From: Candidatus Multivorans sp.
Lineage (GTDB): Bacteria; Acidobacteriota; Thermoanaerobaculia; Multivoradales; Multivoraceae
Direction of reading: 5' to 3'
Length of the DNA: 64,000 nucleotides
Assembly: GCA_965247095.1 (NCBI GenBank)
Contig: OZ251997.1
Location: 407,949-471,948 of the forward strand
This document shows, piece by piece, positions 1-64,000 of the stretch (the stretch's first letter is position 1; each line of letters opens with the position of its first letter). Below the pieces are notes generated by a model. That model was not told the DNA's origin. It was given only the letters and a program-made list of their open reading frames with translations, and made no database searches. The translations under genes were made by a program, and so were the position numbers.

Positions 1-148
1 AGAACAGCAGGATGTTCGAGAGCGCGATCCCGAACGTGGTCACGAGCTGGCCCAGGAAGAGCCAGAAGCCCGCGTTTCCCCTCGCTTCCCGGCAGGGCCG
101 GAGCACGGCGCGCTCAATCGCCGCCATCGGGCCCTGGGTCCGCTGCAT
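1..148 (-). CDS. Partial CDS (5' end only; continues beyond window start); hydrophobic N-terminus, unknown membrane protein
   Basis: Minus-strand translation from ATG ~148 gives MQRTQGPMAAIERAVLRPCREARGNAGFWLFLGQLVTTFGIALSNILLF... with no stop before coordinate 1; not in ORF track because partial. Confidence 0.25.
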   Translation of the reverse strand, partial: MQRTQGPMAAIERAVLRPCREARGNAGFWLFLGQLVTTFGIALSNILLF

Positions 149-153
149 GGCGG

Positions 154-2715
154 TCAGTCTATGCGCGTCCGGCTCCGCACACTGGTCACCACGAGGCCCG
201 GACGCAGTACCTCGACCCGGATGTCCCTGAGCCCGTCCGGGCCGGCCGCCGCGCCCGCCGGGGGCTCGAAGGCGATCAGGTAATGCGAGCGAAGGGCGCG
301 CGCAATCTCGCGGTAGACGCGGTCCAGGTCGTCCACGGATTCAGCGGCGTGGTACTGGCCTCCAGTGCGGTCGGCGAGCGTTCGGAGCGCATCGACCGTC
401 GCCGCGTCGCTTACTCGCAGCGCGATCGGGTAGGTCGCAACGCCGGCCAGCTCGACCTGGGCCAGCACGCGCTTGAAGTCGAGGTTGCTGTCGGTGTCGG
501 CGCCGTCGCTCAAGACGACGAGAGCGCGCCGGTCCGGCCGTCCCGCGAAGGAGGACACGGCGTAAGCGATGCCGTCGTAGAGCCGGGTCGCGCCCCAGGC
601 CCGCAGGCCCTCGGCGGCGTAGCGAAGCTGCCGGGTGTCGCCGACAAAGGGCGTCAGCCGCTCGAGATCATGGTTGAAGACGAGGAGGCTGGCGGCGTCG
701 CGCTCGGTCAGAACCCGTTCGAAGAAACGCTGCGCGCTCGTGGCCGCAACCCGTACGCTGCGTCCCAGGGAGCTGGAGACGTCCATCAGCAGGGCAACGT
801 TCATCGGCCGGTCCGCGAGGTTGCGGAAGTCATGGACCGGCACCTCGATGCCCTGGTGGAGAACCCGGAAGTCCCCCGGTCCGAGGTCCGTCGCCGGGCC
901 GGTCTGCCGGCCGCCGACCGAGACGAGGAGATCGACCAGGCGCACATCGATCTGCTCAGGCGCCCCGGCGCCCAGGAATGCGAGATCCTCGACCTGCTCG
1001 CCGGAGCGGAGCGTGGCCACGGCGCGAACGAAGCTGAGGGGTAGCCGCAGCCCGGCCGGAACCCGGCAACGGAAGGGCGGCGCGGTCATCCGTTCGAGCA
1101 GGTCCGCGCCCAGGAAGCAGTCGACGCGATCGAGTTCGTGTCCGGACGGCAGGTCGACACGGACCGCGAGGTCGAGCGCCTGCTCCAGACGGGCCGCGTC
1201 AGGACTTTCCAGGGCGATCGCGAACGGGCGCTCTTCCCGTTCGATGTCGAGGCCGTGCCGGGCCACGAGCCGCCCCTCGCGGTCGAGTCCACGGACTTCG
1301 ATCCGGTGACGCTGCTCCGGCAGATCGACGGCGTGAACGAAGGGCGGTTCGCCGACCCTGGCTACCGTCTGGCCGTCGCGCAGGAAGACGACCTCGGCGA
1401 TGCCGGGGCTGGCTGTGGCGCGGGCGGTGAACGTGGCGCCCAGCACCCGGCCGTCCGGCGCCAGCAGTTCGACGCTCGGCAATTGGGTCAGGACGATCGT
1501 TTCCCGCCGGGTCAGCAGGTGGAGATCCGGCACGTCCAGCGGCGTTGGAAGCGCCGGCACGTCGACCGTGTTGCTGCTGCGGAGCAGCCCGCGCCCGAGG
1601 TTGTCCTCGGCGCGGAGTTCAAAGCGGTACGCGCCGGCCGGCAGGCGCCGGTAGAAGTCGAGTGCGATGTCCGGTGCGCGGTCGCCGGCGTCCGTCGCGT
1701 CGACCGGAATGCCGCCGCTGATGTGATGGGTGACGACGAAGGCGTCGGCAAGCTGGTTGCCGAGGAAGACATCGCCCGTGATCGTCACCCGGTCGAGGAT
1801 CTGGCCGGCGCCGAGTTCGGCGAGATGCTCGTGAGGAAGCCGCAGCCGGCCACGCATCGCGGTGCGGCGGTTCTCGCTGCCGAGGGCCTCGAACTCCAGT
1901 GAGACGCCCCGCAGGGCCATGGCGGCAGGATCGAGGACGGCCTCCACGCGCAGGAAGTCGTCGACCCAGCTCGAGGTCCGGTCTTCGGCCCCGGCCGGTT
2001 CACCTGCCCAACCCAGCCGCTCGATAAACCGCCGCCAGCCTGTCGCGCGTTCAAGCCGCCGCTGCAGCCGGGCGCGTTCGTTCGCGGTCAGGCAGCGGCG
2101 GCGCTCCGCCTGCCCCAGTACGCGGAGCGCGTCGACTGGCGGCGGAGGGGTGGCGTCGTCACCCGCACCGTCCGAGGCTTTGGGGGCGAAGGTGAGGTCC
2201 GCGCCGGACTCCTGCGACCACAGGGCCATCGACCGGGGGTCGAAGTTGACCTGCTGCACGAAGGCCAGTAACAGATCGCCATCGCGTGCCGCCGGGAGCC
2301 GGCCGAGTTGGTGCTCGAGCCGCCAGCGGTCGTAGGTCCAGATCTCGATCCGGCGCAGGGCCGATTCGCACGGTTCGACCATCTGCCGGTCAGCCGGCTT
2401 GCCGGCCAGCAGCACGGCGCGCTCCATTGCCGGCGACCGCTCGCGGAGCTGGTCGCGGGCCCTCCGGTTCTCCTGCCAGCGTTCGAGCAGGCGCGGCGGA
2501 CGTGCCGCCCAGAAGGCGCGCAGGAAGCGCTCGCGCGCGCCCGGGCCTTCGAGCTGTTCGAAGGCCCGGCGCTCGCGGTCGTCAAGGAGCGGCTCAACCT
2601 CGGCGAGCCACTGTGTGTAGAAGTCGGGCAGGCGCGCCTGCGGCCGGCGGCTGCCCTGAGCTTCAACGGATTCCGCGGAAGCCGCGGTCAGCGCCGCCGC
2701 GGCGAGCAGCAGCAA
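154..2715 (-). CDS. Secreted von Willebrand factor A (VWA) domain-containing protein, 853 aa
   Basis: TTG start, N-terminal hydrophobic signal-like segment MLLLAAAALTAASAESVEAQ; C-terminal VWA/MIDAS-like motifs (RPMNVALLMDVSSSL..., VLSDGADTDSN); long intact ORF. Confidence 0.7.
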   Translation of the reverse strand: MLLLAAAALTAASAESVEAQGSRRPQARLPDFYTQWLAEVEPLLDDRERRAFEQLEGPGARERFLRAFWAARPPRLLERWQENRRARDQLRERSPAMERAVLLAGKPADRQMVEPCESALRRIEIWTYDRWRLEHQLGRLPAARDGDLLLAFVQQVNFDPRSMALWSQESGADLTFAPKASDGAGDDATPPPPVDALRVLGQAERRRCLTANERARLQRRLERATGWRRFIERLGWAGEPAGAEDRTSSWVDDFLRVEAVLDPAAMALRGVSLEFEALGSENRRTAMRGRLRLPHEHLAELGAGQILDRVTITGDVFLGNQLADAFVVTHHISGGIPVDATDAGDRAPDIALDFYRRLPAGAYRFELRAEDNLGRGLLRSSNTVDVPALPTPLDVPDLHLLTRRETIVLTQLPSVELLAPDGRVLGATFTARATASPGIAEVVFLRDGQTVARVGEPPFVHAVDLPEQRHRIEVRGLDREGRLVARHGLDIEREERPFAIALESPDAARLEQALDLAVRVDLPSGHELDRVDCFLGADLLERMTAPPFRCRVPAGLRLPLSFVRAVATLRSGEQVEDLAFLGAGAPEQIDVRLVDLLVSVGGRQTGPATDLGPGDFRVLHQGIEVPVHDFRNLADRPMNVALLMDVSSSLGRSVRVAATSAQRFFERVLTERDAASLLVFNHDLERLTPFVGDTRQLRYAAEGLRAWGATRLYDGIAYAVSSFAGRPDRRALVVLSDGADTDSNLDFKRVLAQVELAGVATYPIALRVSDAATVDALRTLADRTGGQYHAAESVDDLDRVYREIARALRSHYLIAFEPPAGAAAGPDGLRDIRVEVLRPGLVVTSVRSRTRID

Positions 2716-2772
2716 GGCGGCTGCGCGAGGGCAGCCGCACCGATTGAGCCGCTGATCCGAGCGGATCGACCC

Positions 2773-3585
2773 CTACTCCGGCAGCAGCGCCTTGATGGAG
2801 TCCGAGGGCTCGAACACGCTCTCGTCCACATCGTCGTAGGTCACGGACTCGATGGTCTGGGTCATCTCCATACCCATGAAACTGATGGCCACCCTGCTCG
2901 GGGCCATCAGACCGCCGAACTCCTTGTAGTCGCTCGAGCTGATCGTGACATCGACAGTGCCCATCTCACTCGTCTGTGTGGTCTCGATACCGATCAGGAG
3001 GCCGGTGTCCTTGGCGAAGTAGTGCGAGGATTCGTTGCCGTCGGTGTCGACGAGGTCGAGCTGGTAGGCCGCCTGGCCGTTCCACTCTGTTTCCCCGGCA
3101 GCCTGCTGCCCGGGGTAGATCTCGTCGTACTCCAACTCGGCGTAGAAGCGGGCGTTGCGCGCGGCGTCCTTCAGCATCCGGCCATCCAGGAGGCGTGTGC
3201 CCTGCATTGGATCCTCGGCCCAGCCGATCTCGCCGTTGTAGACCTGAAGGGTTTCGCCAAAGCCAGCCATGTTGGTCGACTCGAAGTACTTGTCGGGCGC
3301 CATTGTGTAGATCGTCGTGTCACCGGAGACACCCATTGCGGGCAGGTCGAACGCGGCCTTGATGGTTGCGGAGCTGTGCGCCCGTATGGCCTCCTCGCCA
3401 CCCATCGCTTCAACGAAGCGGGCGACGATCTTCTCTTCCTCCGTCAGCTCTCGAGGTGGTGGGATCTCTTCCGCTACCTCTTGGGGTGGTGGAAGATCTG
3501 CGTTGCGGGCAGAGCAGGCGCCGAGAATCAGACCGCAGCAGGCAAGTGCGAGCACGGTGCGGCGGCGAAGGGGATGGAAAGACAT
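2773..3585 (-). CDS. Hypothetical lipoprotein, 270 aa
   Basis: ATG preceded by GAAGGAGA RBS 8 nt upstream; signal peptide plus lipobox LILGAC-S; no recognisable catalytic motif. Confidence 0.6.
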   Translation of the reverse strand: MSFHPLRRRTVLALACCGLILGACSARNADLPPPQEVAEEIPPPRELTEEEKIVARFVEAMGGEEAIRAHSSATIKAAFDLPAMGVSGDTTIYTMAPDKYFESTNMAGFGETLQVYNGEIGWAEDPMQGTRLLDGRMLKDAARNARFYAELEYDEIYPGQQAAGETEWNGQAAYQLDLVDTDGNESSHYFAKDTGLLIGIETTQTSEMGTVDVTISSSDYKEFGGLMAPSRVAISFMGMEMTQTIESVTYDDVDESVFEPSDSIKALLPE

Positions 3586-3663
3586 GGGCGGGTCTCCTTC
3601 GGAGAGTGTGTTGGTTGTCGTACCTGACTACGTAGAAGCGGCGGCGCGGTTGCGGTGCGTTTC

Positions 3664-4875
3664 CTAGCTTGCCCATTTCCTGGCTGCCGCCAGGGCCTCT
3701 TCCGACGGCGGCAGAGTGGGCTTGAGGCGCGCGGTCACGTTGAACGGTTCCGTGTCGATTTCGTCCAGGCCTTGTTCGCCGGCGAGGACTGCCTGCTTCC
3801 ATTCCTGCTGCGCATCTTCGCGCTCCTGGAACTCGGGCATCACTTCGCGCGCGAACAGCTCCAGGCTGCTCATGATGTCCTCGTGGGTGTTCTTGCCGGC
3901 TTGGTTGAGCAGGATAACCTGATCCACGTGGGCCCGCTCGAGCTCCAGCAGGCGCTCGCGGATTGTGGCCGGTGAGCCGATCAGTTCGCTGCCGGAGCGT
4001 CTGCGGCCTTCGGGCGTCTGCTTCCACTCCTGGTAGCGCTCCCAGAAGTTGTTCGACCTGGGCTCGAACGGGCCTTCCTTGTTGTAGAGCTGGAGGGCGA
4101 ACTGGAAGAACGTCCAGCCGTCGGCCTTCTGTTGCGCTTCCTCGTCGGTGGGCGCGCACATGAAGCCGCCAACCACGGCGAGGTTCGGGTTCGTCTGGTA
4201 GTCGCAGAGCTTCTGCTGATCGCCGACGAAGGTGTTGTAGTACGCGTTGACCCAGGCGCGGGCGGAGTCGAGGTCGACGAACTTGAAGCACAGCGCGCCC
4301 ATGCCGCGGTGGGCGGCGTAACGGATCGTTTCGAGCTGCGAGCAGGCGACCCAGAGCGGCGGGTGGGGCCGCTGCAGCGGCTTTGGAATCACGTTGCGCA
4401 GCGGGAAGTCGAAGTAGTGGCCGTGGTACTCCCAGCCCTCGTTCCAGAACATCGGCAGGCAGGCCTGGACCGCCTCCTCCCACACGATCCGCTTGTCGCG
4501 GAAACTGCGGCCGAAGGGGTGGAGTTCGGTGACGCTCGAGCCCTCGCCGAGCCCGAGTTCGACGCGGCCGTTCGACACCAGATCGAGGGTCGAGACGCGT
4601 TCCGCCACCCGCGCCGGGTGGTTCGTCGTCAACTGGACGATGCCGTGGCCGAGGCGGATGTTCTTGGTGCGCTGCGACGCCGCGGCCAGGAAGACCTCGG
4701 GCGCCGAACTGTGCGAGTACTCCTCCAGGAAGTGGTGCTCCACCTCCCAGGCGTAGTCGTAACCGAGCCGGTCCGCGAGTTCGATCTGCTCCAGCGAGTT
4801 ATGGAGCAGCCGGTGCTCCGAGTCCGCCTTCCACGGTTTCGGTAGCTGGTGCTCGTAGAAGATGCCGAATTTCAT
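3664..4875 (-). CDS. LLM-class (luciferase-like) flavin-dependent oxidoreductase/monooxygenase
   Basis: MKFGIFYEHQLPKPW...LGYDYAWEVEHHF...RLGHGIVQLTTNHP...LDLVSNGRVELGLGEGSS pattern typical of bacterial luciferase-like family; start moved to internal ATG (MKFGIF) at 4875. Confidence 0.75.
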   Translation of the reverse strand: MKFGIFYEHQLPKPWKADSEHRLLHNSLEQIELADRLGYDYAWEVEHHFLEEYSHSSAPEVFLAAASQRTKNIRLGHGIVQLTTNHPARVAERVSTLDLVSNGRVELGLGEGSSVTELHPFGRSFRDKRIVWEEAVQACLPMFWNEGWEYHGHYFDFPLRNVIPKPLQRPHPPLWVACSQLETIRYAAHRGMGALCFKFVDLDSARAWVNAYYNTFVGDQQKLCDYQTNPNLAVVGGFMCAPTDEEAQQKADGWTFFQFALQLYNKEGPFEPRSNNFWERYQEWKQTPEGRRRSGSELIGSPATIRERLLELERAHVDQVILLNQAGKNTHEDIMSSLELFAREVMPEFQEREDAQQEWKQAVLAGEQGLDEIDTEPFNVTARLKPTLPPSEEALAAARKWAS

Positions 4876-4933
4876 GGCAGCCGACAGTAACACTGCCGCG
4901 CTTGCAGCGGACTGTTAGGGTCGCGCGTCGGAG

Positions 4934-5221
4934 GTGATGGCCATGGCGATGACTACAGACGAAGTGCGGGCGGCTTGCGGTGAGTTGAACGGTTGGGAGG
5001 CGGACCTGGACGTGCCTTCGATCGCACGGGACTACCAGTTTCCGACTTTTCCCGCGGCGGTGCGTTTCGTGGACTTCGTTGCCGAGCTGGCCGAAGCGGC
5101 GGACCACCATCCGGACATCGACATCCGCTACAACCGGGTCCGGCTCACCTTGAGCACCCACTCCGCGGGCGGCGTGACCGAGAAGGACTTCGCCCTCGCC
5201 CGCGCGATCGACCAGAGCTGA
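4934..5221 (+). CDS. 4a-hydroxytetrahydrobiopterin (pterin-4-alpha-carbinolamine) dehydratase
   Basis: 95 aa; conserved ...GWE...F.TF..A..F...V...AE...HHPDI...YNRV.L.LSTH..GG.T..D motif; several in-frame candidate starts (GTG 4934, ATG 4937/4943/4949). Confidence 0.75.
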
Positions 5222-5240
5222 TCAGCCCGGCCGGTTACCC

Positions 5241-6092
5241 GTGACGCAACCCCTCGAAGCGGCAGCGCCGACGCGTACGCTGGAGGCGCCGTACTACCTG
5301 CCCGTCGGCAACGAGGTCGAGCTGTTCCTGGCCGCTTACCGGGCACGGCTGCCGGTGCTGCTCAAGGGGCCGACTGGTTGCGGCAAGACCCGGTTCCTGG
5401 AACACATGACGCACCGCGTCTACCGCGGCGGTGAAGCCGGGACACGAGCCCGTATCGAACAGCCCTTAGTGACGGTCGCCTGCCACGAGGACCTCACCGC
5501 CACGGACCTGGTGGGCCGGTACCTGCTGGAGGGCGACGACACGGTCTGGATGGACGGCCCGCTGACGCGGGCGGTGCGCGACGGGTCGATCTGCTATCTG
5601 GACGAGATCGTCGAGGCGCGCAAGGACACGACGGTGCTGATCCACGCGCTGACGGACCACCGGCGCATCCTGCCGATCGAGAAGCGGGGCGAGATCCTGC
5701 CCGCGCACCCCGATTTTCTGCTCGTTTTGTCGTACAACCCGGGCTACCAGAGCGTCGCCAAGGACCTGAAGCCCAGCACGCGCCAGCGCTTCGTGGCGCT
5801 CGAGTTCGACTACCCGCCGCCGGAGATCGAAGCCGAGATCATCGCGCACGAGGCGGACGTCGACGTGACGCTGGCCCGCGACCTGGCCGAACTCGGCAAG
5901 CGCATTCGCAACCTGCATCACCGCGGCTTCGACGAAGGGGTCAGCACCCGGCTGCTGATCTACACGGCTCAGTTGATCGTGGGCGGCATCAGTGTGCGCG
6001 AGGCGTGCGTTGCCGCGATCTGCCGGGCGATCACCGACGACGACGAAGTCCAGCGCGCGGTGACTGAGGTCGCGTCGACTCTCCTGTCTTGA
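5241..6092 (+). CDS. CbbQ/NorQ/NirQ-family AAA+ (MoxR-like) ATPase
   Basis: GTG start; Walker [12 protein letters not shown]; overall CbbQ/NorQ-like sequence ([16 protein letters not shown]...); directly followed (TTGA overlap) by a VWA partner as in norQD/cbbQO. Confidence 0.8.
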
Positions 6093-8299
6093 CCGCCGTA
6101 GAACTCGACGACATCGGACGCATCCTCGAGATCTACGTCGAGGCGATGCTGGCGCGTCCGGCCGAGGTCCGTCCGCTCGCCGATCTGTCGACCGGCGACC
6201 GGTCGCGCGGCGGCCACGTCGACCTCGAAGGCGCCGCCGCCGCGGGCCGCCCGACGACCGACGGCGCGGCCTTCTACCTGCCGGAGCGGATCGCGCGCTT
6301 TCCCGACCGCTACGGGAACTTCATGGTCTACCGGATGGCGGTGTTGCACCAGTTGGGCGGTGTCTTGTTCGGCACCTACCGCCGCGGCCCCGTCCGGTTC
6401 GCCGACTTCTTCGCCGGGTTCGAGGAGCCAGGCCTGGCCCGGGCGCTGTTTGCGCGACTCGAAGGGGCGCGGATCGACGCCGCCCTGGCGCGTACGTTCC
6501 GGGGCGTCCGCCGCGACCTGCTGCGGCTGATCGACGACGCCCTGGAGTCGTCGCCGGCGCCTCCGTCGAGGCCTCGGCGGCGACATCGGCGCCGCGAAGC
6601 GGCTCTGTTCGAGCTGGCCGGCTCGCTGCTGGAGGCCCAGCGCGCGCTACTGACGGTGCCCGCATCCGGCGCCGGACTACGCCACGGAGGCGACCTCCCG
6701 GTCGAAGCCGCGTCCCTGCTCCAACCCGGCGCCACCGTCGAGGACACCCGAGGGGCGGTGCGCGCTCTCTATCCGGCGCTCGCTGCCCTGCGTTCAAGCG
6801 GCATCCTGGCCGACCCCGGCGTGCCGGCCGACGATGCCCGCGCGGAAGATCGTCGCCAGGAGCCCGACGCGGACCCCGTCCCGCAGTCCCTCGAAGTACC
6901 GGCGCCGGCCCACCACGGCGACCCGGCGCCGGAGCGGGTCGAGCTGCGAGGCGAGTGGGCCGAACTTGCCGCCGAGGTCGAACTGCGGGACGACGTGGCG
7001 CCGGGCCCGGTGGCCTCGGGCATGCTGGACCAGTTGCAGGTCGACGAGCTCGGCGTGCTCAGCCTCCAGGACGGTGACCTCTCGGGTACGGCCGGACTGC
7101 CGCTCACCGACCTGGACGTCACCGGGGCGATCGAGGCCGAGGCCGGCGACACGGACGGCGAGCCGATCGAACTCGACCCCGAAGAGCTTGCCGCCCGCCT
7201 GGAAGAACTATCGAAGCGGCTCGAACGCGAGCTCGAGGCGGCGGGCTTGAACCGCGACCGCGAGCAGGTCCACTACTACGACGAATGGGACCACGAACTC
7301 GCCGGTTACCGTCGCCGCTGGTGCCACCTCAGGGAGAAGACAATCGAACCGCCATCCACCGACGGCGGCGGCGACACCGCGGTCTCGGGTCACCGATTCG
7401 TCGACGAGACGAGACACCACCATGCCGACCTGCTGCGGCGCGTGCGACGCCAGTTCGAGTTGCTCAAGCCGGAGGAGTTCCGGCGCGTGCGGCGGCTGAT
7501 CGAAGGCGAGGAACTCGACCTCGACCGGGTGGTGGAGACCCACGTCGACCGCCGCGCCGGCCGTCCGCCGGACGGCGCCGTCTACATGAGCCGCCGCCGC
7601 CAGCACCGCGACGTGGCGGCGGCGTTCCTGCTCGACATGAGCGCTTCGACCGACGCCGAGGCGCCGACCTGTGAGCCGGAACCCGTTCCCGGCAAGACCC
7701 CGGCGCCCGAGTACGTGGGCGTCTTCGACGACTTCGACTGGCCCGACAATCCGCAGCCCCTGCCGCCCGGCCGCCGGGTGATCGACATCGAGAAGGAGTC
7801 CCTGGTGCTGATGGCCGATGCGCTCGAGACCCTGGGCGACGACTACGCGATCTACGGCTTCTCCGGGTTCGGCCGCAAGGAGGTCGACTTTTTCGTCGCC
7901 AAGGAGTTCGACGATGACCTCAACCGCGAGACCGAGGACCGGATCGCGGCGATGGAACCGAAGCGCAGCACCCGGATGGGGCCGGCGATCCGCCACGCCG
8001 CAGTGAAGCTCGCCGAGCGCGAGGCGAGGGTCAAGGTGCTGCTGATCCTCTCCGACGGCTATCCCCAGGACTTCGACTACGGCAGCGACCGCGCCTCCCG
8101 TGTCTACGGCATCCGCGACACGATGGTGGCCCTGCGCGAAACGGAGCGTCAGGGCGTTTCGACCTTCTGCATCACCGTCGACCCCGCCGGCCACGACTAC
8201 CTGCGCGAGATGTGCCCCGAGCGCCGTTACCTGGTGATCGACGAAATCGCGGCCCTGCCGAGTCAGTTGCCGAAGGTGTACCGGGGCTTGACGGCGTAG
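6089..8299 (+). CDS. CbbO/NorD-like VWA-domain protein, partner of the AAA+ ATPase
   Basis: 736 aa; C-terminal VWA motifs ([32 protein letters not shown]); TTG start overlapping upstream stop by 4 bp. Confidence 0.7.
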
Positions 8300-8308
8300 C
8301 GGCTGCGC

Positions 8309-9673
8309 CTACCGTTCGGCCGGTATTGGCGCCAGAACACCCAACGGCGGCGCACCGTCCGGGCTCTCGAAGTCGACATCGAGCAGCAGGGCGATGAGAT
8401 CGGCGATGTCGGTGAGACCCATGCGGTGGACCGTGCGGCCCGCTTCGAAGCCGGCGCCCCAGCCAACGAAGCCGGTGAGGATCTCGGGGAAGTCGGTGGG
8501 GAAGAAGCCGTGGGTGCCGCCGTCGGTGGGCCTTACGGGGTCGCCTGAGGCGTCGGAACCGAAGCGGACGCCGAGCGTGCCGGTGAGAGCGAAGGGGGCG
8601 TTCGGGGCGGCGCCGATGGCATCGAGTTCATCGCGTTCGACGACGCGGAACAGGCGGTGGATGGAAGCGGGCAGAGCGGCGAGGATGTCGCGCACGGCGG
8701 CGGTCGCCGCATCGTCGGCCCGGTCGTTCAGGTGCAGAAACGCGGCGCCGCTCGTGGCGTGGAAGGTCGCGCGCCATGTGCCGCGGTCGGGCTCAATGCC
8801 GTGGAGGCCGGCTTCGGCGAGCCACACGTTGGGCATGATCTGGGTGTGGAGATCGACGAAGCCGTGGTCGCCGGTGATCACGAAAGCGGTGCGGTCGAGA
8901 ATCCCTGCGCGCTCGGCGGCGTCGCGGATCGCTCCGATCGCCCGGTCGGCCCCGGCGACAGCGCGCCGGGCGACGTCGGACTCCCGCCCCTGTTCGTGCT
9001 GGAAGCGGTCGGTGGAGATGAGGTGGAGGGCCATCAGGGCCGGCCGGTAAGTCTCCAGGACGTACGCGGCGATGGCGCCCGTCGTGTCGTCGCGGGTGAT
9101 GTAGTTGGCGGAGTAGTTGCGCACGTTGAGGCGTCCCGTGGCCTCCCGCTCCAATTCCTGCCACAGACCCGGCGTGCTGCCCTCGCGCATCGGCAGCAGG
9201 CGGTCGACGTTGGGGTCGAGGGAGTAGACCTCGGGGACGAGGAGGTCGATCGGTGCGCCGACGGTTACCGGCCAGGAGATCGCCGCGGTCTCCCTGCCGG
9301 CGGCTCGGACCGCGTCCCAGAGCGTGGGAACCTGGATTGCCGATTCGTGCCAGTACCAGTGGCCGGTCTGGCCGGCGGGTTCAAAGGGTCGGTTGTAGTA
9401 GACGCCGTGGCGGGCGGGTAGTGCGCCGGTCACGATCGTCGTGTGCGAGGGATAGGTGACGGAGGGAAACACCCCGTGCACCCCCTCGGCGTGGGCGCCG
9501 TCGCGCGCCATCTGTTGCACGTTGGGGGCCGGCCAGGATGAACCTGGAACGTAGAAGTCGGGGCGGAAGCCGTCGACGGAGACGAGCACGACGTGGTCCG
9601 CCCGCGGCTGGGCGGCGAGGGGAACGGCGACCAGGAACAGGGCGCCGAGAATGGCTGGAGCGGTGCGCTTCAC
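8309..9673 (-). CDS. Alkaline phosphatase superfamily protein (type I phosphodiesterase/nucleotide pyrophosphatase-like), secreted
   Basis: Signal peptide MKRTAPAILGALFLVAVPLAAQ; VLVSVDGFRPDF...SVTYPSHTTIVTG... metal-ligand motifs typical of NPP/AlkP family; GTG start. Confidence 0.7.
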   Translation of the reverse strand: MKRTAPAILGALFLVAVPLAAQPRADHVVLVSVDGFRPDFYVPGSSWPAPNVQQMARDGAHAEGVHGVFPSVTYPSHTTIVTGALPARHGVYYNRPFEPAGQTGHWYWHESAIQVPTLWDAVRAAGRETAAISWPVTVGAPIDLLVPEVYSLDPNVDRLLPMREGSTPGLWQELEREATGRLNVRNYSANYITRDDTTGAIAAYVLETYRPALMALHLISTDRFQHEQGRESDVARRAVAGADRAIGAIRDAAERAGILDRTAFVITGDHGFVDLHTQIMPNVWLAEAGLHGIEPDRGTWRATFHATSGAAFLHLNDRADDAATAAVRDILAALPASIHRLFRVVERDELDAIGAAPNAPFALTGTLGVRFGSDASGDPVRPTDGGTHGFFPTDFPEILTGFVGWGAGFEAGRTVHRMGLTDIADLIALLLDVDFESPDGAPPLGVLAPIPAER

Positions 9674-9679
9674 CGCGTG

Positions 9680-10507
9680 CTAGACCGCCGCCGCCAACTG
9701 GCGGTCGTAGACGCTCTGCCGCATCTCTTCCAGCTTGTCGAGGTAGAGCTGCCGGTAGCTTTCGTACTCGAGGCCGAAGGGCGCGTTGCCCGGCTCGAAG
9801 CCGGCGAAGGTCTGGTTCGGGCCGTCTTCCGCGAACGGACGCATGGCCTCGACCTGCTCCTCGAACGGGTCGATGAGGCGCGGGTGCGCGGCGAGCAGCC
9901 GTTGCAACAGGTAGACGCCGAAGGCGATGTGACGGGCTTCGTCGCGCTGGATCAACCGGATCCCGCGCTCGAGCGCCGGGAAACGGCCGCTGCGCTCGAA
10001 GATCGAGTAGAACAAGGGGTAGCCGGCTTCGGCGCCCACGCCCTCGACGTAGAAGTGGTAAAGCATGATCGCGTTCAGCATGGCCTCGGGGCTGTCATCC
10101 GTAAACAGCGCGCGCATCGCCTGGGGCAGCCGGGTCGAGAACATGTCGCCGTGCAGATCGGGGTAGGGGATATCGACGCCGAAGCGCCCAGGAAGCGCCT
10201 CGATCAGCCAGGTCTCGAAGAACTGGACGTGGCGCGCCTCCTCGTACATCTGGGCCGTGACGAACATCTCCTCCTCGAGCCGGCCCTGCTGGCGGAGGCG
10301 GAACTGGAGCGGCGCGAGTTCGTGGGTCACGCCGCGCTCACCGACCCGGAAGCCCGAAACGAGCCGCAGGAGCAGGTTGTGTTCGTCGCCCGTGAGCGCC
10401 AGCCAGTCCGACTGCTCCTGCGAGTAGTCGATGTCGCCGGGATTCCAGGAACGTTCGTGCGAAGCGGTGAAGAGCCGCATCGGAAGCGAGTTGTTGTCGA
10501 ATGGCAT
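9680..10507 (-). CDS. R2-like ligand-binding oxidase / ribonucleotide-reductase-small-subunit-like ferritin-fold diiron protein
   Basis: 275 aa; two E...E..H diiron motifs (MYEEARHVQFF and RDEARHIAFGVYL) with spacing typical of R2lox/RNR-R2-like proteins. Confidence 0.6.
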   Translation of the reverse strand: MPFDNNSLPMRLFTASHERSWNPGDIDYSQEQSDWLALTGDEHNLLLRLVSGFRVGERGVTHELAPLQFRLRQQGRLEEEMFVTAQMYEEARHVQFFETWLIEALPGRFGVDIPYPDLHGDMFSTRLPQAMRALFTDDSPEAMLNAIMLYHFYVEGVGAEAGYPLFYSIFERSGRFPALERGIRLIQRDEARHIAFGVYLLQRLLAAHPRLIDPFEEQVEAMRPFAEDGPNQTFAGFEPGNAPFGLEYESYRQLYLDKLEEMRQSVYDRQLAAAV

Positions 10508-10546
10508 CAGGTAGACCTCCTGGTCACAGATTCTATTGGAGAGGGC

Positions 10547-11785
10547 TCAGGCCGGATGAACGCGAAAGGTCCTGATCAACATGAGCATGGCGACCGCCAT
10601 CAGCATGGATCCGGCGAGAAGCGGCGCCCCTGGCAGTTCGAAGGGCGCGGCGTCCGAGGTGAAGTAGCTGAACAGACCCGCGGTGAACACCAGCGGCGCG
10701 ACGATGGCGGACAGACTCATCAGGGAGGTCAGAGCGCCCTGGACCTTGCCCTGGTCGTACGGCGCCACGGTGCCGGCGATGAGGCCCTGCACCGCCGGCC
10801 CGGCGATGCCGCCGAGCGAGCCGATCACGATCACCGTGATGAGGATCCAACCGCGAGAGGCGAGGCCGTAGCCGGCGAAAGCCAGCGTGCCGATCCCGAA
10901 GCCGATCAGTACGGCTTTGCGTTCGCCGAGCCAAGCCACGGCGTGCCGCACCAGGAGTCCCTGGACCAGGGCCGCCGAGACGCCGACCGCAGTCAGTGCG
11001 AGACCGTTCTGGAACTCGTTCCAGCCGTAGCGGTAGCCCGTGTAGAGCACCCAGCAGGTTTCGAGACCCCGCTGCGCCAGCGCCAGGAGCACGAAAGCGG
11101 CTGCCAGACTGGCGACCAGGGGATAGGCGCGCAGGTTGGAGAGACTGGATACCGGGTTCGCGTTGCGGAGCGAGAAGGCGCTCCGGTTCTCCGGCGCCAG
11201 CGACTCGGGAAGCACGAAGAAACCGTAGATCGAGTTGATGAGGCAGAGGCCGGCGGCGACGAAGAAGGGCAATCGCAGATCGACGGTGCCGAGGAGGCCG
11301 CCAAGGCTTGGGCCCAGCATGAAGCCGATTCCGAAGGCGACGTTGATCAGACCGTAGTTCCGGGCCCGGGTCTCGGGAGTCGAGATGTCGGCGATGTAGG
11401 CGTTCGCGGTCGTGATGCTGGCGCCCATCATGCCGGCGACAAGTCGACCGACGAACAGCCAGGCGACCGAAGGGGCGAAGCCCATGATGAGATAGTCGAC
11501 GCCGAGACCGAACATCGACAGCAGCAACACGCGACGGCGTCCGAAACGGTCGGAGAGGGCGCCGAGAATCGGGGCGAAGACGAACTGCGCTACCGCGTAG
11601 CAGGAAGCGATGACGCCCAGCATCCGGGCGGCGGACGACGTGTCGCCCCCCATGAACTGCTCGATCAGTTCGGGCAGGATCGGGATGATGATGCCGACCC
11701 CGAGCATGTCGAGCAGGATCACCGCGAGGATGAAGGACACCCCGGCCTTGCGGCGTGGCTGTACTTGGGAATCGGAGGTCGTCAT
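10547..11785 (-). CDS. MFS transporter (TetA/TCR-like drug:H+ antiporter family)
   Basis: 412 aa, 12 predicted TM segments; motif A-like GALSDRFGRRRVLLLS after TM2; the overlapping 475-aa Arg-rich ORF in another frame is rejected. Confidence 0.75.
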   Translation of the reverse strand: MTTSDSQVQPRRKAGVSFILAVILLDMLGVGIIIPILPELIEQFMGGDTSSAARMLGVIASCYAVAQFVFAPILGALSDRFGRRRVLLLSMFGLGVDYLIMGFAPSVAWLFVGRLVAGMMGASITTANAYIADISTPETRARNYGLINVAFGIGFMLGPSLGGLLGTVDLRLPFFVAAGLCLINSIYGFFVLPESLAPENRSAFSLRNANPVSSLSNLRAYPLVASLAAAFVLLALAQRGLETCWVLYTGYRYGWNEFQNGLALTAVGVSAALVQGLLVRHAVAWLGERKAVLIGFGIGTLAFAGYGLASRGWILITVIVIGSLGGIAGPAVQGLIAGTVAPYDQGKVQGALTSLMSLSAIVAPLVFTAGLFSYFTSDAAPFELPGAPLLAGSMLMAVAMLMLIRTFRVHPA

Positions 11786-11842
11786 CGCTCGAATCGGCTC
11801 GTCGGTTCTGGGGCGCGGTGGCTAAGGCGCTAGAGTTGCGGC

Positions 11843-12334
11843 GTGAATACCACGTCTGAAACGAGACGGTGGGCTCGAGAGCCGCTCCCGGCCCGCGCCG
11901 CGGCACGGTCCCGGTTGGTCGCCCTCGGCGCGCTCGCACTGACCGGGGTGTTCCTTGCATGCGCCGAGTCGGTGCCCCAACCGAACGAGAAAGGTCTGCG
12001 GGCTTCGTTCATTGCCCAGATCGAGGCCGACGAACACGTGAAGGACCTCAAGGTCTACGGCGACGAGATCCACTTCGCCCGCCGCGACGGCTCGGGTGAG
12101 CACGTCGAGTGGCGGGTGCGCATCGACTCGCTGGAGGTGTATGCCGGCGAGGCCGAAGGGGCCCAGGCGAAGGGTCAGGTCGTATCGGGCTGGAGCGTCG
12201 CCGGACGCCCGGTGTCGGTCGAGGTCGGGCCGGAGGGCCTGGTCACCGACATGCCGATCTGGGTGCTCGACGCCGGCCTGGCGCCCGAGTGCTGGGCGCT
12301 CTGGGACGAGGACGCGAAAGCCTGGGGCTGGTGA
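11843..12334 (+). CDS. Hypothetical lipoprotein, 163 aa
   Basis: GTG start; signal peptide with lipobox-like LACAES; no known domain recognised. Confidence 0.45.
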   Translation: MNTTSETRRWAREPLPARAAARSRLVALGALALTGVFLACAESVPQPNEKGLRASFIAQIEADEHVKDLKVYGDEIHFARRDGSGEHVEWRVRIDSLEVYAGEAEGAQAKGQVVSGWSVAGRPVSVEVGPEGLVTDMPIWVLDAGLAPECWALWDEDAKAWGW

Positions 12335-12408
12335 ACCGGTCGAAGCGCAGCCTGCGCGGCAGCTATGATCACGGCAGGCAGTTGAACACGGTGGTTGGAG
12401 GGCAGGCA

Positions 12409-13497
12409 ATGAGAAGGCATGAACGCTTGAACGTCGGTTGGACCGTGGCCATGGTCGTTGCACTCCTGGTTGTCGCCTTTGCCGGCGGCGCGGGCGCCGT
12501 GGGCAACAACGCCAACAATGCCACTGACGCCGACTGGACCATGCCTCGCACCGGCGCCGGTCATCCCGATCTCCAGGGCGTGTGGGCGAACAACAACGCG
12601 ACGCCGCTGCAACGTCCCGCCGCGTGGGCCGGCAAGGAACGCCTGACGGACGAGGAACTGCACCAGTTGATGGCTGCAGCGTCCGAGGCGACCAACCCCG
12701 GCGCGGACGCCCTGTTCGGCGACCAACTCGTGCTCGCCGCGATCGCGCGCACCGAGGCCACCTCTTACGACCCGACGACCGGCAACTACAACCAGTTCTG
12801 GATCGCGGACCGGGACTGGACGAACCGTACGTCCCTGGTCATCGATCCGCCGGACGGCCTGATCCCGCCCTTCACCGAACCGGCGAAGAAGCGTCTCTGC
12901 CAGCGGGTCAAGCACCTGATGGAGCACCCCGCCGACTCGTGGCTGGACCGGCCGATTCCCGAGCGGTGCATCAGCTACGGCGCTCCGTTCATCTTCCCGG
13001 GCTACAACGGCTACCACCAGGTCTTCCAGAGCGAGGACCACGTCGTGATTCACCAGGAGATGATCCACGACGCGCGGGTGATCCCGCTCGACGGCCGGGC
13101 GCAACTGGACGAGGACGTGCGGCTGTGGAACGGGTACTCCCGCGGTCACTGGGAGGGCGACACCTTGGTCGTCGAGACCACGAACTATTCGGAAAAGAAC
13201 GACTTCATGGGTTCTTCCGAGCAGTTGAAGATCACGGAGCGCTTCACCCTCACTGGCCCCGATACACTGGAGTGGGCGATCACGGTGAACGACCCGGGCA
13301 CCTGGACCAAGCCCTGGACGGCCTCGATCCCGCTCAAGCGCACCGAGGACGCGATCTTCGAGTACGCCTGCCACGAGGGCAACTACGCGATGGGAGGGAT
13401 GCTCTCCGGCGCCCGCACCGAGGAGGCGTCAGACAAGCCGAAGCAGCTCGATCCCGGCGCCGCGTTCCGGTATCCGGGTCTGACCTGCGACTTCTGA
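12409..13497 (+). CDS. Hypothetical secreted protein (362 aa) with N-terminal signal/TM segment
   Basis: Start moved to ATG 12409 (GGAG RBS 9 nt upstream; MRRHERLNVGWTVAMVVALLVVAFAGGAGA); upstream part of the 462-aa ORF is Arg/Gly-rich junk; coherent non-repetitive composition thereafter. Confidence 0.55.
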   Translation: MRRHERLNVGWTVAMVVALLVVAFAGGAGAVGNNANNATDADWTMPRTGAGHPDLQGVWANNNATPLQRPAAWAGKERLTDEELHQLMAAASEATNPGADALFGDQLVLAAIARTEATSYDPTTGNYNQFWIADRDWTNRTSLVIDPPDGLIPPFTEPAKKRLCQRVKHLMEHPADSWLDRPIPERCISYGAPFIFPGYNGYHQVFQSEDHVVIHQEMIHDARVIPLDGRAQLDEDVRLWNGYSRGHWEGDTLVVETTNYSEKNDFMGSSEQLKITERFTLTGPDTLEWAITVNDPGTWTKPWTASIPLKRTEDAIFEYACHEGNYAMGGMLSGARTEEASDKPKQLDPGAAFRYPGLTCDF

Positions 13498-13560
13498 TCG
13501 GTTCGGCGTTTCGCTGAGCGCGTTGCGCCGCCTTTTGCGGACGCGGGCGAGCGTCCTGCG

Positions 13561-13950
13561 TCAGCGGATGGTGCGGACTTCGATACCCGGCAGTTCCAGT
13601 TCGAGCCAGGCGCGGTCGCCGGTGAGAGCTGGTATTCCTAACAACGAAGCGGTGGCAAGGCAGGCGCGGTCGCCGAGGCCAAGACCTGCGGATGCAGTTG
13701 CGGGCCGGAGCGCGCCGCTTGAAAGGGCGACTTCTGAATCGAAAGGTAGTGTCTCCATTCTGAATTCGCCCAGCGTCTTCGCGACTTCTCTGGCCTCCCA
13801 TCCACGGTGATGGAGATGGGCGGCGACTTCAGCGAGGTTCACAGTGGAGATTGCCGCGCCGTCGCGCAAGGCGGCCCGGACGACCTCGGCGCCAGGCTCG
13901 CGCCAGAGCAGGGCCAACAGTGCCGAGGCATCGAGGAGGGCCCGAGCCAC
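13561..13950 (-). CDS. vapC: Type II toxin VapC (PIN domain ribonuclease)
   Basis: ALLDASALLALLWREPGAEVV... PIN-domain pattern, C-terminal acidic residues; probable GTG start ~13950 immediately after antitoxin TGA (start uncertain, ORF extends to 14037). Confidence 0.55.
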   Translation of the reverse strand: MARALLDASALLALLWREPGAEVVRAALRDGAAISTVNLAEVAAHLHHRGWEAREVAKTLGEFRMETLPFDSEVALSSGALRPATASAGLGLGDRACLATASLLGIPALTGDRAWLELELPGIEVRTIR

Positions 13951-13951
13951 C

Positions 13952-14293
13952 TCAGTCTCGTGCCGCCTCCCGGCGTCGCTCGGCGATGAAGGCGTCGACT
14001 TCGCTCCCCGATGAACTTGTGCCGTGCTTCCGGGCAAGGGCCTGGGCGCGGGCGACTGCCGCGTCCACCGCCGTTTCCACGGTTGTTATCCGGATCGTGT
14101 CGCCTTCGAGATCGAGGATGACCTTCTGTCGAGGCTGAAAACCCAATGCCGCGCGAAAATGGGCTGGTACTACGAGCCGGCCTGCGGAGTCGATGATGGT
14201 GGAAGTCTGTGCGGGAGCGGGTGTGGGATCATCTGCCATAGCGCAGGAGTCTACCATTGTGGCGCAGAATGGGAGGGTGCTCGGCTGTACCAC
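13952..14293 (-). CDS. vapB: Type II antitoxin VapB (AbrB/SpoVT/MazE-like swapped-hairpin domain)
   Basis: IIDSAGRLVVPAHFRAALGFQPRQKVILDLEGDTIRI matches SpoVT/AbrB fold antitoxins; sits immediately upstream of PIN toxin; true start may be internal (MADDPT...). Confidence 0.6.
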   Translation of the reverse strand: MVQPSTLPFCATMVDSCAMADDPTPAPAQTSTIIDSAGRLVVPAHFRAALGFQPRQKVILDLEGDTIRITTVETAVDAAVARAQALARKHGTSSSGSEVDAFIAERRREAARD

Positions 14294-14413
14294 GGGAGTG
14301 AGAGTAGTGGCCAGTCGCTGGGGCCAACGGTCAGCACGGCGGAGGGACGGACAAAGGTGATCACGCCGTCGCTCCGCCGTGCGTTGCCCGTATCGGCGGG
14401 TCGGTCGGCCCGG

Positions 14414-14710
14414 CTACACGCAGATCGTCATGCTCCGGAAGGTCAGGTGCATCCCGACGGCGGTCAAGAAGGGGGAGCCAAGAGCCTGGCCGACGGCCGT
14501 AAGGAGCGCTCCGGCGACCGAGTCGGTCCTGCAACTGTGGCTCCGCGCTCCTCCAGCCACTCTCGTCAGGTCGGTGACCGTGAGCTGGTCGAGGCCATCG
14601 TGGCCGATGGTCGAGGTGCCGCCCGCCATCACGGCGTCAGGCGGTGTGGCGAAGGAAGCGCCGACGCTCAATACAAGGGCGATCGATGCAGTGGCTAGGA
14701 ATCTCGTCAT
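14414..14710 (-). CDS. Small secreted protein (98 aa), paralog of 16896-17198; two Cys, C-terminal ...CV
   Basis: ATG at 14710 with conserved GAAAGGA RBS; signal peptide MTRFLATASIALVLSVGASFATPP; aligns with the other small protein (LSVG[GA][AS]FA.PP...G.D.L[DE]QL...PFL.A...CV); embedded in the 441-aa Arg-rich ORF which is rejected. Confidence 0.55.
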   Translation of the reverse strand: MTRFLATASIALVLSVGASFATPPDAVMAGGTSTIGHDGLDQLTVTDLTRVAGGARSHSCRTDSVAGALLTAVGQALGSPFLTAVGMHLTFRSMTICV

Positions 14711-14913
14711 GTCCAGTGGTCCTTTCGGTTGTAGAGGGTTGGGGGTAGCCAGGTGGTGGAGGCCGCTGTCCGCGGCTCTCGAGCCACCTATGGACCAAGA
14801 CGGAATCGGCGCGGCTCCGTTCGTCTCGGTCACTTCGGTCCGAGCCGGCAGGGTCGTGTCCTTGCCTTGCTGTGAGCATGAGCCGCCCGACCGGAGGAGC
14901 CCGGGAAGCGGGC

Positions 14914-15603
14914 TCAGCCGCTGAGCATCTGCTCGCGGCGCTCCGCACGGGCGAAGGTCAGGGCGACGATGGCGGCGATGATGAGGGCAATGCCTATACG
15001 GTTCTGGACGGCCATGGTGAGCAACTGCTCGGCGTCGCCCCCTTTCACGGCGAGCGGGTTCCACAATGGCGAGATGCGCGGCTCGACCGAGAGGTATGCC
15101 ATTCGAAGGTTCGGGGCGAGTAGTGCCATGGTTGCCATTGCGCCGGTGACCTCGCTTCGGAAGAGGGTGGCGAAACCCATCGCTGCTACCAGGTAGAAAG
15201 CGGCTCCCTGCGCCGTGCCGTAGATGGTCTGAACAACTGGAAAGGAAGTGAAGAAAGCAAAGGTAAGCACCGCCGTCGGCGTCAGACTTGCAAACAGGAT
15301 CAGCCCTGCGGCAGCGAGTTTTCCGGTCCATACGCGACGGGTGCCGCCGGGTACGGTGTAGGCGATCTCCAGGGTGCGCTCGTCGAGTTCGCCGGCGATG
15401 ATCCGGCCGCCCAGGAAGACGGCGAGAACCGCGACCGGCGCACCAATCAGGGTGTTCTGTGCGTCGGCGGGCTCGAAGTTGGGCCGAAGCCCGGAGATGA
15501 GCAGTATCGCCTGAATTCCCAACCACGGCAGGGGCAGCAGCGGCAGCAGCCAGTAACGCGGGCCCCCGATCAGCACGGCGGAGAGACGGAGAACGGTGAT
15601 CAT
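14914..15603 (-). CDS. ABC-2 family transporter permease, paralog 3 of 3
   Basis: 229 aa, ~6 TM; ~60-70% identical to 15762-16451 and 17458-18150; ATG overlaps upstream relic stop (ATGA). Confidence 0.7.
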   Translation of the reverse strand: MITVLRLSAVLIGGPRYWLLPLLPLPWLGIQAILLISGLRPNFEPADAQNTLIGAPVAVLAVFLGGRIIAGELDERTLEIAYTVPGGTRRVWTGKLAAAGLILFASLTPTAVLTFAFFTSFPVVQTIYGTAQGAAFYLVAAMGFATLFRSEVTGAMATMALLAPNLRMAYLSVEPRISPLWNPLAVKGGDAEQLLTMAVQNRIGIALIIAAIVALTFARAERREQMLSG

Positions 15604-15700
15604 GCCGGAGCTCGGTCACCGGTCGCCTGGGCCGGCCAGAGGTAGCCGTCCCCGACCCGTCCGAGGCCATGGCTCTCGATGACCGGTGTAGTGCCCGCCA
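15601..15700 (-). pseudogene. Relic 3' end of an ABC ATPase gene (duplication scar)
   Basis: Minus-strand translation ...TPVIESHGLGRVGDGYLWPAQATGDRAPA* matches C-terminus of the RND-ABC fusion protein (...PVEPTLEDGYLWLAQAARGRAPT*) and keeps the same ATGA stop/start junction with the following permease. Confidence 0.6.
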
Positions 15701-15761
15701 CGACCGAGTTGGGCGGTACAGCGACAGAGGGGCAGACACTCAAGACAAGTGGCGACTCCTG

Positions 15762-16451
15762 CTAGCGGCTGAGCATCTTCTCGCGACGCTCCGCGCGAGC
15801 GAAGGTCAGGGCGACGATGGCGGCGATGGTGAGCGCGATGCCGATGCGGTTCTGGATGGTCATGGCGAGCAACTGCTCGGCGTCGGCTCCTTTCACGGCG
15901 AGCGGGTTCCAGAACGGCGAGATGCGCAGGTGCCCGCCGAAGCCGGTCACAGAGCCGTTCAAGCCGAATAGCGCAATCGTGACCAAGGCACCGCTCACCT
16001 CGCTGCGGAACAGCGTGGAGAAACCCATCGCCGCGGCTAGGTAGAAGCTGGCTCCTTGGCCAGCACCGTGGAGGGTCTGGACGACCGGAAACGCGGTGAA
16101 GAAGGCGAACGCCAGAACAGTCATCGGGATCAGGCTGCCAAGCAGGATCAGGCCTGCGGCGGTTAGTTTCCCCCACCAGACCCGATGGGCGCCGCCCGGG
16201 ACGGTGTAGGCGACTTCAAGGGTGCGCTCGTCGAGTTCGCCGGTGATGATCCGGCCGCCGAGAAACACAGCGAGGATCGCTACTGGCGCACCGATCAAGG
16301 TGTTCTGTGCAGCGGCGGGTTCGAAGCCGGGACGGCCGGTGAACAGCAACAGCACCGCCTGAAGGCCTAGCCAAGTCAGTGGCAGCAGAGGTAGCAGCCA
16401 GTATCTTGGCCCTCCGATCAGCACGGCGGAAAGACGGACAACGGTTCTCAT
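15762..16451 (-). CDS. ABC-2 family transporter permease, paralog 2 of 3
   Basis: 229 aa multi-TM, paralogous to neighbours; ATG start overlapping relic stop. Confidence 0.7.
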   Translation of the reverse strand: MRTVVRLSAVLIGGPRYWLLPLLPLTWLGLQAVLLLFTGRPGFEPAAAQNTLIGAPVAILAVFLGGRIITGELDERTLEVAYTVPGGAHRVWWGKLTAAGLILLGSLIPMTVLAFAFFTAFPVVQTLHGAGQGASFYLAAAMGFSTLFRSEVSGALVTIALFGLNGSVTGFGGHLRISPFWNPLAVKGADAEQLLAMTIQNRIGIALTIAAIVALTFARAERREKMLSR

Positions 16452-16500
16452 TGCAGCTCTCCCCCGCGGGTTGCTTGGCCCGACCGGAGGTAGGTGTCTC
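16449..16500 (-). pseudogene. Second relic ABC-ATPase 3' end (duplication scar)
   Basis: C-terminus of the 116-aa ORF 16448..16798 reads ...PPRDTYLRSGQATRGGELQ*, resembling ...EDGYLWLAQAARGRAPT*; same ATGA junction with permease start. Confidence 0.45.
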
Positions 16501-16895
16501 TAGGCGGCGCGACGCCTCCTTCGCCTTGCATGTAGAGGGTGGTGGGCGGAGGGACTGGGGTGCAGGTACTCCGGTTCAGCATGTCCCGTCGCGACGAGCG
16601 GCCATCCTGCCGACGATCCAGAGAGCTGGCAGCGAGAAGAGGGATGCGATGGCGACGAACAGGACCGGAGAACCGCCGACGAGGGCCAACAGCCGACCGC
16701 TCAACCAGCTTCGCCCGAAGGCGCTGCCCGGGGCAGGTCGCAGCGGCCGGTAGGGGCGGCTTTGTAGGTCCATGAACGTCGCCATCGAGTCCTTCCAAAC
16801 AGGAGCGTGATGCGCTATCCGCCCGCCTCTTTCCGGGGCCGAAGCCGGCACCCGCAATCAGAGAGTCTCATCGAGCGAGACGGCGCCGTTGTTGG

Positions 16896-17198
16896 CTAGA
16901 CACACACAGCGTCCGCGAGGAACGGACCGGCCAACCCGGCAGCGTGCATGAGCCCCCTGCCCGTGTAGATCCCTACGAAGACAAAGGCCTCGCCCGTCGT
17001 CTCAAAAGCAGCAGTGCAAGCTCCGGACCACCAAGCTGCTCCCATCACGCCGACCATCTCGGCATCCGCGAGTTGTTCGAGCCCGGGATTGTCGACGCCC
17101 GGATAGTCGCCCGCCACGGCCGTGACAGGCGGTTCTGCGAAGGCGCCGCCGACACTCAGTACAAACGCTGCCACTGCGATAGATAGAACTTTCTTCAT
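16896..17198 (-). CDS. Small secreted protein (~100 aa), paralog of 14414-14710; two Cys, C-terminal ...CV
   Basis: ATG 17198 (MKKVLSIAVAAFVLSVGGAFAEPP) with GAAAGGA RBS; upstream in-frame ATG at 17222 also possible; signal peptide; paralogous alignment with the other small protein. Confidence 0.55.
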   Translation of the reverse strand: MKKVLSIAVAAFVLSVGGAFAEPPVTAVAGDYPGVDNPGLEQLADAEMVGVMGAAWWSGACTAAFETTGEAFVFVGIYTGRGLMHAAGLAGPFLADAVCV

Positions 17199-17457
17199 GA
17201 TTCTTGTTCCTTTCCGTTTCATGGGTTCTTGTTGCCGTCGACCCCTTCGGAGAGGCCGACGACGCTGGTAGACGGGAAGGTCCTGCGGAAGCCGAGGAGG
17301 CTTCGCAGGTCCACCGCCGCGCAGCGCCTTACGGCGTGCAGGGACTGTGGACCGCCTATAGACCTATGACGGAATTCGGAGCGGCTTTTTCTGGCGAGGA
17401 CCCTGAGAGGGGGCTGGGTGGCAGTGGCTGCGTGTCAGGTCGAGGGCGGAACCCGGC

Positions 17458-18150
17458 TCAGCCGCCGAGCATCTTCTCGCGGCGTTCGGCGCGGGCGAAT
17501 GTCAGGGCGACGATGGCGGCGATCGCGAGGGCGATGCCGATCCGGTTCTGGACGCTCATCGCGAGCATCTGGTCGGCGTCGGCTCGGTCCACCGAGAGGG
17601 GGTTCCAGAACGGCGAGATGCGGAGGGGGTTTTCGCCGAAGCCGGTGATCAGGCCGTTGAGGCCAAGGAGGCCGGTCGTGGTCAGGGCGCCGGCCACCTC
17701 GCTGCGGAACAGGGTGGCGAGCCCCATGGCTGCAACCAGGTAGAAGGTGACGCCCTGGGCCGCGCCGTAGAGACTCTGGAAGACGGGGAAGGAGGTGAAG
17801 AAGGCGAACGTGACGGACGCCATCAAGGCCAGACTGGCGAGTAGCAACAGGCCGGCTGCGGCGAGCTTGCCGAGCCAGACGCGGTGAGCGCCGCCGGGTA
17901 CGGTGTAGGCGATCTCAAGAGAGCGCTGGTCGAGTTCGCCGGTGATGATCCGCCCGCCCAGGAACACGGCGAGAACGGCCACCGGCATTCCGATCAGTGT
18001 GTTCTGGGCGGCGTCACGTTCGAAGCCCGTCGCGGCGCCGGCCAACAGCAGGATCGCCTGCACGGCTAGCCACAGTAGCGGCAGCAGGGGCAGCAACCAG
18101 TAGCGCCGCCCTGCCAGCAGCACCGCGGACAGACGCAGCACGGCGATCAC
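17458..18150 (-). CDS. ABC-2 family transporter permease, paralog 1 of 3 (cognate of the fused ATPase upstream)
   Basis: 230 aa multi-TM; GTG start overlapping the stop of the RND-ABC fusion ORF (GTGA). Confidence 0.7.
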   Translation of the reverse strand: MIAVLRLSAVLLAGRRYWLLPLLPLLWLAVQAILLLAGAATGFERDAAQNTLIGMPVAVLAVFLGGRIITGELDQRSLEIAYTVPGGAHRVWLGKLAAAGLLLLASLALMASVTFAFFTSFPVFQSLYGAAQGVTFYLVAAMGLATLFRSEVAGALTTTGLLGLNGLITGFGENPLRISPFWNPLSVDRADADQMLAMSVQNRIGIALAIAAIVALTFARAERREKMLGG

Positions 18151-21100
18151 GTCGGGGCTCTGCCGCGCGCCGCCTGCGCCAGCCAGAGGTAGCCGTCCTC
18201 GAGCGTGGGTTCGACTGGTTCGGCCCGCCGATCGGGGCGGTCGGCAGCCAGCACGCGCAGGCGGCTGCTGCCGTCGGGTTCCGGTTGGCGATCGGCGAGC
18301 ACGGACGCCTCGGGAAGCTCCGGCTCCTCATCTCCGGGCGCCGTCCATGACCAGACACGGCCTTCGGCCTCTCGGGACAGCGCCGCCGGCTCGCCGTCGA
18401 ACACCATGCGGCCGCCGGTGAGCACCAGTACGCGCTCGCAGGCCACCGCCACGTCCTCGACGACGTGGGTCGAGAAGAGGACGATGCGGTCCTTGGCCAG
18501 GCGCGAGAGCAGGTTGCGGAAGCGGACGCGCTCGCGTGGGTCGAGGCCGACGGTCGGCTCGTCGACGACGATGATCGGCGGCAGGCGCAACAGCGTGCGG
18601 GCCACCGCGACCCGCTGCCGCATGCCGCCGGAGTAGCCGCCGATCGGTTCGTCCGCTCGCTCGTCGAGTCCGACTTCGCGCAGCAGGGAGCCGATGCGCT
18701 CCGCTCGCTCCGACGCCTCGATCTGGTAGAGCGCGGCGTAGTACTCGAGGTACTGCCGGGCCGTCAGGCGCGCCGGCAGGCCGGCGTCCTGCGGCAGGTA
18801 GCCGACGTAGCGGGCCAGCCGTTTCCGTATCCTGAGCAGGGGCACGCCGCCCAGCGTGATCCGGCCGCGGGTCGAATCCAGAATGCCGGTCACCTGGCGG
18901 AGCAGGGTCGTCTTGCCCGCGCCGTTCGGACCCAGCACGCCGACCATGCCCCGCTCGACATCGAAGCTCACCGCGGCCAGCGCCTTCACCGTGTCGATCG
19001 GCAGATCGAGACCGAAGATCCGGGTTGCTGCCGCCCGCCAGAGGCGGATCAACATGCCGCGCCAGCCACGGGTGCGCCGGCGGCGGGTTGACCGCTGCTC
19101 CCGGCGCACCGTCTCGAGACGGGCCGTGCGACGTCCGAGTTGGATCAGAAGGATGATCGTGGAGAGGATGGCCACGACGATGAACCCGCCCACCGCGGGC
19201 TCGGTGGCGAGAGCCGGACCGACCAGGCCCGCGAGAAGCGCCCAGGGCAGCAGGGCGGACAGAACGCCCTCGATGCCGCCCGGCTCGACTCGACCAAGCG
19301 CGTCGGCGCGGCCGCGGGCACGCCGGACCTCGGTCAGCAGCCGGGAAGCGATCAGCAGTGCGGCAATCCAGGCGCCCAGTTGGATCAGGTCGGCACGGAA
19401 CCTCATGGCCAGGGCGACCGCGCCGGCGAGCAACAGGAGCAAGGGCAGGATGCGGTCCCGCGCGTCGGCGGGGTGGAAGGCCTGACCGCCGCGGTCGACG
19501 ACCTGCTTGGCGAAGTCGGTCGATGCCCGCAGCGCCCGGCGCACCGGCCCCGGCCGGCCGTAGGTCTTGCGCAGGTGACGGACCACCAGCCGGGGCGGTC
19601 CGGCGTCGGCCTCCGGTTCCGGTGTCGGCGGTTTTGGCACCAGCCACACGGTGAGCCCGAGCAGGGCGCCGGCGATGAGCACGGTCGTCGTGACCTGCCA
19701 GAACATGGACTCGATCACGCCGAGAACGAACAACGGGGCGGTGGCCGCGATCACCGCGCCGAGCCAGGTCAGAACCACCCAGGGTCCGACGCGGCTGAAG
19801 ACATCGTCCAGGCGCCGCAGAAAGACGTAGCCGACCGGGATGACGAGCAGCGTGAGCACGGTCGAGGTCAGAAGACCGCCGATCACCAGGGTCGCGAAGG
19901 GCGGCCAGAGCTCGTTCTCGCGTCCCGTGGCGATGGCCAGCGGTGCGAGCGCCGCGATCGTCGTCGCGCTGGTCATCAACACCGGACGCGCGCGCTCGCG
20001 AACCGCGGCCAGGGCGGCGGCGCCCGCACTCCAGCCGGCGCCGAGTACCCGTTGCTGCATCCGGTCGACGAGCAGAACCGCCGGGTTCACCGCCAGCCCG
20101 AGGAGGACGAGCGCCCCGAGCAGCGCCATCGGATCGAGCCCGATGCCGGAGAACATCAGCGCCCACAGCGAGCCGAGCAGGGCGAGCGGCAGCGCGAGCA
20201 GAACAAGGATCGGCAGGGTCATCGACTCGAACGCCACCGCCAGAACCAGGAACACGAGCATCACGACCGGCGCCAGGACGCGCCGGAACCAGCTCGTGTT
20301 CTCGTCCGAGCGGTCGAGCTCGATTGTCGTTCCGGGCGGACGGTGGATGCTGGCAAGCGCCTCGTCCAGGTTGCGGTCGAATTCCAGCCGCGCCGGTCCG
20401 CCGCTTGGTACGTCGGACGAGACGCTGTAGATGACCTCCCGCTCGCGGCGGCCGTTGTGGTGTGTGATCACCGGGGAAGCCGGCGCGCGGCGCACCTGCG
20501 CCAAGGCGGCTACTGGCAGGACGCCAGCGCTCGTGGAGACGCGGAGCCGGGACAGGCCGCTCAGCGACGCCTCGCGCTCGAAACTGCTGCCGTCCACGAC
20601 CCGGGCGTCACTGGGTCGGTTCTCCGCGCGCTGGACGACGATCGGAAGCTCACGGCCGTTCGGAAGCGGGAAGCCGCTGTTGATGCTCGTACCCTCACGG
20701 CCGGCGAGACTCAGCATCGGCAGCACATCGTCGAGCAGGACGCCGAAGGTGTCGAAGGCGCGACGGTTCGGGCTGACGTGGATCTCGTCGGGGCCGGGCC
20801 GTGAGGCTAGAAAGGCGCCGCTGATCCCCTCGATCTCCTTGAGCCGCTCGGCGACCTCCGTGGCCAGACCGGTCAACTGGTCGTTGTCGTTTCCGGACAG
20901 GATGACCCGTTTCGGCCCTGCCCCGAGCAACTCCTGGGCGCCGCCGCCACCGCCGGGACCGCCGCCCCGACCGCCCGGGCCTTCGCCTTCGCCGGGTCGC
21001 AGAATCTCGGTACCGGCGCGCCGGTTCGCGGCCCGGCGTACGAGCTGACGGATCCGCGCCGCGGTCAGTTCCTCGGGGCGGTCCTCGAGTGCCTCGAGGT

Positions 21101-22964
21101 GGACCGTCAACGAGCCCCCCTCCTCGCGGATCATGCTTTCGACGCGGTCCACGCCGTCGACTTCATGGACCGCCTCCAGAGGCTGGAAGGCGCGCACCGC
21201 GGAATCGAGCGAACTCCGGCTCTCGTCGAGGCGCACGGAGAACTGGACCTGGTCCGCGATCTCTGCTTCTGGCGACACTGTGTTTCCGAGCACAAAGGGC
21301 AGGGCCACGAGCGCGGTGACGACGACGGCGAGAGCCACCGACGTGATCCAGCTCGCAGGCCGCCTCAGTGCCGAGGCGAGAACTCCTGCAAACAGGATGC
21401 GGATCGGGTCGGGCGGCGCCTGTCCGGCGAAGCGTTCGCGGCGCTGTCGCAATCGGGCCAGCCGGCGGATCGCCGCGGGCGCGGCGAGATGGCGGGCCAG
21501 CAGCGGTACGAGACCGATCGCCACCAACAGGGAACCGAACAGCGGCAGCAGGATCGAGAGGGCGGCGATCGCGATCAGGTTGCGGATCATCGACGATCCC
21601 AGGTCGACGAGCAGCGGCGGCACGAAGACGACCGCGGTGGTCACGGACGCGGCGATGATCGCGCGGGCGGTGCGGCGGATGCCTCCCGCCGCGGCGTCGT
21701 CGGGACTTCGGCCCCGCTCGAGGCGGCGTTGGACGGACTCGAAGACCACGACGCTGTTGTCGACCAGCAGTCCGACGCCGACCGCAAGGCCGAAGAGGCT
21801 GATCAGGTTCAGGGTCTGGCCGGCCAGGTAGAGGAAGGACAGCGCCGCGGCCAGGCTGACCGGCACCGCGATCGCTACCACCGCCACGGCCCGCCATTGG
21901 CGCAGGAAGAGGAACAGGACCGCAAGGGCGATCAGGAAGCCTGAGAGACCGAGGTTTCTCAGACGGCCGATCTGGGTCTCGACGAGTTCCGCGGCGTCGA
22001 GGCTGATGAGCAGATGAATGCCGAGGGGCTCGAGATCTGCGTTGACCTCCTCGATCCGGCGGCGCAGGTCGCGGCCGAGGCGAACCAGGTTCGCGCCCTC
22101 TTCCTGGAAGAGCAAGACCCCAACCGAGGGGTCGCCGTTGACCCGGAACAGCATTTGTCGGCGGCCGGGGCCGACTTCGATCTCGGCGACGTGGCGCACC
22201 AGAGCCGGCCGGTCCGGCACGATCCGAACCTCGCCCATGGACACCGGGCCGACGGGACGGCCGTCCAGCATCACCGCCGTTCGCCCGGCTTCGTCTTCCA
22301 GGCTGCCGAGGTAGCGCAAGCGGCCGGCCGCGGCGCGCACCGCCGCCGTCACCTGCTCCGTGGTGACGCCGAGCGCTGCACAGCGGTTCGGGTCGACCCA
22401 GACGGTCAACTGCCGCGACGCACCGCCGCCGACGATCGCCTGACTGACGCCCGGCACCGCGGCCAGCCGCGGCGTGACGAGTTCCACGACCAGGTCGTGC
22501 AGGGCGTTCTGGTCGGCGGCGCCGGTGACCTGCAGGACCATGGCGAAGCTGGAAATGGCACTGCTGTCCTGGGCCTGGACGTCCAGGAAAGCGTTCCGCG
22601 GCTGGGTGCGGGCGAGGTCCGCGGCGATCCGGCGCACCTCCAGCTCGCGGACCTTCAGGTCGACGCCGCGTTCGAAGAGGATCGTGAAGCTGCCGCCGGC
22701 GCCGCTGACCTCGCCCCAGGTCTCGGCGACCCGCGGCAGGGTCCGTACCCGGGCCTCGAGCGGCATCAGGATCTCCCGCTCGATCGTCTCCGGTTCGCTG
22801 CCCGGGCGGAAGAAGTTGACGTAGAGCTGGTCGCCGGTCAGGGCCGGGAAGAGTTCGACCGGCAGTCGTCGCCAGGCGAACAGCCCCAGGATCACAAACC
22901 CCAGGAAGAACATCGCCACGGCGACGGGGCGGCGAATGGCAAGGGTGTCGAGACCGGCTCTCAC
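18147..22964 (-). CDS. Fusion protein: RND (AcrB/HAE-type) efflux pump, ~4 extra TM helices, C-terminal ABC transporter ATP-binding domain (1605 aa)
   Basis: N-terminus MRAGLDTLAIRRPVAVAMFFLGFVILGLFAWRRLPVELFPAL and internal TM blocks (GLAVGVGLLVDNSVVVFESV, LVFLVLAVAFESMTLPILVLLALPLA) are RND hallmarks; C-terminal ~300 aa has Walker A GPNGAGKTTL, Q-loop, signature LSGGMRQRVAVARTL, Walker B IIVVDEPTVGLD, H-loop STHVVED; single uninterrupted frame; GTG start. Confidence 0.75.
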   Translation of the reverse strand: MRAGLDTLAIRRPVAVAMFFLGFVILGLFAWRRLPVELFPALTGDQLYVNFFRPGSEPETIEREILMPLEARVRTLPRVAETWGEVSGAGGSFTILFERGVDLKVRELEVRRIAADLARTQPRNAFLDVQAQDSSAISSFAMVLQVTGAADQNALHDLVVELVTPRLAAVPGVSQAIVGGGASRQLTVWVDPNRCAALGVTTEQVTAAVRAAAGRLRYLGSLEDEAGRTAVMLDGRPVGPVSMGEVRIVPDRPALVRHVAEIEVGPGRRQMLFRVNGDPSVGVLLFQEEGANLVRLGRDLRRRIEEVNADLEPLGIHLLISLDAAELVETQIGRLRNLGLSGFLIALAVLFLFLRQWRAVAVVAIAVPVSLAAALSFLYLAGQTLNLISLFGLAVGVGLLVDNSVVVFESVQRRLERGRSPDDAAAGGIRRTARAIIAASVTTAVVFVPPLLVDLGSSMIRNLIAIAALSILLPLFGSLLVAIGLVPLLARHLAAPAAIRRLARLRQRRERFAGQAPPDPIRILFAGVLASALRRPASWITSVALAVVVTALVALPFVLGNTVSPEAEIADQVQFSVRLDESRSSLDSAVRAFQPLEAVHEVDGVDRVESMIREEGGSLTVHLEALEDRPEELTAARIRQLVRRAANRRAGTEILRPGEGEGPGGRGGGPGGGGGAQELLGAGPKRVILSGNDNDQLTGLATEVAERLKEIEGISGAFLASRPGPDEIHVSPNRRAFDTFGVLLDDVLPMLSLAGREGTSINSGFPLPNGRELPIVVQRAENRPSDARVVDGSSFEREASLSGLSRLRVSTSAGVLPVAALAQVRRAPASPVITHHNGRREREVIYSVSSDVPSGGPARLEFDRNLDEALASIHRPPGTTIELDRSDENTSWFRRVLAPVVMLVFLVLAVAFESMTLPILVLLALPLALLGSLWALMFSGIGLDPMALLGALVLLGLAVNPAVLLVDRMQQRVLGAGWSAGAAALAAVRERARPVLMTSATTIAALAPLAIATGRENELWPPFATLVIGGLLTSTVLTLLVIPVGYVFLRRLDDVFSRVGPWVVLTWLGAVIAATAPLFVLGVIESMFWQVTTTVLIAGALLGLTVWLVPKPPTPEPEADAGPPRLVVRHLRKTYGRPGPVRRALRASTDFAKQVVDRGGQAFHPADARDRILPLLLLLAGAVALAMRFRADLIQLGAWIAALLIASRLLTEVRRARGRADALGRVEPGGIEGVLSALLPWALLAGLVGPALATEPAVGGFIVVAILSTIILLIQLGRRTARLETVRREQRSTRRRRTRGWRGMLIRLWRAAATRIFGLDLPIDTVKALAAVSFDVERGMVGVLGPNGAGKTTLLRQVTGILDSTRGRITLGGVPLLRIRKRLARYVGYLPQDAGLPARLTARQYLEYYAALYQIEASERAERIGSLLREVGLDERADEPIGGYSGGMRQRVAVARTLLRLPPIIVVDEPTVGLDPRERVRFRNLLSRLAKDRIVLFSTHVVEDVAVACERVLVLTGGRMVFDGEPAALSREAEGRVWSWTAPGDEEPELPEASVLADRQPEPDGSSRLRVLAADRPDRRAEPVEPTLEDGYLWLAQAARGRAPT

Positions 22965-22977
22965 GTCGCTTTCCGGT

Positions 22978-25900
22978 TCAGGCGCCGGACGGGTCGCGGC
23001 GGCGCCGGGTCAGTCGCATCGAGTCGAGTATCAGGTAGAGGCAGGGCAGCACGAGGAGCGAGCCGACGGTGGAGGTGAGGATGCCGCCGATGATCGTGTA
23101 CGCCATCGGGCTTCGCAGTTCCGCGGCTTCGCCGGCGCCTATGGCAAGCGGCGCCAGGACCAGGACAGTGGTCAGGGTCGTCATCAGGATCGGCCGCAGG
23201 CGGATCGCGGCGGCCCGGGCCAGTGCGGTGCGCCGCTCCATGCCGGCGGCGAGCAGCCGGCGGGCGGTGGCAATCAGGAGGACCGCGTCGTTCACCGCCA
23301 CGCCCGCGAGCACGATGAGGCCGAGCAGCGCCATGACACCGACCGGCCGTCCGAGGAAGCCGAGGGTGCAGGCGACGCCGACCAGGGCCAGGGGGATCGA
23401 GAACAACACCGTGAGCGGTTGGAGCAGGGACTCGAACGTTCCGGCGAGGACCATCAGCACGAGAACGAGCGCCAGCAGCCCCGCCCAGCGCAGTTCGCCG
23501 ACGGCGCGCTCGCGTTCCTCTTCCTCGCCGGCGAGACGGACGATCAGACCGGAGGGCAGGTCGGTTGCTGCGATCGTCTCGCCGGCTGCCGCGATCGCGC
23601 GCGGGTAGTCGCTGTCGTCGGCGACCCGGGCGGTCACCTGGGCGACGCGGCGCTGGTCGCGGCGGAAGACCTCGCGGGCGCCCTCGGCGGGGACGAAGCG
23701 GGCGACTTGGCCGAGGGCGAGGTCCGCGCCGTCGTTGCTCGTGAAGCGCAGTTTGGCGAGTTCCTCGGGCCGCGGCTGGGGCAGAGAGAGGACGACGTGG
23801 CGCTCCTCGTCTCCAGTCGAGAGCAGGGTGACCCTGCGGCCGTCGAGTGCGGCCTGGAGCACCCGGGCGATCGTTTCCAGGCCGACGCCGAGGCCGTCGG
23901 CCATCGCGCGGTCGAGTTCGATCCGCAGTTCCGGCGGTCCGCCCTCGAACGAGGAGCGGACGTTCCAGAGTTCGGATCGCACAGCCATCGCGTCGCGCAA
24001 CCTGGTGGCCGCCAGGCGCAGGTCGGGCAGCGACTGGCCCGCGATCTCGACCACGATCGGCGGTCCCGCGGAGCCGAGCGCGCGCGATAGCGCCGACGCC
24101 CCGACCTCCCACTCGATCTCGGTATCCGGCAGGTCTTGGAAGTTGGGCTGCAGGGCGGTCACGATCTGGCCGCCGGTCGGCCCTTCGGCGGACAGCCGGA
24201 CGAGCAGGCGGGCCGTGTTCTCCTCAGTCAGCTCCGTGGTCACGAGCCGATCGTCCTCGGGCAGGCGGCCGACCTCGGCCTGGATCGCCTGCAGGTGCTC
24301 GCCGGCAGCCTGCCTGACCGCCTCTTCCAGCGTCGCCACGGCGCCGGCGGTGGCCTCGACGCGCTGGCCGGGCGGGCCGACCATGCGCACCGAGAACTGC
24401 CGCGGGTCGGCAGGCGGCAGCAGTTCGCTGCCCAGTCCGAGCAGAACGTAGACGGCGCCGGCGGCGGCGAGCACCGCCACTCCGACGACCAGCCAGCGAA
24501 GCTGAAGCAGGCCGAGAACCAGGCGCTCGACGGCGCCGAAGGCCCAGCCCAGCGGACGCGCTTCGTCTTCGTCAGCGTCCACCGGCATGCTGATGGATGC
24601 CGCCGCCGATGCGTCGGCCGTGGGCTCGGGCGCGGCGGTTTGCGGTTTGGCGCGCGGCAGGAGCCAGCGCGACAGGGCCGGAATCAGCATGATCGCGACC
24701 GCCAGGGAGGCGCCGAGGGAGGCGGTGACGGTGAAGGCGATGCCTTCGATCAGGCGCGCCGCCAGACCCTGGACGAAGAGGACGGGCAGGAAGACAACGC
24801 ACGTAGTGAGCGTCGAGGCGGCAATCGCGCCCGCGACCTCGCCCGTGCCCCTGGCGGCCGTGTCGGCTGCCGAGGCGCCGGGGCGGTGGCGGCGGTGGAT
24901 GCTCTCCACGACGACGATCGCGTTGTCGACCAGCATGCCGGCGCCGAGCGCCAGCCCGGCCAGGGTGATGATGTTCAGAGAGTGCCCCCACAGCCGCATC
25001 GCGAACAGCGCGACGAACAGGGACACCGGCACCGCTGAAGCGACGACCAAGGTCGGACCGAGGGAGCGCAGGAACAGCGCCAGCACGACGACCGCCAGGG
25101 CGATGCCGATCAGCGCCGCGTTCGTCAGGTCGTCCATCGCGTCCTCGATCAGCGCGGCGTCGTCGTTGACCATCGAGACGAGGACCCGGGGCAGGTCGCG
25201 CTCGAGGTCGTCGAGCGCCGCGCGCACGGTGCGCGAGACCTCCACGGTGTTGGCGCCCGCCTCCTTGAACACCTGCAGGCCGACGCCCTCCTGGCCGTTC
25301 ACCCGCACCAGGTGGTCGATCTCGGCGTGTGCGAGTTCGACCGTGGCGACGTCGGAGACCCGGATCGGCTGACGGACCTGCCGGCCTCCCTCCGCCTGCT
25401 GGGTGCGGTAGCGCACGACGACCCGCTCGACATCGCGGGAGTTCCGGAACCGGGAGATGCCTCGAACGAGATAGACCTGACCGCCGTCCTCCAGGGTGCC
25501 GGCGTCGATGTCGACGTTCTCGGCCACGAGGCGTTGCTCCAGTTGGTCCAAGGTGACGCCGAACGCCTGCAGGCGGTAGCGGTCGACGCGTACGCGGACC
25601 TCCAGTTCCCGCCCTCCGAGGACCCGCACCTCGGCAACGTCGGCGAGCTGCTCCATGGCCGGCGCCACCTGACGGCGCGCCAGGCGGCGGAGCTCGGCGA
25701 GATCAGGTCCTTCCGGCTCGGCGGCCAGCCCAAGGGTGATCACCGGCGACTGCCTCGGATCGAGTTGGCGGACCAGGACCTCGTCGACTTCGGGGTCGGC
25801 CGCGACCGGATTGACCGCCTTCTGCACGTCGATCAGCGCCAGGTCCATGTCGGCGTCCCAGTCGAAGCGGACGGTGGCGATCAGGCGGCCGGTGCGGGCG

Positions 25901-26172
25901 ACCTGGTGCACCTCGCGGAGGCCGCGCACCGTGAACAGGCGCTGCTCGACCTGCTCGCCGTAGAGCCGCTCCATCTCGGTCGGCGGCCGGTCGCCGGAAC
26001 GCACGGCGACGACGATGGTCGGCGAACGCAGGTCGGGCAGGAGGTCGATCGGCAGTTCACGCCACGACATCCAGCCCACCAAGGCGAATGCCAGGGCGGT
26101 GACGGTGACCGCTACGGGCCGGCGCGCAGCCAGGCGGGCGGGGCCGAAGGTCTCACCGGATGTTCGAGTCAT
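22978..26172 (-). CDS. RND efflux transporter permease subunit (AcrB/HAE family), 1064 aa
   Basis: MTRTSGETFGPARLAARRPVAVTVTALAFALVGWMSWRELPIDLLPDL..., 12-TM RND organisation with two large periplasmic loops; 13 bp upstream of the fusion gene. Confidence 0.8.
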   Translation of the reverse strand: MTRTSGETFGPARLAARRPVAVTVTALAFALVGWMSWRELPIDLLPDLRSPTIVVAVRSGDRPPTEMERLYGEQVEQRLFTVRGLREVHQVARTGRLIATVRFDWDADMDLALIDVQKAVNPVAADPEVDEVLVRQLDPRQSPVITLGLAAEPEGPDLAELRRLARRQVAPAMEQLADVAEVRVLGGRELEVRVRVDRYRLQAFGVTLDQLEQRLVAENVDIDAGTLEDGGQVYLVRGISRFRNSRDVERVVVRYRTQQAEGGRQVRQPIRVSDVATVELAHAEIDHLVRVNGQEGVGLQVFKEAGANTVEVSRTVRAALDDLERDLPRVLVSMVNDDAALIEDAMDDLTNAALIGIALAVVVLALFLRSLGPTLVVASAVPVSLFVALFAMRLWGHSLNIITLAGLALGAGMLVDNAIVVVESIHRRHRPGASAADTAARGTGEVAGAIAASTLTTCVVFLPVLFVQGLAARLIEGIAFTVTASLGASLAVAIMLIPALSRWLLPRAKPQTAAPEPTADASAAASISMPVDADEDEARPLGWAFGAVERLVLGLLQLRWLVVGVAVLAAAGAVYVLLGLGSELLPPADPRQFSVRMVGPPGQRVEATAGAVATLEEAVRQAAGEHLQAIQAEVGRLPEDDRLVTTELTEENTARLLVRLSAEGPTGGQIVTALQPNFQDLPDTEIEWEVGASALSRALGSAGPPIVVEIAGQSLPDLRLAATRLRDAMAVRSELWNVRSSFEGGPPELRIELDRAMADGLGVGLETIARVLQAALDGRRVTLLSTGDEERHVVLSLPQPRPEELAKLRFTSNDGADLALGQVARFVPAEGAREVFRRDQRRVAQVTARVADDSDYPRAIAAAGETIAATDLPSGLIVRLAGEEEERERAVGELRWAGLLALVLVLMVLAGTFESLLQPLTVLFSIPLALVGVACTLGFLGRPVGVMALLGLIVLAGVAVNDAVLLIATARRLLAAGMERRTALARAAAIRLRPILMTTLTTVLVLAPLAIGAGEAAELRSPMAYTIIGGILTSTVGSLLVLPCLYLILDSMRLTRRRRDPSGA

Positions 26173-26211
26173 CGTGCCGGGCTCCGGTGGTCAGAGCTGC
26201 CGAATCGGTTC

Positions 26212-27312
26212 TTATTGGGAAACCCGGACGCGGGTGCCGTCGGTCAGGGTTTCGAGGCCGCGAACGACGACCCGCTCGCCGAGCTCCAGCCCCTGGCGAA
26301 TCTCGGTGATCTCGTCGTCGCCGAGACCGAGAACGACTTCGCGCCGCACCGCGCGCTGGCCGTCGAGGACGAAGACGACGCGCCGGCCGCCGCGCTCGGT
26401 AACCGCCTCGCGCGGAATGACGGGGACGTCGTTGCGCTGCTCGACGACCAGGGTCACTTCGACGAACATGCCCGGCCGCAGCAGGCCGCCGGGATTGCGC
26501 ACCGCCACCTCGGCGCGGAAGGTGTGGGTGACCGGGTCGACCTCGGGGGACAGGCGGACGACCCCGCCTTCGAACGTCTGGCCCTCCCAGGCGAAGTGCC
26601 TGAGCCGGCCCCGCTGCCCGGGGTGGACCCGCGCCAGTTCGGGGCCCACGAGGTCGATGTCGGCGATCAGGGAGGCGACCGGAGCGATCCGGGCCACCTG
26701 GAAGCCCCGGGAAACGAGCTGGCCGTCGGCGATCGGCATGCCGTTCGGGTCGCGGGCGAGTTCCATCAGCACGCCGCCGATCGGGGTCAGCATCTTCGCG
26801 CGGTCCTCGGTAAGCAGGCTCTGCTCCCAGGTCGCCTTCGCGTCTTCGAGCGCGATCTCGGCGCGGCGCAGCTCTTCGGCACTGATCAGTTCCTGCTCGA
26901 ACAGCTTGGCGCGGGCGTCGCGTTCGGCCTCGGCGCCCAGGTAGGCTTGGTGGGTCGCCTCGACCCGGGCCGCGAGCCGTGCGTCCTCGCCGGTGACCTC
27001 CGCGATCATCTGCTCGGGGACGACGCGGTCGCCTTCGGCCAGCCGGTCGCCGGAACCGTTGCGGCCGATCAGCAGTCTCCCCGGCGTCTCGACCTGCAGG
27101 ACGATGCTCTCGGCCGCTCGCAGAGTGCCGGTGGCGACGATCAGATCCTCGACGTTGCCGGTTTCGACCTCGGCCGCGGTGACCGGCACCAGGAAGTCGA
27201 CGGGGTCCGTGCTGCCGCCGCCTTCGCAGGCGACGATCACGGCGCAGGCGGCTATCGCGAGGCCCGCATGCCGGAGGCCGGCGATCGGGCGGGAGGGCTG
27301 CCGCGGGCTCAT
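26212..27312 (-). CDS. Efflux RND adaptor subunit (membrane fusion protein, HlyD/AcrA family), probable lipoprotein
   Basis: Start moved to ATG 27312 (MSPRQPSRPIAGLRHAGLAIAACAVIVAC), overlapping upstream stop as ATGA; coiled-coil segment (AEELRRAEIALEDAKATWEQSLL) plus beta-barrel/MP region typical of MFPs; upstream 173 aa of the ORF are Arg-rich junk. Confidence 0.75.
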   Translation of the reverse strand: MSPRQPSRPIAGLRHAGLAIAACAVIVACEGGGSTDPVDFLVPVTAAEVETGNVEDLIVATGTLRAAESIVLQVETPGRLLIGRNGSGDRLAEGDRVVPEQMIAEVTGEDARLAARVEATHQAYLGAEAERDARAKLFEQELISAEELRRAEIALEDAKATWEQSLLTEDRAKMLTPIGGVLMELARDPNGMPIADGQLVSRGFQVARIAPVASLIADIDLVGPELARVHPGQRGRLRHFAWEGQTFEGGVVRLSPEVDPVTHTFRAEVAVRNPGGLLRPGMFVEVTLVVEQRNDVPVIPREAVTERGGRRVVFVLDGQRAVRREVVLGLGDDEITEIRQGLELGERVVVRGLETLTDGTRVRVSQ

Positions 27313-30300
27313 AGCCCCGCGCCCCCGGTCTCGGCGCGGCCGGCGGCGGCGCTGTTGTCGAGCCGCACGAAGCGCACCGCGTCCGCGGCGACCGCTTTGC
27401 CGGAGGTCTCGTCGCTCAGGACCAGTTCGGTCGGGCCGCCGGCCAGATCGAAGTCGCCCAGCACCGCCCATCCCGCGCCCGCGGCCGCGGCGTCGAAGTC
27501 GATCGGCCGGGAGACGCCGCCGTTCTGCAACTCCAGGTCGTAGGTGCCGAGAGCCAGCCCCAGGTTCACCGAGACCCGTACGCCGCCGTCGTCGTCCCCT
27601 CCTCTTCGTGGTGCGTCTCCACCTCCGTCGCCGACCCGCACTTCCCGACGCACGGCCGTGGCGCCGGCTGGCAGGGGCGAGAGCGACGGCACGTGCAGTT
27701 CGACCCGCCAGCGGCCGTCTGCCGGCAACTCCGTCCGGTAGATCGCGCGGCTGTTCCCTTCGCCCGCGGGCGCCAGGGCGGTCGTGCGGCGGTAGCGGCC
27801 CCAACTGGTGGGCTGTGCGTAGCGCGACCATTCGGTCGGCGGTCCGCCGAAGCTCTGGTAGACGAGCAGACCCTGATCCGTCTGGTTCGACGGCGCGAAG
27901 AAGCCAGCGAGACCGCCCTGCAGCCGGAAGCCGCCGGCATCCGCTTCATCCGTCTCGATCGAGAAGCCGGGGTCCAGGTCGTCGACGACGATCATGTCGG
28001 TCGTTGACTCGAGGAAGGCGGGCAGCCAGTCGGCCGGCCGCGTGCCGCGCAGTGGTTCGGCATCGACGATCGTCTCGTTGTTGACGCTCGGCAGATCGAT
28101 CGGGAACTCCCGGCGGTTCAGCGACAGGTAAGGTGAAGCCAGCATCCTGCCCGGCACCCTGGAAGTGACCAGACCGAATTCGACGGAGCTGTTTCCCGGG
28201 ATCAGGGTCGGCTCGCTGGACTCCCAGCGCACGCCGCTCGGTGCGCGGACGGCGTAGCGGAGCCGGAACAGGCCCGGAGCCTCCTCGCCGTTGTGGACGA
28301 AGAGACGGGTCTGGTACTGCGGCAGGCCCTGGTCGTCGTCCGCCAGCCGCACGAGTTCGGCGGGGGATACGACGAAGCCCGGCAGGTCGGTCTGGTGGAG
28401 GAAGTCGCCGACCAGGCCGGCGAGGTCCAGGCCGGCTTCCTGAGCGGCCCGTTCGAGGTCGGCGGCGGTGAAGGTCGATCCCCGGTGGTCGCGCATGAGG
28501 TTCGCGAGCATCGCGGCGGTCCGTTCCCGGCCGGCGCCGTCCAGAATTGCGCCGGCAAGGGCCGAAGTCTTCAGATAGAGCGCGTTCAACGCTTTCTTCG
28601 GCTCCTCTTCGACGTCCATTTCCGTCAGCGAGGCGCCGAGAACGGCGTCCCATACCTCGGGGCGGTCGGTGAGGCTCTGTACGATGGTGCTGGAGACCGA
28701 GGAGGCGCCTCCGCCGAGCTGGCTGAAGATGGCGCCCTGCAACACGCTGGCGATCGTCCAGCCGAACTCGCGGTCGAACAGGTGGGCCGAGAAGTACGAT
28801 TCGCCGCCGTTCACCAGCCGGTTCACCAGGTTGTTGCACAGTTCCTCGAGCGCCAGCGCCTCCGGACCGCGGGCGCCGGTCTGGTACATGAACAGATTGC
28901 GGACACCGCCGACCTCCACGTTGCCGCCCGAGAAGTCGTTGCGGAAGAACTGCTGCAGCCCGGAGGCCTTTGCCCGGGGCAGACCGCCCTCCTGCTCCTC
29001 GAACCGCTCCGGGTTGCGGAACAGGAACTCGAAGCGAGCGGTCGGCAGGCTGCTCTCGCTGAGCAGCAGCATGCCCGGCGGCGCGCGCTCGGTGTCCATC
29101 CGCCAGCCGCCGCCGTAGGAGCGCAGGGTCCAGGGAACTTCAACCAGGGTGAGCTGACGGTAGGGGTAGGGCAGGCCCAGCTCGCGCGCGCTGGTGAAGC
29201 GCTCGGCGGCGACTGCCTCGATCTCTTCCCGGGCGTCGGCGAAGAGCTCCACGTTTCTCAGATGGCGGGGGTGGAGGAGCAGTTCGATCTCGACGCCCTC
29301 GACCTCCGTCGTCCGGCGATCGAACCGACCGGCGACCAGGGCCGCTTCGGGCACGACTGCCACGGGTGCGAACCGTTGCCGTTCGCCGGCCGGCTCGGCT
29401 CTGCCTGGCCCGGCGACCGTCCAGCCCGAGGGGGCGCCGACCTCCAGGTCGAGTTCGAAGAAGTCTCTGGGACGCCTTCGCGGATCGGTGAGGCCGACCG
29501 ACGTGCCGGGGCGCGGCATCCAGGCCAGCGCGGCGGGCAGCGCGACGTAGCGGCGCTCCGCAAAGCCGTTCAGGGCGCCGAGAAGGATGATCTGGGCGTC
29601 CTGGAACTTGATCCGGTTGAAGTCGATCGCGGAATCCAGGTACGCGAAGCGAAGGTCGGGCCGTCCGTGGGCGCGCAGGCGAAGGTCGACGGCCTCGCCC
29701 GCGGCCGGCGAGCGCCCGAGGTCGACCTCGAGCAGGCCGTCGCGGTGGTTGAATCCGAGCGTCGCGCCGGCGGTATCCTCAATGGCGTCGACCTGGAGGC
29801 CGGGGTTCAGGCTGAAGAGAGCCTGCGAACCGCCGGCGGCGAGGAACCGGACGTTGACATCGAGGGTCAGGCGGCCGCGCGGTGCGATGTCGACGGCGCC
29901 GTGGATCTGTTCCAGGTCAAGGACCGGTTCGCTCTGGCGTGCCGTGTGGGCGATGCGCCAGTCGTCGATTTCGTCGACCCGGTTGCCGGCCGTGACCGCG
30001 GCGGCTGCGATCGTTCCGATGGCCGCCGCCAGGAGGCCGGCGCCGGCGGTGGCCCACAGGCGTCGCCGGGTGTCGTCGAGCCGGGGATGGACGGCGACGG
30101 CGACCGCAAGCATCCCAACGGCCAGCGCCGCGACCGTGGCCCGGTTCATCAAGTTGAAGGCGGTCCAGATCTGGGGCGCGACCTCGGAAGGATTGGTGCC
30201 GAAGCCGCCGTTGATCGCCAGCATCGGCAGGACGTAGGTCGGCACGCGGAAGGAGAGAAGCATCGGCCCGATGGCCAGCCCGAGGCCCAGGAGCGCGGCG

Positions 30301-30860
30301 ACCAGGCGGTTGCCGCTCAGGAGTGACGCCACATGGACGAAGGCGATGGTCAGAGCCAGCGCCGGCAGCGCCTCGGTCAGCAGGTAGGCCCAGACGGAAC
30401 TCCAGATCGCCGGTTCGCCCACGTACCAGCCGAGCGCCACGCCGAGATGGCCGATGCCCTGGATGATCATCATGCCGATGAAGGCGACGCCCCAGATCAT
30501 GATCAGGGCGCCGAGGAAGCGGCCGAGGACGAGTTCGGCGTTCGAATAGGGCCGGCTGTCCAGGACCTCGATGACGCGGTCGCGCCGGTCCCGTGCGCGC
30601 AGATCGAAGGCCAGGAACACGACGCCGATCGCGAGAACCATCGTCTGCGTCGAAGCCATCTGAGCGAGCAGGAACTTCGGGCTCATCGCGCCGACCGTCG
30701 CCGAGAACGACGAAAAGAGGCCGTGGATAACCCAGTAGTAGCCGTACGACACCAAGCCGACGAGGAGTGCGAGGCCCGAGAACAGCCAGAAGCGGAACAG
30801 CCGGCGGAGGGTGCGCATCTCGGCGCGGGCCAGCGACCAGACGGCGGCGAGTGAGATCAC
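27309..30860 (-). CDS. ABC-2 type permease fused to a large (~900 aa) C-terminal extracytoplasmic domain of unknown function (1183 aa)
   Basis: N-terminal ~280 aa with 6 TM (MISLAAVWSLARAEMRTLRRLFRFWLFSGLALLVGLVS...), then long soluble domain without recognisable catalytic motif; GTG start overlapping ATPase stop (GTGA). Confidence 0.65.
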   Translation of the reverse strand: MISLAAVWSLARAEMRTLRRLFRFWLFSGLALLVGLVSYGYYWVIHGLFSSFSATVGAMSPKFLLAQMASTQTMVLAIGVVFLAFDLRARDRRDRVIEVLDSRPYSNAELVLGRFLGALIMIWGVAFIGMMIIQGIGHLGVALGWYVGEPAIWSSVWAYLLTEALPALALTIAFVHVASLLSGNRLVAALLGLGLAIGPMLLSFRVPTYVLPMLAINGGFGTNPSEVAPQIWTAFNLMNRATVAALAVGMLAVAVAVHPRLDDTRRRLWATAGAGLLAAAIGTIAAAAVTAGNRVDEIDDWRIAHTARQSEPVLDLEQIHGAVDIAPRGRLTLDVNVRFLAAGGSQALFSLNPGLQVDAIEDTAGATLGFNHRDGLLEVDLGRSPAAGEAVDLRLRAHGRPDLRFAYLDSAIDFNRIKFQDAQIILLGALNGFAERRYVALPAALAWMPRPGTSVGLTDPRRRPRDFFELDLEVGAPSGWTVAGPGRAEPAGERQRFAPVAVVPEAALVAGRFDRRTTEVEGVEIELLLHPRHLRNVELFADAREEIEAVAAERFTSARELGLPYPYRQLTLVEVPWTLRSYGGGWRMDTERAPPGMLLLSESSLPTARFEFLFRNPERFEEQEGGLPRAKASGLQQFFRNDFSGGNVEVGGVRNLFMYQTGARGPEALALEELCNNLVNRLVNGGESYFSAHLFDREFGWTIASVLQGAIFSQLGGGASSVSSTIVQSLTDRPEVWDAVLGASLTEMDVEEEPKKALNALYLKTSALAGAILDGAGRERTAAMLANLMRDHRGSTFTAADLERAAQEAGLDLAGLVGDFLHQTDLPGFVVSPAELVRLADDDQGLPQYQTRLFVHNGEEAPGLFRLRYAVRAPSGVRWESSEPTLIPGNSSVEFGLVTSRVPGRMLASPYLSLNRREFPIDLPSVNNETIVDAEPLRGTRPADWLPAFLESTTDMIVVDDLDPGFSIETDEADAGGFRLQGGLAGFFAPSNQTDQGLLVYQSFGGPPTEWSRYAQPTSWGRYRRTTALAPAGEGNSRAIYRTELPADGRWRVELHVPSLSPLPAGATAVRREVRVGDGGGDAPRRGGDDDGGVRVSVNLGLALGTYDLELQNGGVSRPIDFDAAAAGAGWAVLGDFDLAGGPTELVLSDETSGKAVAADAVRFVRLDNSAAAGRAETGGAGL

Positions 30861-31858
30861 TGTCGGGCCTCCTCTCCGGAGGTCGTGTCGCCTGCGTCCG
30901 CGTCCGCCGATCCTTCGCCGCCATCGGACCGAGCGTTGTGGGCGGCTTTGTTCCCGCCGAAGTGCTCATCGGTCACCAGGGCTTCGGCACGACCGCGCGC
31001 GACCATGAAGGCGAGGTATCCCTCCTCGAGGGTCGGCGACGAGGCGATCCGCGCTCGTGCCGGTACGCCGCCGGGCGCCGCGACGGCGCGGTAGGTCGTT
31101 TCGTTCATGCTGACGGTGCGCGAGACGATCTCGAAGCCGCCTTCGGGCTGCGGCGCGGATGTCGGCAGGGTCAGCTCGAACACCTGGCCCTGGGCGCGCT
31201 CAAGCAGTTGGGTGGGGGAGCCGCGAAAGACGATCTTGCCCGCGTCGAGCAGGGCGAGGTCGTTGCAGCCGGTGCCCAGGTCGGCGACGATGTGGGTCGA
31301 GAGGATGATCGTCCGCTCGCGGCCGAGGCTCGCCATCAGTTGGCGGAAGCGGAGCCGCTCCTCCGGGTCCAGACCGACCGTGGGTTCGTCGACCACCAGC
31401 AGGCGGGGTTGGTGGATCAGCGCCTGGGCGATGCCGAGGCGGCGGGTCATGCCGCCTGAGAGCTTCTTCACCTTGCGGTGCGCGACCTCGCCCAGGCCGA
31501 CGCTGTCGAGGACGGAATCGACGCGGGCCCGGCGGGCGCCGCGGTCGTCCAGGCCGGAGAGCTCGGCCAGGGTGTCGAGGACCTCCTCCACGCGGTGCAG
31601 ACGCCAGGCGCCGAATTCCTGCGGCAGATAGCCGAGATGTGCGCGGACGCCGCGCCGCTGCGAGACCACGTCGTGGCCGAAGACGGTTGCCGTCCCGCCG
31701 CTGGGCTTGAGCAGCGTGCAGACGATCCGCATCAGGGTGCTCTTGCCGGCGCCGTTGGGGCCCAGCAGGCCGAAGAGACCCGCGCCGATCTCCAGATCGA
31801 CGCCGTCGAGAGCTACTGTGCCGCCGCGATAGACGTGGCGGAGGCCGCGCGCGGCCAC
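30857..31858 (-). CDS. ABC transporter ATP-binding protein
   Basis: Walker A GPNGAGKSTL, signature LSGGMTRRLGIAQAL, Walker B LLVVDEPTVGLD, H-loop STHIVAD; acidic C-terminal tail; first gene of the minus-strand transporter locus. Confidence 0.85.
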   Translation of the reverse strand: MAARGLRHVYRGGTVALDGVDLEIGAGLFGLLGPNGAGKSTLMRIVCTLLKPSGGTATVFGHDVVSQRRGVRAHLGYLPQEFGAWRLHRVEEVLDTLAELSGLDDRGARRARVDSVLDSVGLGEVAHRKVKKLSGGMTRRLGIAQALIHQPRLLVVDEPTVGLDPEERLRFRQLMASLGRERTIILSTHIVADLGTGCNDLALLDAGKIVFRGSPTQLLERAQGQVFELTLPTSAPQPEGGFEIVSRTVSMNETTYRAVAAPGGVPARARIASSPTLEEGYLAFMVARGRAEALVTDEHFGGNKAAHNARSDGGEGSADADAGDTTSGEEARQ

Positions 31859-31989
31859 TGTCGTAGTCAGAGTGTTTCCTCCCGAAGGTCTATACGGAAG
31901 CGGGCAGCGCTTGGTTTACACCGCGTGTCCCTTCCAGGATCCGGTGACCGTGGGCTGAAACCCCGCGGGGCCGTCCGCGTACTCGTATA

Positions 31990-32005
31990 GTATGCCGGCG
32001 CATAC
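31990..32005. promoter_or_regulatory. Perfect 16-bp palindrome GTATGCCGGCGCATAC in divergent promoter region (candidate operator)
   Basis: Located in the 222-bp intergenic region between the ABC ATPase gene (minus) and the cytochrome c gene (plus). Confidence 0.3.
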
Positions 32006-32080
32006 CGGATACCCTTTTTCTGCCAACATCTCTGGACACCCCCGAGTTTCTCGACATTCCAAAAGGGAGGCCTCCACACA

Positions 32081-33562
32081 ATGATCCGTTCCCAGTTCTC
32101 GCTCGCGAGTCGTGCGCTCGCAGTCGGCGCCGTCTGTTCCCTGGCGCTCTCCGGCCTCGCCGCTGCCGCGGCGGTCGACCCTGAGCCGGTCACCTTCCAC
32201 CGTGACGTGGCGCCCCTGCTGCAGCAGGAATGCCAGGTTTGCCATCGGCCCAACGGCGCCAACCTCGGCGGCATGGTGGCGCCGATGGCGCTGACCACCT
32301 ACGAGGAGACCCGGCCCTGGGCGCGCTCGATCGCCCGCCAGGTCGCGACGCGCGCGATGCCGCCCTGGGATGCGGCGCCGGCCCACAACGGCGTGTTCGC
32401 CAACGAGCGCACGCTGACCCAGGAAGAGATCGACCTCATCGTGCGCTGGGCCGAGTCCGGCGCGCCGGCCGGCGATCCTGCGGACGCCCCGACGCCGATC
32501 GAATGGCCAAGTGCCGACGGCTGGCTGATCGGCGAGCCGGATCTCGTCCTGCAGTTCGACGAGCCCTTCTGGGTCGAGGACGACGTGGACGACCTCTACA
32601 TCTACCGGAAGACGACAGTGACCGAAGAGATGATCCCCGAGGATCGCTTCGTCAAGGCGATCGAGTTCCGGCCCGACAGTTCGGCGGTTCACCACATCAT
32701 CGTCCCCGGCCTGGGCGGCATCGCTCCCGGCAACGACCCGGTGATCCACGCGGACGGCATGGCGGACGTGCTCAAGGCCGGCCGCGACCTGACCTGGCAG
32801 ATGCACTACCACAAGGAGCCGGGCGAGGGCACCGGCTCCTGGGACCAGTCCTCGGTGGCGCTCAAGTTCTACGACAGCGAAGACGAGGTCAAGTACGAGG
32901 TCTTCAACGCCGGCATGGGCAAGTTCGACTTCGCCGTGCCGCCGGGCGACTCGGACTACACGATCCAGACGGAGTGGACCTTCCCGACGGACTCGGAGAT
33001 CGTCAGCTACCTGCCGCACATGCACCTGCGCGGCAAGGCGGCCAAGTACGAGGCCTACTACCCGGACGGCAGTCACGAAGTGCTGCTCGACGTGCCGAAC
33101 TACGACTTCAACTGGCAGACCACCTACCTGTACGAGGAGCGCAAGAAGGTGCCGGCGGGCACGCGAGTGGTCCTGACCACGGTGTTCGACAACTCGGCCG
33201 ACAACCCCGCCAACCCGAATCCGAACGAGACGGTGCGTTGGGGCGAGCCGACCACCGACGAGATGAGCTTCGGCTTCATGGCCTACATCAACGAAGAGAA
33301 CCAGGGCCGCGGCGCGTTCCAGGGTGAGGGCGAGGGCATCGACGTCACCGCGATCGTCGCCTTCTCGGACGAGAGCCGCGACGGCCTGATGCAGCTCGAA
33401 GAGGCGCCGGACATGGTCAAGCCCTACTTCGAGATGATGGACCAGAACAAGGACGGCGCCGTCGACATGGAGGAGGCGCGGGCAGCCAACGGCGTCCTCG
33501 AGCAGATGGCGGAGGGCAGGTCTGAGGCAGCGGCCTCTGCCGGAGCGGGCGGCGGGCAATAG
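32081..33562 (+). CDS. Secreted c-type cytochrome / copper type II ascorbate-dependent monooxygenase-like / EF-hand multidomain protein (493 aa)
   Basis: AAAGGGAGG RBS 7 nt upstream of ATG; signal peptide; CxxCH heme motif (ECQVCHRP); His-rich motifs HHIIVPG, MHYH, HMHLRG resembling Cu2 monooxygenase CuH/CuM sites; C-terminal canonical EF-hand loop DQNKDGAVDMEE. Confidence 0.65.
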   Translation: MIRSQFSLASRALAVGAVCSLALSGLAAAAAVDPEPVTFHRDVAPLLQQECQVCHRPNGANLGGMVAPMALTTYEETRPWARSIARQVATRAMPPWDAAPAHNGVFANERTLTQEEIDLIVRWAESGAPAGDPADAPTPIEWPSADGWLIGEPDLVLQFDEPFWVEDDVDDLYIYRKTTVTEEMIPEDRFVKAIEFRPDSSAVHHIIVPGLGGIAPGNDPVIHADGMADVLKAGRDLTWQMHYHKEPGEGTGSWDQSSVALKFYDSEDEVKYEVFNAGMGKFDFAVPPGDSDYTIQTEWTFPTDSEIVSYLPHMHLRGKAAKYEAYYPDGSHEVLLDVPNYDFNWQTTYLYEERKKVPAGTRVVLTTVFDNSADNPANPNPNETVRWGEPTTDEMSFGFMAYINEENQGRGAFQGEGEGIDVTAIVAFSDESRDGLMQLEEAPDMVKPYFEMMDQNKDGAVDMEEARAANGVLEQMAEGRSEAAASAGAGGGQ

Positions 33563-33585
33563 CCCTTAGGCAGTCCGTTCAGTTC

Positions 33586-33620
33586 GAACCGCCGGCGCGC
33601 CGCGAGGCCGCCGGCGGTTC
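33586..33620. terminator. Bidirectional hairpin terminator between convergent genes
   Basis: Perfect 12-bp stem GAACCGCCGGCG / CGCCGGCGGTTC with 11-nt loop, 24 nt after cytochrome gene stop and 13 nt after racemase stop. Confidence 0.5.
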
Positions 33621-33632
33621 TGCGTGTTGGGG

Positions 33633-34628
33633 TCATAGGTTGTAAGCGTGCCGAATCGCCGCCGCCGCCAGCAGACGCGCCGGATCAAACAACGGCCGTC
33701 CCGCCGCCTCCGCTCCGCCCAGGGCCAGCGGAATCTCCGTACAACCCGCCACCAGCACATCGACGCCGGCGTCCCCGACCAGCCTCCCGGCCGCCTCCTC
33801 CAGCAGCACCCGTGCCCGCGGCGACCCGCCGTCCGTCTTGATCCCGCCGCCTCGATGCCGTCCATTGACCCAGGGCCCGTAGATCGCCTCCATGACCGCG
33901 CGGAGCTGCAGCGCTTCGCCGTCCTCCAGGTCGAGCGGGCTCACCGCCCGAAGGCCACGGGCCTCCAGCGGATCGTGGTAGAGCCGCGAGCGCAGCGTGC
34001 CGGACGTGGCGAGCAGGCCCACCCGCCCGCCAGGCGCGATGCGCTCCGCCTCGTCGGCCGTGACCTCGACCAGGCTGAGGATCGGCAGCGGGCTCTCCTC
34101 GCGCAGTGGCGCCATCCGTGCGCCCGATGACGGGCGCACGGACTGGTTCGCGGGTGACGCGGGACCGCGCCACCCGGGTGTCATCCATGCGCCCGATGAC
34201 GGGCCCATGGACTGGTTCGCGGCTGGCGCGGTCCCGCGCCACCCGGGTGTCATCCATGCGCCCGATGACGGGCCCATGGACTGGTTCGCGGCTGGCGCGG
34301 TCCCGCGCCACCCGGGTTCCAGGAACAGGTGCGCTGTATTGCAGGCGACCACGGCGAAGTCCGCTCCGGCCCGTCGCACCCGTTCCAGGCTCCGAAGCAG
34401 CACCGGGCTCGGGTCCTCCGCGTGGCCCAGGAAGGCTTCGGTCCGGTCGGGGGTCTGCGGAATGCTGGACAGCACCCATTCCGGGAAGTCCTGATCCGCC
34501 GTGGCGCCAGTCAACTCACGCGCCGCCTCCAGCAGCTTCCGCTCGAAGTCGAGATGGGCGAAGGGTCCGAGGCCCCCGACGATCCCTATCAGACGCTGCT
34601 GCCGCATGCGTTGAGTGGTCCTCGGCAT
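33633..34628 (-). CDS. Asp/Glu/hydantoin racemase-family protein carrying an in-frame 3x tandem repeat insertion
   Basis: LIGIVGGLGPFAH... and ...VDVLVAGCTEIPL racemase motifs with the two catalytic Cys regions; central 71-aa insert PGWRGTAPAANQSMGPSSGAWMT x3. Confidence 0.65.
   Translation of the reverse strand: MPRTTQRMRQQRLIGIVGGLGPFAHLDFERKLLEAARELTGATADQDFPEWVLSSIPQTPDRTEAFLGHAEDPSPVLLRSLERVRRAGADFAVVACNTAHLFLEPGWRGTAPAANQSMGPSSGAWMTPGWRGTAPAANQSMGPSSGAWMTPGWRGPASPANQSVRPSSGARMAPLREESPLPILSLVEVTADEAERIAPGGRVGLLATSGTLRSRLYHDPLEARGLRAVSPLDLEDGEALQLRAVMEAIYGPWVNGRHRGGGIKTDGGSPRARVLLEEAAGRLVGDAGVDVLVAGCTEIPLALGGAEAAGRPLFDPARLLAAAAIRHAYNL
34114..34328. repeat. Three tandem 69-bp copies of a palindromic repeat element (family A), in-frame within racemase gene
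   Basis: Units start at 34114, 34183, 34252 (CATCC[AG]TGCGCCCGATGACGGGC..TGGACTGGTTCGCGG.TGGCGCGG[GA/TC]CCGCGCCACCCGGGT); central hairpin TGGCGCGG..CCGCGCCA with loop flipped between copies. Confidence 0.8.
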
Positions 34629-34692
34629 ACGCGGATCATCCTAGCTTCCGTGGTGCTTCACCTGCCGATGGGGGCAGTGTCGCTGGCGAGTC

Positions 34693-35145
34693 GTGGATGC
34701 GCTGATGAACGAAATTGACTCGCACGCGAGCAATGATGCCGAAACCGAGCAAGTGCTCTTGAGGATGGCTGAATTCACGCACTTGCAGCGTTTGTTCCGT
34801 GCAGTTCTCGACGGACAAGTGGTGCTCACCGGTATGGACCTGGGTGGGCTGACCAAACTGGCGAGCGAAACCGCAGGAACCGTGAATCGAGCGGAGACGC
34901 TGGACTGGTTGCCGCTTTTTCGGTTGGAGGCTTCGATGGTCGCGCTTGAATCGCTTGTAGAAACGCCAGCCGAGTTGCTGGAACTCGGAAGTCAGATAGC
35001 AGAGAAAAGGTTATCGCTCGGATTGGACAAACAAGAGGCGCTCTACCGGACGCTGGAAGACTCGGGCTGCCCGGCGCCACGTACATCACGAAGCTTTATT
35101 GATGAAGTGCTCGAGGGAGAAGATGAAGACATCGTACGAGCTTGA
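34693..35145 (+). CDS. Hypothetical protein (150 aa) in a locally lower-GC segment
   Basis: Intact ORF with ATG; composition distinct from flanking DNA; no recognised domain. Confidence 0.35.
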   Translation: MDALMNEIDSHASNDAETEQVLLRMAEFTHLQRLFRAVLDGQVVLTGMDLGGLTKLASETAGTVNRAETLDWLPLFRLEASMVALESLVETPAELLELGSQIAEKRLSLGLDKQEALYRTLEDSGCPAPRTSRSFIDEVLEGEDEDIVRA

Positions 35146-35251
35146 TTTGTGGGAAACCTAGGTGCGAATGGCTTGGGCCGCAGCCTGGAGATGGTCCTGA
35201 CGGCCGGGTGAGTGCGGGGAGTGCTCAGACGGACCGGAGTTGAAGCGATCG

Positions 35252-35638
35252 TCAGGGCGCTGTGACCTTGGGGGACGCGCCCCTGGCCTTGCGAATGAAG
35301 CTGCGGTCGAATGTGAGCATGGTCTGGCAGTGGGCGGCAGCGCCAAGATGCAGCGCGTCTGCGAAGTCCATGCCCTTCTCTGCTCGATCGAGCGCCTCCC
35401 TGAGCAGGGACGGGCTCTCTACGGTGACCCCCGGCAGGCCCGAGAAGGCCTTCAGGGCCGCCGCGACATCCTCGCCGGAAAGCCCGTACACGCTGCGTAG
35501 GACCCACTCGCACTCGAGGAGAACGGTCGTGCTCACGAAGACACCCCCCGTGTCGATCACGCCCCTTGCCTTGCCGGCTTGTCCCGGATCGTCGCCGGTC
35601 AGGTATCGGACGACGACGTTGGTGTCAATCGCCTGCAT
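35252..35638 (-). CDS. vapC: Type II toxin VapC (PIN domain)
   Basis: MQAIDTNVVVRYL...DFADALHL...TFDRSF PIN signature with conserved acidic residues; ATG 35638 (alternative GTG 35665) overlapping antitoxin 3' end. Confidence 0.7.
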   Translation of the reverse strand: MQAIDTNVVVRYLTGDDPGQAGKARGVIDTGGVFVSTTVLLECEWVLRSVYGLSGEDVAAALKAFSGLPGVTVESPSLLREALDRAEKGMDFADALHLGAAAHCQTMLTFDRSFIRKARGASPKVTAP

Positions 35639-35900
35639 GCCGTCGCCTGGCTTCGGCCAGTACACCGGCCCGCATCTCTTGAAGGGACTTCGGCGGGCTG
35701 TCGTAGGCCAGGCTGCCGAACACGTCTTCCGGCCGGGTTTCGGAAAACACGGGCGCCGGCTTGAGCAAGACGCCCTCGGAGGTGTTCTCCACGACGAGGC
35801 GTGTTCCGGCTACCCAGCGCAGCGCCCGACGGATGGCCTTCGGCAGGATGACCTGCCCCTTCGTCGACACGGTGGTGGTAAGCGGTTCAGGCGTCGGCAT
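35625..35900 (-). CDS. vapB: Type II antitoxin VapB (AbrB/SpoVT-like)
   Basis: MPTPEPLTTTVSTKGQVILPKAIRRAL... SpoVT/AbrB motif; start at internal ATG 35900; overlaps vapC start by 14 bp. Confidence 0.65.
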   Translation of the reverse strand: MPTPEPLTTTVSTKGQVILPKAIRRALRWVAGTRLVVENTSEGVLLKPAPVFSETRPEDVFGSLAYDSPPKSLQEMRAGVLAEARRRHAGD

Positions 35901-36104
35901 TGATGGATTCCTCCTTCGCACCCGGTAAGGCGAAAGTAAGATACACCGTTCGGCGCCGTGAGCCAAGCGCAAACAGAGAATCAAGGGAACGCGGCACGGT
36001 CGAGGCGATTCAGGTCGGCGCCCGAGGCGTCAACCTGGCGATCACGGGCAGCCGCTACGGCCCGGGCGGAACCAGGATCCACAGCATCGACGCCGTCTAC
36101 CTGA

Positions 36105-36323
36105 TCACGGAGGTGGAGGGCCGCTGGGGCATCCGCGCGGGTTCCGGCATGTCGCCTCGGCCCTGAGCTGAACGGAGTTCCTCAGAACGCGATCCGCCGG
36201 ATTCGGTCCACGGTCGCCAAGAACGATGCTTGGCACGACCAGGCGCCGCGCCGAACGCAGGGGCGCTTCGGCTGCCGCGAGCCCCTCCGCCCAGGCCGAC
36301 AGCGCATTCGTGTCGAGAATCAC
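36105..36323 (-). pseudogene. Truncated/degenerate VapC-like PIN toxin remnant (72 aa)
   Basis: GTG 36323 overlaps antitoxin TGA (GTGA); begins VILDTNALSAW...RRLVVPSIVLGD like a PIN N-terminus but terminates after 72 aa without remaining catalytic residues. Confidence 0.4.
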
Positions 36324-36613
36324 GGGATGTCGTCGGGCTCGAGCTTCTCGAACTCGTCCTCGATCGTCTCGAGGACGGCACGGTGTTCGTCGCCGAGGTC
36401 GGCAAGTTCCCCGAATCCCGCCATCCAGGGCGGCGCCAGAGGAGCGGGCGCGGCGCGGTGCGAATCGGTATGACCCCGTGCGCTCGCCGCGTGTCGACTG
36501 AGCTGCTGTTCGACGGCGTCGGTGAAGAATCGTTTCAGCGTCATGCCGCGGACCGCGGCGAAAGCCTTCGCGCGTCGGAAGGTGGTGTCGGGAAGCTCTA
36601 TCGTCGTCTTCAT
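36320..36613 (-). CDS. Type II antitoxin (97 aa; ribbon-helix-helix/VapB-like)
   Basis: MKTTIELPDTTFRRAKAFAAVRGMTLKRFF... typical antitoxin N-terminus; start at internal ATG 36613 of the 224-aa ORF; followed by PIN-like remnant. Confidence 0.55.
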   Translation of the reverse strand: MKTTIELPDTTFRRAKAFAAVRGMTLKRFFTDAVEQQLSRHAASARGHTDSHRAAPAPLAPPWMAGFGELADLGDEHRAVLETIEDEFEKLEPDDIP

Positions 36614-36682
36614 TGACCCATATTGCCATATTTCCGGTGGCTGTCGCTCTCGATGAAGAGGAGCCAGCGCTCGCTGTAGAGT

Positions 36683-37072
36683 GTGGACATGGACAGCGCT
36701 GCATCCTCGACGAGTCCCGGTTTCGTCGTCCGCCGCGCCGAGGACGCTCCGGCAAACCAAGTCGAACTCGGCACCGCGACGACCACTCAGGTGCTCCTCG
36801 GCGCCGACGACGGCACGCCGCACTTTGCGATGCGGCGGTTCCGCATGGAGGACGGCGGGGGGATGCCGCTGCACACGAACCAGGTCGAGCACGAGCAGTA
36901 CGTGCTCCGGGGCCGGGCGAGGGTCGTGCTGGGGGAGGAGACGGTCGAGGTCGGCGCCGACGACGTACTGCTGATCCCGGCAGGCCTGCCGCACTCCTAC
37001 GAAGTGATCGAGGCGCCGTTCGAGTTCCTCTGCCTGGTGCCGAACCGGCCGGACCGGATCGATCTGGTCTAG
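36683..37072 (+). CDS. Cupin domain protein
   Basis: 129 aa; cupin motifs G..MPLHTNQVEHEQYVLRG and ...GADDVLLIPAGLPHS. Confidence 0.6.
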   Translation: MDMDSAASSTSPGFVVRRAEDAPANQVELGTATTTQVLLGADDGTPHFAMRRFRMEDGGGMPLHTNQVEHEQYVLRGRARVVLGEETVEVGADDVLLIPAGLPHSYEVIEAPFEFLCLVPNRPDRIDLV

Positions 37073-37101
37073 AGGCGCAGGTGACCGTCCGCGGCTTCGG
37101 G

Positions 37102-38487
37102 ATGCGGGCGTTCGCCGCGATTCTGCTGGCGTTCGCGGTTCCGCTTGCGGCCGCGGCCGCTGCCGACGGCGAGACCCTGTCGCCGGACCTCCGGACCCGC
37201 ACGGACGGCATCGACTGGCCGGGCTTCCTCGGACCGAACCGCGACTCGAAGTCGCCCGAGACGGGAATCCGCACCGACTGGGAGGCCGATCCGCCGCCGC
37301 TGCTCTGGCACCTCGAACTCGGGGATGGCTACGCGGCGCCCTCGGTAGCCCGGGGGCGGCTGTTCTACTTCACCCGCGTCCGCGACCGGGTGCGGCTCGT
37401 CGCGGTGCGGGCCGACAACGGCGAGGAGCTCTGGCGCTCGGAGTACCGGACGGACTACGAGGACTACTACGGCTACGACGGCGGGCCGCGTACGGCGCCC
37501 CTCGCCTCTGGCCCACGGGTCTATGCGGTGGGCGCCGACGGCTTCCTCCGCTGCCACCGGGTCGTCGACGGCGCCGTGCTGTGGGAGCGTGATGTGCACG
37601 CCGAGTACGGCGTCCAGCAGAACTTCTTCGGCGTCGCCAGCTCGCCCTGGATCGAGGACGATCTGCTGATCGTGACGGTCGGCGGAAGTCCGCCGGGTTC
37701 GCCCGGCGTTCACAGCGGTCGCTTGAAGCCCAACGGCACCGCCCTGGTCGCGTTCGACAAGCGGACGGGCGAGGAGCGCTACCGCCTCGGTAACGATCTG
37801 GCCAGCTACGCGAGCCCGGTGGTCAGGGACATCGACGGCAAGCGGCGCGGCTTCCACTTCGCTCGCTCCGGCCTGATCGTCTTCGACCCGAAGGACGGCC
37901 GGGAACTCAACGCCTTCGGTTGGCGGGCGCGCCGGCTGACCAGCGTGAACGCCGCGAACCCGCTGGTCGTCGGCGCCCGGGTGCTGCTCACGGAGTCGTA
38001 CGAGAAGGGGGCGGTCCTGCTCACGTACAACGAGGGTCCGGAAGGCGACGCCAGCGGCTTGCTACCGGTGTGGCAGGACGGCCCGCGCAACCAGGCGATC
38101 GCGGCGCACTGGAACACACCGGTCCACCACGAGGGGGTGGTCTACGTCTCGAGCGGCGAGAAGTCGCCGAGCGCGGAACTGCGAGCCGTGGATCTGTTGA
38201 CCGGCGACGTTCACTGGAGCCAGCCGCGCCTCGCGCGCACCCAGTTGCTCCACGTCGACGGCCATCTCGTGGTGCAGAGCGAGGTCGGCGATCTGCTGCT
38301 CGTCCGCGCGACCGCGGAGAGCTACCAGCAGGTCGCGCACCTGCGCCTTCAGGCGGAGATCGACGATCGGACCGTCGATCTGCTGCGCTATCCGGCCTGG
38401 GCGGCGCCGGTGCTGGCTCACGGTGTGCTCTACGTGCGCGGCTCGGACCGTCTGGCCGCCCTCGAACTCATCCCGCCGCCGGAGTAG
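37102..38487 (+). CDS. Secreted PQQ-like beta-propeller repeat protein (BamB-like fold)
   Basis: Signal peptide MRAFAAILLAFAVPLAAAAAA (alternative GTG 37081); repeated ...G.LY.....G.L.A.D..TG...W propeller blades. Confidence 0.6.
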   Translation: MRAFAAILLAFAVPLAAAAAADGETLSPDLRTRTDGIDWPGFLGPNRDSKSPETGIRTDWEADPPPLLWHLELGDGYAAPSVARGRLFYFTRVRDRVRLVAVRADNGEELWRSEYRTDYEDYYGYDGGPRTAPLASGPRVYAVGADGFLRCHRVVDGAVLWERDVHAEYGVQQNFFGVASSPWIEDDLLIVTVGGSPPGSPGVHSGRLKPNGTALVAFDKRTGEERYRLGNDLASYASPVVRDIDGKRRGFHFARSGLIVFDPKDGRELNAFGWRARRLTSVNAANPLVVGARVLLTESYEKGAVLLTYNEGPEGDASGLLPVWQDGPRNQAIAAHWNTPVHHEGVVYVSSGEKSPSAELRAVDLLTGDVHWSQPRLARTQLLHVDGHLVVQSEVGDLLLVRATAESYQQVAHLRLQAEIDDRTVDLLRYPAWAAPVLAHGVLYVRGSDRLAALELIPPPE

Positions 38488-38491
38488 AGCC

Positions 38492-41400
38492 ATGGCCCGC
38501 GGCTCGATCCTCGTTTCCTGTTCGGCGGCCCGACGGCTGGCGGCGGCCGCCGGGTGGCTGCGCAAACGCCGGCACGGCGAGGAGGAGACGCTGCTGCTTG
38601 CGGCCTCGCGCGGCGCCGCCGACGACCTGGTCCGGGGCATGTCGGAGACAGGCCGGGGGATGCTGGGCGTTCATCGCGCGTCGCTCGACCAGTGGGCGTT
38701 GCAGACCGCGGCGCTTGAGTTGGCCGCCCGTGGACTGCGGCCGGTCACGCCGCTCGGAACCGAGGCGATGGCGGCGCGGGTCGCCCGCCTTGCCGCGGCG
38801 CAAGGAGAACTGGAGCGTTTGGAGCCGGTTGCCGACCTTCCCGGTTTCGCCCGCTCCCTGGCGGGGACGATCGGTGAGCTGCGCGCGGCAGGCGTTTCGC
38901 CCGGCGACCTGCTGAAGGACCACGGAACGCGCGACCTGGGCCGGCTGGTTCACCGATTCGACGAGGAGATGACCCGTTTCGGGTTGGCGGATCCGGCGAC
39001 CGTGCTTCGCTCCGCCGTCGTGGCAGTGGACCGGGAGCAGGTCGCTGTTCCCAAGGGATCGCTGTGGCTCGATCTGCCGCTTCGAAGCGCTAGCCAGGTC
39101 GCACTCTTGCGGGCGCTCGCCGCGCGCAGCCGGGACGTGCTCGCGACCGTGGCCGCGGGCGACCACGAGACGCTGGAGTGGCTGGGGTCGCTGCTCGGCG
39201 ACGGGGCGGTGATCGATCTCGACCGGGAGGAAGCGGTCGACGCCGGGACTGCGGGCGGTCGTCGGCTGGCTCGGGTCCAGCGCTTCGTCTTTGAGACCGG
39301 AGCGGATGCGTCTTCGCCGCTTGACGGTACGCCAGGTGCGGGCGAGACGCCCGCGTTCCATCCGCGCGCCCGCGGACGGGCGCGCGGAGTGGTTCCCGGG
39401 TGGCGCGGGACCGCGCCACCCGGGTTCCCAGGCAGTGGAGCAGACGTGCCGGCCGGCTCTTCGGTCGACCTGTTCTCGGCGGCCGGCGAGGGCCAGGAGT
39501 GCGTCGAAATCGCCCGGCGCATCCAGCGCGCCGCCGCCGGGGGGCTTGCCTTCGATCGCATGGCGATCTTGCTTCGCCAGCCGGCCGCCTACCTGCCCCT
39601 GGTGGAGGACGCGCTCGGCCGCGCCGGCATCCCCGCCTACGTCACCCGGGGCACGTTGCGCCCCAATCCGGCCGGCCGCGCCTTCCTTGCCCTGCTGGCC
39701 TGCGCGGGGGAGAGACTCTCGGCAAGCCGCTTCGCCGAGTACCTGTCCCTCGGTCAGACCCCCGAACCGGCGAAGGGCGGCAGACCGCCAAAGCGCGAGG
39801 TGCCCTGGGTCGAGCCGGCGGGCGATCAACTCGTCATCAAGTCGCCGGAGCTCTCTCGAGCGCGGGCGTCTCGCCCGCATTCTGCGACCGACGGCGCCGC
39901 GGCCACCGACGCTCGCGAAACCCAGGAAGAGGCAGCGCCCGCCGGCGCGCTGCGCGTCCCCTCCCAGTGGGAGCGCTTGCTGGTCGACGCCGCCGTGGTC
40001 GGCGGCGCCGAACGCTGGCAGAAGCGGCTCGCGGGCCTTGGCGCGGAGTTCCGGCTGCAACTGCGCGAGGCCGGGGACGAGGACGAAGGCCGCAGGGCTT
40101 ACCTGGAGCGGCAGATCCGGCGCCTGGAGACGCTCCAGACGTTCGCGCTGCCCCTGATCGAGTTTCTCGACGCCCTGCCCGAGCACGCGGACTGGGGCTG
40201 GTGGCTCGAGCGTCTGCAGGAGCTGGCGACGATGGCGCTGCGCCGGCCGGAGACCGTGCTCGAGGTGCTTGCCGAGCTCCGACCGCTGGCGCAGGTCGAC
40301 GAGGTGGGCTTGGCCGAGGTGGAGCGGATTCTGGGCGAGCGCCTGCGCTTCAGCCGCAGCCGGCCGCCGAAGCGGCGGTTCGGCCGGGTCTTTGTCGGTG
40401 GCGTCGAGGAGGCGGCGGGACGGAGCTTCGAGGTCGTGTTCGTGCCGGGTCTGGCCGAGGGCGTGTTTCCGCGGCGGGCGAAGGAGGATCCGCTGCTGCT
40501 CGACGAACGTCGCCGGACGCTGCGAGAGGCGGGCTACCGGTTGACCGAGGATCTGGGGCGCACCCGGCGGGAGCAACTGCTGCTTCGCCTCGCCATCGGC
40601 GCCGCGAGTCGCTGGCTGGTCGTGTCGTATCCCCGGGTCGACCTGGTGCAGGGGCGCGCCCGGGTGCCGTCGCTGTACGCGCTCGATGTGCTGCGGGGCG
40701 CCGAGGGGCGCCTGCCGGACCTCGACGCGCTCGGCCGGCGTGCCGCGGCCGCCGGCGCCGCGGTGGTCGGCTGGCCGGCGCCGGCCGAACCCGAGGACGC
40801 GGTCGACGAGGCCGAGTTCGATCTCGCCCTGCTGCGGCCGCTCCTGGTCCCGGGCGCCCCGGTCGCGGAGCGCAGAGGACGGGCGCGCTTCCTCCTCGAG
40901 TCGAACCCGCACCTCAAGCGTGCCCTGGAGGCGCGCGGCCGGCGCTGGCGGCGACCCTGGTTCCCGGTCGACGGCCTCGTGGACGCGAGCGCCGAAGCCA
41001 GGGAAACGCTGGCCGCCCAGCGCATCGGCGCGCGCTCCTACTCGCCGACCGCGCTCCAGAACTTCGCCGCCTGCCCCTACCGCTTCTTCCTCCAGGCGGT
41101 GCTCTACCTCAGGCCCCGCGAGGAGCTGGTCCAGCTCGAGCAGATGGACCCGATGACCCGGGGCAGCATCTTCCACGAGATCCAGTTCCGCCTGTTCGGC
41201 GCCTTGGAGGCGGCGGACCTGCTGCCGGTGGCGCCGAGTTGCCTGGCGAGGGTCTTCGAACTGCTCGACGAGGTGCTCGCGCGGAGCGAACGCGACTACC
41301 GGGAGGAACTCGCGCCGCCGATCGAGCGCGTCTGGAGGGCGGAGTTCGAGGGCCTGCGGGCCGACCTGCGCGGCTGGTTGCGGCAGGTGGCGGACGAGGG

Positions 41401-41953
41401 CGGCCAGTGGAAGCCCATTCACGCCGAACTCTCCTTCGGTCTCAGGCGGTCCGGGGACCGGGATCCGCGCAGCAAGCGGGCGCCGGCGGAGGTGCTCGAC
41501 GGGGCGCTGCTGCGCGGCTCGATCGACCTCGTCGAGGAGGACGCGGGCGGTCGGCTGCGGGTGACCGACCACAAGACCGGTCGCGCCGTTCACGCCGGCG
41601 GGGGCCTGGTGATCGGCGGCGGCAAGGTGCTGCAGCCGGTGCTCTACAGCCTGGCCGCGGAGCACGTGCTCGAGCGGGACGTGGTCTCGGGGCGGCTCTT
41701 CTACTGCACCCAGCGGGGTGGCTACAGCACGGTCGCCGTGCCGCTCGACGAGCGGAGCCGCGGCGCCGCCCGCCGGCTGCTGGACGCGGTGGACGGGGCG
41801 CTGGAGGACGGTTTCCTGCCCGCGGCGCCGGCGAAGGACGAGTGCCGGTACTGCGACTACCGGCGGGTGTGCGGCCCCTACGAAGAGTTGCGGGTCCAGC
41901 GCAAGGACGCGACGCGGCTCCACGATCTGCAGGCGATTCGGAGCGAGCGGTGA
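38492..41953 (+). CDS. addB: AddB-like helicase-nuclease complex subunit B (PD-(D/E)XK nuclease with Fe-S cysteine cluster)
   Basis: C-terminal RecB-type nuclease motif IDLVEEDAGGRLRVTDHKTG and Cys cluster (FAACPYRF ... ECRYCDYRRVC); ATG 38492 after upstream stop; GTGA overlap with downstream UvrD-type subunit; contains in-frame repeat copy at 39359-39432. Confidence 0.7.
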   Translation: MARGSILVSCSAARRLAAAAGWLRKRRHGEEETLLLAASRGAADDLVRGMSETGRGMLGVHRASLDQWALQTAALELAARGLRPVTPLGTEAMAARVARLAAAQGELERLEPVADLPGFARSLAGTIGELRAAGVSPGDLLKDHGTRDLGRLVHRFDEEMTRFGLADPATVLRSAVVAVDREQVAVPKGSLWLDLPLRSASQVALLRALAARSRDVLATVAAGDHETLEWLGSLLGDGAVIDLDREEAVDAGTAGGRRLARVQRFVFETGADASSPLDGTPGAGETPAFHPRARGRARGVVPGWRGTAPPGFPGSGADVPAGSSVDLFSAAGEGQECVEIARRIQRAAAGGLAFDRMAILLRQPAAYLPLVEDALGRAGIPAYVTRGTLRPNPAGRAFLALLACAGERLSASRFAEYLSLGQTPEPAKGGRPPKREVPWVEPAGDQLVIKSPELSRARASRPHSATDGAAATDARETQEEAAPAGALRVPSQWERLLVDAAVVGGAERWQKRLAGLGAEFRLQLREAGDEDEGRRAYLERQIRRLETLQTFALPLIEFLDALPEHADWGWWLERLQELATMALRRPETVLEVLAELRPLAQVDEVGLAEVERILGERLRFSRSRPPKRRFGRVFVGGVEEAAGRSFEVVFVPGLAEGVFPRRAKEDPLLLDERRRTLREAGYRLTEDLGRTRREQLLLRLAIGAASRWLVVSYPRVDLVQGRARVPSLYALDVLRGAEGRLPDLDALGRRAAAAGAAVVGWPAPAEPEDAVDEAEFDLALLRPLLVPGAPVAERRGRARFLLESNPHLKRALEARGRRWRRPWFPVDGLVDASAEARETLAAQRIGARSYSPTALQNFAACPYRFFLQAVLYLRPREELVQLEQMDPMTRGSIFHEIQFRLFGALEAADLLPVAPSCLARVFELLDEVLARSERDYREELAPPIERVWRAEFEGLRADLRGWLRQVADEGGQWKPIHAELSFGLRRSGDRDPRSKRAPAEVLDGALLRGSIDLVEEDAGGRLRVTDHKTGRAVHAGGGLVIGGGKVLQPVLYSLAAEHVLERDVVSGRLFYCTQRGGYSTVAVPLDERSRGAARRLLDAVDGALEDGFLPAAPAKDECRYCDYRRVCGPYEELRVQRKDATRLHDLQAIRSER
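39359..39432. repeat. Family A palindromic repeat copy, in-frame inside addB
   Basis: CATCCGCGCGCCCGCGGACGGGCGCGCGGAGTGGTTCCCGGGTGGCGCGGGACCGCGCCACCCGGGTTCCCAGG; encodes ...HPRARGRARGVVPGWRGTAPPGFPG. Confidence 0.75.
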
Positions 41954-44900
41954 CCCCGATGGACAGGCACGCAGGCGCCCCGCCGCCGGCCGACGAAGCC
42001 GCCCGCCGGCGCATCCGCGAGGCGCTGGACGAGAGCCAGTTGGTGGAGGCGGCCGCCGGTACCGGCAAGACGACGGTGCTGGTGGAGCGTCTGGTGGCGA
42101 TCCTGGAGGCGGGCCGCGGCTCGGTCGACGGGCTGGCGGCGGTGACCTTCACCCGCAAGGCGGCCGGCGAACTCAAGCTCCGCCTGCGCCAGGCGCTCGA
42201 CGCCCGGCTGATCGAGTTGCGCGGCAGCGGCGCGGCCGGCAAGCGGACGGCGAACCTCGAAACCGCGATTTCCCGCCTGGAGCAGGCGGCCATCGGCACG
42301 ATTCACTCCCTCTGCGCCGACATCCTGCGCGAGCGTCCGGTCGAGGCCGGGGTCGATCCGGGGTTCGGAGAGCTGGCGGAAGACGAGGCGCCGCGCCTGT
42401 TCGCCCGCACCTTCGGACGCTGGATCGAAGAGCAGCTCGAGGCGATGCCGCAGGGCCTGAGGCGGGAACTGGCCCGCCTGACGGTGGGGCCGTGGTCGCC
42501 GCACCAGTCGGCGCTCGACCGGCTGCGCGAAGCGGCGTGGAGACTGGTCGACTGGCGCGACTTCGCGGCGCCCTGGCGGCGCCCCGAGTTCGATCGGGAG
42601 ACGGAGTTGGAGGAACTCTCGGCCGTGGTCGAGCGGCTCGGGGAACTGGTCCTCCACGGCCGGCCGGGCGACCTGCTGCGCCGGGGCCTTACGCCCGTCG
42701 TCGAGCTGTCGAACTGGATTGTCCGTACCCGGCAACTGGGTGGGGCGGGTCCCGGGCCGAATGGCGGGGATCGGGCCGACGGCCAGGAGGCGTTCCAGGA
42801 CCAGTTGGAAGCAAGGCTCGTCAAGCTGCTGCGAGACCTGAGTGGGTTCAGGAGTCCGCGCAAGGGCCGCGGCGGCTTTGCGGAGGGCGTCGCCCGGGAG
42901 CAGGTCTTCGAGCTCTGGCGCCGGCTCCTGGAGCGTCTGCGCCGTTTCGAGCAAACCGCGAATGCCGACCTTGCCGCGCTGCTGAAGGACGAACTATCCG
43001 TCGCCGTCGAACGCTACGAGCACGCCAAGCGACTGCTGGGGAAGCTCGACTTCCACGACCTGCTGATCAAGGCCCGCGACCTGCTTCGCCGCGACCGGGA
43101 GGTGCGGCGCCACCTGCAGGCGCGCTACCGGCACCTGTTCATCGACGAGTTCCAGGACACGGATCCGCTGCAGGCCGAGATCCTGCTGCTGCTCGCCGCC
43201 GACGACCCGGACCAGGACGACTGGACGCAGGTCACTCCGGCTGCCGGCAAGCTGTTCCTTGTCGGCGATCCGAAACAGTCGATCTACCGTTTCCGCCGGG
43301 CCGATGTCGTGCTCTACCAGGAGGTCAAGGAGAGGCTCGCGGAGCGCGGCGTCGAGGTCCTGCACCTTGTGACCAGTTTCCGGTCCGTGGCGCCGATCCA
43401 GCGGCTGGTCAACGCGGCCTTCGCGCCGCACATGACCGGCGACCGGACCGCCGGCAGCGCCGACTACATCCCGCTGGGCGAGCACCGGCAGGCGATCCCC
43501 GGCCAACCCCAGGTCGTCGTGCTGCCGCCGCCCAAGCCCTACGGTTACCGCAACGTCACCCAGCGGGACATCGAGGCGTGCCAGCCGTATGCGACGGTCG
43601 AGTTCGTGCGCTGGTTGATCCAGGACAGCGGTTGGAAGGTCGAGGTCCCCGATCCGGACAATCCGGGTCGCTTCATGCGGACGCCGGTGCAGCCGCGCCA
43701 CATCTGCCTGCTCTTCCGGCGCTTCCTGAGCTGGAACCAGGACACGGCCCGGGACTACGTCCGCGGCCTGGAGGCGCTGGGCATTCCGCACCTGCTGATC
43801 GGCGCCCGCTCCTTCCACGAGCGGGAGGAGGTGGAGGCGTTGCGATCGGCTTTGACGGCGGTCGAGTGGCCCGACGATCGACTCTCCGTCTACGCGACGC
43901 TCCGGGGATCCCTGTTCGCCTTCGACGACGATCTGCTCCTGCGCTTCAAGACGCGCTACGGGAACTGGCACCCCCTGTTCTCGCCGCGCAAGGCGCGGGA
44001 GTGCGGCGAGCCGCCGGAGGAGTTCGCCTCCCTCGTCGATGTCCTCGACTTCCTCGGCACGCTCCACCGGCGGCGGAACTACCGGCCGATCGTGCAGACG
44101 GTGCAGGAGATTCTGGCCAAGCCGCGCGCCCAGGCGGCGATGGCGCTGCGGCCGGCAGGCAACCAGGTGCTGGGCAACGCCCAGCGCGTGTGCGATCTGG
44201 CCCGCCGCTACGAGGTTGCCGGCGGCCGTTCGTTCCGTGGCTTCGTCGAGCAGTTGGACGAGGAGGCGGAACGGATCGGAGGCGCCCAGGCCCCGGTAGT
44301 CGAGGAGGACGCCGAGGGAGTCCGCGTGATGACGGTTCACACCGCGAAGGGACTGGAGTTCCCGGTCGTCATCCTCGCGGACATGACGGCGAAGCTCTCG
44401 CGCGGCGCCGAGCGAACCGTACGCAGTGGGGACGAGCTCTGTGCGATGAAGCTGCTTGGACTCTCGCCTCAGGAACTGCTCGACGCCTCGGAGGTCGAGG
44501 ACAAGAGGGAGGAAGCGGAAGGCATCCGGGTCGCGTACGTGGCCGCCACGCGGGCCCGGGATCTGCTCGTGGCGCCCGCGGTCGGCGACGTGAAGCGGCC
44601 GGGCTGGATCGAATGCCTCAACGACACCGTGTACCCGGGATCGGACGGTTGGCGCGGCTCGGCGCCCGCCGAGGGCTGCCCCGAGTTCGGCGACAGGTCG
44701 GTCGCCGCGCGCCCGTCGGACTACGACCGCATGCCGGAGCGGTCCGTGAGACCCGGCCGGTACCGGTTCCCGCAGGCGGCTGGAACGGACGGCGCGGCCG
44801 ACGACGCTCCGGACTACGACGTGGTCTGGTGGGATGCGGACCTTCTGAACCAGGAGCCTCCGGCCACCTACGGCCTGCTGGGCGAGGATCTCCTGGTCGA

Positions 44901-45597
44901 GGGCGGTGGCGCCGCCGCCGATGCGAGTCGCGAGCGGTTCGAACGGTGGCGTCGCCGGAACCAGGAACTGCTCGCGTCCGGCGGGCGTCCCTCGGTGCGG
45001 CCTGAAGCGGTCACCGGGCTCGACTTCGAGCCCCCCGGGCCAGTGGCCGAGGTCTTGGTCGAGGAACTGGAGCGTCGCCGAGACCGCCCGGGCGGCGTCC
45101 GGTTCGGCAGTTTGGTGCACACCGTGCTGCGGGACGCCCCTCTTGCCGGCGAGCCGGACCGGATCCTTGAGTTGGCCCGGCTGCACGGTTCCCTGCTGGC
45201 GGCTGATGCGGCGGAGATCGAGGCCGCGGTCGCGGCGGTGTCGGCCGCCCTTGCGAGCCCGGCCGCGCGCGCCGCGCGGGACTCGCCGCGGGTGCTGCGC
45301 GAGACCCCGTTCGTGTTGCCTCTACCGGCCCCGGAAGGTGGCAGCGAAGACGGTGAGGATGGCCGCGGAATCGTCGAGGGGACGGTCGACCTCGCCTACG
45401 TCGACGAGGACGGCCGCTGGATCGTCGTCGACTGGAAGACGGATCTGGGCGATCTCGACGCACCGGCCGGCGGCGGCGACCCCGGCGCCGAGGACGTCCC
45501 GCGGGGCGAGGCGTACCGCCGCCAGGTGCGCTGGTACTGCTACGCGTTGGAGCAACTGACGGGCGCGCCCGCTTCGGGGCGGCTGGTGTTGCTGTAG
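41950..45597 (+). CDS. addA: AddA-like ATP-dependent helicase/nuclease subunit A (UvrD/PcrA helicase + C-terminal RecB nuclease)
   Basis: Walker A EAAAGTGKTTVLVERL, UvrD motifs (VTFTRKAAGEL, LFIDEFQDTDPLQ, FLVGDPKQSIYRFRRAD, VMTVHTAKGLEFPVVIL), C-terminal nuclease motif VDLAYVDEDGRWIVVDWKTD; GTG 41950 overlapping addB stop (alternative ATG 41959). Confidence 0.8.
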   Translation: MTPMDRHAGAPPPADEAARRRIREALDESQLVEAAAGTGKTTVLVERLVAILEAGRGSVDGLAAVTFTRKAAGELKLRLRQALDARLIELRGSGAAGKRTANLETAISRLEQAAIGTIHSLCADILRERPVEAGVDPGFGELAEDEAPRLFARTFGRWIEEQLEAMPQGLRRELARLTVGPWSPHQSALDRLREAAWRLVDWRDFAAPWRRPEFDRETELEELSAVVERLGELVLHGRPGDLLRRGLTPVVELSNWIVRTRQLGGAGPGPNGGDRADGQEAFQDQLEARLVKLLRDLSGFRSPRKGRGGFAEGVAREQVFELWRRLLERLRRFEQTANADLAALLKDELSVAVERYEHAKRLLGKLDFHDLLIKARDLLRRDREVRRHLQARYRHLFIDEFQDTDPLQAEILLLLAADDPDQDDWTQVTPAAGKLFLVGDPKQSIYRFRRADVVLYQEVKERLAERGVEVLHLVTSFRSVAPIQRLVNAAFAPHMTGDRTAGSADYIPLGEHRQAIPGQPQVVVLPPPKPYGYRNVTQRDIEACQPYATVEFVRWLIQDSGWKVEVPDPDNPGRFMRTPVQPRHICLLFRRFLSWNQDTARDYVRGLEALGIPHLLIGARSFHEREEVEALRSALTAVEWPDDRLSVYATLRGSLFAFDDDLLLRFKTRYGNWHPLFSPRKARECGEPPEEFASLVDVLDFLGTLHRRRNYRPIVQTVQEILAKPRAQAAMALRPAGNQVLGNAQRVCDLARRYEVAGGRSFRGFVEQLDEEAERIGGAQAPVVEEDAEGVRVMTVHTAKGLEFPVVILADMTAKLSRGAERTVRSGDELCAMKLLGLSPQELLDASEVEDKREEAEGIRVAYVAATRARDLLVAPAVGDVKRPGWIECLNDTVYPGSDGWRGSAPAEGCPEFGDRSVAARPSDYDRMPERSVRPGRYRFPQAAGTDGAADDAPDYDVVWWDADLLNQEPPATYGLLGEDLLVEGGGAAADASRERFERWRRRNQELLASGGRPSVRPEAVTGLDFEPPGPVAEVLVEELERRRDRPGGVRFGSLVHTVLRDAPLAGEPDRILELARLHGSLLAADAAEIEAAVAAVSAALASPAARAARDSPRVLRETPFVLPLPAPEGGSEDGEDGRGIVEGTVDLAYVDEDGRWIVVDWKTDLGDLDAPAGGGDPGAEDVPRGEAYRRQVRWYCYALEQLTGAPASGRLVLL

Positions 45598-45626
45598 TTC
45601 GCTCGAATCCCCCCGCGCGGAGACGC

Positions 45627-46454
45627 CTACAGCCAGCCGGCCGGCGCCGGCTCTGGCAAGGCCGGTGAGTTGCCGAGTAGCCACTCATAGGCCGGCTGGG
45701 CCTCAATGTCCTGCGGTATCTCGGAAGGGAGGGCTGATCGCCCCAGAGTCAGCACCAGCTTGCGCGCGTTGGGAAAGCGGCTCTCAGCGGCGACCAGCGC
45801 CCGGATCTCCCGGTTCGCGGCGCCGGCGTCGGACGCATCGGCGCACACCTGGATCAGTTCCGTCTCGCCGCTGGGCGACCGGGCCAGGAAGTCGACCTCG
45901 TAGCCCTCCGGCGTGCGCACATAGGTCACTTCGCACCCCCGGCGCTCCAGCTCGATGAGGACCGTCGCGATCTCTCGGGAGAGGAGACCGGCTGAGGATC
46001 CTGAGATGTACAAGTCGGCGTGTCGGGAGTCCAGCAGGCGCCTCACGAGGCGCTCCCAGCCGGGCACGACCTGAATCTCGTCGAGGAACCAAGCTTCGGG
46101 CGCGGCCTCCACGCCGTCCAGGTAGCGGCTCGGGTACTCGTCGATCAAGACTCCGAGGGACAGGGCGTCCAGTCCCGCGAACCGCTCTTCTTCGAGCCTG
46201 AGGAACGGTAGCTGCCAGGGTGCTGCGCCCCGCGCAATGCTCTCGGCTCTCAACTGGTGCAGGAACGTGGTCTTGCCCGCGCGCCGCATGCCGATGACGG
46301 ACGTGACCTTGCCCGGCAGCCCGATGCGGCCAAAGACTCGACGCCTCGTAAAGGGCGGACCGGCGTCTTCCAACCCTTCGGCAAGCTGCGCGTCGAATGC
46401 GCGTCGGAGGCGCTCGAGGTCCGGGGTCATGGCGCTAGGATTTCTCCTCGCCAA
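45627..46454 (-). CDS. AAA-family ATPase (AAA_14/DUF4143-type)
   Basis: Walker A GMRRAGKTT, Walker B-like WFLDEIQ, C-terminal DUF4143-like region. Confidence 0.6.
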   Translation of the reverse strand: MARRNPSAMTPDLERLRRAFDAQLAEGLEDAGPPFTRRRVFGRIGLPGKVTSVIGMRRAGKTTFLHQLRAESIARGAAPWQLPFLRLEEERFAGLDALSLGVLIDEYPSRYLDGVEAAPEAWFLDEIQVVPGWERLVRRLLDSRHADLYISGSSAGLLSREIATVLIELERRGCEVTYVRTPEGYEVDFLARSPSGETELIQVCADASDAGAANREIRALVAAESRFPNARKLVLTLGRSALPSEIPQDIEAQPAYEWLLGNSPALPEPAPAGWL

Positions 46455-46469
46455 GGGGAGAAATCGACC

Positions 46470-47207
46470 TCACACCTTTGCTCTGAGCGGAACGCGTGGA
46501 CGCCATTTGACCGTCCCCTTGCCGTTCACGAAGACCTCGCCCAAGGAGCACTTCTCCCTGACATATATGGCGAATCCCTCCTCTGCGATCGTCCCCACAA
46601 CCTCGCGGTCCACGACGAGGTCGAATACCTCCCGCCTTCGGAGTGTCGCCCCCTCGCGGGGAAGAATGAGCCGAAAGCCGGGAGGAGCATCGCTCGGTAC
46701 TTGACCGACGTTGGATAGCTCCTTCGCAGCGCGCTCCCACGCGTCTCGGGCCGATGTCGGGTCGGGCGCCAAGCCGGATCCGCGTGCGGCATCCTCGGCT
46801 TGAGTCGCCGAAGCGGCGGTTCCTGCCGGCTTCCGCTTGTCTACTGGAACAGCGCGCCCAAGGTCAGAGCTGGCTGCGTCATTGGCGGTGGGGAGAGTGG
46901 ACTTGGCGTCAGGGTCGCTATTGCCTGCGCCGCCGGGTTTGTCCGGTTCGCTGTCAAGTTTGTAGACGACCTGCCCTTCGGGAACGCCGGCTCTCATCTC
47001 GTCCTCCAACCGGTTCACGAGCGCCGGAGGCCACCCGTAGTAGCGGGCCGCTTCGCGCAGATTCACGAATCGGACAGCGGTGCGCTCGGCCTGCGCCAGC
47101 GTAACCGCGTCCAGCCGGCCTCGACGGATCGCCGCCCTGACCGCCGGCACCGTCACACCGGCCAGTCGCGCGGTGAGCTTGATTGAGAGAAGAACGATAC
47201 CGGCCAC
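46470..47207 (-). CDS. Hypothetical protein with N-terminal HTH-like segment and low-complexity Ala/Pro/Asp-rich linker
   Basis: 245-aa intact ORF; no catalytic motif recognised. Confidence 0.4.
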   Translation of the reverse strand: MAGIVLLSIKLTARLAGVTVPAVRAAIRRGRLDAVTLAQAERTAVRFVNLREAARYYGWPPALVNRLEDEMRAGVPEGQVVYKLDSEPDKPGGAGNSDPDAKSTLPTANDAASSDLGRAVPVDKRKPAGTAASATQAEDAARGSGLAPDPTSARDAWERAAKELSNVGQVPSDAPPGFRLILPREGATLRRREVFDLVVDREVVGTIAEEGFAIYVREKCSLGEVFVNGKGTVKWRPRVPLRAKV

Positions 47208-47264
47208 TGTTCTTGTTGTCCTCCGTCAACGTGTGACGAGAGGTTACTATATGTCGCATCGTAA

Positions 47265-48395
47265 CTACAGCACCTCGCCGATGTAGCGCTCCCTCGCCAG
47301 ACGCCAGAAGACGACCAGGAAGGCGGTCAACGGAATCGCCAGGATCATGCCGGCAATGCCGTTGAGGGCCGAGCCCCAGAAGAAGACGGCGACGATGATC
47401 GCCATCGGGTGCAAGCCCGTGCGATCGCCCATGATCCGCGGCGTCAGCACGTAGGCCTCTATGAGCTGGACGAGCACGAAGACGACCAGCACCCAGATCA
47501 CCAGACCGATCCCGCCGCCCTGCTGCCAGTACGCGATCGGCAGCGCCACTGCCAGACCGACGATGCTGCCGAGGTAGGGGATGATGTTGAGGAAGCCCAG
47601 CATGAGTCCGAGGACCAGGCCGTAGCGCAGACCGGCGATGGAGAAGCCGACGGCGAACAGCGCGCCCTGGAGGAAGGCGATGACGAGCTGGCCGCGGAAG
47701 AACGCGACGAGGATGTCGATGAACTCCTGGATGAGATAGATCACGTCCTCACGGGTCCTCGGCTTGAGGAAGGGGAAGAGGTGGTCCAACTTGCGGAAGC
47801 GGTCCGGCTCGACCATGAGGAAGAAGCAGAGGTAGACCGGCAGCACGGCCCAGGCGAAGAGGGAGGCGAGGCCGGCGGCGATGCTCTGGAGTACCTCCAC
47901 TGCCGTATCGCCGACGATGCCGAAGCTCGAGAGCAGGTTCGAGTCTCCACCCTCGAACGCCTCCCGCACCTGGATTGCGACCGGGTTCGTTTCCAGGAAC
48001 TCGGTCACGACAGGCGAGATCTCGGCCGTCCAGTCGACGATGCGGTCCCACGCGCCGGGGAGCGCATCGAGGAGTTCGTCGATCTGTGACGCCGCCATGG
48101 CGCCGAAGAACCAGGCGAAGCCGACGACGGGTACGAGCAGGGACAGCAGCACAGCGGCCACAGCGAGGATCTTCGGGAACCGCAGCCGTTCGTTGAGCAA
48201 CTCATAGTACGGCCGGAGCACGAACGCCAGCACGGCCGCGACCGCCAGCGGCAGAAAGACGCTCGAGAAGGCGGCGAAGAAGGTGCCGATGGCCCAGAAC
48301 AGCGCCACCACCGCGGCCAGGATGACGGCGGCCGCGGCGATCGTCGCCGCGGCAGCGACGGTGGCGCGCTGGCGTTCCGAGAGTTCGATCTGCAC
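47265..48395 (-). CDS. AI-2E family transporter (UPF0118/PerM-like)
   Basis: 8 TM organisation and conserved C-terminal block ...LNIIPYLGSIVG...VLTPRIMG...HP....V typical of AI-2E family; start trimmed to GTG 48395 (upstream part of 562-aa ORF is non-membrane junk). Confidence 0.65.
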   Translation of the reverse strand: MQIELSERQRATVAAAATIAAAAVILAAVVALFWAIGTFFAAFSSVFLPLAVAAVLAFVLRPYYELLNERLRFPKILAVAAVLLSLLVPVVGFAWFFGAMAASQIDELLDALPGAWDRIVDWTAEISPVVTEFLETNPVAIQVREAFEGGDSNLLSSFGIVGDTAVEVLQSIAAGLASLFAWAVLPVYLCFFLMVEPDRFRKLDHLFPFLKPRTREDVIYLIQEFIDILVAFFRGQLVIAFLQGALFAVGFSIAGLRYGLVLGLMLGFLNIIPYLGSIVGLAVALPIAYWQQGGGIGLVIWVLVVFVLVQLIEAYVLTPRIMGDRTGLHPMAIIVAVFFWGSALNGIAGMILAIPLTAFLVVFWRLARERYIGEVL

Positions 48396-48482
48396 GGGTG
48401 TTCGTCCTCGGCGGGACGCTACCACCTGGCCACCGGCAGCTTGAGCGAACGCCGCGCGCGGCCGCTCCGTATACTCCTTCGC

Positions 48483-49079
48483 ATGACCGTGACGCTGCTC
48501 GACCGGCCGCCGCGGACGCTGACGCGCAGTTTGGGGCCGTACCGCCGCTGCGACTACATGGCCCTCCCCGATGAACCCCGCTGCGAGTTGATCCGCGGGA
48601 GGTTCTACCTGAGTCCCAGCCCTATTGTTCTCCATCAGTTGATCGTCGGGCACCTGTTCCGCCTGTTCTTGGATGTGGCCGATCGCACCGGAGGAACCGC
48701 GATCGTGGCGCCGATGGATGTCCACCTGGCGGATCACTCGGTGGTCCAGCCCGACGTGATCTACGTCTCCCCGGAGCGCGGCGAGATCGTTCAGGATTGG
48801 ATGGAAGGCGCGCCGGACCTCCTGGTCGAGGTGCTGTCGCCATCGACCGCGTCGCGGGACCGGGTCCACAAGCTCGACCTCTACGCGACGGCCGGCGTGC
48901 GGGAGTACTGGATCGTCGATCCGCGGCAGCGCCGGATCACGTTCCTTGTTCACGACGGCGAGGGCTTCGCCGAGGGGGTGCCGGAAGGCGCTGGCTACGA
49001 GTCGCGCGTCGTGCCGGAGATCAGGCTGAACATGGACGAACTCTGGGCGGCGGTCGACCGGAAGTTCGCGAACGCCTGA
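48483..49079 (+). CDS. Uma2 (DUF820) family restriction-endonuclease-like protein
   Basis: PD-(D/E)XK-like signature PDVIYVSPE...PDLLVEVLSPST...D...K..LY...GVREYWIVDP. Confidence 0.65.
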   Translation: MTVTLLDRPPRTLTRSLGPYRRCDYMALPDEPRCELIRGRFYLSPSPIVLHQLIVGHLFRLFLDVADRTGGTAIVAPMDVHLADHSVVQPDVIYVSPERGEIVQDWMEGAPDLLVEVLSPSTASRDRVHKLDLYATAGVREYWIVDPRQRRITFLVHDGEGFAEGVPEGAGYESRVVPEIRLNMDELWAAVDRKFANA

Positions 49080-49094
49080 GGGCCGCGCCGTAGA

Positions 49095-49145
49095 GCGGCC
49101 TGCTGTTCAGGTTCCTGGGAACGCGGGCATCCTGCCCGCATCCGG
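49095..49145. repeat. Hairpin repeat element (family B: GGGAACGCGGGCATC[CT]TGCCCGCATC) upstream of hisS
   Basis: TTCCTGGGAACGCGGGCATCCTGCCCGCATCCGGG; same element occurs twice at 56497-56592. Confidence 0.6.
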
Positions 49146-49226
49146 GCCGAGGCCCGGCTCGGCTCGCGCTCGAAGCTCCGTTCAGAGCGCCCCCGCATTG
49201 CGGCTGGATGGATACGATCGGCCCCC

Positions 49227-50501
49227 ATGGCTGCGAAACACCGATTCCAAAGCGTCAAGGGGATGCGCGACCTCTTGCTGGACGAGGCCGCGGCCTTCGC
49301 GGCCGTAGAGGACACGGCGCGCCGGGTGTTCTCGCTCTATGGCTACCGCGAGGTGCGCACACCGGTGGTGGAAGAGACAGAGCTGTTCGTGCGCGGAGTC
49401 GGCGAAGGCAGCGAGATCGTCGGCAAGCAGATGTACACCTTCGACGACAAGAAGGGGCGCAGCCTGACGCTCCGGCCCGAGAGCACGGCGGCGGTGGCGC
49501 GGGCCTATCTGCAGCACGGCATGGCGTCCTGGCCCCAGCCCGTCAAGGTCTTCTACATGGGGCCGCACTTCCGCTACGAGCGGCCGCAGGCGGGCCGCTA
49601 CAGGCAGTTCCACCAGATCGGCGCTGAACTGATCGGCGATCCGGGGCCCTACGGCGACGCGGAACTCCTGGTCATGCTGCTGCGCTTTCTGGAGGAACTC
49701 GGCTTTGAGGACCTGGAGGTGGGCCTCAACTCCGTGGGCGATCCGGACTGCCGCCGGCGCTACTCCGGGCTGCTGCGCGAGTACCTCGAACCGCATCGGG
49801 ACGAGTTGGGCGCCGACAGCCGTCGCCGCCTCGAGACGAATCCGCTCCGCATCCTCGATACGAAGGCGCCGGTGGAGCGGAAACTGCTCGAGAGGGCGCC
49901 GCGCCTGCTCGATGTGCTCGGGGACGGGGCCCGCCGGCACTTCGAGGTAGTGCGCGAACAGCTCGAACGGTTCGGCGTCGCCTACCGGGTCGACGATCGG
50001 CTGGTGCGCGGCCTCGACTACTACACGCGGACCGTGTTCGAGATCACCTCGGCGGCACTGGGCGCGCAGAACGCGATCCTGGGCGGCGGCCGCTACGATG
50101 GCCTGATCGGCGAGCTCGGCGGTCCGAGCGTGCCCGGGATCGGCTTCGCGATCGGCGAGGACCGGCTGGTCGATGTGCTGCCGGCGGCGTCGCCGGCGCG
50201 GGCCGCCGGCGCGCCGCCGGTGAGTGTCCTCATCGTCGGCGAGGCCCACCTGCGGCAGGGTCTGGAGCTCACCGAGGAGTTGCGCGCGGCCGGTGTGCCG
50301 GCGATCTGCGACCTGGCCGCCGGCACGCTGAAGGCCGGTCTGCGCAAGGCGAACCGCCGCGGATGCCGATGGGTCGTGCTGTTCGGGGAGGACGAAGAGG
50401 CCGCCGGGACGGTGGTGCTGAAGAACTTCGAGAGCGGCATCCAGGAGACGATCCCGCGCGAGGGTTTCGCGGCCGCGATAGCGGCGAGGATTTCGCCCTG
50501 A
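49227..50501 (+). CDS. hisS: Histidine--tRNA ligase
   Basis: MAAKHRFQSVKGMRDLL..., class II motifs (FRYERPQAGRYRQFHQIG, GGGRYDGL). Confidence 0.9.
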   Translation: MAAKHRFQSVKGMRDLLLDEAAAFAAVEDTARRVFSLYGYREVRTPVVEETELFVRGVGEGSEIVGKQMYTFDDKKGRSLTLRPESTAAVARAYLQHGMASWPQPVKVFYMGPHFRYERPQAGRYRQFHQIGAELIGDPGPYGDAELLVMLLRFLEELGFEDLEVGLNSVGDPDCRRRYSGLLREYLEPHRDELGADSRRRLETNPLRILDTKAPVERKLLERAPRLLDVLGDGARRHFEVVREQLERFGVAYRVDDRLVRGLDYYTRTVFEITSAALGAQNAILGGGRYDGLIGELGGPSVPGIGFAIGEDRLVDVLPAASPARAAGAPPVSVLIVGEAHLRQGLELTEELRAAGVPAICDLAAGTLKAGLRKANRRGCRWVVLFGEDEEAAGTVVLKNFESGIQETIPREGFAAAIAARISP

Positions 50502-50557
50502 GTTGTGCGAGGATCGGCGGTTCGGGCCAAAGGTGGCCCGCCGCGAAGGACAAGCAC

Positions 50558-52310
<1,753 letters not shown>

Positions 52311-52324
<14 letters not shown>

Positions 52325-53507
52325 GGTTGCCTTGGCCGACCACGCCGCGGACGGCCCGCACCGTCTGACTCTCGCCCATCCCCGGGGCGTGAGCGAGATC
52401 CTCGTCGGCCCGGGTCTGCTCGCCGCGGGCGCCGAGGGCGCGCTCGGCGGCGTGTTGGACTGGTGCCGGGGCCGGGTCGTGTTCCTGGTCACGAGCGAGG
52501 CGCCTGCTCGTCACTGCGGCGCGGCGGCGCGGCGGTTGCTTGAGACCGCGGGCGCTGCGCGGATTGAGACGATCGAGGTTCCCGACGGCGAGGCGGCCAA
52601 GACAGTCGAGTGCGCAGCGTCCGTCTGGCGGGAGATGCTCGAGCGCGGCGGCAAGCGGGACAGTCGCCTGGTGACCCTCGGCGGCGGCGCGGTGGGCGAT
52701 CTCGGGGGCTTCGCCGCCGGTTGCTTCCTGCGCGGCATCGACTACATCCAGATCCCGACCACGCTGCTGGCCCAGGTCGACGCCTCGGTCGGCGGCAAGA
52801 CCGGGGTCGACCTGCCCGGCGGCAAGAACACGGTCGGCGCCTTCCACCATCCCCGCTTCGTGCTCGCCGACATCGACTGCCTGCGCACGCTGCCGGTCGG
52901 CGAGCTGCGGTCCGGGTTGTTCGAGGTGGTCAAGATGGCGGCGCTGCTCGATCTCCGTCTGTTGACGGTGGTGGAGGAGTCGCTGGAGCGGCTGCTCGCC
53001 GCCTGTGCCGAGTCGCTGACGCCGGTCGTCGCCGCCTCGATCCGGGCCAAGCTGGGCGTCGTCGAAGCGGATCTCGAAGAAGGGGACCGCCGGCGGCTGC
53101 TCAACTTCGGCCACACCCTGGGGCACGCGATCGAATCGGAGTTCGGCTACCAGGGCCTGCGTCACGGCGACGCGGTGGCTCACGGCATGAGGTTCGCCCT
53201 GCGTTTGGCGCTTCGGCGTGGGCTGGATCCGGAGTTCGCGGCGCGCCTGGAGCGGATGATCGACCGGCTGGCGCCGCCCGGACTCGGCGCCGTGGAGCGG
53301 CAGGGTGGCGTGCGCCTGGACGTGGACCGGCTCATCCAGGCCATGGGCCGGGACAAGAAGGCGCGCGAGAGCGGTCTGGTCTGGATCCTGCCGGCCGCGC
53401 CGGGCCGGGGCGAGATCGTTGCCGATCTCGATCCGGCGCTGGTGCGGAGTGAACTCCGGGCGTTTCTCGACGACTCCCGTGCCTCGTCGTCCGGGGACGC
53501 GCAGTGA
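52311..53507 (+). CDS. aroB: 3-dehydroquinate synthase
   Basis: LVTLGGGAVGDLGGFAAGCFLRGIDYIQIPTTLLAQVDASVGGKTGV..., metal-binding His motifs; TTG 52311 (alternative TTG 52332). Confidence 0.85.
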
Positions 53508-54499
53508 GCGTGGAAACCGGCGGTAGCGGCGCGGCTACGCCGGCGGTCGAGGGCGAAGCGCGCGAATCGCTGGAATCCGGAAGGGGCGGCCTGTGGAACC
53601 GGCTGCGGCGGGGCCTCGGCCGTACCCGGAAGGGACTGGTGGGCCGGATCAGCACCGCGCTTGGAGGCGCCGCGCGGATCGATGAGGACGTGCTGGAGCG
53701 GATCGAGGAGACCCTGATCGAGTCGGACCTCGGCGTCGAGACCTCGCTCGAGCTCGTCGAACGGCTGCGTCAGGCGGGAGATTCGGGGCCGATCGCCGCC
53801 GGCGACGAGTTCGCCCTACGGCAACTGCTGGTCGACGAAGTGGCGGTGCTGCTGCTCGACGCACCGCCTGCCGCGTTGCCGGCGACCCCGCGCATCACGC
53901 TGATGGTGGGCGTCAACGGTTCGGGCAAGACGACCTCCGCCGCCAAGCTGGCGCAGGCGTCCCTGGCCCGGGGCGAGAAGGTCCTGTTCGCGGCCGGCGA
54001 CACCTTTCGTGCCGCGGCCGCGGAGCAGCTCGAGGTCTGGGGCGAGCGGCTGGGGATCGAGGTCGTCCGTCGCCCGTCGGGCGGCGACCCGGCGGCGCTC
54101 GTCTTTGACGCCGTTCAGGCGGCCGGGGCGCGCGGCGTCGATCATCTGATCGTCGACACGGCGGGCCGCCTCCACACCCGCGGTCAACTGATGGACGAGC
54201 TGTCGAAGGTCCACCGGGTCACCCGGCGCGCGGCCGGCGACGCCTGGAACCTCTTCACCCTCCTGGTGGTCGATGCCGGCAACGGCCACAACGCGCTGGT
54301 GCAGGCGCGCGAGTTCGGGGCGACGGTCCCGATCGACGCCGTGTTCCTGGCCAAGCTCGACGGCACGGCAAAGGGCGGCATGGCGGTGGCGATCGCCCGC
54401 GATCTGCGCCTGCCGGTCGCCTACCTGGGTGTGGGCGAGGGGGTGGAGGACATCGTCGACTACAAGCCGCGGTCCTTTGCGGCCGCCCTGTTCGGGTGA
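53504..54499 (+). CDS. ftsY: Signal recognition particle receptor FtsY
   Basis: SRP GTPase motifs GVNGSGKTT, DTFRAAA, DTAGR, AKLDGTAKGG; GTG overlapping aroB stop. Confidence 0.9.
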   Translation: MSVETGGSGAATPAVEGEARESLESGRGGLWNRLRRGLGRTRKGLVGRISTALGGAARIDEDVLERIEETLIESDLGVETSLELVERLRQAGDSGPIAAGDEFALRQLLVDEVAVLLLDAPPAALPATPRITLMVGVNGSGKTTSAAKLAQASLARGEKVLFAAGDTFRAAAAEQLEVWGERLGIEVVRRPSGGDPAALVFDAVQAAGARGVDHLIVDTAGRLHTRGQLMDELSKVHRVTRRAAGDAWNLFTLLVVDAGNGHNALVQAREFGATVPIDAVFLAKLDGTAKGGMAVAIARDLRLPVAYLGVGEGVEDIVDYKPRSFAAALFG

Positions 54500-55683
54500 G
54501 CGCCGTGGGCGCTGAGACCGCCGGACGTTTCGACGACGCCGATCGGCGGGCGATGGGGCGGGCCCTGGCGCTGGCGCGGCGGGGCCGCCTGACCACGGCG
54601 CCGAACCCCATGGTGGGCGCGGTGGTCACGAAGAGCGGCGAGATCGTCGGCGCCGGCTGGCACCGTCGGGCCGGCGGCGAGCACGCGGAGGCGATGGCGC
54701 TCGACGCCGCCGGTGGCCGCGCCCGTGGCGGCACGATCTACGTCACGCTCGAGCCGTGCACCCATCACGGCCGGACCCCGCCCTGCGCGGGACGGATCCT
54801 GGAATCGGGGGTTGAGCGCGTGGTCTTCGCCCACCGCGATCCGAACCCCGAGGTGATCGGCGGCGGTGGCGAACGGCTGCGGGCCGCGGGCCTCCGGGTC
54901 GAGAGCGGGCTCCTGGCCGAGCAGGCGGTCGAGATGAATGTGCCCTTCCTGACCCGCGTCCTTCACGAGCGGCCCGCCGTGACCCTGAAGTGGGCGATGA
55001 GCCTGGACGGCCGCATCGCGACGGCGACCGGCGACAGCCAGTGGATCTCGTCGCCGCGCGGCCGCCGTTGGGCGCTCGAACTGCGCGAGGAGCACCAGGC
55101 GATCGTGGTCGGCAGCGGCACCGCGCTGGCCGACGATCCGCGTCTCGACCGGCGACTGGGCCGGGCCGAGGGACCGATCGTGCGGGTGGTGCTCGATCGG
55201 CGGTTGCGGCTATCCCCGGGGGCGCGGATGTTCGAGGTCGAGGGGCCGGTTGTCGTCTACACGGCGGCGCCGGAGGGCGGCGCGAACGAGGGCGCGGACG
55301 AGGGCGCGGTGGAATGGGCCCGGCGGCGAGACCGTCTACGTGATGCGGGCGCCGATGTCGTCGTGATCGAGGCCGTGGCGCCGCCCGCGGTGCTGGCGGA
55401 CCTGGCCGGGCGCGGCGTGTCGAACGTGCTCGTCGAGGGCGGTGCCGGGGTGCTGGAGGCGTTTGCGTCCTCGGGTGTCTGGGATCGGGCCGCGGTGTGC
55501 TGCGCGCCCCTCCTGATCGGCGGCGCGGCGGCCCTGGGCCCGATCGGCGGCGCCGGCGCGGAGAAGTTGGCTGACGCCTGGCGCCTCGATCGGCTGCGGG
55601 TTCTAAGGCGTGGCGCGGACGTGATTCTTGTAGGGTACCGGCAGGGATGTATACCGGAATTGTCACGGAGTGTGGCCGGGTAG
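54496..55683 (+). CDS. ribD: Bifunctional diaminohydroxyphosphoribosylaminopyrimidine deaminase / 5-amino-6-(5-phosphoribosylamino)uracil reductase
   Basis: CMP/dCMP deaminase zinc motif HAEAMAL...LEPCTHHGRTPPCA, then reductase domain; GTG overlapping ftsY stop (alternative ATG 54553). Confidence 0.85.
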   Translation: MSAVGAETAGRFDDADRRAMGRALALARRGRLTTAPNPMVGAVVTKSGEIVGAGWHRRAGGEHAEAMALDAAGGRARGGTIYVTLEPCTHHGRTPPCAGRILESGVERVVFAHRDPNPEVIGGGGERLRAAGLRVESGLLAEQAVEMNVPFLTRVLHERPAVTLKWAMSLDGRIATATGDSQWISSPRGRRWALELREEHQAIVVGSGTALADDPRLDRRLGRAEGPIVRVVLDRRLRLSPGARMFEVEGPVVVYTAAPEGGANEGADEGAVEWARRRDRLRDAGADVVVIEAVAPPAVLADLAGRGVSNVLVEGGAGVLEAFASSGVWDRAAVCCAPLLIGGAAALGPIGGAGAEKLADAWRLDRLRVLRRGADVILVGYRQGCIPELSRSVAG

Positions 55684-56396
55684 TCGAGGCCCCCAAAGCC
55701 CCCAAAGCCCCGACGCGCCACGGTGCCATCCGACCGCCCGAAGACGGGCGCTCGGACTGGGTCGCGTGTGGCGCGAGCACGCGCCCCACGGGTTCCCGCA
55801 TGGTGATCGGGCACTCGGCGGAGCTTGCGTCGCGGCTGGAGCCGGGCGCCAGCCTCTCGGTCGCCGGGGTCTGCCTGACCGTGGTGGAGCAGGGCGGCGC
55901 GAACGGAGTGTCGGGTAACGGCGCAGAGGGCGCCATCCCGGCCTGGTCCGCCTTCGATCTGTCTCCCGAAACGCTCAGCCGCACGACTCTTGGCGCTCTG
56001 GTTGACGGCGATGAGGTGAACCTGGAGCCGCCGCTTTCTGCCGGCGACCCCCTTGGCGGCCACTGGGTCCAGGGCCACGTCGACACGACGACCCGGGTGG
56101 CGAAAGTCGAGGAACTCGGAGACAACCGGGTCATCACGTTCGAAGTCCCCGCCGAGCTCGAGAACGGCCTCGTCCTCAAGGGCAGCGTGACGATCGACGG
56201 CGTCAGCCTGACGATCGCGGCGCTGGACGAAGAAACCTTCGACGTCGCCCTGATTCCGCACACGCTCGAGGTCACCACCCTCTCGGAGCTGAAGCCCGGC
56301 GACCCGGTCAACGTCGAGGGCGACGTCCTCGCCCGGTACGTCCAGAAGTCCGTCGAGGCGGCCGTCGCCGCCGCCCTCGAGTCGGCCCGGCGTTGA
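55647..56396 (+). CDS. ribE: Riboflavin synthase alpha subunit with N-terminal repeat-derived insertion
   Basis: MYTGIV...VAGVCLTV...GDEVNLE...GGHWVQGHVD...DGVSLTIA...IPHTLEVTTL two-lumazine-binding-repeat architecture; ~25-35 extra residues (APKAPKAPTRHGAIRPPEDGRSDWVACGASTRPTGS) versus canonical RibE. Confidence 0.8.
   Translation: MYTGIVTECGRVVEAPKAPKAPTRHGAIRPPEDGRSDWVACGASTRPTGSRMVIGHSAELASRLEPGASLSVAGVCLTVVEQGGANGVSGNGAEGAIPAWSAFDLSPETLSRTTLGALVDGDEVNLEPPLSAGDPLGGHWVQGHVDTTTRVAKVEELGDNRVITFEVPAELENGLVLKGSVTIDGVSLTIAALDEETFDVALIPHTLEVTTLSELKPGDPVNVEGDVLARYVQKSVEAAVAAALESARR
55737..55812. repeat. Family A palindromic repeat copy, in-frame inside ribE 5' region
   Basis: CATCCGACCGCCCGAAGACGGGCGCTCGGACTGGGTCGCGTGTGGCGCGAGCACGCGCCCCACGGGTTCCCGCATGG; preceded by tandem CCCCCAAAG x2. 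Confidence 0.7.
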
Positions 56397-56426
56397 GAGG
56401 GCATCGCGGGGCCCTTGAGGCCCGCC

Positions 56427-56592
56427 CCTGGGAGCCCGGGTGGCGCCCCGCGCCACCCGTGAACCACTCCGTGCGCCCGTCTTCGGGCGCGCGGATGGCA
56501 CGCGGGCATCTTGCCGGCATCTGCGTGAGGGCCGTCCGCGACATGAGCCGTCCGTCCTGGGAACGCGGGCATCTTGCCCGCATCTGGGTCAG
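56427..56592. repeat. Composite intergenic repeat: inverted family A copy followed by two family B hairpin copies
   Basis: CCTGGGAGCCCGGGTGGCGCCCCGCGCCACCCGTGAACCACTCCGTGCGCCCGTCTTCGGGCGCGCGGATGG (56427-56498), then ACGCGGGCATCTTGCCGGCATCTG and GGGAACGCGGGCATCTTGCCCGCATCTGG. Confidence 0.7.
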
Positions 56593-56604
56593 GATCGTCG
56601 CCCC

Positions 56605-57612
56605 GTGACTCCACTCAACCTCCGCGAACACGTCGCCGAACCGGCGAACCTCTGGATCCGTCACAGCTTCCCCCGTTGGCCCGCGGCCGGCAGCGGCAAG
56701 CTCTGGTGCGACTTCGCCACCGGCGGCCTGCCGCCATCGACCGTCGGGCCCTTGCCGGCCGCCGCCGAGGCCGCCGAAGGGGTGCACTCGGTGACCGATG
56801 TTGTGTACGTTCCCCCGCTACCGGCGGATCACGAGCACCTCCGTGCGCGCATCGTCGAGGCCGCGGCTGGCGCCGGAGTGCCGCTCCTGATTCAAGTGGT
56901 GGCGAACATCCCGGTCGGCGGGTCGAGCCTCGGCGAGCTGGCCGCGCCAAGACTTGCCGACCTGCCCCCCAACGCCGTCGTCGCAGTCGACCTCCTCGAC
57001 GCCCTGGTCCGCCACGCTGCCGCGCTGCGAAGCGAGTTCAGGGAGCGTCGGCAGCCTGGCCTCCCGTTCGAACCGCGTCCGCTGGCCGGCGCGACCGTCG
57101 TCTGGCCGCTCGTTGCCGACTGGACCGACCAGCCGGGCCTCCTGGCGCCGGCGATGGCCCGACTCGCTGCCGCCGGCGCCCGCCGCGTCGTACCGCGCGC
57201 GATGCAGCTCGGCGCCCGCGAGCGGCGCCTGCTCGCCGAACGCCTGCAATCCACCTGGCCCGAAGCCCTCGACGCCCTGTTTCACGGCGGCGATATACCA
57301 CCCGACGTCGCGGCGTTCCAACGCGCCGCCGAAGCCGCGGGTCTCCAGCCCCGCCTGCCCCGGCCCCTGCCCGTGCCGCCCCTGCCGCCCAGGCTCCGCC
57401 GCACGCGCGAACTCGCCGGCCACCTGATCGAACTCGGCGACGCCGCCGGCGCCGAGCGTCCCGTGTACTACCGTGCCGCCCGCTTCCTCGACCGCGGCGA
57501 AGTCGACATCGACGCCGCCGCCCGCGAAGGCAACCTGAGCGTCTTGCCCTGGCTGGAGGAACTGGCCAGGGTGGCCGTGGAGGAGTGGCTGGCTACGAAC
57601 CGCGGAAGCTAG
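56605..57612 (+). CDS. Hypothetical protein (335 aa)
   Basis: GTG start just after the repeat block (upstream 55 codons of the ORF are repeat-derived); Ala/Leu/Pro-rich but non-repetitive; no motif recognised. Confidence 0.4.
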   Translation: MTPLNLREHVAEPANLWIRHSFPRWPAAGSGKLWCDFATGGLPPSTVGPLPAAAEAAEGVHSVTDVVYVPPLPADHEHLRARIVEAAAGAGVPLLIQVVANIPVGGSSLGELAAPRLADLPPNAVVAVDLLDALVRHAAALRSEFRERRQPGLPFEPRPLAGATVVWPLVADWTDQPGLLAPAMARLAAAGARRVVPRAMQLGARERRLLAERLQSTWPEALDALFHGGDIPPDVAAFQRAAEAAGLQPRLPRPLPVPPLPPRLRRTRELAGHLIELGDAAGAERPVYYRAARFLDRGEVDIDAAAREGNLSVLPWLEELARVAVEEWLATNRGS

Positions 57613-57619
57613 GAAGTCC

Positions 57620-58303
57620 ATGCACCTGATCGTCTTCGACGTCGACGGGACGCTGGTCGAGTCGGACGAGTTCGATGGGGTCTTGTACGCCCAGGCGGTT
57701 CGGGACGTGCTCGACGTCGCGGTTGATGAGGACTGGTCCAGCTACCGGCACGTCACGGACAGCGGCATTCTGGACGAGATCCTCGATCGGCACGCCCTTG
57801 AGATGGACCGCTCCGTTGCCCATGCCTCAGTCAGGAAGGCCTTTGTCGCCCTGGTCCGCGACTATCTCAGCGATCGTAGTGGTCGACTACCGGAGGTCCC
57901 CGGCGCCAGAACCTTCGTGAACCGACTCATCGCGCACCCCGAAGTCACCGTAGCCGTTGCGACGGGCGGCTGGCGTGAGACCGCGGCGATGAAACTGCAA
58001 GCGATCGGCCTCGATCCCGAGGCGCTGCATCTGTCCTCCGCTTCGGATGCCATCCGCCGGATCGAGATCATGCAGATTGCGGAGCGACGAGCGATGGCCG
58101 GCAAACCAGCCGACCGGAAGTTCTACTTCGGAAACCAGCCGTGGGACAGGGCAGCGAGTCGGAAGTTGGGTTGGGAGTTCATCGGGATCGGCGAACAGGT
58201 TGAGCATGTTCCTCGGTTTGAGGACTTTCTCGACCATGAGTCCATACTTGAGGTATTGGAGTTACCGCCGGCTTCGGCGCCGGCCCACGATGGGGGGACG
58301 TAG
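57620..58303 (+). CDS. HAD-superfamily hydrolase (subfamily IA-like)
   Basis: Motif I MHLIVFDVDGTLV, later conserved K and DD motifs. Confidence 0.7.
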   Translation: MHLIVFDVDGTLVESDEFDGVLYAQAVRDVLDVAVDEDWSSYRHVTDSGILDEILDRHALEMDRSVAHASVRKAFVALVRDYLSDRSGRLPEVPGARTFVNRLIAHPEVTVAVATGGWRETAAMKLQAIGLDPEALHLSSASDAIRRIEIMQIAERRAMAGKPADRKFYFGNQPWDRAASRKLGWEFIGIGEQVEHVPRFEDFLDHESILEVLELPPASAPAHDGGT

Positions 58304-59813
58304 GGGCCTGGGAAGTTGGTCCCCCTTCCGGTGAGATGGCGCCACTTGGCCAGGGCGCCTGCGTCACTGGTTTGGCGTGCGGACGCCTCAGGCGGCTTGC
58401 GGCTGGCGTTGGTCTCGCCTGATGACGCCCAGTCGCTCGCGAGCCACCACGGCCTCCAGGTGCGGCGGCGGTCGCCACAGGGACTCCATGACATAGCGCA
58501 GGTCCATCGGCCTGCCGTCCCAGGTGGGCATGGACTCCTTGCCGGTGACAGAACGCCTGCGTCCTCCAGGTGCCGGACGAGCTCCTGGGCGGCGTAGGGG
58601 CCATGGACGGCGGCGCCGGGCAGTGCTCAAGCGGCCTGCCGCGACTGTCGAAGAACTGGGCGGCGCCCTCGTCGTTCATTCGCACGCTGCAGCCGCCTTC
58701 GTGGAGCAGGCGGTGGTGCCGCCGGCATAGGAGCACGAGGTTCGAGAGCTTCGTCTCGCCTCCGTCGGCCCAATGATGGACGTGATGGGCGTCGCAGTGC
58801 TGTGAAGTGCAGCCAGGGAAGCGGCAACTGCGGTCGCGGAACTCCAGGGCGCGCCGGATGGGGGGCGGAATGGTGCGGGTTTTGCGGCCAACGCTCAGGA
58901 TCTCGCCATTTCGGTGGGTCATGCGCACCCTGCCGGCTTCGCAGGCGATCCGCCGGACTGTTTCCGCGGAAACAGGGACGCTGGAGGTGCCGAGCCAGGC
59001 GCTATGCGAGCAGGCGCCGTTCACCGGCGTTTCCGCGGAAACGCGACCGCCACCTGCTTCCGCGGAAGCGCTTCCCGTCTGCGGCGCCGACGGCGTTTCC
59101 GCGGAAACGTGCGGCCCGTGGTCGGCGGACGTCGGTTCGGGTGCCTTGAGCTCTTCCTCGTTCACATGGACGACCACCTGATAACGGTCGCCGCTCTGTC
59201 CCGGCTCCAGCCCGCCTGCGAGCGCGCTCTCGGCCACCAGTGTCAGCGCATCGGCGCGCTGTTTGCCGACAGGCGGGCGGTCGTCGCGGCTCCTGTCGTA
59301 CAGCTTCTCCCTCGCAGCCTTGAGAGCCTTCATCAGGACCTCGCCGGCCTCAGGCGCCAGCCGGCCCCGGATCACGAACGTGCCGTTCTCGTCGACGTGC
59401 GTCGTCAGGTGACTGGAGGCGTCGCGCAGGTCGTCGTCGTGGGTCTCAATCGTGCGGTCGATCCTCCGCCATGATCGGACGACTCGCTCGATGTGCGCCG
59501 CGGTGCCGGCCTTTCTGAGCTCCACGAGCGACTTCTCGGTGTCGGGCCGGGCGACGCGGGTCAGCGCCCTGACCTTGGACTACGAGAGTTCGCCTCGCCT
59601 CATCGCCTCGCTCAGGAGGGGCAGTTCGCTCAGGGCGCGAGCAACGCGGACCCGCTCGCGCGAGGCGCTGGGCGCCAGTCCGATGCGCCATGTGAGCCAG
59701 TGGGCGCAGGTCAGGAAGCCTTTACTCCAGCCCTCCTGCTCATCGAATCTGCGGATCAATACGAGGAGTTCGTAGGTCGCGGCGTCGATGCGCGTTGCGA
59801 GCGTGGCGATCTC
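58179..59813 (-). pseudogene. DUF222/HNH endonuclease family gene disrupted by in-frame TAG (59580-59582) and 5'-truncated by IS3 insertion
   Basis: N-terminal DUF222 segment (YELLVLIRRFDEQEGWSKGFLTCAHWLTWRIGL...RRGELS*) and C-terminal HNH segment (...FPGCTSQHCDAHHVHHWADGGETKLSNLVLLCRRHHRLLHEG) lie in the same frame, separated by a single TAG where Tyr (GELSY) is expected; the most 5' codons (LIFQTQ) are IS3 inverted-repeat sequence. Confidence 0.6.
58961..59107. repeat. Four copies of a perfect 12-bp palindrome TTTCCGCGGAAA (one CTTCCGCGGAAG variant) inside the HNH gene
   Basis: Sites at 58961, 59030, 59057, 59096; translate to repeated VSAET/SAEA peptide motif. Confidence 0.7.
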
Positions 59814-59854
59814 TGGAGTTGCCCCGTTTTCGTGGACGGTTTGTGTTTGGAAAA

Positions 59855-60157
59855 TCAAGCAGCTTCGCGGTAGCTCTTCTCGAAGTTGACGGGTGATCGC
59901 TGTCCGATCGCGGAGTGACGACGATGGGTGTTGTACCAGCCCTCGATGTACCGGAAGAGCTCCGCCTTCGCTTCGGCATGATTCCGAAACCTGGTCCGGT
60001 CGAGCAGTTCGCACTCGAGGCTGGCAAAGAAGCTCTCCGCCATGGCGTTGTCGTAGCAGTCTCCGACGGAGCCCATCGAGAGCGCGATGCCGGCGTCGCG
60101 GCAGCGCTTCCCGAAGGTCAGGGAAGTGTACTGCTTGGGTTCAAGGGATCGTCGCAA
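59855..60157 (-). pseudogene. IS3-family transposase OrfB, C-terminal fragment (separated from N-part by IS30 insertion)
   Basis: ...QYTSLTFGKRCRDAGIALSMGSVGDCYDNAMAESFFASLECE... integrase-core C-terminus; TTG pseudo-start created by the insertion. Confidence 0.7.
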
Positions 60158-61899
60158 CGCTTGGACGTCCAGGTCCGGTTCCGGTCCTCCTACGGGCGGA
60201 GTCTATTGGTTAGCCGTCGCCGGGGCTGTGGGAGGTGTGGGAAACGCGGAGGTCCTCCGGAGCGTTTTCCAAGCGGCTGCGGAAATCGCCTCAGCGATTT
60301 CCGAGGGGCCTGTGGGAGAGCTGTGTGAAGCGGGCGGGGGCCCGGGGGCTTTGCACAGCTCTTCCACCAGACCCGGCAGACGCGACACCTTCCACAGCCC
60401 TCCGGGACCGGCCGGGCGCATGGATCGAAGGCGTGCTCCCTGGCGGTCAGATTCGATTGGAATCCCCGGTCGTTCTCAGCCGCCTACGTGTGTACGAGCT
60501 CCTCAAAGACTTCGGCAGGCGTTCTCCAGCCGAGTGTCTTGCGGGGTCGGCTGTTGAGGGCGAGCGCGACCGCGGAGAGGTCGTCGCTGGAGTATCTGAC
60601 CAGGTCAGTGCCCTTCGGGAAGTACTGGCGTAGCAGCCCATTGGTGTTCTCGTTGGTGCCCCTCTGCCAGGGGCTTTGCGGATCGCAGAAGTAGATCGCG
60701 ATTCCGGTGTCGACGCGGAGTTGAGCGTGTTGAGCCATCTCGGCGCCCTGGTCCCAGGTCAAGGATCGCCGGAGGTGCTCGGGCAGCGTCGTGATCGACG
60801 CCGCGATCGCGTCACGGACGGCTTCTGCGCCGTGCCCGGCGAGCGCCGGCCCGTTCTTCACCCTCGATTCGTTGCCGTGGCCTTCCATACGGGGCAGGTG
60901 CAGCAGCATTGTGAAGCGCGTAGTCCGTTCGACGAGGGTGCCGATCGCTGAGCTCTCGAGCCCGACGATCAGGTCACCTTCCCAGTGGCCCGGTACGGCC
61001 CGGTCGCCGGCTTCGGCGGGGCGTTCGCTGATCATGATTCCCGGGGTCACAAACTTCTTGCCTGACCTCCGAGTACGCGCACGCGGCACACGTAGCGCTC
61101 GCCCGGTTCGCAGGCACGCGACGAGCTCGCGCTTGAGGGCTCCTCGACCTTGGATGTAGAGCGCTTGGTAGATCGCCTCGTGAGAGATCCGCATCGACTC
61201 ATCATGAGGAAAATCGATGCGAAGCCGATTCGAGATCTGCTCCGGGCTCCACGACTTCGCCCAACGCCGATCCTGGCGGCGACCGTGCCGACGGCCAATC
61301 CAACGCACAGCCGGACCGGGTACCGGCTCCCCGTCAGGCCTTGCGATCAAGCCGGCGAGGCGGTCCTGCACGTACTCACGCAAGGCGTCGTTCGCGGCAA
61401 GCTTGGAGACCTTCGGCCGGCTGGCGCGCCGCTCCGCGTGCCACTGGGCAGTCGTCGCTCGATAGGCGACGCCACCACTTCGAGTCGACGCGTTGCGGCG
61501 CAGCTCCCGCGAAATCGTCGACGGTGAACGGCCCATGCGTCGGGCGATTTCACGTACCCCAATGTGCTGAGCGTGAAGGATGGCGATCTCTTCCCGCTCG
61601 GCCAACGACAGATAACGCCCCGACACTGGAGCCAACGAAATAGGCGGCATTCCGCCAGCTTCCCTGAACCATCTCGATCCGACTGCCTGCGACACTCCAG
61701 CTTCCCGTGCAGCATCCTCGGTGGACGCCCCACGAACGATCGCCTCCCAGAAGCGGACCCGATCCTCGCGATGCGCTGTCGAGGGACGGCCCGGCGACCA
61801 CATCTGCCCACGCATCTCACGAATCGCACGCCTACGCTTACCAACTCCCATCACGAAACACCTCCATCACGAGATGTTGCGACGACCAGTTGAATCCAC
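60134..61899 (-). mobile_element. IS30-family insertion sequence with 3-bp CTG target-site duplication
   Basis: Inverted repeats CTTGGGTTCAAGGGATCGTCGCAACGC (60134-) and GCGTTGCGACGACCAGTTGAATCCACC-type (-61899) share TTCAA...GTCGTCGCAAC; CTG at 60131-60133 and 61900-61902; insertion point lies exactly between the codons HHSDQGSQ|YTSLTF of IS3 orfB. Confidence 0.7.
60484..61854 (-). CDS. IS30-family transposase (DDE)
   Basis: N-terminal HTH regions, catalytic core with HWEGDLI ... DQGAEM ... YFCDPQSPWQRGTNENTNGLLRQYFPKGTDL. Confidence 0.85.
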   Translation of the reverse strand: MMGVGKRRRAIREMRGQMWSPGRPSTAHREDRVRFWEAIVRGASTEDAAREAGVSQAVGSRWFREAGGMPPISLAPVSGRYLSLAEREEIAILHAQHIGVREIARRMGRSPSTISRELRRNASTRSGGVAYRATTAQWHAERRASRPKVSKLAANDALREYVQDRLAGLIARPDGEPVPGPAVRWIGRRHGRRQDRRWAKSWSPEQISNRLRIDFPHDESMRISHEAIYQALYIQGRGALKRELVACLRTGRALRVPRARTRRSGKKFVTPGIMISERPAEAGDRAVPGHWEGDLIVGLESSAIGTLVERTTRFTMLLHLPRMEGHGNESRVKNGPALAGHGAEAVRDAIAASITTLPEHLRRSLTWDQGAEMAQHAQLRVDTGIAIYFCDPQSPWQRGTNENTNGLLRQYFPKGTDLVRYSSDDLSAVALALNSRPRKTLGWRTPAEVFEELVHT

Positions 61900-62473
61900 C
61901 CTGGCTGCCTTGATCCGAGTGGTGGATCACGTCCTCGGGTCTCCGCTGGGCGATCGCCATCTTCAGCGCGCCGACCACGAGGTCGGTTGCCAGAGACGAA
62001 TCCATGGCCCAGCCGACGATGCGCCGACTGAACGCGTCAAGGACGATCGCCAGGTACAGGAAACCGGCAAGGGTCGGCACGTAGGTGATGTCCGCGAGCC
62101 ACAACCGGTCGGGGCCTTCGGCTGTGAACTCCCTCTCGACGAGGTCCGGCGCCGGGCGAGCTGACGGGGCGCGGCGCGTCGCCTTCGGCCGCTTGCGGCG
62201 GCTGATGCCCGCCAGACCGGACTCTCGCATGAGTCTGGCGACCCGCTTGCGGCTCACTGGGAACCCCTCGTCAGCCAACTCGGCCTGAATCCTCGGCGCA
62301 CCGTAGGTCCCGCGGCTGCGTTCGTGGATCGCCCGCACGCGCTCCGCCAGAGCGCTGTCCGACTTCTCCCTGGCCGACCGCTCTCGCTTCAACCAGGCGT
62401 AGTACCCGCTCGTGGAGACCCCGAGCACTCGGGCCATCGTCGTGATCCGGAACTCGGCCTGGTGCGCTCTCAT
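61838..62473 (-). pseudogene. IS3-family transposase OrfB, N-terminal part (HTH_21 + start of integrase core), truncated by IS30
   Basis: ...RLWLADITYVPTLAGFLYLAIVLDAFSRRIVGWAM...VIHHSDQGSQ then runs into IS30 end sequence (GGFNWSSQHLVMEVFRDGSW*). Confidence 0.75.
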
Positions 62474-62814
62474 GAACCTGAAGACCGCTTCGGGCCCGTC
62501 TCCCGAGCGAACCAGGCCGTTGCTTTTGCCAGGATCTCCCGCTCCTCGCGCAACCGGCGTACCTCCCGGCGCAGACGGCGCAACTCCTGGCGCTCCGCCG
62601 TCGTAGTGCCGTCCTGGCGGCGACCTTCGTCGCGGTCCGCCTGGGCCACCCAGTTACGCATCGACTGTGCTGAAGGCTCGAACTCGCGGGCCAGTTGGTC
62701 CGGGCTCCGCCCGGACCGGACCAGATCCACCATCTGCTGCCGGTACTCTGCCGGGTACCGACTCCTCTTTCTCGACATCGTGGATACCTCCTCCGACAAG
62801 GATGTAGTGTCCAC
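62470..62814 (-). CDS. IS3-family transposase OrfA (HTH, leucine-zipper region)
   Basis: MSRKRSRYPAEYRQQMVDLVRSGRSPDQLAREFEPSAQSMRNWV...ELRRLRREVRRLREEREILAKA; likely true start at internal MSRK; overlaps orfB consistent with -1 frameshift expression. Confidence 0.8.
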   Translation of the reverse strand: MDTTSLSEEVSTMSRKRSRYPAEYRQQMVDLVRSGRSPDQLAREFEPSAQSMRNWVAQADRDEGRRQDGTTTAERQELRRLRREVRRLREEREILAKATAWFARETGPKRSSGS

Positions 62815-62850
62815 GAAACCGGGGCAAGCTCATACCTCCTCTTCCAAAAA

Positions 62851-62880
62851 TGAGGTGTCCACAAAAAGGGGTCAAGCTCA
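62851..62880. repeat. Extra degenerate copy of the IS3 terminal inverted repeat just outside the element
   Basis: TGAGGTGTCCACAAAAAGGGGTCAAGCTCA, 18 bp beyond the inner IR copy GATGTAGTGTCCACGAAACCGGGGCAAGCTCA. Confidence 0.5.
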
Positions 62881-63086
62881 GAGCCTCCAACGCGGCAAAC
62901 AGGAACCACATAGAGGCTCCGCGAACAGCACTCGCAGCAGGGGAGGGGAGGCGAACGCGAGAGGCGCTCGACCCGCCTGAATCGTCCGACTCGCGTGCCC
63001 TGATAGCATTCGCCAGTACGCGAGGGCCGAGTAACCGCCAGATCGGTCGGTACTTGGTTCAACGAAACGCGAGATGAGGAAAGCGA

Positions 63087-63380
63087 ATGACCAAAACCGG
63101 TACGGTGGCTCCGCCCTGGAAACAGCATTCCGACAAGCGAGGGGCTGACTTCCGCATTATACGTCCGGGTGAAGGCGAAGGTCCCAAGGTCAACGATCAT
63201 GCGTTCTTGGAGTCGCTAGAGGACCGCTGGCCGCTGCCGTCGCCTTTGCGATGGGCTGTAAGTATGGGCAGTCAGTTGGCGATAATCGAGTGGGAGAGAC
63301 AAGATAGAAGGCGCTGGCGTGTGGTCGAGTACAAGTTCATTCTGCAGAGCCTAGAAAGTGACACAAGATCCGTCATATAG
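63087..63380 (+). CDS. Hypothetical protein (97 aa) in lower-GC DNA
   Basis: Intact ORF in region with clearly reduced GC (AT-rich stretches 63360-63480); no motif recognised. Confidence 0.3.
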   Translation: MTKTGTVAPPWKQHSDKRGADFRIIRPGEGEGPKVNDHAFLESLEDRWPLPSPLRWAVSMGSQLAIIEWERQDRRRWRVVEYKFILQSLESDTRSVI

Positions 63381-63770
63381 TTTTGGTTTCTTAGTAGGAT
63401 ATGCGACACGAGTCAGTTTTTTCCGTGTGAACACGAATGGATTCGATCTCCAAACGACGACTTGGAGTCTAAGAGGATTGTCACGCTCAAGTGTGCCAAG
63501 TGCATGACCAAGGACTTTGTGCGACTGGACGTCGCGGCGGAGGTATTGCCAGAAGTCGATCTTCCGCGCCACGCTGGGGCGGATCGTCCGCATCGCGACC
63601 CGCTGACCTGCCAAGCGGCTGGTCGGCGAGCCGCAACAGCGTGTCCAACGAGGCCGCGCAGAGTGAGGGTCAGTGCCACGGCGAGAGTCCAGCACCTAGA
63701 AGTCAGCCATGGCAGCTAGCTAACTCGGGTAATGCTCGCCCCCTCATTCGTGCCAAACCGGAGGAAACCG

Positions 63771-64000
63771 ATGGCCACAGTTGACGACCTTCAAAGCGAT
63801 GTCCAAGTAGTTCTGAATTCCATTCGACCATATATTGAGAGCATTAGCAGTCTGCGGTGGGGCCCGTCAGACGGGGCACTTACCATAGTGTTTCGATCTA
63901 TGCTCCGTAGGCAATACGAGGCACTTGGCGTCACTTCTCATCTGATCGCCAACTGGCAAGGATTCCCCGTACCCCAACTTCTGCGTCCCGCGTGCGAGGA
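63771..64000 (+). CDS. Partial CDS (5' end; continues beyond window end), unknown function
   Basis: ATG 63771 then MATVDDLQSDVQVVLNSIRPYIESISSLRWGPSDGALTIVFRSMLRRQYEALGVTSHLIANWQGFPVPQLLRPACE... with no stop before window end; lower-GC codon usage. Confidence 0.3.
   Translation, partial: MATVDDLQSDVQVVLNSIRPYIESISSLRWGPSDGALTIVFRSMLRRQYEALGVTSHLIANWQGFPVPQLLRPACE

Follow-up and report, generated by a model that had tools for sequence, protein, structure and literature searches.

The locus analyzed here harbors a real, widely conserved and undescribed pump operon of six genes, encoding in this order an ABC ATPase, a giant ABC-2 permease, a MacA-like adaptor, an RND protein (RND1), a 1605-aa fusion of a second RND domain with an ABC ATPase (RND2::ABC) and a 230-aa ABC-2 permease. 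A description of this six-gene operon was not found in the literature. Within the window, meaning the whole analyzed stretch of 64 kb, ORF calls place ten minus-strand genes at 14414-31858, in agreement with the gene set, coordinates and order given in an earlier note on this DNA. The view taken there of a single, translationally coupled 17.5-kb operon has to be replaced by one of two layers, i.e., a 14.4-kb core of six genes (17458-31858) and a compositionally distinct, lineage-specific array (14310-17222) that comprises two permease paralogues and two peptides of about 100 aa. The last four genes display a lower GC3 (0.68-0.81 versus 0.875-0.90 in the core) and are missing in most relatives. 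Also, 4-bp overlaps, formerly ascribed to nearly every junction, occur at only three of the nine, namely between ATPase and giant permease (GTGA), giant permease and adaptor (ATGA), and fusion and permease A (GTGA). Adaptor and RND1 are separated by 39 nt, RND1 and the fusion by 13 nt, and the four distal junctions exhibit gaps of 259, 444, 158 and 203 nt. Hence, translational coupling is plausible in the six-gene core only. A promoter and terminator scan was uninformative for this locus. The individual features are:

30857-31858, minus strand: NBD1, stand-alone ABC-2-type ATPase of 333 aa with GTG start (ABC_tran, E 1.5e-29)
27309-30860, minus strand: giant ABC-2 permease of 1183 aa with seven TM helices, M1-aminopeptidase-like domain and C-terminal beta-sandwiches (Golvesin_C)
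26212-27312, minus strand: periplasmic adaptor (MFP) of 366 aa with N-terminal hydrophobic, lipobox-like anchor; overlaps the preceding gene by ATGA
22978-26172, minus strand: RND1 of 1064 aa (ACR_tran over the full length, E 1e-198)
18147-22964, minus strand: RND-ABC fusion, one uninterrupted ORF of 1605 aa (ABC_tran at aa 1331-1471, E 9e-27)
19818-22964, minus strand: RND2 domain of the fusion, aa 1-1049 (ACR_tran at aa 8-1049, E 5e-139)
19647-19778, minus strand: two extra TM helices after RND TM12, aa 1063-1106 (hydropathy; AF2 helices 22-41 and 48-69 of model m2b5915269ad9)
19557-19589, minus strand: displaced first beta-strand of the fused NBD, aa 1126-1136, LVVRHLRKTYG (predicted beta-strand)
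18996-19556, minus strand: insert of about 187 aa in the NBD, aa 1137-1323 (amphipathic helix and four to five membrane helices)
18147-18995, minus strand: remainder of the fused NBD2 and ABC-2-type C-terminal domain, aa 1324-1605
17458-18150, minus strand: permease A of 230 aa, overlapping the fusion by GTGA; putative partner of the fused NBD in the core
16896-17198 (or to 17222), minus strand: pep1 of 100 aa (108 aa if started at the ATG of 17222)
15762-16451, minus strand: permease paralogue B of 229 aa, 73% identical to A
14914-15603, minus strand: permease paralogue C of 229 aa, sharing 71% identity with A and 96% with the orthologue in L004
14414-14710, minus strand: pep2, a precursor of 98 aa from the pep1 family
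14310-14397, minus strand: 5' remnant of a fourth permease copy (repeat family D4), reading V-I-T-F-V-R-P-S-A-V-L

The neighborhood-conservation search that the earlier note had proposed was carried out and upholds the core. The six genes keep their order down to 34% identity in the linker of the fusion, and the same arrangement is found between unrelated flanks in at least ten independent loci (six-gene order in L001/L002, L003, L004, L005/L006, L007/L008, L092 and L096; partial in L012 and L013), which span GC contents of 0.476-0.727 and identities of 34-97%.

The RND-ABC fusion and its putative permease partner

The fusion is a real, conserved protein, as more than 115 protein clusters of about 1600 aa carry both PF00873 and PF00005 and as conservation extends to all NBD motifs and to the displaced beta1 strand. 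In further support, the NBD, once spliced, can be aligned over its whole length with those of ABCA7, TM_1403 and TM0544 (from residue 5, to their beta1), and AF2 modeling gives a pLDDT of 85.5. When the linker was queried against 1.84 billion representative proteins, only 32 matched, and every complete match is a protein 1558-1601 aa long in which the linker occupies about residues 1032-1320. Within the VRxLxKxYG strand, V, R, L, K and Y are invariant, and 112 of 115 homologues also have the G. All ATPase motifs of the fused NBD (Walker A, Q-loop, signature, Walker B and H-loop) are invariant in these 115 homologues, and NBD2 is predicted to be catalytically competent. The same five motifs are intact by inspection in NBD1, which shares 38% identity with the fused NBD across 279 aa and has DrrA and GldA as best NCBIfam matches, both far under cut-off.

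Compared with type V exporters (DrrAB, NosFY, GldAFG, TM_1403, ABCA/ABCG), the locus differs in an NBD whose beta1 is split off by the membrane insert and which is fused to an RND protein, as well as in a permease with an 880-aa extracytoplasmic M1-like domain. The equivalog cut-offs for type V exporters are all missed by the locus proteins (GldA, 184.9 bits versus a cut-off of 402.6; GldF, 20.7 versus 288.5), and GldG, NosD, NosL or an FtsX-type permease are not found among them, which bears out the earlier statement that no standard multidrug, Lol, Gld or Nos system is present. Lipids or lipid-linked polymers are frequent substrates of type V ABC-2 exporters, and the best sequence matches of the fused NBD among solved structures are lipid exporters, namely ABCA7, ABCA4, ABCA3 and ABCA1. 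The operon could thus be imagined as a lipid, lipoprotein or surface-polymer exporter, e.g., one passing an ABCA/Wzm-type lipid-linked substrate to the RND proteins. Such a function is very improbable, however, as the resemblance to ABCA NBDs is general among bacterial ABC-2 NBDs, the periplasmic domain is of a peptidase-type fold, and glycosyltransferase, polymerase or lipid-synthesis genes are not conserved beside the operon in the compared loci; the surface polymer suggested earlier as cargo hence finds no support.

Permease A, one of three paralogous, ABC-2-like permeases of about 230 aa (A, B and C), is located directly 3' of the fusion in every relative, including a two-gene form (L091) that consists of fusion and small permease only. 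Its L091 orthologue has a precomputed match to PF12679, against which the permeases of the window reach 17-25 bits at a gathering cut-off of 27.2, and hhalign relates permease A to the TMD of the giant permease (probability 81%, E 1.3e-5).

RND proteins, adaptor and giant permease

PF00873 spans profile positions 3-1020 of 1021 in both RND1 and the fusion, as expected for the twelve-TM architecture with its two large periplasmic loops, and RND1 and RND2 are 31% identical to each other. Since both stay under the cut-off of 1250 bits for NCBIfam RND_permease_2 (548 bits for RND1, 362 for the fusion), they represent a divergent clade within the HAE-1-like RND superfamily. With AcrB numbering as reference (D407/D408 in TM4, K940 in TM10), the proton relay is non-canonical in both proteins, with D408 and K940 each replaced by N. 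RND1 carries VDNAIV in TM4 and AVNDAVLL in TM10 (AVNDAILL in one locus), with an N-D pair that is identical in eight loci. In RND2, VDNS of TM4 is invariant in the 115 homologues and NP of TM10 (AcrB K940-N941) is present in 114 of them, while the Arg of the TM11 RxRP motif is retained in the RND proteins. Because of these relay residues, coupling to the proton motive force (PMF) is only putative.

The same substitutions, next to ATPase motifs that are invariant over the same homologues, might point to an RND pump powered or gated by ATP, in which the RND2 relay would be lost and the fused ATPase would drive or gate the cycle of the RND trimer, transporting nothing itself. For this, the membrane insert inside the NBD would be well placed to transmit motion, and L091 has the fusion and small permease without an adjacent second RND or adaptor. 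We nevertheless consider this explanation unlikely and know of no precedent for such a pump. With one Asp of TM4 and the Arg of TM11, RND2 keeps residues through which it may still be coupled to protons, and the small partner bears an ABC-2 permease signature (PF12679 in L091; hhalign), as expected of a true transporter half. Moreover, NBDs must dimerize, for which an ordinary ABC-2 dimer is the simpler fit.

The adaptor exceeds the cut-off of TIGR01730 RND_mfp (158.8 versus 94.9 bits), and its nearest solved relatives are MacA (E 1e-15 to 3e-10) and, at about 1e-7, AcrA and MexA. With MacAB-TolC, the locus thus shares a MacA-like adaptor and an ATP-driven transporter that has a large periplasmic domain and would work with this adaptor; in contrast to MacAB, its permeases are of the ABC-2 type instead of the 4-TM FtsX/MacB type with an N-terminally fused NBD, RND pumps are present, and no match to FtsX or MacB_PCD was obtained for any locus protein. 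The sequence of one adaptor gene and two tandem paralogous RND genes resembles the heteromultimeric RND pump MdtABC-TolC of E. coli, where a tandem RND pair likewise follows a single adaptor and the OMF is encoded elsewhere; the best NCBIfam matches of the RND proteins include MdtB and MdtC. However, the RND scores fall far under the MdtB/MdtC cut-offs, and the locus departs from MdtABC in its proton-relay residues, in the ABC ATPase fused to the second RND, and in an operon that adds two ABC-2 permeases and a second ATPase. As already noted earlier, only one adaptor and no OMF (TolC/OEP) gene are encoded in the locus, and the latter was not found among about 30 other ORFs scanned in the window either; in L096, an OEP/TolC-family gene divergently adjoins the operon.

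In the giant permease, seven predicted TM helices are followed by about 880 extracytoplasmic residues (AF2 pLDDT 89.4, pTM 0.86). A Foldseek search of the model against the PDB yielded M1 zinc aminopeptidases, namely IRAP, ERAP1, PepN and the lanthipeptide peptidase EryP (E 1e-16 to 1e-14, about 640 columns), whose multi-domain fold the extracytoplasmic domain resembles; Golvesin_C was matched with E 3.9e-9. In contrast to these enzymes, the domain is attached to a membrane domain of the ABC-2 type, is only 9-15% identical to them and belongs to a family without HEXXH. This motif is absent in all 75 members, one of which has HxxEH at an unrelated position. Neither the HEXXH(X18)E zinc site and the GXMEN exopeptidase motif nor a match to Pfam Peptidase_M1 was found in the giant permease, and the M1-like domain is predicted from sequence and model to be a catalytically dead pseudo-enzyme. 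Read by eye, YGGGWRMD sits at the place of GXMEN and ASGLQQFF at the HEXXH helix.

Modularity of the core and a proposed mechanism

Since a four-gene form (L009: only ATPase, giant permease, MFP and RND, without fusion) exists besides the two-gene form, the core appears to be two modules joined. Module A comprises NBD1, giant permease, MacA-like adaptor and RND1, and module B consists of RND2, fused via two plus four to five extra membrane helices to a second ABC-2 NBD, which would work with the minimal ABC-2 permease of 230 aa encoded by the overlapping next gene. We lean, at a little better than even confidence, towards a single composite envelope exporter of both modules, driven by ATP and PMF and co-opted here for peptide export or immunity. 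RND1 and RND2 would form a mixed trimer like MdtB/MdtC, served by the single adaptor, and an OMF encoded elsewhere would complete the channel. At the expense of ATP, the ABC-2 units would shift an amphipathic or hydrophobic substrate out of the inner membrane from its cytoplasmic face, the M1-like domain would hold it in the periplasm, and the RND/adaptor/OMF channel would finally expel it. The data show the gene content, the fusion and its conservation, synteny, modularity, an M1 fold that is dead, ATPase motifs that are intact, relay residues of non-canonical type and peptides linked to permease paralogues; from these, we infer physical assembly, stoichiometry, transport direction, substrate nature and the role of the peptides, with co-assembly and stoichiometry deduced solely from operon structure.

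Against a composite exporter speak the lack of an OMF gene in the 64-kb window, the non-canonical relay residues of both RND proteins and the occurrence of modules A and B apart from each other, so that both could act independently though adjacent; on the peptide side, it is weakened by the Sec-type signal, the missing C39 peptidase and the many operon-bearing genomes devoid of peptides described below. Unrelated efflux genes often share an operon, and the locus might accordingly hold independent transporters without any relay between them, i.e., a giant-permease ABC-2 exporter, an MFP-RND pump and an RND fused to another ABC-2 exporter. We assign a low probability to this arrangement, as the covalent fusion persists in more than 115 clusters, at identities as low as about 34%, and thereby speaks for a functional coupling. 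Moreover, the order of the six genes does not change across phyla and comes with 4-bp overlaps, and even the four-gene form keeps the ABC-2 pair with MFP and RND.

Peptides and the lineage-specific array

Both peptides, each preceded by a Shine-Dalgarno-like sequence (GAAAGGAAC for pep1, GAAAGGACC for pep2), combine a Sec-like signal and a double-glycine-type leader with a hypervariable core and two Cys. Their family comprises 40 clusters of 95-101 aa, in which the signal and the leader gLeQLtDaDmvaVtGG are conserved, including leader hydrophobics at -4, -7, -12 and -15, while the core is hypervariable with two Cys near-invariant in position. Double-glycine leaders end in GG, GA or GS and carry hydrophobic residues at these very positions. 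The peptides thus resemble class II bacteriocins and microcins in the leader pattern before GG and in the hypervariable, Cys-containing core, but add an N-terminal Sec-type signal and have no C39-peptidase ABC exporter nearby; Peptidase_C39 was matched neither in the scanned window ORFs nor in the called genes of L004, L093 and L095. Given the Sec-type signal, no ABC step would be needed for crossing the inner membrane.

All five peptide loci examined (window, L004, L093/L094, L095) lie directly behind the small permease of the operon and adjoin a further permease paralogue, which makes a lineage-specific link between peptides and pump likely. It could even be argued that the entire locus serves as a machine dedicated to secreting the two co-encoded small proteins, as these resemble exported two-Cys peptides and as MacAB-TolC exports Sec-delivered peptides with two disulfides, such as the enterotoxin STII, from the periplasm. 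Yet, most operon-bearing genomes are devoid of the peptides (absent from L001, L003, L005, L007, L092 and L096), which hence tell little about the native substrate, and the array is atypical in composition and lineage-specific. Both facts imply that the operon predates the peptides and must have another native substrate, rendering a dedicated peptide exporter quite improbable. Of the earlier proposal of an exporter for the co-encoded small proteins, the lineage-specific link therefore persists, whereas a primary role of the core, given six loci without peptides, does not.

Under the composite exporter preferred here, mobile cassettes of a double-glycine-leader, two-Cys hypervariable peptide and a small-permease paralogue would have been added downstream in this lineage, and the paralogues would most likely plug into the fused NBD for export of, or self-immunity to, bacteriocin-like peptides. 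A membrane-protein gene adjoining the peptide is also known from bacteriocin systems with ABC-2 immunity transporters of the LanFEG/McbEF type; here, in contrast, a lone permease paralogue is the candidate for immunity or export, and it would have to borrow the RND-fused ATPase. The array itself is dynamic, as reflected by its low GC3, by the remnant of a permease and by copies that have recombined with each other. Permease B keeps every family-invariant residue and is recombinant relative to L004, colinearity of pep1 with the 97% relative stops at the beginning of the core, and the D4 remnant is 65-73% identical to the 5' ends of permeases A-C.

Gene content and conservation of the locus

In the window, which has a GC content of ~70%, genes were called from ORF length, codon-position GC and domain searches combined. 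These ORF and domain searches recovered exactly the genes that the earlier note had listed for the minus strand from 31858 to 14414:

30857-31858, minus strand: ABC ATPase (NBD1), 333 aa; ABC_tran E 1.5e-29
27309-30860, minus strand: giant ABC-2 permease, 1183 aa; 7 predicted TM helices, then ~880 extracytoplasmic residues
26212-27312, minus strand: MFP adaptor, 366 aa; TIGR01730 above cut-off
22978-26172, minus strand: RND1, 1064 aa; ACR_tran E 1e-198
18147-22964, minus strand: RND2::ABC fusion, 1605 aa; ACR_tran aa 8-1049, ABC_tran aa 1331-1471
17458-18150, minus strand: permease A, ~230 aa; weak ABC-2 matches
16896-17198, minus strand: pep1, 100 aa; N-terminus signal-peptide-like
15762-16451, minus strand: permease B, ~230 aa; weak ABC-2 matches
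14914-15603, minus strand: permease C, ~230 aa; weak ABC-2 matches
14414-14710, minus strand: pep2, 98 aa; N-terminus signal-peptide-like

A 4-bp start-stop overlap had been claimed for nearly every junction. It is found at only three of them (GTGA, ATGA, GTGA), the remaining two core junctions being gaps of 39 and 13 nt and the four distal ones gaps of 158-444 nt. Scanning for promoter and terminator consensus sequences as marks of transcription units yielded no promoters and a terminator count equal to chance expectation. Neither an outer-membrane factor (OMF) gene nor a C39 peptidase gene was found in the locus or among ~30 other ORFs scanned in the window, which are housekeeping genes. The statement that the locus does not match standard systems held up, since absent components and scores below threshold led to the rejection of membership in the Gld, Nos, Lol and MacB systems.

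Searches with the fusion protein returned more than 115 clusters of ~1600 aa at 54-97% identity, all carrying PF00873 as well as PF00005, with source labels of Holophagales, Acidobacteriota and Thermoanaerobaculia MAGs. The gene order common to the relatives is ATPase, giant permease, MFP, RND, fusion and ~230-aa permease. It is identical at 97% (L004), 80% (L005/L006), 73% (L007/L008), 65% (L003) and 57% (L001/L002) identity, and the more distant of these loci have unrelated flanks. The same order is kept in the most distant members found, namely L092 (Acidobacteriota UBA4820; linker 34% identity) and L096 (GCA_035649235.1), and in two MAG contigs with low GC, one labelled delta proteobacterium (GC 0.476) and the other Pseudomonadales (GC 0.565). 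A GTDB genome scan with a profile of the linker, the fusion segment between the RND2 domain and the main part of NBD2, gave at least three true loci (L011-L013), a lower bound for the taxonomic breadth. Given this constant gene order, the core genes do not form separate units with unrelated neighbourhoods, the finding that had been named beforehand as speaking against the operon. A single coupled operon is plausible for the core, a six-gene operon conserved in the same order, but not for the distal array, which is lineage-specific and separated by the longer gaps.

Two neighbouring genes were also recorded. At 31991-33562 (plus strand), a divergent upstream gene of ~493-523 aa with a weak Cu2_monoox_C match (peptidylglycine-monooxygenase-like, E 4.6e-5) is kept beside the operon in close relatives (L004-L008), not in distant ones. 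In L096, a divergent 613-aa OEP/TolC-family gene (6942-8783, minus strand) adjoins the six-gene operon and is the only OMF seen beside any operon copy.

Anatomy and proton relay of the RND2::ABC fusion

According to the AF2 model (pLDDT 85.5), TM12 of the RND domain is followed by two additional TM helices (aa 1063-1106), a short cytoplasmic strand 'LVVRHLRKTYG' (aa 1126-1136) and a ~187-residue insert (aa 1137-1323) of one amphipathic helix and 4-5 membrane helices. C-terminal to the insert lies the remaining ABC-2-type NBD with its C-terminal domain. The strand residues 'VRxLxKxYG' are invariant among 115 homologues except for the G (112/115), and Walker A, Q-loop, SGGMRQR, Walker B and H-loop are likewise invariant among the fusion homologues. 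Joined in silico to the part of the NBD that follows the insert, the strand aligns from residue 5 to beta1 of the NBDs of ABCA7, TM_1403 and TM0544, which indicates that it is the true beta1 and that the membrane helices are an insertion within the NBD. Out of 1.84 billion representative proteins, only 32 match the linker when it is searched by itself, and all complete matches are 1558-1601 aa long, which marks the linker as exclusive to the rare RND-ABC fusion family. An assembly or frameshift artefact was rejected as the origin of the fusion in view of the large number of full-length clusters with both domains and the invariant junction residues. Three clusters of fusion homologues (P0060, P0067, P0068) are 1840-1876 aa long; their N-terminal extension of ~250-290 aa has sigma-70 region 4 Pfam matches and reflects either another fusion event or an ECF sigma gene lying upstream that was merged into the gene call.

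For the proton relay, the RND domain was aligned to solved HAE-1 pumps, and positions were assigned to the established AcrB residues D407-D408 in TM4 and K940-N941 in TM10. RND2 has D-N in TM4 and N-P in TM10, constant in 114-115 of 115 sequences; RND1 has D-N and N-D without variation across 8 loci, the four-gene form described below among them. Hence, the canonical relay is absent from both, two acidic residues being retained in RND1 and only one in RND2, which also retains the TM11 Arg. A non-canonical relay with a single acidic residue leaves room for ATPase dependence, and RND2 may be reliant on its ATPase. This rival reading, an ATP-gated RND, belongs with the more far-reaching proposal below and is not our main reading.

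Modules, giant permease and accessory array

Two reduced forms of the operon were found. L009 is a four-gene form without the fusion, consisting of ATPase, giant permease (33% identity), MFP and a single RND, and L091 (organism GC 0.468) is a two-gene form of a fusion homologue and a small permease with a PF12679 match. Therefore, the six-gene operon is a module A (NBD1, giant permease, MFP, RND1) joined to a module B (RND2::NBD2, small permease). The modules resemble each other: NBD1 and NBD2 share 38% identity over 279 aa, RND1 and RND2 31%, and the small permease aligns to aa 78-262 of the giant permease TMD (profile-profile; probability 81%, E 1.3e-5), covering the motif GE-x-D/E-x-R-x-x-E...P that is characteristic of ABC-2 permeases. 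A single heterodimeric ABC transporter of NBD1 plus NBD2 and giant plus small TMD is less likely, because each pair occurs alone in another genome (L009, L091). The same separate occurrence speaks for the rival of independent pumps in a shared operon, which we consider unlikely in view of the covalent fusion and the fixed gene order.

A 75-sequence alignment gave a confident AF2 model of the giant permease (pLDDT 89.4, pTM 0.86). In this model, a helical membrane domain forms the N-terminus, followed by a beta-domain, a mixed alpha/beta domain and another helical domain, and the C-terminal part consists of three beta-sandwich regions. A Foldseek search of the PDB retrieved the M1 aminopeptidases IRAP, ERAP1, PepN and EryP, the latter a lanthipeptide leader peptidase, with E 1e-16 to 1e-14 over ~640 columns at 9-15% identity. 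The giant permease has no Peptidase_M1 Pfam match, and the HEXXH zinc motif occurs in no member of its family, for which reason an active M1 peptidase processing a double-glycine (GG) leader in the periplasm was rejected. A conserved glycine-rich loop, 'YGGGWRMD', is placed at the GXMEN position and might take part in peptide binding. In L010 (2745-16311; MAG labelled Gammaproteobacteria), four giant M1-like permease paralogues of 1122-1139 aa each stand in tandem, with ATPase, adaptor and RND absent alongside. The adaptor passes the RND_mfp model. Among solved structures it comes closest to MacA, which works with an ABC pump, ahead of AcrA and MexA, as would fit a part of a machine that mixes ABC and RND units.

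Downstream of permease A, GC3 drops from 0.875-0.90 to 0.68-0.81. Window positions 14001-18000 have a GC of 0.654-0.655 compared to 0.69-0.72 in the core operon, in keeping with the cassette array, and an AbrB/SpoVT-like antitoxin and PIN-domain toxin pair directly after it (13561-14293, minus strand), having been acquired later or turning over faster. This AbrB-PIN pair also lies directly behind the small permease in L005/L006 and behind the peptide-permease cassette in L095; thus, the cassettes sit between operon and toxin-antitoxin pair. Pairwise identity among permeases A, B and C is 71-75%, B and C keep all family-invariant residues, and an 88-nt remnant of a fourth copy is found at 14310-14397. 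Comparison with L004, the 97% relative, shows that permease B is recombinant and that colinearity is lost at the start of the pep1 core.

The peptide family comprises 40 clusters, all of 95-101 aa and none with a Pfam match. A conserved Sec-like signal ending in A-F-A precedes a pro-region ending in 'gLeQLtDaDmvaVtGG', with hydrophobic residues at -4, -7, -12 and -15, the pattern of double-glycine leaders; the ~45-aa core is hypervariable and hydrophobic, with two Cys at conserved positions. All five peptide loci examined (in the window, L004, L093/L094 and L095) directly follow the small permease of the operon and adjoin a further permease paralogue, while the operon-bearing L001, L003, L005, L007, L092 and L096 are without peptides. 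Therefore, the peptides are a lineage-specific add-on, tightly linked to the pump, and not its original cargo, which counts against the rival of a dedicated peptide exporter and against the earlier suggestion that the whole locus exports its co-encoded small proteins. The order of peptide and then membrane-protein gene recalls bacteriocin-immunity pairs, and ABC-2 transporters such as LanFEG and McbEF are known to serve in immunity or export. A 69-aa TM ORF between pep1 and permease B (16576-16857) was rejected as immunity gene for lack of conservation in the 97% relative.

Proposed exporter and further features of the window

The best-supported reading of the locus is a composite tripartite-type exporter, of which we infer assembly, stoichiometry, transport direction and substrate. 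One or two ABC-2 units and an RND1/RND2 trimer, probably mixed, would share the single adaptor, joined by an OMF encoded elsewhere; at the inner membrane, ATP would power the extraction of substrate, which the RND channel would then export across the outer membrane. An ABC-2 transporter needs an NBD dimer, and a trimer of two RND2 and one RND1 would, as a tidy idea, supply exactly the NBD2 dimer. In the window's lineage, the composite exporter would have been co-opted for bacteriocin-like peptides via the extra permease paralogues. A lipid or polymer exporter is a rival reading, which we consider very unlikely.

RND pumps use the proton-motive force and ABC pumps ATP, and the two are regarded as separate efflux solutions; to our knowledge, their cooperation has to date been inferred from kinetics only. 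The RND-ABC fusion, conserved, covalent and part of a six-gene operon of fixed order with one adaptor, amounts to a natural experiment, which could reveal how substrate passes from the inner-membrane to the outer-membrane step and whether ATP hydrolysis couples to the RND cycle. Every part of the locus belongs to a known superfamily; new is the combination of covalent fusion, NBD membrane insert, permease with a dead M1-peptidase fold and fixed six-gene arrangement. A full-text literature search, including exact phrases for such a fusion, found no paper on any of these four, and nothing relevant on RND-ABC fusions, ABC-2/M1 permeases or signal-plus-GG-leader peptides in Acidobacteria. Database names of the fusion family are generic (AcrB/ABC ATPase only), and the family appears unstudied. 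The membrane insert inside an ABC ATPase domain, the dead-M1 permease and the pairing of exchangeable permease paralogues with hypervariable double-glycine peptides each look new and can be tested by standard methods of structural biology and genetics. The coupling mechanism has a realistic chance of being new in kind. A more far-reaching proposal, which we consider rather unlikely, is that the fusion defines a new class of dual-energy transporters with primary (ATP) and secondary (PMF) engines mechanically coupled in one polypeptide. Here, the ABC module would power or gate an RND with a degenerate proton relay, or substrate would be handed over directly across the inner and then the outer membrane, with the small-permease paralogues as interchangeable specificity cartridges for hypervariable toxin-like peptides.

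Elsewhere in the window, a CbbQ/NorQ-type AAA+ ATPase followed by a VWA-domain protein (5178-8299, plus strand) is syntenic with the flanks of relatives (L005, L007, L093), and a further large VWA protein lies near this pair (154-2772, minus strand). An Asp/Glu racemase ORF (33633-34628, minus strand) carries three tandem ~23-aa units (GWRGTAPAANQSMGPSSGAWMTP...) in the middle of the enzyme, and its Pfam match is split in two stretches.

Follow-up and report, generated by a model that had tools for sequence, protein, structure and literature searches.

Why is a single ATPase, fused to an RND pump, followed by a row of closely similar permease genes, and what might the additional copies be used for? 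This question is raised by a locus of Candidatus Multivorans sp. (assembly GCA_965247095.1, contig OZ251997.1, positions 407,949-471,948), the 64,000 nt of which constitute the window analyzed throughout. The operon contains two RND paralogs and, ahead of them, an HlyD-type adaptor. The fusion gene matches Pfam ACR_tran over residues 8-1049 (E 5e-139) and ABC_tran over residues 1331-1471, the models nearest to its NBD being those of GldA/DrrA/NodI-type ATPases. A continuous fused RND-ABC reading frame is present in nearly all of 73 related loci, and a full-text literature search for RND-ABC or AcrB-ABC fusions yielded no paper. Behind the fusion, the initial annotation had recognized three permease paralogs, which we found to be intact and ABC-2-like, with 229-230 aa each (P1, P2, and P3; Table 1). 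The three full copies, spaced by 848 and 1699 nt, and the 5' fragment of a fourth lie head-to-tail on one strand with colinear homology, thus forming a tandem array. This fourth unit and a dead half of a peptide gene in the P2-P3 spacer had been absent from the earlier description.

Table 1. Features of the array and its flanks in the window, all of them on the minus strand
Feature	Position	Strand	Basis or remark
RND (AcrB-like)::TM linker::ABC-2-type ATPase fusion gene	18147-22964	(-)	Pfam ACR_tran + ABC_tran
P1, permease copy 1, 230 aa	17458-18150	(-)	position-1 ortholog, conserved
Secreted peptide A, 100-108 aa	16896-17222	(-)	conserved start MKKVL at 17198
93-aa ORF, one hydrophobic segment	16576-16857	(-)	uncertain as gene
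ATPase 3'-end relic before P2 (...RDTYLRSGQATRGGELQ, stop)	16452-16505	(-)	31/54 nt vs 18151-18204
P2, permease copy 2, 229 aa	15762-16451	(-)	paralog alignment
Dead 5' half of peptide gene	15662-15755	(-)	local alignment to peptide genes
ATPase 3'-end relic before P3 (...GDGYLWPAQATGDRAPA, stop)	15604-15657	(-)	42/54 nt vs ATPase 3' end
P3, permease copy 3, 229 aa	14914-15603	(-)	paralog alignment
Secreted peptide B, 98 aa	14414-14710	(-)	signal + leader + core
Truncated fourth unit: short ATPase relic + ~25 permease codons	14290-14389	(-)	repeat family D4, alignment
vapB-like (AbrB/MazE) + vapC-like (PIN) pair	13561-14293	(-)	Pfam MazE_antitoxin, PIN

Remnants of the ATPase C-terminal end had been reported ahead of the second and third copies, and the nucleotide comparison confirmed both. 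When the 54 nt at the 3' terminus of the ATPase gene (18151-18204, translated as ...LEDGYLWLAQAARGRAPT and stop) are taken as reference, 42 positions are identical ahead of P3 (z ~7) and 31 ahead of P2 (z ~4), with a background of 16.3±3.5 of 54 nt. The P3 relic is the best non-self match on both strands of the 64-kb window. The P2 relic is found at the exact expected position, its score being equalled or beaten at only five other positions of the same strand of the window (opposite-strand maximum 32); it carries a GGAG ribosome-binding site, and the relic is identical in the related loci L001 and L002. The P3 relic is recognizable in L001-L004, and relics recur in relatives, decaying with divergence. 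The shared stop/start overlap, put forward initially as a common mark of the units, does occur at every copy (ATGA or GTGA, the P1 start overlapping the ATPase stop as GTGA), but it adds little evidence, as it is largely forced by the permease start codon and an A-initial second codon.

Junction scars are found at the unit boundaries. In the 158-nt spacer between P2 and P3, the ATPase relic is preceded by ~95 nt that are homologous to a peptide gene over its 5' half. This dead half runs from the signal-peptide region to ...HGL, where it is joined directly to the next relic, and its local alignment with the genes of peptides A and B, over their 5' parts, scores 42-44 (20±2.6 in shuffles); the homologous ORF of L002 gives a tblastn match to peptide B. 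The proposed origin by segmental duplication is thereby upheld, with the junction in the ATPase gene, ~18 codons before its end, and the peptide genes as part of the repeat. A unit of ATPase 3' end, permease, and small protein, as first suggested, describes the ancestral duplication well, but not the present second unit, which has no intact small-protein gene. We conclude that an ancestral tandem duplication copied a segment that began within the ATPase gene, ~54 nt before its 3' end, and took in the permease together with the peptide gene downstream, and that further duplication, deletion, truncation, and recombination have shaped the array since. This sequence of events accounts for the order found in this genome, namely P1, peptide A, P2, dead peptide, P3, peptide B, and permease stump.

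Among the permeases, protein identity amounts to 73% (P1/P2), 71% (P1/P3), and 75% (P2/P3), slightly higher than the ~60-70% estimated before, at a nucleotide identity of 75-77%. Calculation of dN/dS among the copies, a check recommended with the initial annotation, gave 0.24-0.25 between paralogs at a dS of ~0.7, with no disabling mutations, indicative of purifying selection. Compared with its close orthologs, P1 showed values of 0.08-0.12 (dS <= 0.37), and 0.17-0.22 for the more diverged L013/L005 pairs. The downstream copies P2 and P3 ranged from 0.13 to 0.33 against their orthologs, which are L001.2 and L002.2 for P2 (91% aa identity, dN/dS 0.23-0.33) and L004.4 (96% aa identity, dN/dS 0.13) and L003.3 for P3. 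All three full copies are kept by purifying selection, which, acting on diverged paralogs, supports specialization of some kind.

The term triplication, chosen initially, is appropriate in that the repeated copies are real, but it does not denote an event specific to this genome, considering the orthologs of P2 and P3 elsewhere, the grouping of non-first copies described below, and the paralog dS. Comparison with relatives, likewise recommended, revealed copy-number variation, with one to four permeases across the 73 related loci and two as the commonest state in the clade. Of the 38 closest related loci with the fusion, eight contain a single copy, as do all distant relatives, where the lone permease is not accompanied by a peptide. 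Truncations or frameshifts are common among extra copies (L004.3, L007.2, L017.3/4, and L021.2), and the sets of extra copies are mosaic between near-identical genomes. The permease tree, calculated by NJ only, places position-1 copies in a tight orthologous group and non-first copies in a separate, faster-evolving clade (bootstrap 155/200, 78%). The variable copy number, this clade, and the P2/P3 orthologs in other genomes point to an old duplication, after which copies arose, were lost, and recombined.

Regarding the type of membrane protein, PF12679 scores of 23.0, 17.2, and 25.0 bits were obtained for P1, P2, and P3, all below the Pfam gathering cut-off of 27.2; PF12679 matches are precomputed for several close homologs, and homologs are named "multi-copper enzyme maturation permease" in one source. 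No sequence match for the permease was found among PDB chains. The AF2 model of P1 (pLDDT 78) returned top Foldseek matches with TM > 0.4 exclusively to type V TMDs (NosY, Wzm, and PmtCD), with a best E of only 0.15. NosY 7o0z_E was the best structural match (probability 0.99, TM 0.56/0.50), followed by 7k2t_B (TM 0.53) and PmtCD (TM 0.46), identity to the NosY/Wzm matches being 10-17%. P1 adjoins the ABC-2-type ATPase with a 4-nt overlap of its stop and, judging from the GldA/DrrA/NodI-like NBD, probably couples with it. Variability among permeases is highest at residues 161-180 (entropy 1.7-2.05 vs a mean of 0.81), and the loop at residues 71-90 is near-invariant across all copies. Based on the AF2 model and the general type V ABC architecture, the former region is predicted to be a hypervariable periplasmic loop after TM5 and the latter a cytoplasmic "coupling loop".

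The peptide genes between the permeases encode small precursors of a common layout, consisting of a Sec-like signal, a leader of the type L-T-x-x-D-M-x-x-V-x-G-G, and the invariant residues G53, C61, and C99. Peptide A combines the signal ..GGAFA/EPP with the leader LADAEMVGVMGA and a core C61...C99-V; peptide B has the signal ..SFA/TPP, the canonical leader LTVTDLTRVAGG, and a core C...C-V, and in the arrays of relatives a peptide of this type always comes last. Both leaders fit the double-glycine consensus tested (hydrophobic at -4, -7, -12, and -15; acidic at -8; Gly at -2; G/A/S at -1). Family-wide, Gly at -2 is invariant, and position -1 is occupied by G/A in 26 of 49 peptides and by E/R/K in 22, representing a non-canonical cleavage site. 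A Sec signal ahead of a double-glycine leader is atypical. The core comprises about 39 aa (range 35-41; 50% hydrophobic, 14% Gly), is closed by two invariant cysteines, and was modelled as a helical hairpin, in which both cysteines would lie on the same, periplasmic, side; 15 core types were distinguished among the 49 peptides. A family search of 5.8e9 proteins gave only 48 matches, none of them with a Pfam domain, the four with a named source being Acidobacteria MAG proteins and several sharing contigs with permease homologs, suggesting that the family is clade-restricted. Bacteriocin and immunity models of Pfam and NCBIfam did not match peptide A or B at E <= 0.1. The sole NCBIfam match of peptide B was a sub-threshold one to the BrnQ amino-acid carrier model (16 bits vs a cut-off of 790 bits), and in the PDB the peptides matched only the signal peptide of a cytochrome c1. 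Scans of the operon genes and of the large window ORFs detected no C39-peptidase exporter.

Comparison of genomes with ~93% identical P1 revealed a sharp breakpoint between a conserved 5' and a variable 3' part, a hallmark of polymorphic toxins. Spacer and leader share 90-100% nucleotide identity, which falls to 30-50% one or two codons past Cys61 (codon ~62 of peptide A, window position 17011) and stays low into the next gene; peptide A and its counterparts in L003-L006 show this same drop at the start of the core. As in polymorphic toxins, the variable part also co-varies with the gene just downstream: with P1 distance controlled, permease distance correlates with that of the upstream core (partial Mantel r=0.49, p ~0.0005, n=27) and not with that of the downstream core (r=-0.04, p=0.63, n=18). 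These data support a module exchanged today that would extend from the peptide core to the downstream permease. An exchange unit of permease and downstream peptide was rejected, as the permease co-varies with the upstream core instead. The upstream co-variation may, however, reflect the recombination landscape given by the conserved leader plus shared ancestry rather than functional coupling. The upstream pairing leaves peptide B with only a truncated permease after it and P1 with no peptide before it.

We read the array as a set of swappable bacteriocin/immunity-like peptide/permease cassettes that would share one fused ATPase, an explanation to which we give a little less than an even chance on the sequence evidence. 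P1 would serve as the housekeeping membrane partner for the RND-fused ATPase domain, and each extra permease as a specificity module docking on this common ATPase; an invariant predicted cytoplasmic loop and a hypervariable predicted periplasmic loop would fit the docking and specificity roles, respectively. Each extra permease may handle the hypervariable, disulfide-stapled hydrophobic peptide encoded just upstream, which would either be expelled from the membrane (self-immunity, as for LanFEG/Pmt) or be handed to the RND pump for export. P3 is an "orphan" permease, the peptide gene ahead of it being dead, and with this decay it could represent an orphan immunity-type copy. The ATPase relic is probably a mostly neutral scar, of which selection would keep only the last ~15 nt with the ribosome-binding site. 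A more far-reaching version, in which an RND-wired ATPase powers a variable set of plug-in ABC-2 permeases, each matched to an upstream polymorphic, Sec-targeted, disulfide-stapled toxin, with cassettes swapped between strains via conserved-leader recombination and orphan permeases kept against the peptides of neighbors, would make this a peptide-warfare locus of a previously undescribed kind; we put it forward tentatively and consider it rather doubtful.

Alternatively, the paralogs might be subfunctionalized parts of a heteromeric permease (P1/P2 or P2/P3 heterodimers), as in LanE/LanG. Many ABC-2 systems have two paralogous membrane subunits, and the prevalence of two copies in the clade, the near-invariant segment 71-90 in all copies, and the purifying selection would agree with such an assembly. 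Yet close relatives possess one, two, three, or four copies, a single one being sufficient in the eight of 38 loci and all distant relatives mentioned above, and the extra copies are frequently broken, mosaic between near-identical genomes, and co-varying with the peptide core. We regard a heteromer as improbable and an obligate one as unlikely; of the subfunctionalization suggested at first, specialization of some kind is supported. To a second alternative we likewise attribute only a small probability: the extra permeases could be modules for other small molecules or lipids, with the peptides as stapled hairpin subunits or regulators rather than toxins. The hydrophobic hairpin model with both cysteines on one side, the Sec-type N-terminus, the lack of a dedicated peptide exporter or protease found nearby, and the presence of the core machine without peptides in distant relatives are in line with it. 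Structural subunits are, however, rarely hypervariable, which is difficult to reconcile with 15 core types among 49 peptides and a sharp leader/core boundary, and it is not obvious what a resident subunit would need a conserved double-glycine-type leader for. Redundant neutral duplicates heading for loss and devoid of specialized function are very improbable; relics, the dead peptide gene, and the truncated fourth copy do prove that decay occurs, but P2 and P3 are intact, have orthologs elsewhere with the low dN/dS given above, and have reached their paralog dS free of disabling mutations. An assembly artefact of a repeated region can practically be dismissed, for nothing specific favors it except that the relatives are MAGs, the copies differ at ~25% of their nucleotides, too much for mis-assembled repeats, and many independent assemblies, complete chromosomes among them, show the same architecture.

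The cassette reading invites comparison with several known systems. LanFEG (e.g., NisFEG) and circular-bacteriocin ABC-2 sets likewise place an ABC-2-type ATPase and small (here putatively 6-TM) permease paralogs beside the gene of a hydrophobic secreted peptide, with a proposed role in expelling the peptide from the membrane. The ATPase scores 105 bits on the lantibiotic-protection model TIGR03740, which is under the cut-off of 309.75 bits and behind GldA/DrrA/NodI-type models. Sequence-level membership is not given, modification enzymes are absent here, the ATPase is fused to an RND pump, the extra permeases lack an ATPase of their own, and their number varies from one to four instead of forming a fixed E/G pair. 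A fixed obligate heterodimer of the LanFEG type was rejected in view of this copy number and of single-copy genomes in the same family. The phenol-soluble-modulin exporter PmtABCD of Staphylococcus aureus, of the ABC-2 (type V) class, has the double role of secreting amphipathic helical peptides and of shielding the producer from them, and PmtCD resembles the P1 fold. Unlike the present locus, the Pmt system is Gram-positive and uses two ATPases and two fixed permeases; its peptides lack both leader and signal and do not come as polymorphic cassettes. NosDFY (NosY) and Wzm/Wzt provide the best structural matches of P1, although nos genes, NosD, and NosL are absent here.

On the peptide side, class II microcins and double-glycine-leader bacteriocins (e.g., microcin V with CvaAB-TolC) resemble the family in the small size of the precursor, in a Gly-rich core that is hydrophobic and unmodified, in a (here putative) disulfide with a near-C-terminal Cys, and in a partner gene directly downstream; peptides A and B also fit their leader motif, L-x-x-x-D/E-L/M-x-x-V-x-G-G/A. 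They differ in that here the leader follows a Sec-like signal, the large window ORFs yielded no C39-peptidase ABC exporter, about half of the family lacks a canonical residue at -1, and an ABC-2 permease takes the place of the small immunity protein as partner. The genetic arrangement resembles CDI (cdiA-CT/cdiI) and Rhs loci, with their conserved 5' part, sharp breakpoint, variable 3' part co-varying with the next gene, downstream cassettes holding fragments of the upstream conserved gene, and orphan immunity-type genes. In contrast to these, the toxin candidate is a peptide of ~40 aa and not a large protein domain, and the relic derives from the ATPase and not from the toxin gene; being 57-78% identical over 54 nt, it is too decayed as a recombination handle. 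For the export route, MacAB-TolC offers a precedent in which an ABC engine works with a tripartite pump to transport heat-stable enterotoxin II, a disulfide-bonded peptide exported by Sec, out of the periplasm, and MdtABC offers one for a pair of RND paralogs sharing an operon behind an HlyD-type adaptor; here, however, RND and ABC parts form one polypeptide, the ABC part is of ABC-2 and not MacB type, and the cargo is a putative one.

The combination of a shared RND-fused ATPase, a copy-number-variable permease rack with a hypervariable predicted outward loop, and a clade-restricted peptide family is unusual. If the cassettes are toxin/immunity pairs, ABC-2 permeases can act as exchangeable immunity or export specificity modules, and natural chimeras would become available for studying substrate selection by type V ABC membrane domains. 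Likewise, such pairs would help to study how strains of Ca. Multivorans and its relatives among the Thermoanaerobaculia compete; these organisms, to our knowledge, are known from metagenomes only.

Some minor features complete the description of the array. The duplication scars are a textbook-clear record of transporter-subunit gene multiplication and ordinary by themselves. The 93-aa ORF between peptide A and the P2 relic has no Pfam or NCBIfam match and was detected in L001 and L002 alone, where a nucleotide identity of 98-100% makes it uninformative on coding; its membership in the peptide family was excluded (hhalign probability 0.3%). Distally, the array is bounded by the vapB/vapC-like pair, both genes being present in 21 of 38 related loci and one only in six more, with no tie to permease copy number. 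In the fourth unit, the permease fragment starts with GTG at 14364 and continues for ~25 codons (VITFVRPSAVLTVGPSDWPLL...) up to the start of the vapB-like ORF at 14293. The unit includes a stem-loop at 14334-14382 (-40.8 kcal/mol, z -4.2), which is conserved across 10 loci as a 16-bp hairpin, two of the pairs being compensatory.

The locus is best viewed as an array of cassettes that combine ABC-2 permeases with polymorphic secreted peptides, attached to a conserved RND::ABC fusion. Downstream of the fusion gene, three intact permease genes (P1, P2, and P3) form colinear direct-repeat families, with pairwise protein identities of 73%, 71%, and 75% and DNA identities of 75-77%. All three score just below the Pfam ABC2_membrane_2 threshold (17-25 bits vs. 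27.2), and the AlphaFold model of P1 (pLDDT 78) is most similar, with weak Foldseek E-values, to the membrane subunits NosY, Wzm, and PmtCD, all of them from type V ABC exporters.

Features of the permease-peptide array and the genes upstream of it (positions in the window)
Feature	Position	Strand	Remarks
vapB-like (AbrB/MazE) and vapC-like (PIN) pair	13561-14293		distal edge of array; begins exactly at the cut of the fourth permease copy
Terminal stem-loop	14334-14382	minus	ATPase relic plus first codons of truncated fourth permease; -40.8 kcal/mol, z -4.2
Peptide B	14414-14710	minus	member of small-peptide family
P3	14914-15603	minus	intact ORF, 229-230 aa range
P2	15762-16451	minus	intact ORF, 229-230 aa range
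orf93	16576-16857		93-aa ORF, one hydrophobic segment; between peptide A and P2; in relatives only L001 and L002, 98-100% nucleotide identity
Peptide A	16896-17222	minus	member of small-peptide family
P1	17458-18150	minus	intact ORF, 229-230 aa range
RND::ABC fusion	18147-22964	minus	1605 aa; Pfam ACR_tran residues 8-1049 (E 5e-139), hydrophobic linker, ABC_tran 1331-1471
Second RND gene	22978-26172	minus	upstream of fusion gene
HlyD-type adaptor	26212-27831	minus	upstream of fusion gene
1183-aa protein of second ABC-2 system	within 27309-31858	minus	N-terminal ABC-2 membrane domain, C-terminal Golvesin_C-like domain
ATPase of second ABC-2 system	30857-31858	minus	38% identical to fused NBD

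The duplication left scars. According to the initial annotation, the later permease copies are preceded by relics of the ATPase 3' end, and this observation is correct and statistically solid: 42 of the 54 nt before the P3 start and 31 of the 54 nt before P2 are identical to the terminal 54 nt of the ATPase gene, compared with a background of 16.3±3.5 obtained by moving this 54-mer along the entire window. The P3 relic is the top non-self match on either strand of the window, while the P2 score is equalled or beaten at only five other same-strand positions (opposite strand maximum 32) and sits at exactly the predicted place. Homology ceases ~55-60 nt upstream of each permease start, and the source stretch (18151-18204) spans the C-terminal motif LEDGYLWLA, which we take to be akin to the LDEVFL-type C-terminal motif of DrrA-like ABC-2 ATPases. 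The stop/start overlap (ATGA/GTGA), likewise put forward as a footprint, is present everywhere but carries little weight, being mostly dictated by the first two codons of the permease itself.

Across relatives, the relics range from well preserved to unrecognisable, with only the last ~15 nt including a GGAG-like site staying similar, as expected if the scar is neutral and just its ribosome-binding site is kept. A role in RNA pairing that hides the permease start codon was rejected as a general explanation, because the folds predicted at every junction of relic and permease 5' end exceed shuffled sequences only at P2 and the truncated fourth unit, not at P1 and P3, and because the relic decays in many relatives. 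Its use as a recombination handle for swapping cassettes into position 1 was also rejected, given that the copies at position 1 group tightly as orthologs and that relic identity over 54 nt is only 57-78%.

Remains of a further peptide gene and of a further unit are recognizable. Of the 158-nt spacer between P2 and P3, ~95 nt show homology to small-peptide genes over their 5' half (score 42-44 vs. 20±2.6 in shuffles) and are joined directly to the ATPase relic; unit 2 once had a peptide gene, too. Following peptide B, a fourth unit comprises a short relic and the first ~25 permease codons (VITFVRPSAVLTVGPSDWPLL), ending at the start of the vapB-like gene at 14293. Its stem-loop, located 3' of the terminal peptide gene and ahead of vapB, is conserved in 10 loci (the window, L001-L005, L017, L032, L033, and L037) with 16 bp, 96% pairing, and two compensatory pair changes, and the start codon in its loop is lost in four of them. 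This gene fragment may have been recruited as terminator or mRNA stabiliser. Neither sigma-70-like promoters nor an Rfam family were found in the array, and terminator-like sites were not in excess; the single Rfam match, 'mir-939', coincides with this hairpin and is due to chance. The vapBC pair was considered as a companion of multi-copy arrays, since the two single-copy loci examined first (L009 and L011) lack it, but full tabulation revealed no strict association: both genes were detected in 21 of 38 related loci, with no dependence on the number of permease copies.

A genome scan yielded 73 related loci (L001-L073), the closest ones being annotated as Candidatus Multivorans (Acidobacteriota, Thermoanaerobaculia), from which the window thus probably derives. 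The module of RND gene, RND::ABC fusion, and permease is conserved in Thermoanaerobaculia, Holophagae, Polarisedimenticolaceae, strain Mor1, and a few gammaproteobacterial MAGs, with distant relatives having a single permease and lacking a peptide gene. Loci of the Multivorans group carry one to four permease copies, most often two, truncated and frameshifted ones included. In a neighbor-joining tree, the position-1 copies are tightly grouped, and every non-first copy falls into one separate, longer-branched clade (bootstrap 155/200); P2 has orthologs in L001 and L002 (91% aa) and P3 in L004 (96%) and L003. The array is therefore an old one whose copies are born, lost, and exchanged, and does not stem from a recent triplication. 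The initial annotation named the right mechanism, segmental duplication, but was wrong on its timing and on the present-day unit, which consists of a peptide core and the permease downstream of it.

This unit emerges from an identity profile against genomes with a P1 about 93% identical in DNA. Identity amounts to 90-100% across the P1-peptide spacer and the leader, drops to 30-50% one or two codons past the first cysteine, and stays low downstream. Versus L004 and L003, the high-identity tract stops at 17011/17012; versus L004, similarity returns within P2 at codon 61 (16271), where the L004 copy is 5'-truncated. With P1 distance controlled, partial Mantel tests linked non-first permeases to the upstream peptide core (r=0.49, p about 0.0005, n=27) and gave no correlation with the downstream core (r=-0.04, p=0.63, n=18). 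The core is co-inherited with the next permease, and this co-variation may in part stem from constraints on the sites open to recombination. Cassette-specific transfer between L015 and L018 was rejected, because the high-identity tract runs far past the array into the flank (L015 6000-12500 vs. L018 7350-13900: 60-89% over fusion gene and P1, 85-97% from the post-P1 spacer through peptide, second permease, and flank). This jump reflects a MAG/binning mosaic or a large recombination tract whose breakpoint lies right behind P1.

Purifying selection acts on all permease copies. Among P1 orthologs, dN/dS is 0.08-0.12 where dS is ≤ 0.37 and 0.17-0.22 in the L013/L005 pairs, which are more diverged; downstream copies show 0.13-0.33, and the paralogs of the window, compared with one another, 0.24-0.25. 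Variability of the extra permeases peaks at residues 161-180, a segment without helical structure that follows helix 5 and probably faces the periplasm, and again at 31-40. Segment 71-90, almost invariant in every copy, is likely a cytoplasmic loop contacting the ATPase.

The peptides belong to a polymorphic family with only 48 matches among 5.8 billion proteins, none with a Pfam domain; the four source-named matches are Acidobacteria MAG proteins, and several share contigs with permease homologs. A Sec-type N-terminus (MKKVL..LSVGGAFA|EPP) is followed by a linker, a helix fitting the double-glycine leader consensus (L-T-D-A-D-M-V-A-V-T-G-G), and a core of 35-41 aa, and the sole PDB sequence match of the family profile is the cytochrome c1 signal peptide. 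The cores, 15 types among 49 peptides, are 50% hydrophobic and 14% glycine, always contain exactly two cysteines (near the start and penultimate), and are modeled by AlphaFold as a helical hairpin (pLDDT about 80). The invariant glycine is followed by G or A in 26 of 49 peptides and by E, R, or K in 22, so that cleavage of the canonical kind is not guaranteed. The peptides match no curated bacteriocin model, and the large ORFs of the window include no C39-peptidase exporter. In L030, a peptide gene in opposite orientation separates the fusion gene from the sole permease (8669-8986, 11343-11636), and the terminal peptide of L034 (10890-11261) bears a repetitive ADAAP(Y/H) insertion in its linker. 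The neighboring orf93 has neither a family match nor a detectable relation to the peptides, a weak tblastn match suggesting a decayed paralog (E 0.003) being unconfirmed by profile comparison; it could encode a small immunity-like membrane protein or be no gene at all.

We infer that the extra permeases would serve as specificity modules using the single fused ATPase, each handling the peptide encoded before it, either to protect the producer in a LanFEG/Pmt-like manner or to pass the peptide to the RND pump; P3 would then be an orphan module whose peptide gene decayed. Against this stand the unusual pairing of Sec signal and double-glycine leader in one peptide and the fact that terminal peptide B is followed by no more than a permease stump. 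A heteromeric permease, as initially suggested, is conceivable for particular pairs but hard to square with a copy number ranging from 1 to 4 and with mosaic copy sets. The cassette array is a variation on known peptide/immunity-transporter themes and merits experimental follow-up.

The fused ATPase is closest to the GldA/DrrA/NodI group, a type serving ABC-2 transporters. In nearly all 73 loci, from several acidobacterial classes and a few gammaproteobacterial MAGs, the fusion (~1600 aa) is a single continuous ORF, and in these loci and the window it is always preceded by a second RND gene and followed by an ABC-2-like permease. A full-text literature search returned no paper on an RND-ABC fusion, and a search on the organism and ABC-2/double-glycine systems nothing directly relevant. 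In such a fusion, a trimeric RND would have to be reconciled with a dimeric ABC module. Directly upstream, the same strand encodes another ABC-2 system (27309-31858), whose 1183-aa ORF overlaps the start annotated for the HlyD-type adaptor.

Follow-up and report, generated by a model that had tools for sequence, protein, structure and literature searches.

Two-cysteine peptides with a signal peptide and a double-glycine-type leader in a polymorphic permease array of an acidobacterium: putative microcin-like toxin precursors

We analysed a 64,000-nucleotide (64-kb) stretch of a Candidatus Multivorans genome (contig OZ251997.1; hereafter the window), in which two paralogous small-protein genes, pepA and pepB, lie among transporter genes. 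Our analysis suggests, on balance, that they encode microcin-like toxin precursors, which would leave the cytoplasm through Sec, mature in the periplasm, and then be expelled or neutralised through ABC-2/RND machinery. Judged from their sequences, the products are most likely unmodified, disulfide-stapled peptides of the class II bacteriocin/class IIa microcin kind; their producer is a diderm acidobacterium. An earlier sequence-only reading of this stretch had not described the leader/core organisation with its double-glycine (GG)-type motif, the cassette polymorphism with co-varying permeases, or the RND-fused ABC ATPase that would drive the array. A literature search under the name "Candidatus Multivorans" found no papers.

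Two paralogous putative precursors and their leaders

pepA lies at 16896..17198 on the minus strand (start codon ATG at 17196-17198, stop codon TAG at 16896-16898) and encodes a 100-aa precursor of type A, subtype A1, with 23 close homologs. Its paralog pepB (14414..14710, minus strand) encodes a 98-aa precursor of type B and is the last gene of the array in every case. The sequence-only reading had taken the two products for paralogous small proteins, and BLASTP agreed with this (33% identity over the full length, E = 3e-12). It had also reported a common GAAAGGA ribosome-binding site. This Shine-Dalgarno sequence was found 9 nt 5' of the ATG in both genes (17208..17214 for pepA and 14720..14726 for pepB, both on the minus strand), and it is kept across all homologous loci. 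Another in-frame ATG lies upstream of pepA at 17222; because its frame is not conserved in other genomes, the start was placed at 17198.

Comparison of both proteins with Pfam, NCBIfam, and PADLOC gave no relevant match, in line with the earlier statement that the family is not a recognisable one. The search for bacteriocin-type leader models gave no match in NCBIfam (E ≤ 1) or Pfam (E ≤ 0.01). BrnQ and YghX (NCBIfam, E 0.005-0.16) were dismissed as identities, with scores hundreds of bits under the cut-offs. The AF2 model of the pepA product has moderate confidence (pLDDT 66) and a predicted helical core; its best Foldseek match in the PDB had an E-value of 4.8, the weak matches being membrane helical hairpins, and therefore no structural homology is claimed. 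The family has 27 representatives among 1.84 billion proteins, all from Thermoanaerobaculia-like Acidobacteriota. Conservation in related genomes had been proposed as the test of the ORF; 23 database clusters that are close and 27 that are more distant keep an ORF of ~97-100 aa, and it is present at every syntenic locus examined. The type-B core persists in the distant L059/L060 clade, and a third peptide type, C, takes the place of pepB in four loci.

Inspection and hydropathy support the signal peptide that had been assigned to the pepA product, and the pepB product has one as well. In pepA it covers aa 1-21 (nt 17136-17198, minus strand) and has the n-h-c layout MKK / VLSIAVAAFVLSVGG / AFA|E, which is conserved family-wide (inspection, Kyte-Doolittle); in pepB it also covers aa 1-21 and ends in SFA|T. 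Neither signal peptide contains a lipobox on inspection. The GG-type propeptide of pepA comprises aa 22-54 and ends at G53-A54 (nt 17037-17135, minus strand), and the core comprises aa 55-100 (nt 16899-17036, minus strand), beginning with AWWSGAC and ending with CV. The propeptide of pepB ends at G53-G54, and its core (aa 55-98) begins with ARSHSC and ends with TICV. As noted before for pepA, each precursor has exactly two Cys: C61 and C99 in pepA, and C60 and C97 in pepB.

We found that residues 1-60 are conserved in the family alignment and residues 62-98 are hypervariable, so that pepA divides into an N-terminal leader of 54 residues and a core of ~45. The block LSVG.AFA.PP...GL[ED]QL, previously described as a conserved core, thus belongs to the leader. 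The shared PFL...CV pattern holds weakly between the two paralogs and lies in a region that is hypervariable across the family. Identity between subtypes is 75% in the leader and 31% in the core, and the only invariant positions in the C-terminal part are C61, G69, G88, and C99. Between subtypes, pN and pS are 0.50 and 0.62 for the core and 0.13 and 0.25 for the leader; within subtypes, core pN/pS is ~0.8 on average and >1 for several pairs. The cores have 44-46 residues (~4.5 kDa) and are Gly/Ala-rich and hydrophobic/amphipathic.

Downstream of the signal peptide, the family shares the motif L-[TS]-D-A-[DE]-[ML]-x-x-V-x-G-[GA], which fits the double-glycine leader consensus. Accepted cleavage sites of such leaders are GG or GA (PMC10233263); pepA has GA and pepB has GG. 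When 53 distinct family members were scored with G(-2) as the registration anchor, hydrophobic residues occupied position -4 in 100%, -7 in 85%, -12 in 92%, and -15 in 79%, position -8 was acidic in 74%, and position -11 was T/S, following the pattern L-S-x-x-E-L-x-x-I-x-G-G. Independently of this scoring, the alignments show G(-2) to be invariant among the close family and nearly so in distant members. Past position 35, each of the 53 members has two Cys and no more, with a spacing of 33-38, and the last Cys is usually 1-2 residues from the C-terminus (4 in one member). The GG-type motif (residues 40-54) is not at the extreme N-terminus of the precursor, unlike in the usual leaders of ~15-30 aa; it is preceded by a 21-residue signal-like segment and a spacer of ~18 residues. 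Our literature search found no precedent for a signal peptide ahead of a GG leader.

A polymorphic array of peptide and permease genes

The earlier placement of the two genes inside a transporter operon also stands. The operon, all on the minus strand, contains the membrane fusion protein (MFP) of the RND pump (26212..27300, HlyD/CzcB/YknX-like by Pfam, 5' end approximate), the 1064-aa AcrB-family transporter RND1 (22978..26172), and RND2::ABC (18147..22964), a 1605-aa fusion of an AcrB-like RND protein with an ABC ATPase that is conserved at all related loci. In this fusion, the RND part (aa 8-1049) is followed by about six extra TM segments and by the ATPase (aa ~1331-1471), which is presumed from sequence to energise the permeases. 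No outer-membrane factor gene was seen within the operon. A divergent upstream gene at 32081-33562 has a marginal Cu2_monoox_C-like match (23.5 bits against a cut-off of 23).

Three permease genes follow on the same strand. perm1 (17458..18150; 230 aa, cluster 1) encodes an ABC-2 (type V) membrane subunit that resembles NosY; its start and the stop of the RND2::ABC gene overlap, and within the permease set it is the conserved one. perm2 (15762..16451, cluster 9), directly downstream of pepA, and perm3 (14914..15603, cluster 10) each encode a 229-aa ABC-2-like membrane subunit. The permease family has >834 homologs (database clusters), which JGI labels as NosY-type, "multi-copper enzyme maturation" permeases. 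Matches to PF12679 reach 17-25 bits (23 for perm1) and are under the cut-off of 27.2, and some close homologs have a precomputed match to this model. The permease alignment found nothing when it was run as a sequence profile against the PDB. An AF2 model was built from database homologs (perm1: pLDDT 79, pTM 0.77), and according to this model the permeases have a six-helix ABC-2/type V fold. The best Foldseek matches of perm1 were NosY, KpsM, Wzm, PmtCD, TarG, and ABCG2, with probabilities to 0.99 and TM-scores of 0.5-0.6 at an E-value of only ~0.2; NosY was the closest and PmtCD was among the best (probability ~0.9, TM ~0.5).

We compared the array across 14 syntenic loci. In all of them, a variable array of peptide and permease genes, with 2-4 permeases and 2-3 peptides, stands behind the conserved MFP–RND–(RND fused to ABC ATPase) operon, and the flanking genes are 90-98% identical. 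The pepA subtype was correlated with the permease encoded downstream (Mantel r = 0.59), and same-subtype pepA pairs shared the downstream permease cluster in 16/20 cases (shuffled mean 3.7, p ~ 5e-5). Cluster 9, to which perm2 belongs, occurs only behind subtype-A1 peptides, and perm2 is the putative cognate immunity/export subunit of pepA. Cluster 10 follows subtype-A7 peptides in L011 and L013; since no A7 peptide gene is present in the window, perm3 is an orphan there. One exception to the co-variation is cluster 5, which stands behind both A4 and A5 peptides and could not be separated by finer clustering. Pairing of each peptide with the upstream permease was rejected, because the conserved perm1 occupies that place in nearly all cases, regardless of subtype. 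No permease gene follows pepB or the type-C peptides.

Orphan permeases and IS insertions are present among the array loci. It may be explained that a variable-core peptide and the next permease downstream form a matched cassette that is swapped between strains, and that the extra permeases without a peptide are orphan immunity genes. The co-variation could also come from physical linkage alone.

An ORF at 16576..16857 (minus strand), between pepA and perm2, is a doubtful gene call found in several assemblies. It was considered as an immunity-like protein and rejected. It is probably a non-coding spacer, because pN/pS is ~1 in all three frames; it also carries a 35-bp frameshifting insertion in the window and a premature stop in L013. 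This ORF and its relatives share an "FVAIAS" motif.

Every peptide gene has its own copy of a conserved upstream element. Near pepA it is TTCCGTCATAGGTCTATAG (17356..17374, minus strand, 158-176 nt before the start), which opens a structured 5' leader of ~190 nt, and near pepB it is TTCCGTCTTGGTCCATAG (14788..14805, minus strand, 78-95 nt before the start). Two matches were found in the window against 0 expected, and the element may be a promoter, an operator, or an anti-SD sequence. An Rfam scan of 13500-18300 gave only chance-level matches, and a scan for sigma-70 promoters and terminators gave nothing useful.

Such an element for each peptide gene hints at dedicated regulation, which would also suit secreted signalling peptides. 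GG-leader peptides are known to include quorum-sensing pheromones as well as bacteriocins (Dirix 2004, as cited in PMC5557850). The peptides could then be pheromones or induction factors that undergo the same processing and export, with cores acting as strain-specific "pherotypes", and a constant leader, a variable core, and a co-varying membrane protein would suit pherotype/receptor pairs too. We consider this rather improbable. The protein that co-varies with the peptides is a permease of the ABC-2 type rather than a sensor, and no histidine kinase or response regulator was found in the window region or at any related locus. Moreover, the 44-46-residue cores resemble membrane-active peptides more than pheromones, and orphan permeases suit immunity better than sensing.

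Proposed leader removal and export, and the competing explanations

We also examined the C39 peptidases (PF03412) encoded beside related peptides. L015 and L019 have the gene order pep - perm - C39 - pep, with a PF03412 match of the C39 at E = 2e-30, and a C39 gene stands beside peptide genes in L016 as well. L020 has a tight operon, RND::ABC - C39 - pep, without a permease. In L021 and L022, the order is thioredoxin-like - C39 - four peptides - ABC ATPase, where the four peptides have a signal peptide, G[GA], and two Cys, and the thioredoxin-like membrane protein is a weak match. In this stand-alone C39 family, the Q, C, H, and D residues are invariant, and an Arg-rich N-terminus is followed by a TM helix. 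By the positive-inside rule, the C39 domain is therefore predicted to be periplasmic, and an extracytoplasmic catalytic domain requires a periplasmic substrate.

The Multivorans loci themselves lack this gene. No C39 was among the Pfam matches of the scanned (high-GC3) ORFs of the window, tblastn with a related C39 found none across the whole window or all Multivorans loci, and neither C39 nor PCAT was present in the window (64 kb) or in the Multivorans loci (20 kb each). Among contigs as large as these chromosomes, none carried a member of the stand-alone C39 family. Of 31 peptides from these loci, 12 have E or R at -1, which is atypical of C39 sites. In a different route, the N-terminal hydrophobic stretch would be only part of an unusually long cytoplasmic leader, and a classical PCAT, an ABC exporter with a C39 domain, encoded elsewhere in the genome would process and export the peptides. 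In favour of this, the GG-type motif is classical, the locus has no protease, and the inspected stretch is 64 kb of a ~4.6-Mb genome. However, the N-terminus is a textbook n-h-c segment with an AxA site throughout the family, and the family-linked C39s are stand-alone enzymes whose Arg-rich N-terminus and single TM helix predict an extracytoplasmic domain. The invariant Cys pair and the weakly matched thioredoxin-like membrane protein of L021/L022 suit periplasmic oxidation. For these reasons, we regard the cytoplasmic route as very unlikely.

Under the toxin-precursor reading, the Sec-type signal peptide (aa 1-21, AFA|E) would bring the precursor into the periplasm. There, the propeptide recognition helix of the double-glycine type, L40-E-Q-L-A-D-A-E-M-V-G-V-M-G53-A54, would be cut after G-[GA], which would free the amphipathic/hydrophobic core of ~45 residues. 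In related lineages, the leader may be removed by the stand-alone C39 cysteine peptidase, with its N-terminal membrane anchor and a catalytic domain predicted to face the periplasm. A disulfide would form there between the invariant Cys at either end of the core; no RiPP modification enzyme is encoded near pepA and pepB. The NosY-like ABC-2 permeases, driven by the ABC ATPase fused to RND2, would then clear the peptide from the inner membrane of the producer and pass it to the MFP-RND pump for expulsion. By analogy with LanFEG and PmtCD, self-immunity and export may be combined in this way.

The sequence-only reading had left a choice between exported cargo and an accessory component. Cargo fits much better, because of the hypervariable core, the double-glycine leader match, and the C39 genes beside relatives. 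As accessory components, the peptides would be structural subunits of the transporter, bitopic or periplasmic, that stay bound to the permease (for example in substrate recognition or regulation) and are not released. The peptide genes are interleaved with permease genes in roughly matching copy numbers, the N-terminal segment could be an uncleaved signal anchor, and the helices of the AF2 core with their weak matches to membrane helical hairpins point the same way; a physical complex would also yield the subtype/permease co-variation. However, the permease family counts >834 database clusters against 27 peptide representatives. L020 has a peptide and a C39 without a permease, and orphan permeases stand without peptides, therefore each partner can do without the other. 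Proteolytic release is suggested by the AxA site and by the GG-type motif beside a C39 gene, and charged residues and hypervariability in the core would be unusual for a structural subunit. A subunit role is thus unlikely.

The cargo might still be non-antagonistic, for example a peptide that binds metal (Cu/thiol) or one that helps to build a surface or matrix, with maturation by a periplasmic C39 like that of the Fap amyloid pathway. The two invariant Cys, the NosY-like permeases with their JGI name, the CzcB-like domains of the MFP, and the divergent Cu2_monoox_C-like gene agree with this idea, and FapD, the sole known C39 of the periplasm, works in amyloid secretion (PMC5557850). We judge it most improbable, since a hypervariable core, co-existing subtypes, and orphan partners are not expected for a metallochaperone or matrix subunit. 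There is also no conserved His/Met/Cys-rich metal motif beyond the Cys pair, amyloid-type repeats are absent, and the Cu2_monoox match is marginal.

Taken further, the toxin-precursor reading would imply an undescribed toxin route in diderms, with a tandem Sec signal and double-glycine leader, a membrane-anchored, outward-facing C39 in the periplasm, and an RND–ABC hybrid that expels the toxin and protects the producer and whose swappable ABC-2 permeases set toxin specificity. Periplasmic C39s would then gain a first defined class of substrates, and Acidobacteriota their first microcin-like system. We offer this broader proposal tentatively, as a possibility that is on the doubtful side.

Implications and relation to known systems

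If the toxin-precursor reading is true, GG-leader toxins (microcins) would extend well past the Enterobacteriaceae to a phylum that is uncultured and common in the environment. The Sec and double-glycine routes could then work in series, and periplasmic C39s, of which FapD is the only studied example, would gain natural, sequence-defined substrates. The unusual RND–ABC fusion would be an engine of peptide export and immunity, and the polymorphic cassettes would offer ready peptide/permease pairs on peptide recognition by ABC-2 exporters. Should the reading be wrong, the analysis still leaves a family of small proteins that is real, conserved, and unannotated and that is linked to an odd transporter.

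The class IIa microcins (for example V and L) and class II bacteriocins are small, unmodified ribosomal peptides, as the present ones are predicted to be. Their leaders likewise end in GG/GA and are hydrophobic at -4, -7, -12, and -15 and acidic at -8. Their cores are also Gly/Ala-rich and hydrophobic, with low sequence conservation, and have disulfide bonds, which are predicted here. The dedicated immunity/export locus of class IIa microcins includes an MFP, and an MFP gene is present here as well (PMC10233263). However, microcin leaders have 15-18 residues, whereas the leader here has 54, including the Sec signal peptide and the spacer, and microcin cores have 60-90 aa (class IIa, 5-10 kDa) against ~45 aa. 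Class IIa microcins are exported by PCAT, MFP, and TolC; here an MFP is present but no PCAT, and an RND pair with a fused ABC ATPase and ABC-2 permeases is found. The linked C39 is stand-alone and apparently periplasmic in relatives, and absent from the window. All 15 characterised microcins come from Enterobacteriaceae, and the present host is an acidobacterium.

The Sec-dependent class II bacteriocins of the enterocin P type use a Sec signal for an unmodified, Cys-containing peptide, as is predicted here. Their signal peptide is the sole leader, whereas a second, GG-type propeptide follows here. Because the producer here is diderm, the peptide also has to cross the outer membrane in a second step, unlike in the enterocin P type. 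The literature treats Sec and GG leaders as alternative export routes.

LanFEG and PmtCD resemble the present permeases in having ABC-2-type membrane subunits of ~230 aa encoded beside peptide genes. LanFEG expels lantibiotics (PMC5786555), and PmtCD exports PSM peptides, which are amphipathic toxins, and protects the producer (PMC12623860). In those systems the ATPase is a separate LanF/PmtA-like protein, whereas here an RND transporter carries it as its C-terminal domain. Also unlike them, several paralogous permeases are arrayed as polymorphic cassettes, and the closest structural match is NosY.

FapD of the Pseudomonas Fap amyloid system is a C39 peptidase whose substrates are exported by Sec and are met outside the cytoplasm (PMC5557850), and the family-linked stand-alone C39s are likewise predicted to face the periplasm. 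FapD substrates lack canonical GG leaders, whereas the peptides beside C39 here have canonical GG/GA leaders; the present system is not amyloid-related, and the window has no C39 gene. STII offers a further parallel, as it is exported by Sec, loses its signal, forms disulfides in the periplasm, and is expelled by the tripartite MacAB-TolC pump (PMC8277102). That pump is of the MacB ABC type, in contrast to the RND protein with a fused ABC ATPase and separate ABC-2 permeases found here, where no outer-membrane factor gene was seen and the cargo relationship is inferred.

Polymorphic toxins are large multidomain proteins with small binding proteins as immunity partners, whereas the present peptides have ~45 residues and their putative immunity proteins are transporter subunits. 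The two kinds of loci are alike in their conserved N-terminal trafficking part, hypervariable C-terminus, and matched downstream gene, and they share orphan immunity-like genes, IS elements, and recombination breakpoints at the leader/core boundary.

Two putative precursor peptides with a predicted composite leader

Translation of the two small genes on the minus strand of the permease array (~65–72% GC) gave 100 aa for pepA (16896-17198; MKKVLSIAVAAFVLSVGGAFAEPPVTAVAGDYPGVDNPGLEQLADAEMVGVMGAAWWSGACTAAFETTGEAFVFVGIYTGRGLMHAAGLAGPFLADAVCV) and 98 aa for pepB (14414-14710; MTRFLATASIALVLSVGASFATPPDAVMAGGTSTIGHDGLDQLTVTDLTRVAGGARSHSCRTDSVAGALLTAVGQALGSPFLTAVGMHLTFRSMTICV). The two peptides align end to end with 33% identity (E = 3e-12), each has exactly two Cys, and their N-termini show the n-h-c organization of a signal peptide, with AFA or SFA at its end. 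In both cases, GAAAGGA is found 9 nt 5' of the ATG (17208-17214 and 14720-14726, minus strand). Thus, the signal peptide, two Cys, shared GAAAGGA and paralogy described in the sequence-only reading were accurate. Its statement that neither copy belongs to a recognisable family also agrees with our scans, in which neither peptide matched Pfam, NCBIfam or PADLOC. The AF2 model of pepA (pLDDT 66) had no significant structural match.

Among 5.8 billion proteins, a word-indexed search picked out 23 relatives, which are all unnamed and 97–100 aa long; when 1.84 billion cluster representatives were searched exhaustively with a profile, only 27 matched. The genomes with matches were those of Candidatus Multivorans and other Thermoanaerobaculia MAGs (Acidobacteriota). 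In the alignment, residues 1–60 are strongly conserved and residues 62–98 are hypervariable; the only invariant C-terminal positions are C61, G69, G88 and C99.

Motifs were tallied in 53 distinct family members, distant ones included. All 53 have exactly two Cys beyond position 35, separated by 33–38 residues, and the second is usually 1–2 residues from the C-terminus (4 in one member). The sequence before the first Cys is L(-15) E Q L(-12) [T/S] D A [D/E](-8) [M/L](-7) x x V(-4) x G(-2) [G/A](-1). Hydrophobic residues occupy -15 in 79% of members, -12 in 92%, -7 in 85% and -4 in 100%, and the residue at -8 is acidic in 74%. The classical double-glycine leader is LSxxELxxIxGG, with both GG and GA accepted as cleavage sites (PMC10233263). 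Since the stretch before the first Cys, judged by its sequence, has this pattern, what had been taken for a conserved core is better described as a predicted composite leader, that is, a Sec-type signal peptide (residues 1–21), a spacer and a GG-type recognition helix (residues 40–54). The presumptive mature peptide would be the variable C-terminal 44–46 residues, with one Cys closing each end.

The transporter operon and its variable array

The operon is on the minus strand. It starts with an ABC ATPase (333 aa; 30857-31858), followed by an ABC-2 membrane domain protein with a C-terminal Golvesin_C (1183 aa; 27309-30860), a membrane fusion protein (MFP; ~26212-27300), RND1 (22978-26172), RND2::ABC (18147-22964), perm1 (17458-18150), pepA, perm2 (15762-16451), perm3 (14914-15603) and pepB. 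The start of perm1 overlaps the stop of RND2::ABC. The latter is one ORF of 1605 aa with a complete AcrB-like RND (aa 8–1049), about six extra TM segments and an ABC ATPase domain (aa ~1331–1471). It is not an assembly artefact because the fusion is kept at 78–97% identity in >20 related loci (frameshift-split in L019). To our knowledge, no RND-ABC fusion has been described; its place beside RND1 suggests a heteromeric pump with its own ATPase. The ABC-2-like permeases perm1–3 (~229 aa) score slightly under the PF12679 threshold, and the top PDB matches of a permease AlphaFold model from 38 homologs (pLDDT 79) were type V ABC membrane subunits (NosY, KpsM, Wzm, PmtCD, TarG and ABCG2).

We compared 14 syntenic loci (L002–L014 and the window). 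The flanking proteins (MFP, RND1, RND2::ABC, secreted protein, MFS transporter, RNR-like protein and phosphodiesterase) are 90–98% identical, and the array itself varies from 2 to 4 permeases and from 2 to 3 peptides. Two loci have IS21 and DDE transposase insertions: an IS21-like istA/istB pair between pepA and its permease (L008, 10300-12800), and a DDE_Tnp_1 transposase between perm1 and pepA (L013, 8406-9746). An rve-family integrase fragment is located away from the array in the window (61838-62473, minus strand).

Three peptide types were distinguished. Seven core subtypes make up type A (MKKVL...), pepA being A1. Type B (MTRF..., pepB) is always the last gene; a fairly conserved type-B core is present even in the distant clade L059–L064. 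Type C takes the place of type B in four loci. Between A subtypes, pN was 0.50 in the core vs 0.13 in the leader, pS 0.62 vs 0.25, and identity 31% vs 75%. The cores are therefore separate alleles of long standing, joined to a leader that has been homogenised. For pairs of the same subtype, pN/pS of the core had a mean of ~0.8 and was >1 in several cases.

Clustering of the permeases at 85% identity (n = 37) showed that perm1 is conserved whatever the peptide subtype, and that the permease directly downstream of the type-A peptide tracks the subtype (A1 with cluster 9 in the window, L002 and L012; A3 with 4, A7 with 10, A2 with 8, A6 with 12). A cluster was shared in 16 of 20 same-subtype pairs, whereas shuffling gave a mean of 3.7 (p ~ 5e-5), and peptide and permease co-varied (Mantel r = 0.59). 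Some of this signal could be caused by physical linkage alone. Cluster 5, downstream of both A4 and A5, is an exception, and orphan permeases occur, such as perm3 of the window (cluster 10), whose A7 partner is absent from the window. The variable peptide and the permease that follows it resemble a toxin/immunity cassette in their behaviour. Rival readings of the same array are that the peptide is a pheromone, an accessory subunit of the transporter or a non-antagonistic cargo.

A 19-nt element, TTCCGTC-N(1-6)-GGTCYATAG, is located 80–180 nt upstream of every type A, B and C peptide gene, and was also found in L002–L014 and L059–L061. The 64-kb window has two matches (17356-17374 and 14788-14805, minus strand), with 0 expected. 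The element lacks the appearance of a sigma-70 promoter; an alternative-sigma promoter, an operator and an RNA element are all candidates for it. In type-A genes it stands at the head of a structured ~190-nt 5' leader (window 17199-17400, minus strand), whose conservation exceeds that of the peptide core. Three hairpins were predicted in the leader, which may also pair with the ribosome-binding site through a long-range TTCC:GGAA match to the element; covariation is too sparse to decide on this fold, with double changes in only 7 of 43 pairs. Rfam scans of the 5' leader and array and a promoter scan were negative.

Between pepA and the permease that follows it is a small ORF (window 16576-16857, minus strand; L001 10414-10716), annotated in several assemblies as a gene of 71–100 aa whose last bases overlap the start of the permease. 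With pN/pS of ~1 in all frames, this ORF probably does not encode a protein; it has a 35-bp frameshifting insertion in the window and L012, and a stop in L013.

Two conserved plus-strand genes without known family converge on the array, encoding a ~365-aa secreted protein (12400-13497) and a 163-aa protein (11843-12334). Beyond the last peptide gene, L001 (13218-13607), L013 (13735-14404) and L009 (13450-13734) have a VapBC-like pair (AbrB-type antitoxin and PIN toxin); at this position the window has ~900 bp with lower GC3 and no convincing ORF (13500-14400), which may be a decayed remnant. Divergent from the operon, 32081-33562 (plus strand) has a marginal match to Cu2_monoox_C, the C-terminal domain of copper type II ascorbate-dependent monooxygenases (23.5 bits, cut-off 23). 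Amidation is unlikely because the peptides have no C-terminal Gly.

Stand-alone C39 peptidases near distant relatives

Distant family members adjoin a stand-alone C39 peptidase, the cysteine peptidase of double-glycine leaders. In L015, L016 and L019 the order is peptide, permease, C39 (179 aa; PF03412, E = 2e-30) and peptide, and L019 shares its flanking genes and RND operon with the window. In L020, an RND::ABC with 78% identity to that of the window, C39 (207 aa) and a peptide are tightly spaced without a permease; the peptide junction is …LTDAQLATVIGG|EPLLDSTC…. L021 and L022 contain a thioredoxin-like membrane protein (weak Redoxin match, CGNC motif), C39, four small peptides, large membrane proteins and an ABC ATPase.

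The system in L021 (4300-11100) and L022 (7300-13100) is related to that of the window and distinct from it. Its four tandem peptides combine a signal peptide, G[GA] and a Gly/Ala-rich two-Cys part, one being Pro-rich, and its multi-TM proteins have 537 aa (both loci) and 630 aa (L021). Such a system points to a broader class of Sec-plus-GG peptides. In these otherwise different loci, the ABC ATPase is directly followed by a 36%-identical homolog of the ~365-aa secreted protein, which hints at a functional link.

In the stand-alone C39 family the catalytic residues Q, C, H and D are conserved, and an Arg-rich N-terminus precedes one TM helix. By the positive-inside rule, its catalytic domain should be periplasmic, which matches a Sec-delivered substrate. 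FapD is a periplasmic C39 precedent, with substrates still undefined (PMC5557850).

C39 is absent from the window and all Multivorans loci examined, and no member of the stand-alone family was placed on a contig as large as the Multivorans chromosomes. Of 31 peptides in these C39-less loci, 12 have a -1 residue that has drifted to E or R, and in C39-containing loci it is G or A wherever the site was readable; pepA (GA) and pepB (GG) still have a canonical site. The ORFs scanned in the window included no C39, C39-containing ABC exporter (PCAT), kinase or outer-membrane factor. A rival to periplasmic processing is that the peptide has a long cytoplasmic leader, processed by a distant PCAT.

The weakest family match, P0050 (85 aa; L017 4325-4582, L018 4256-4513), has a signal peptide and then a textbook LNETELEEVKGG leader, without the Cys pair. 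It is surrounded by small ORFs of no assigned kind, without RND, permease or C39 genes; thus, the Sec-GG tandem may also occur outside the peptide/RND system.

Proposed export route and closest known kinds

Judged from the peptide sequences, the precursor would be exported by Sec and cleaved by SPase I at A21|E22, a disulfide would join the Cys at either end of the core, and the GG-type propeptide would be removed in the periplasm. By analogy with PmtCD and LanFEG (PMC12623860, PMC5786555), the ABC-2 permeases, powered by the RND2-fused ATPase, would extract or expel the amphipathic peptide and protect the producer. STII is Sec-exported, disulfide-bonded and carried across the outer membrane by MacAB-TolC (PMC8277102), and the MFP-RND pump might serve likewise. 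We lean slightly towards this whole reading, in which a Sec-exported GG-leader peptide is expelled by the pump and forms part of a toxin/immunity cassette.

In the literature searched, Sec-dependent and GG-dependent export are treated as alternatives, and no description of the two leaders in tandem was found. Of the kinds already known, class IIa microcins and class II GG-leader bacteriocins come closest, and the peptides belong to them only in part; the system would be a variant, a status drawn from comparative genomics only. Unlike those kinds, the peptides of the window have a GG-type leader away from the N-terminus, no curated-model match, no PCAT and no local C39. Like them, they have the features of the GG motif.
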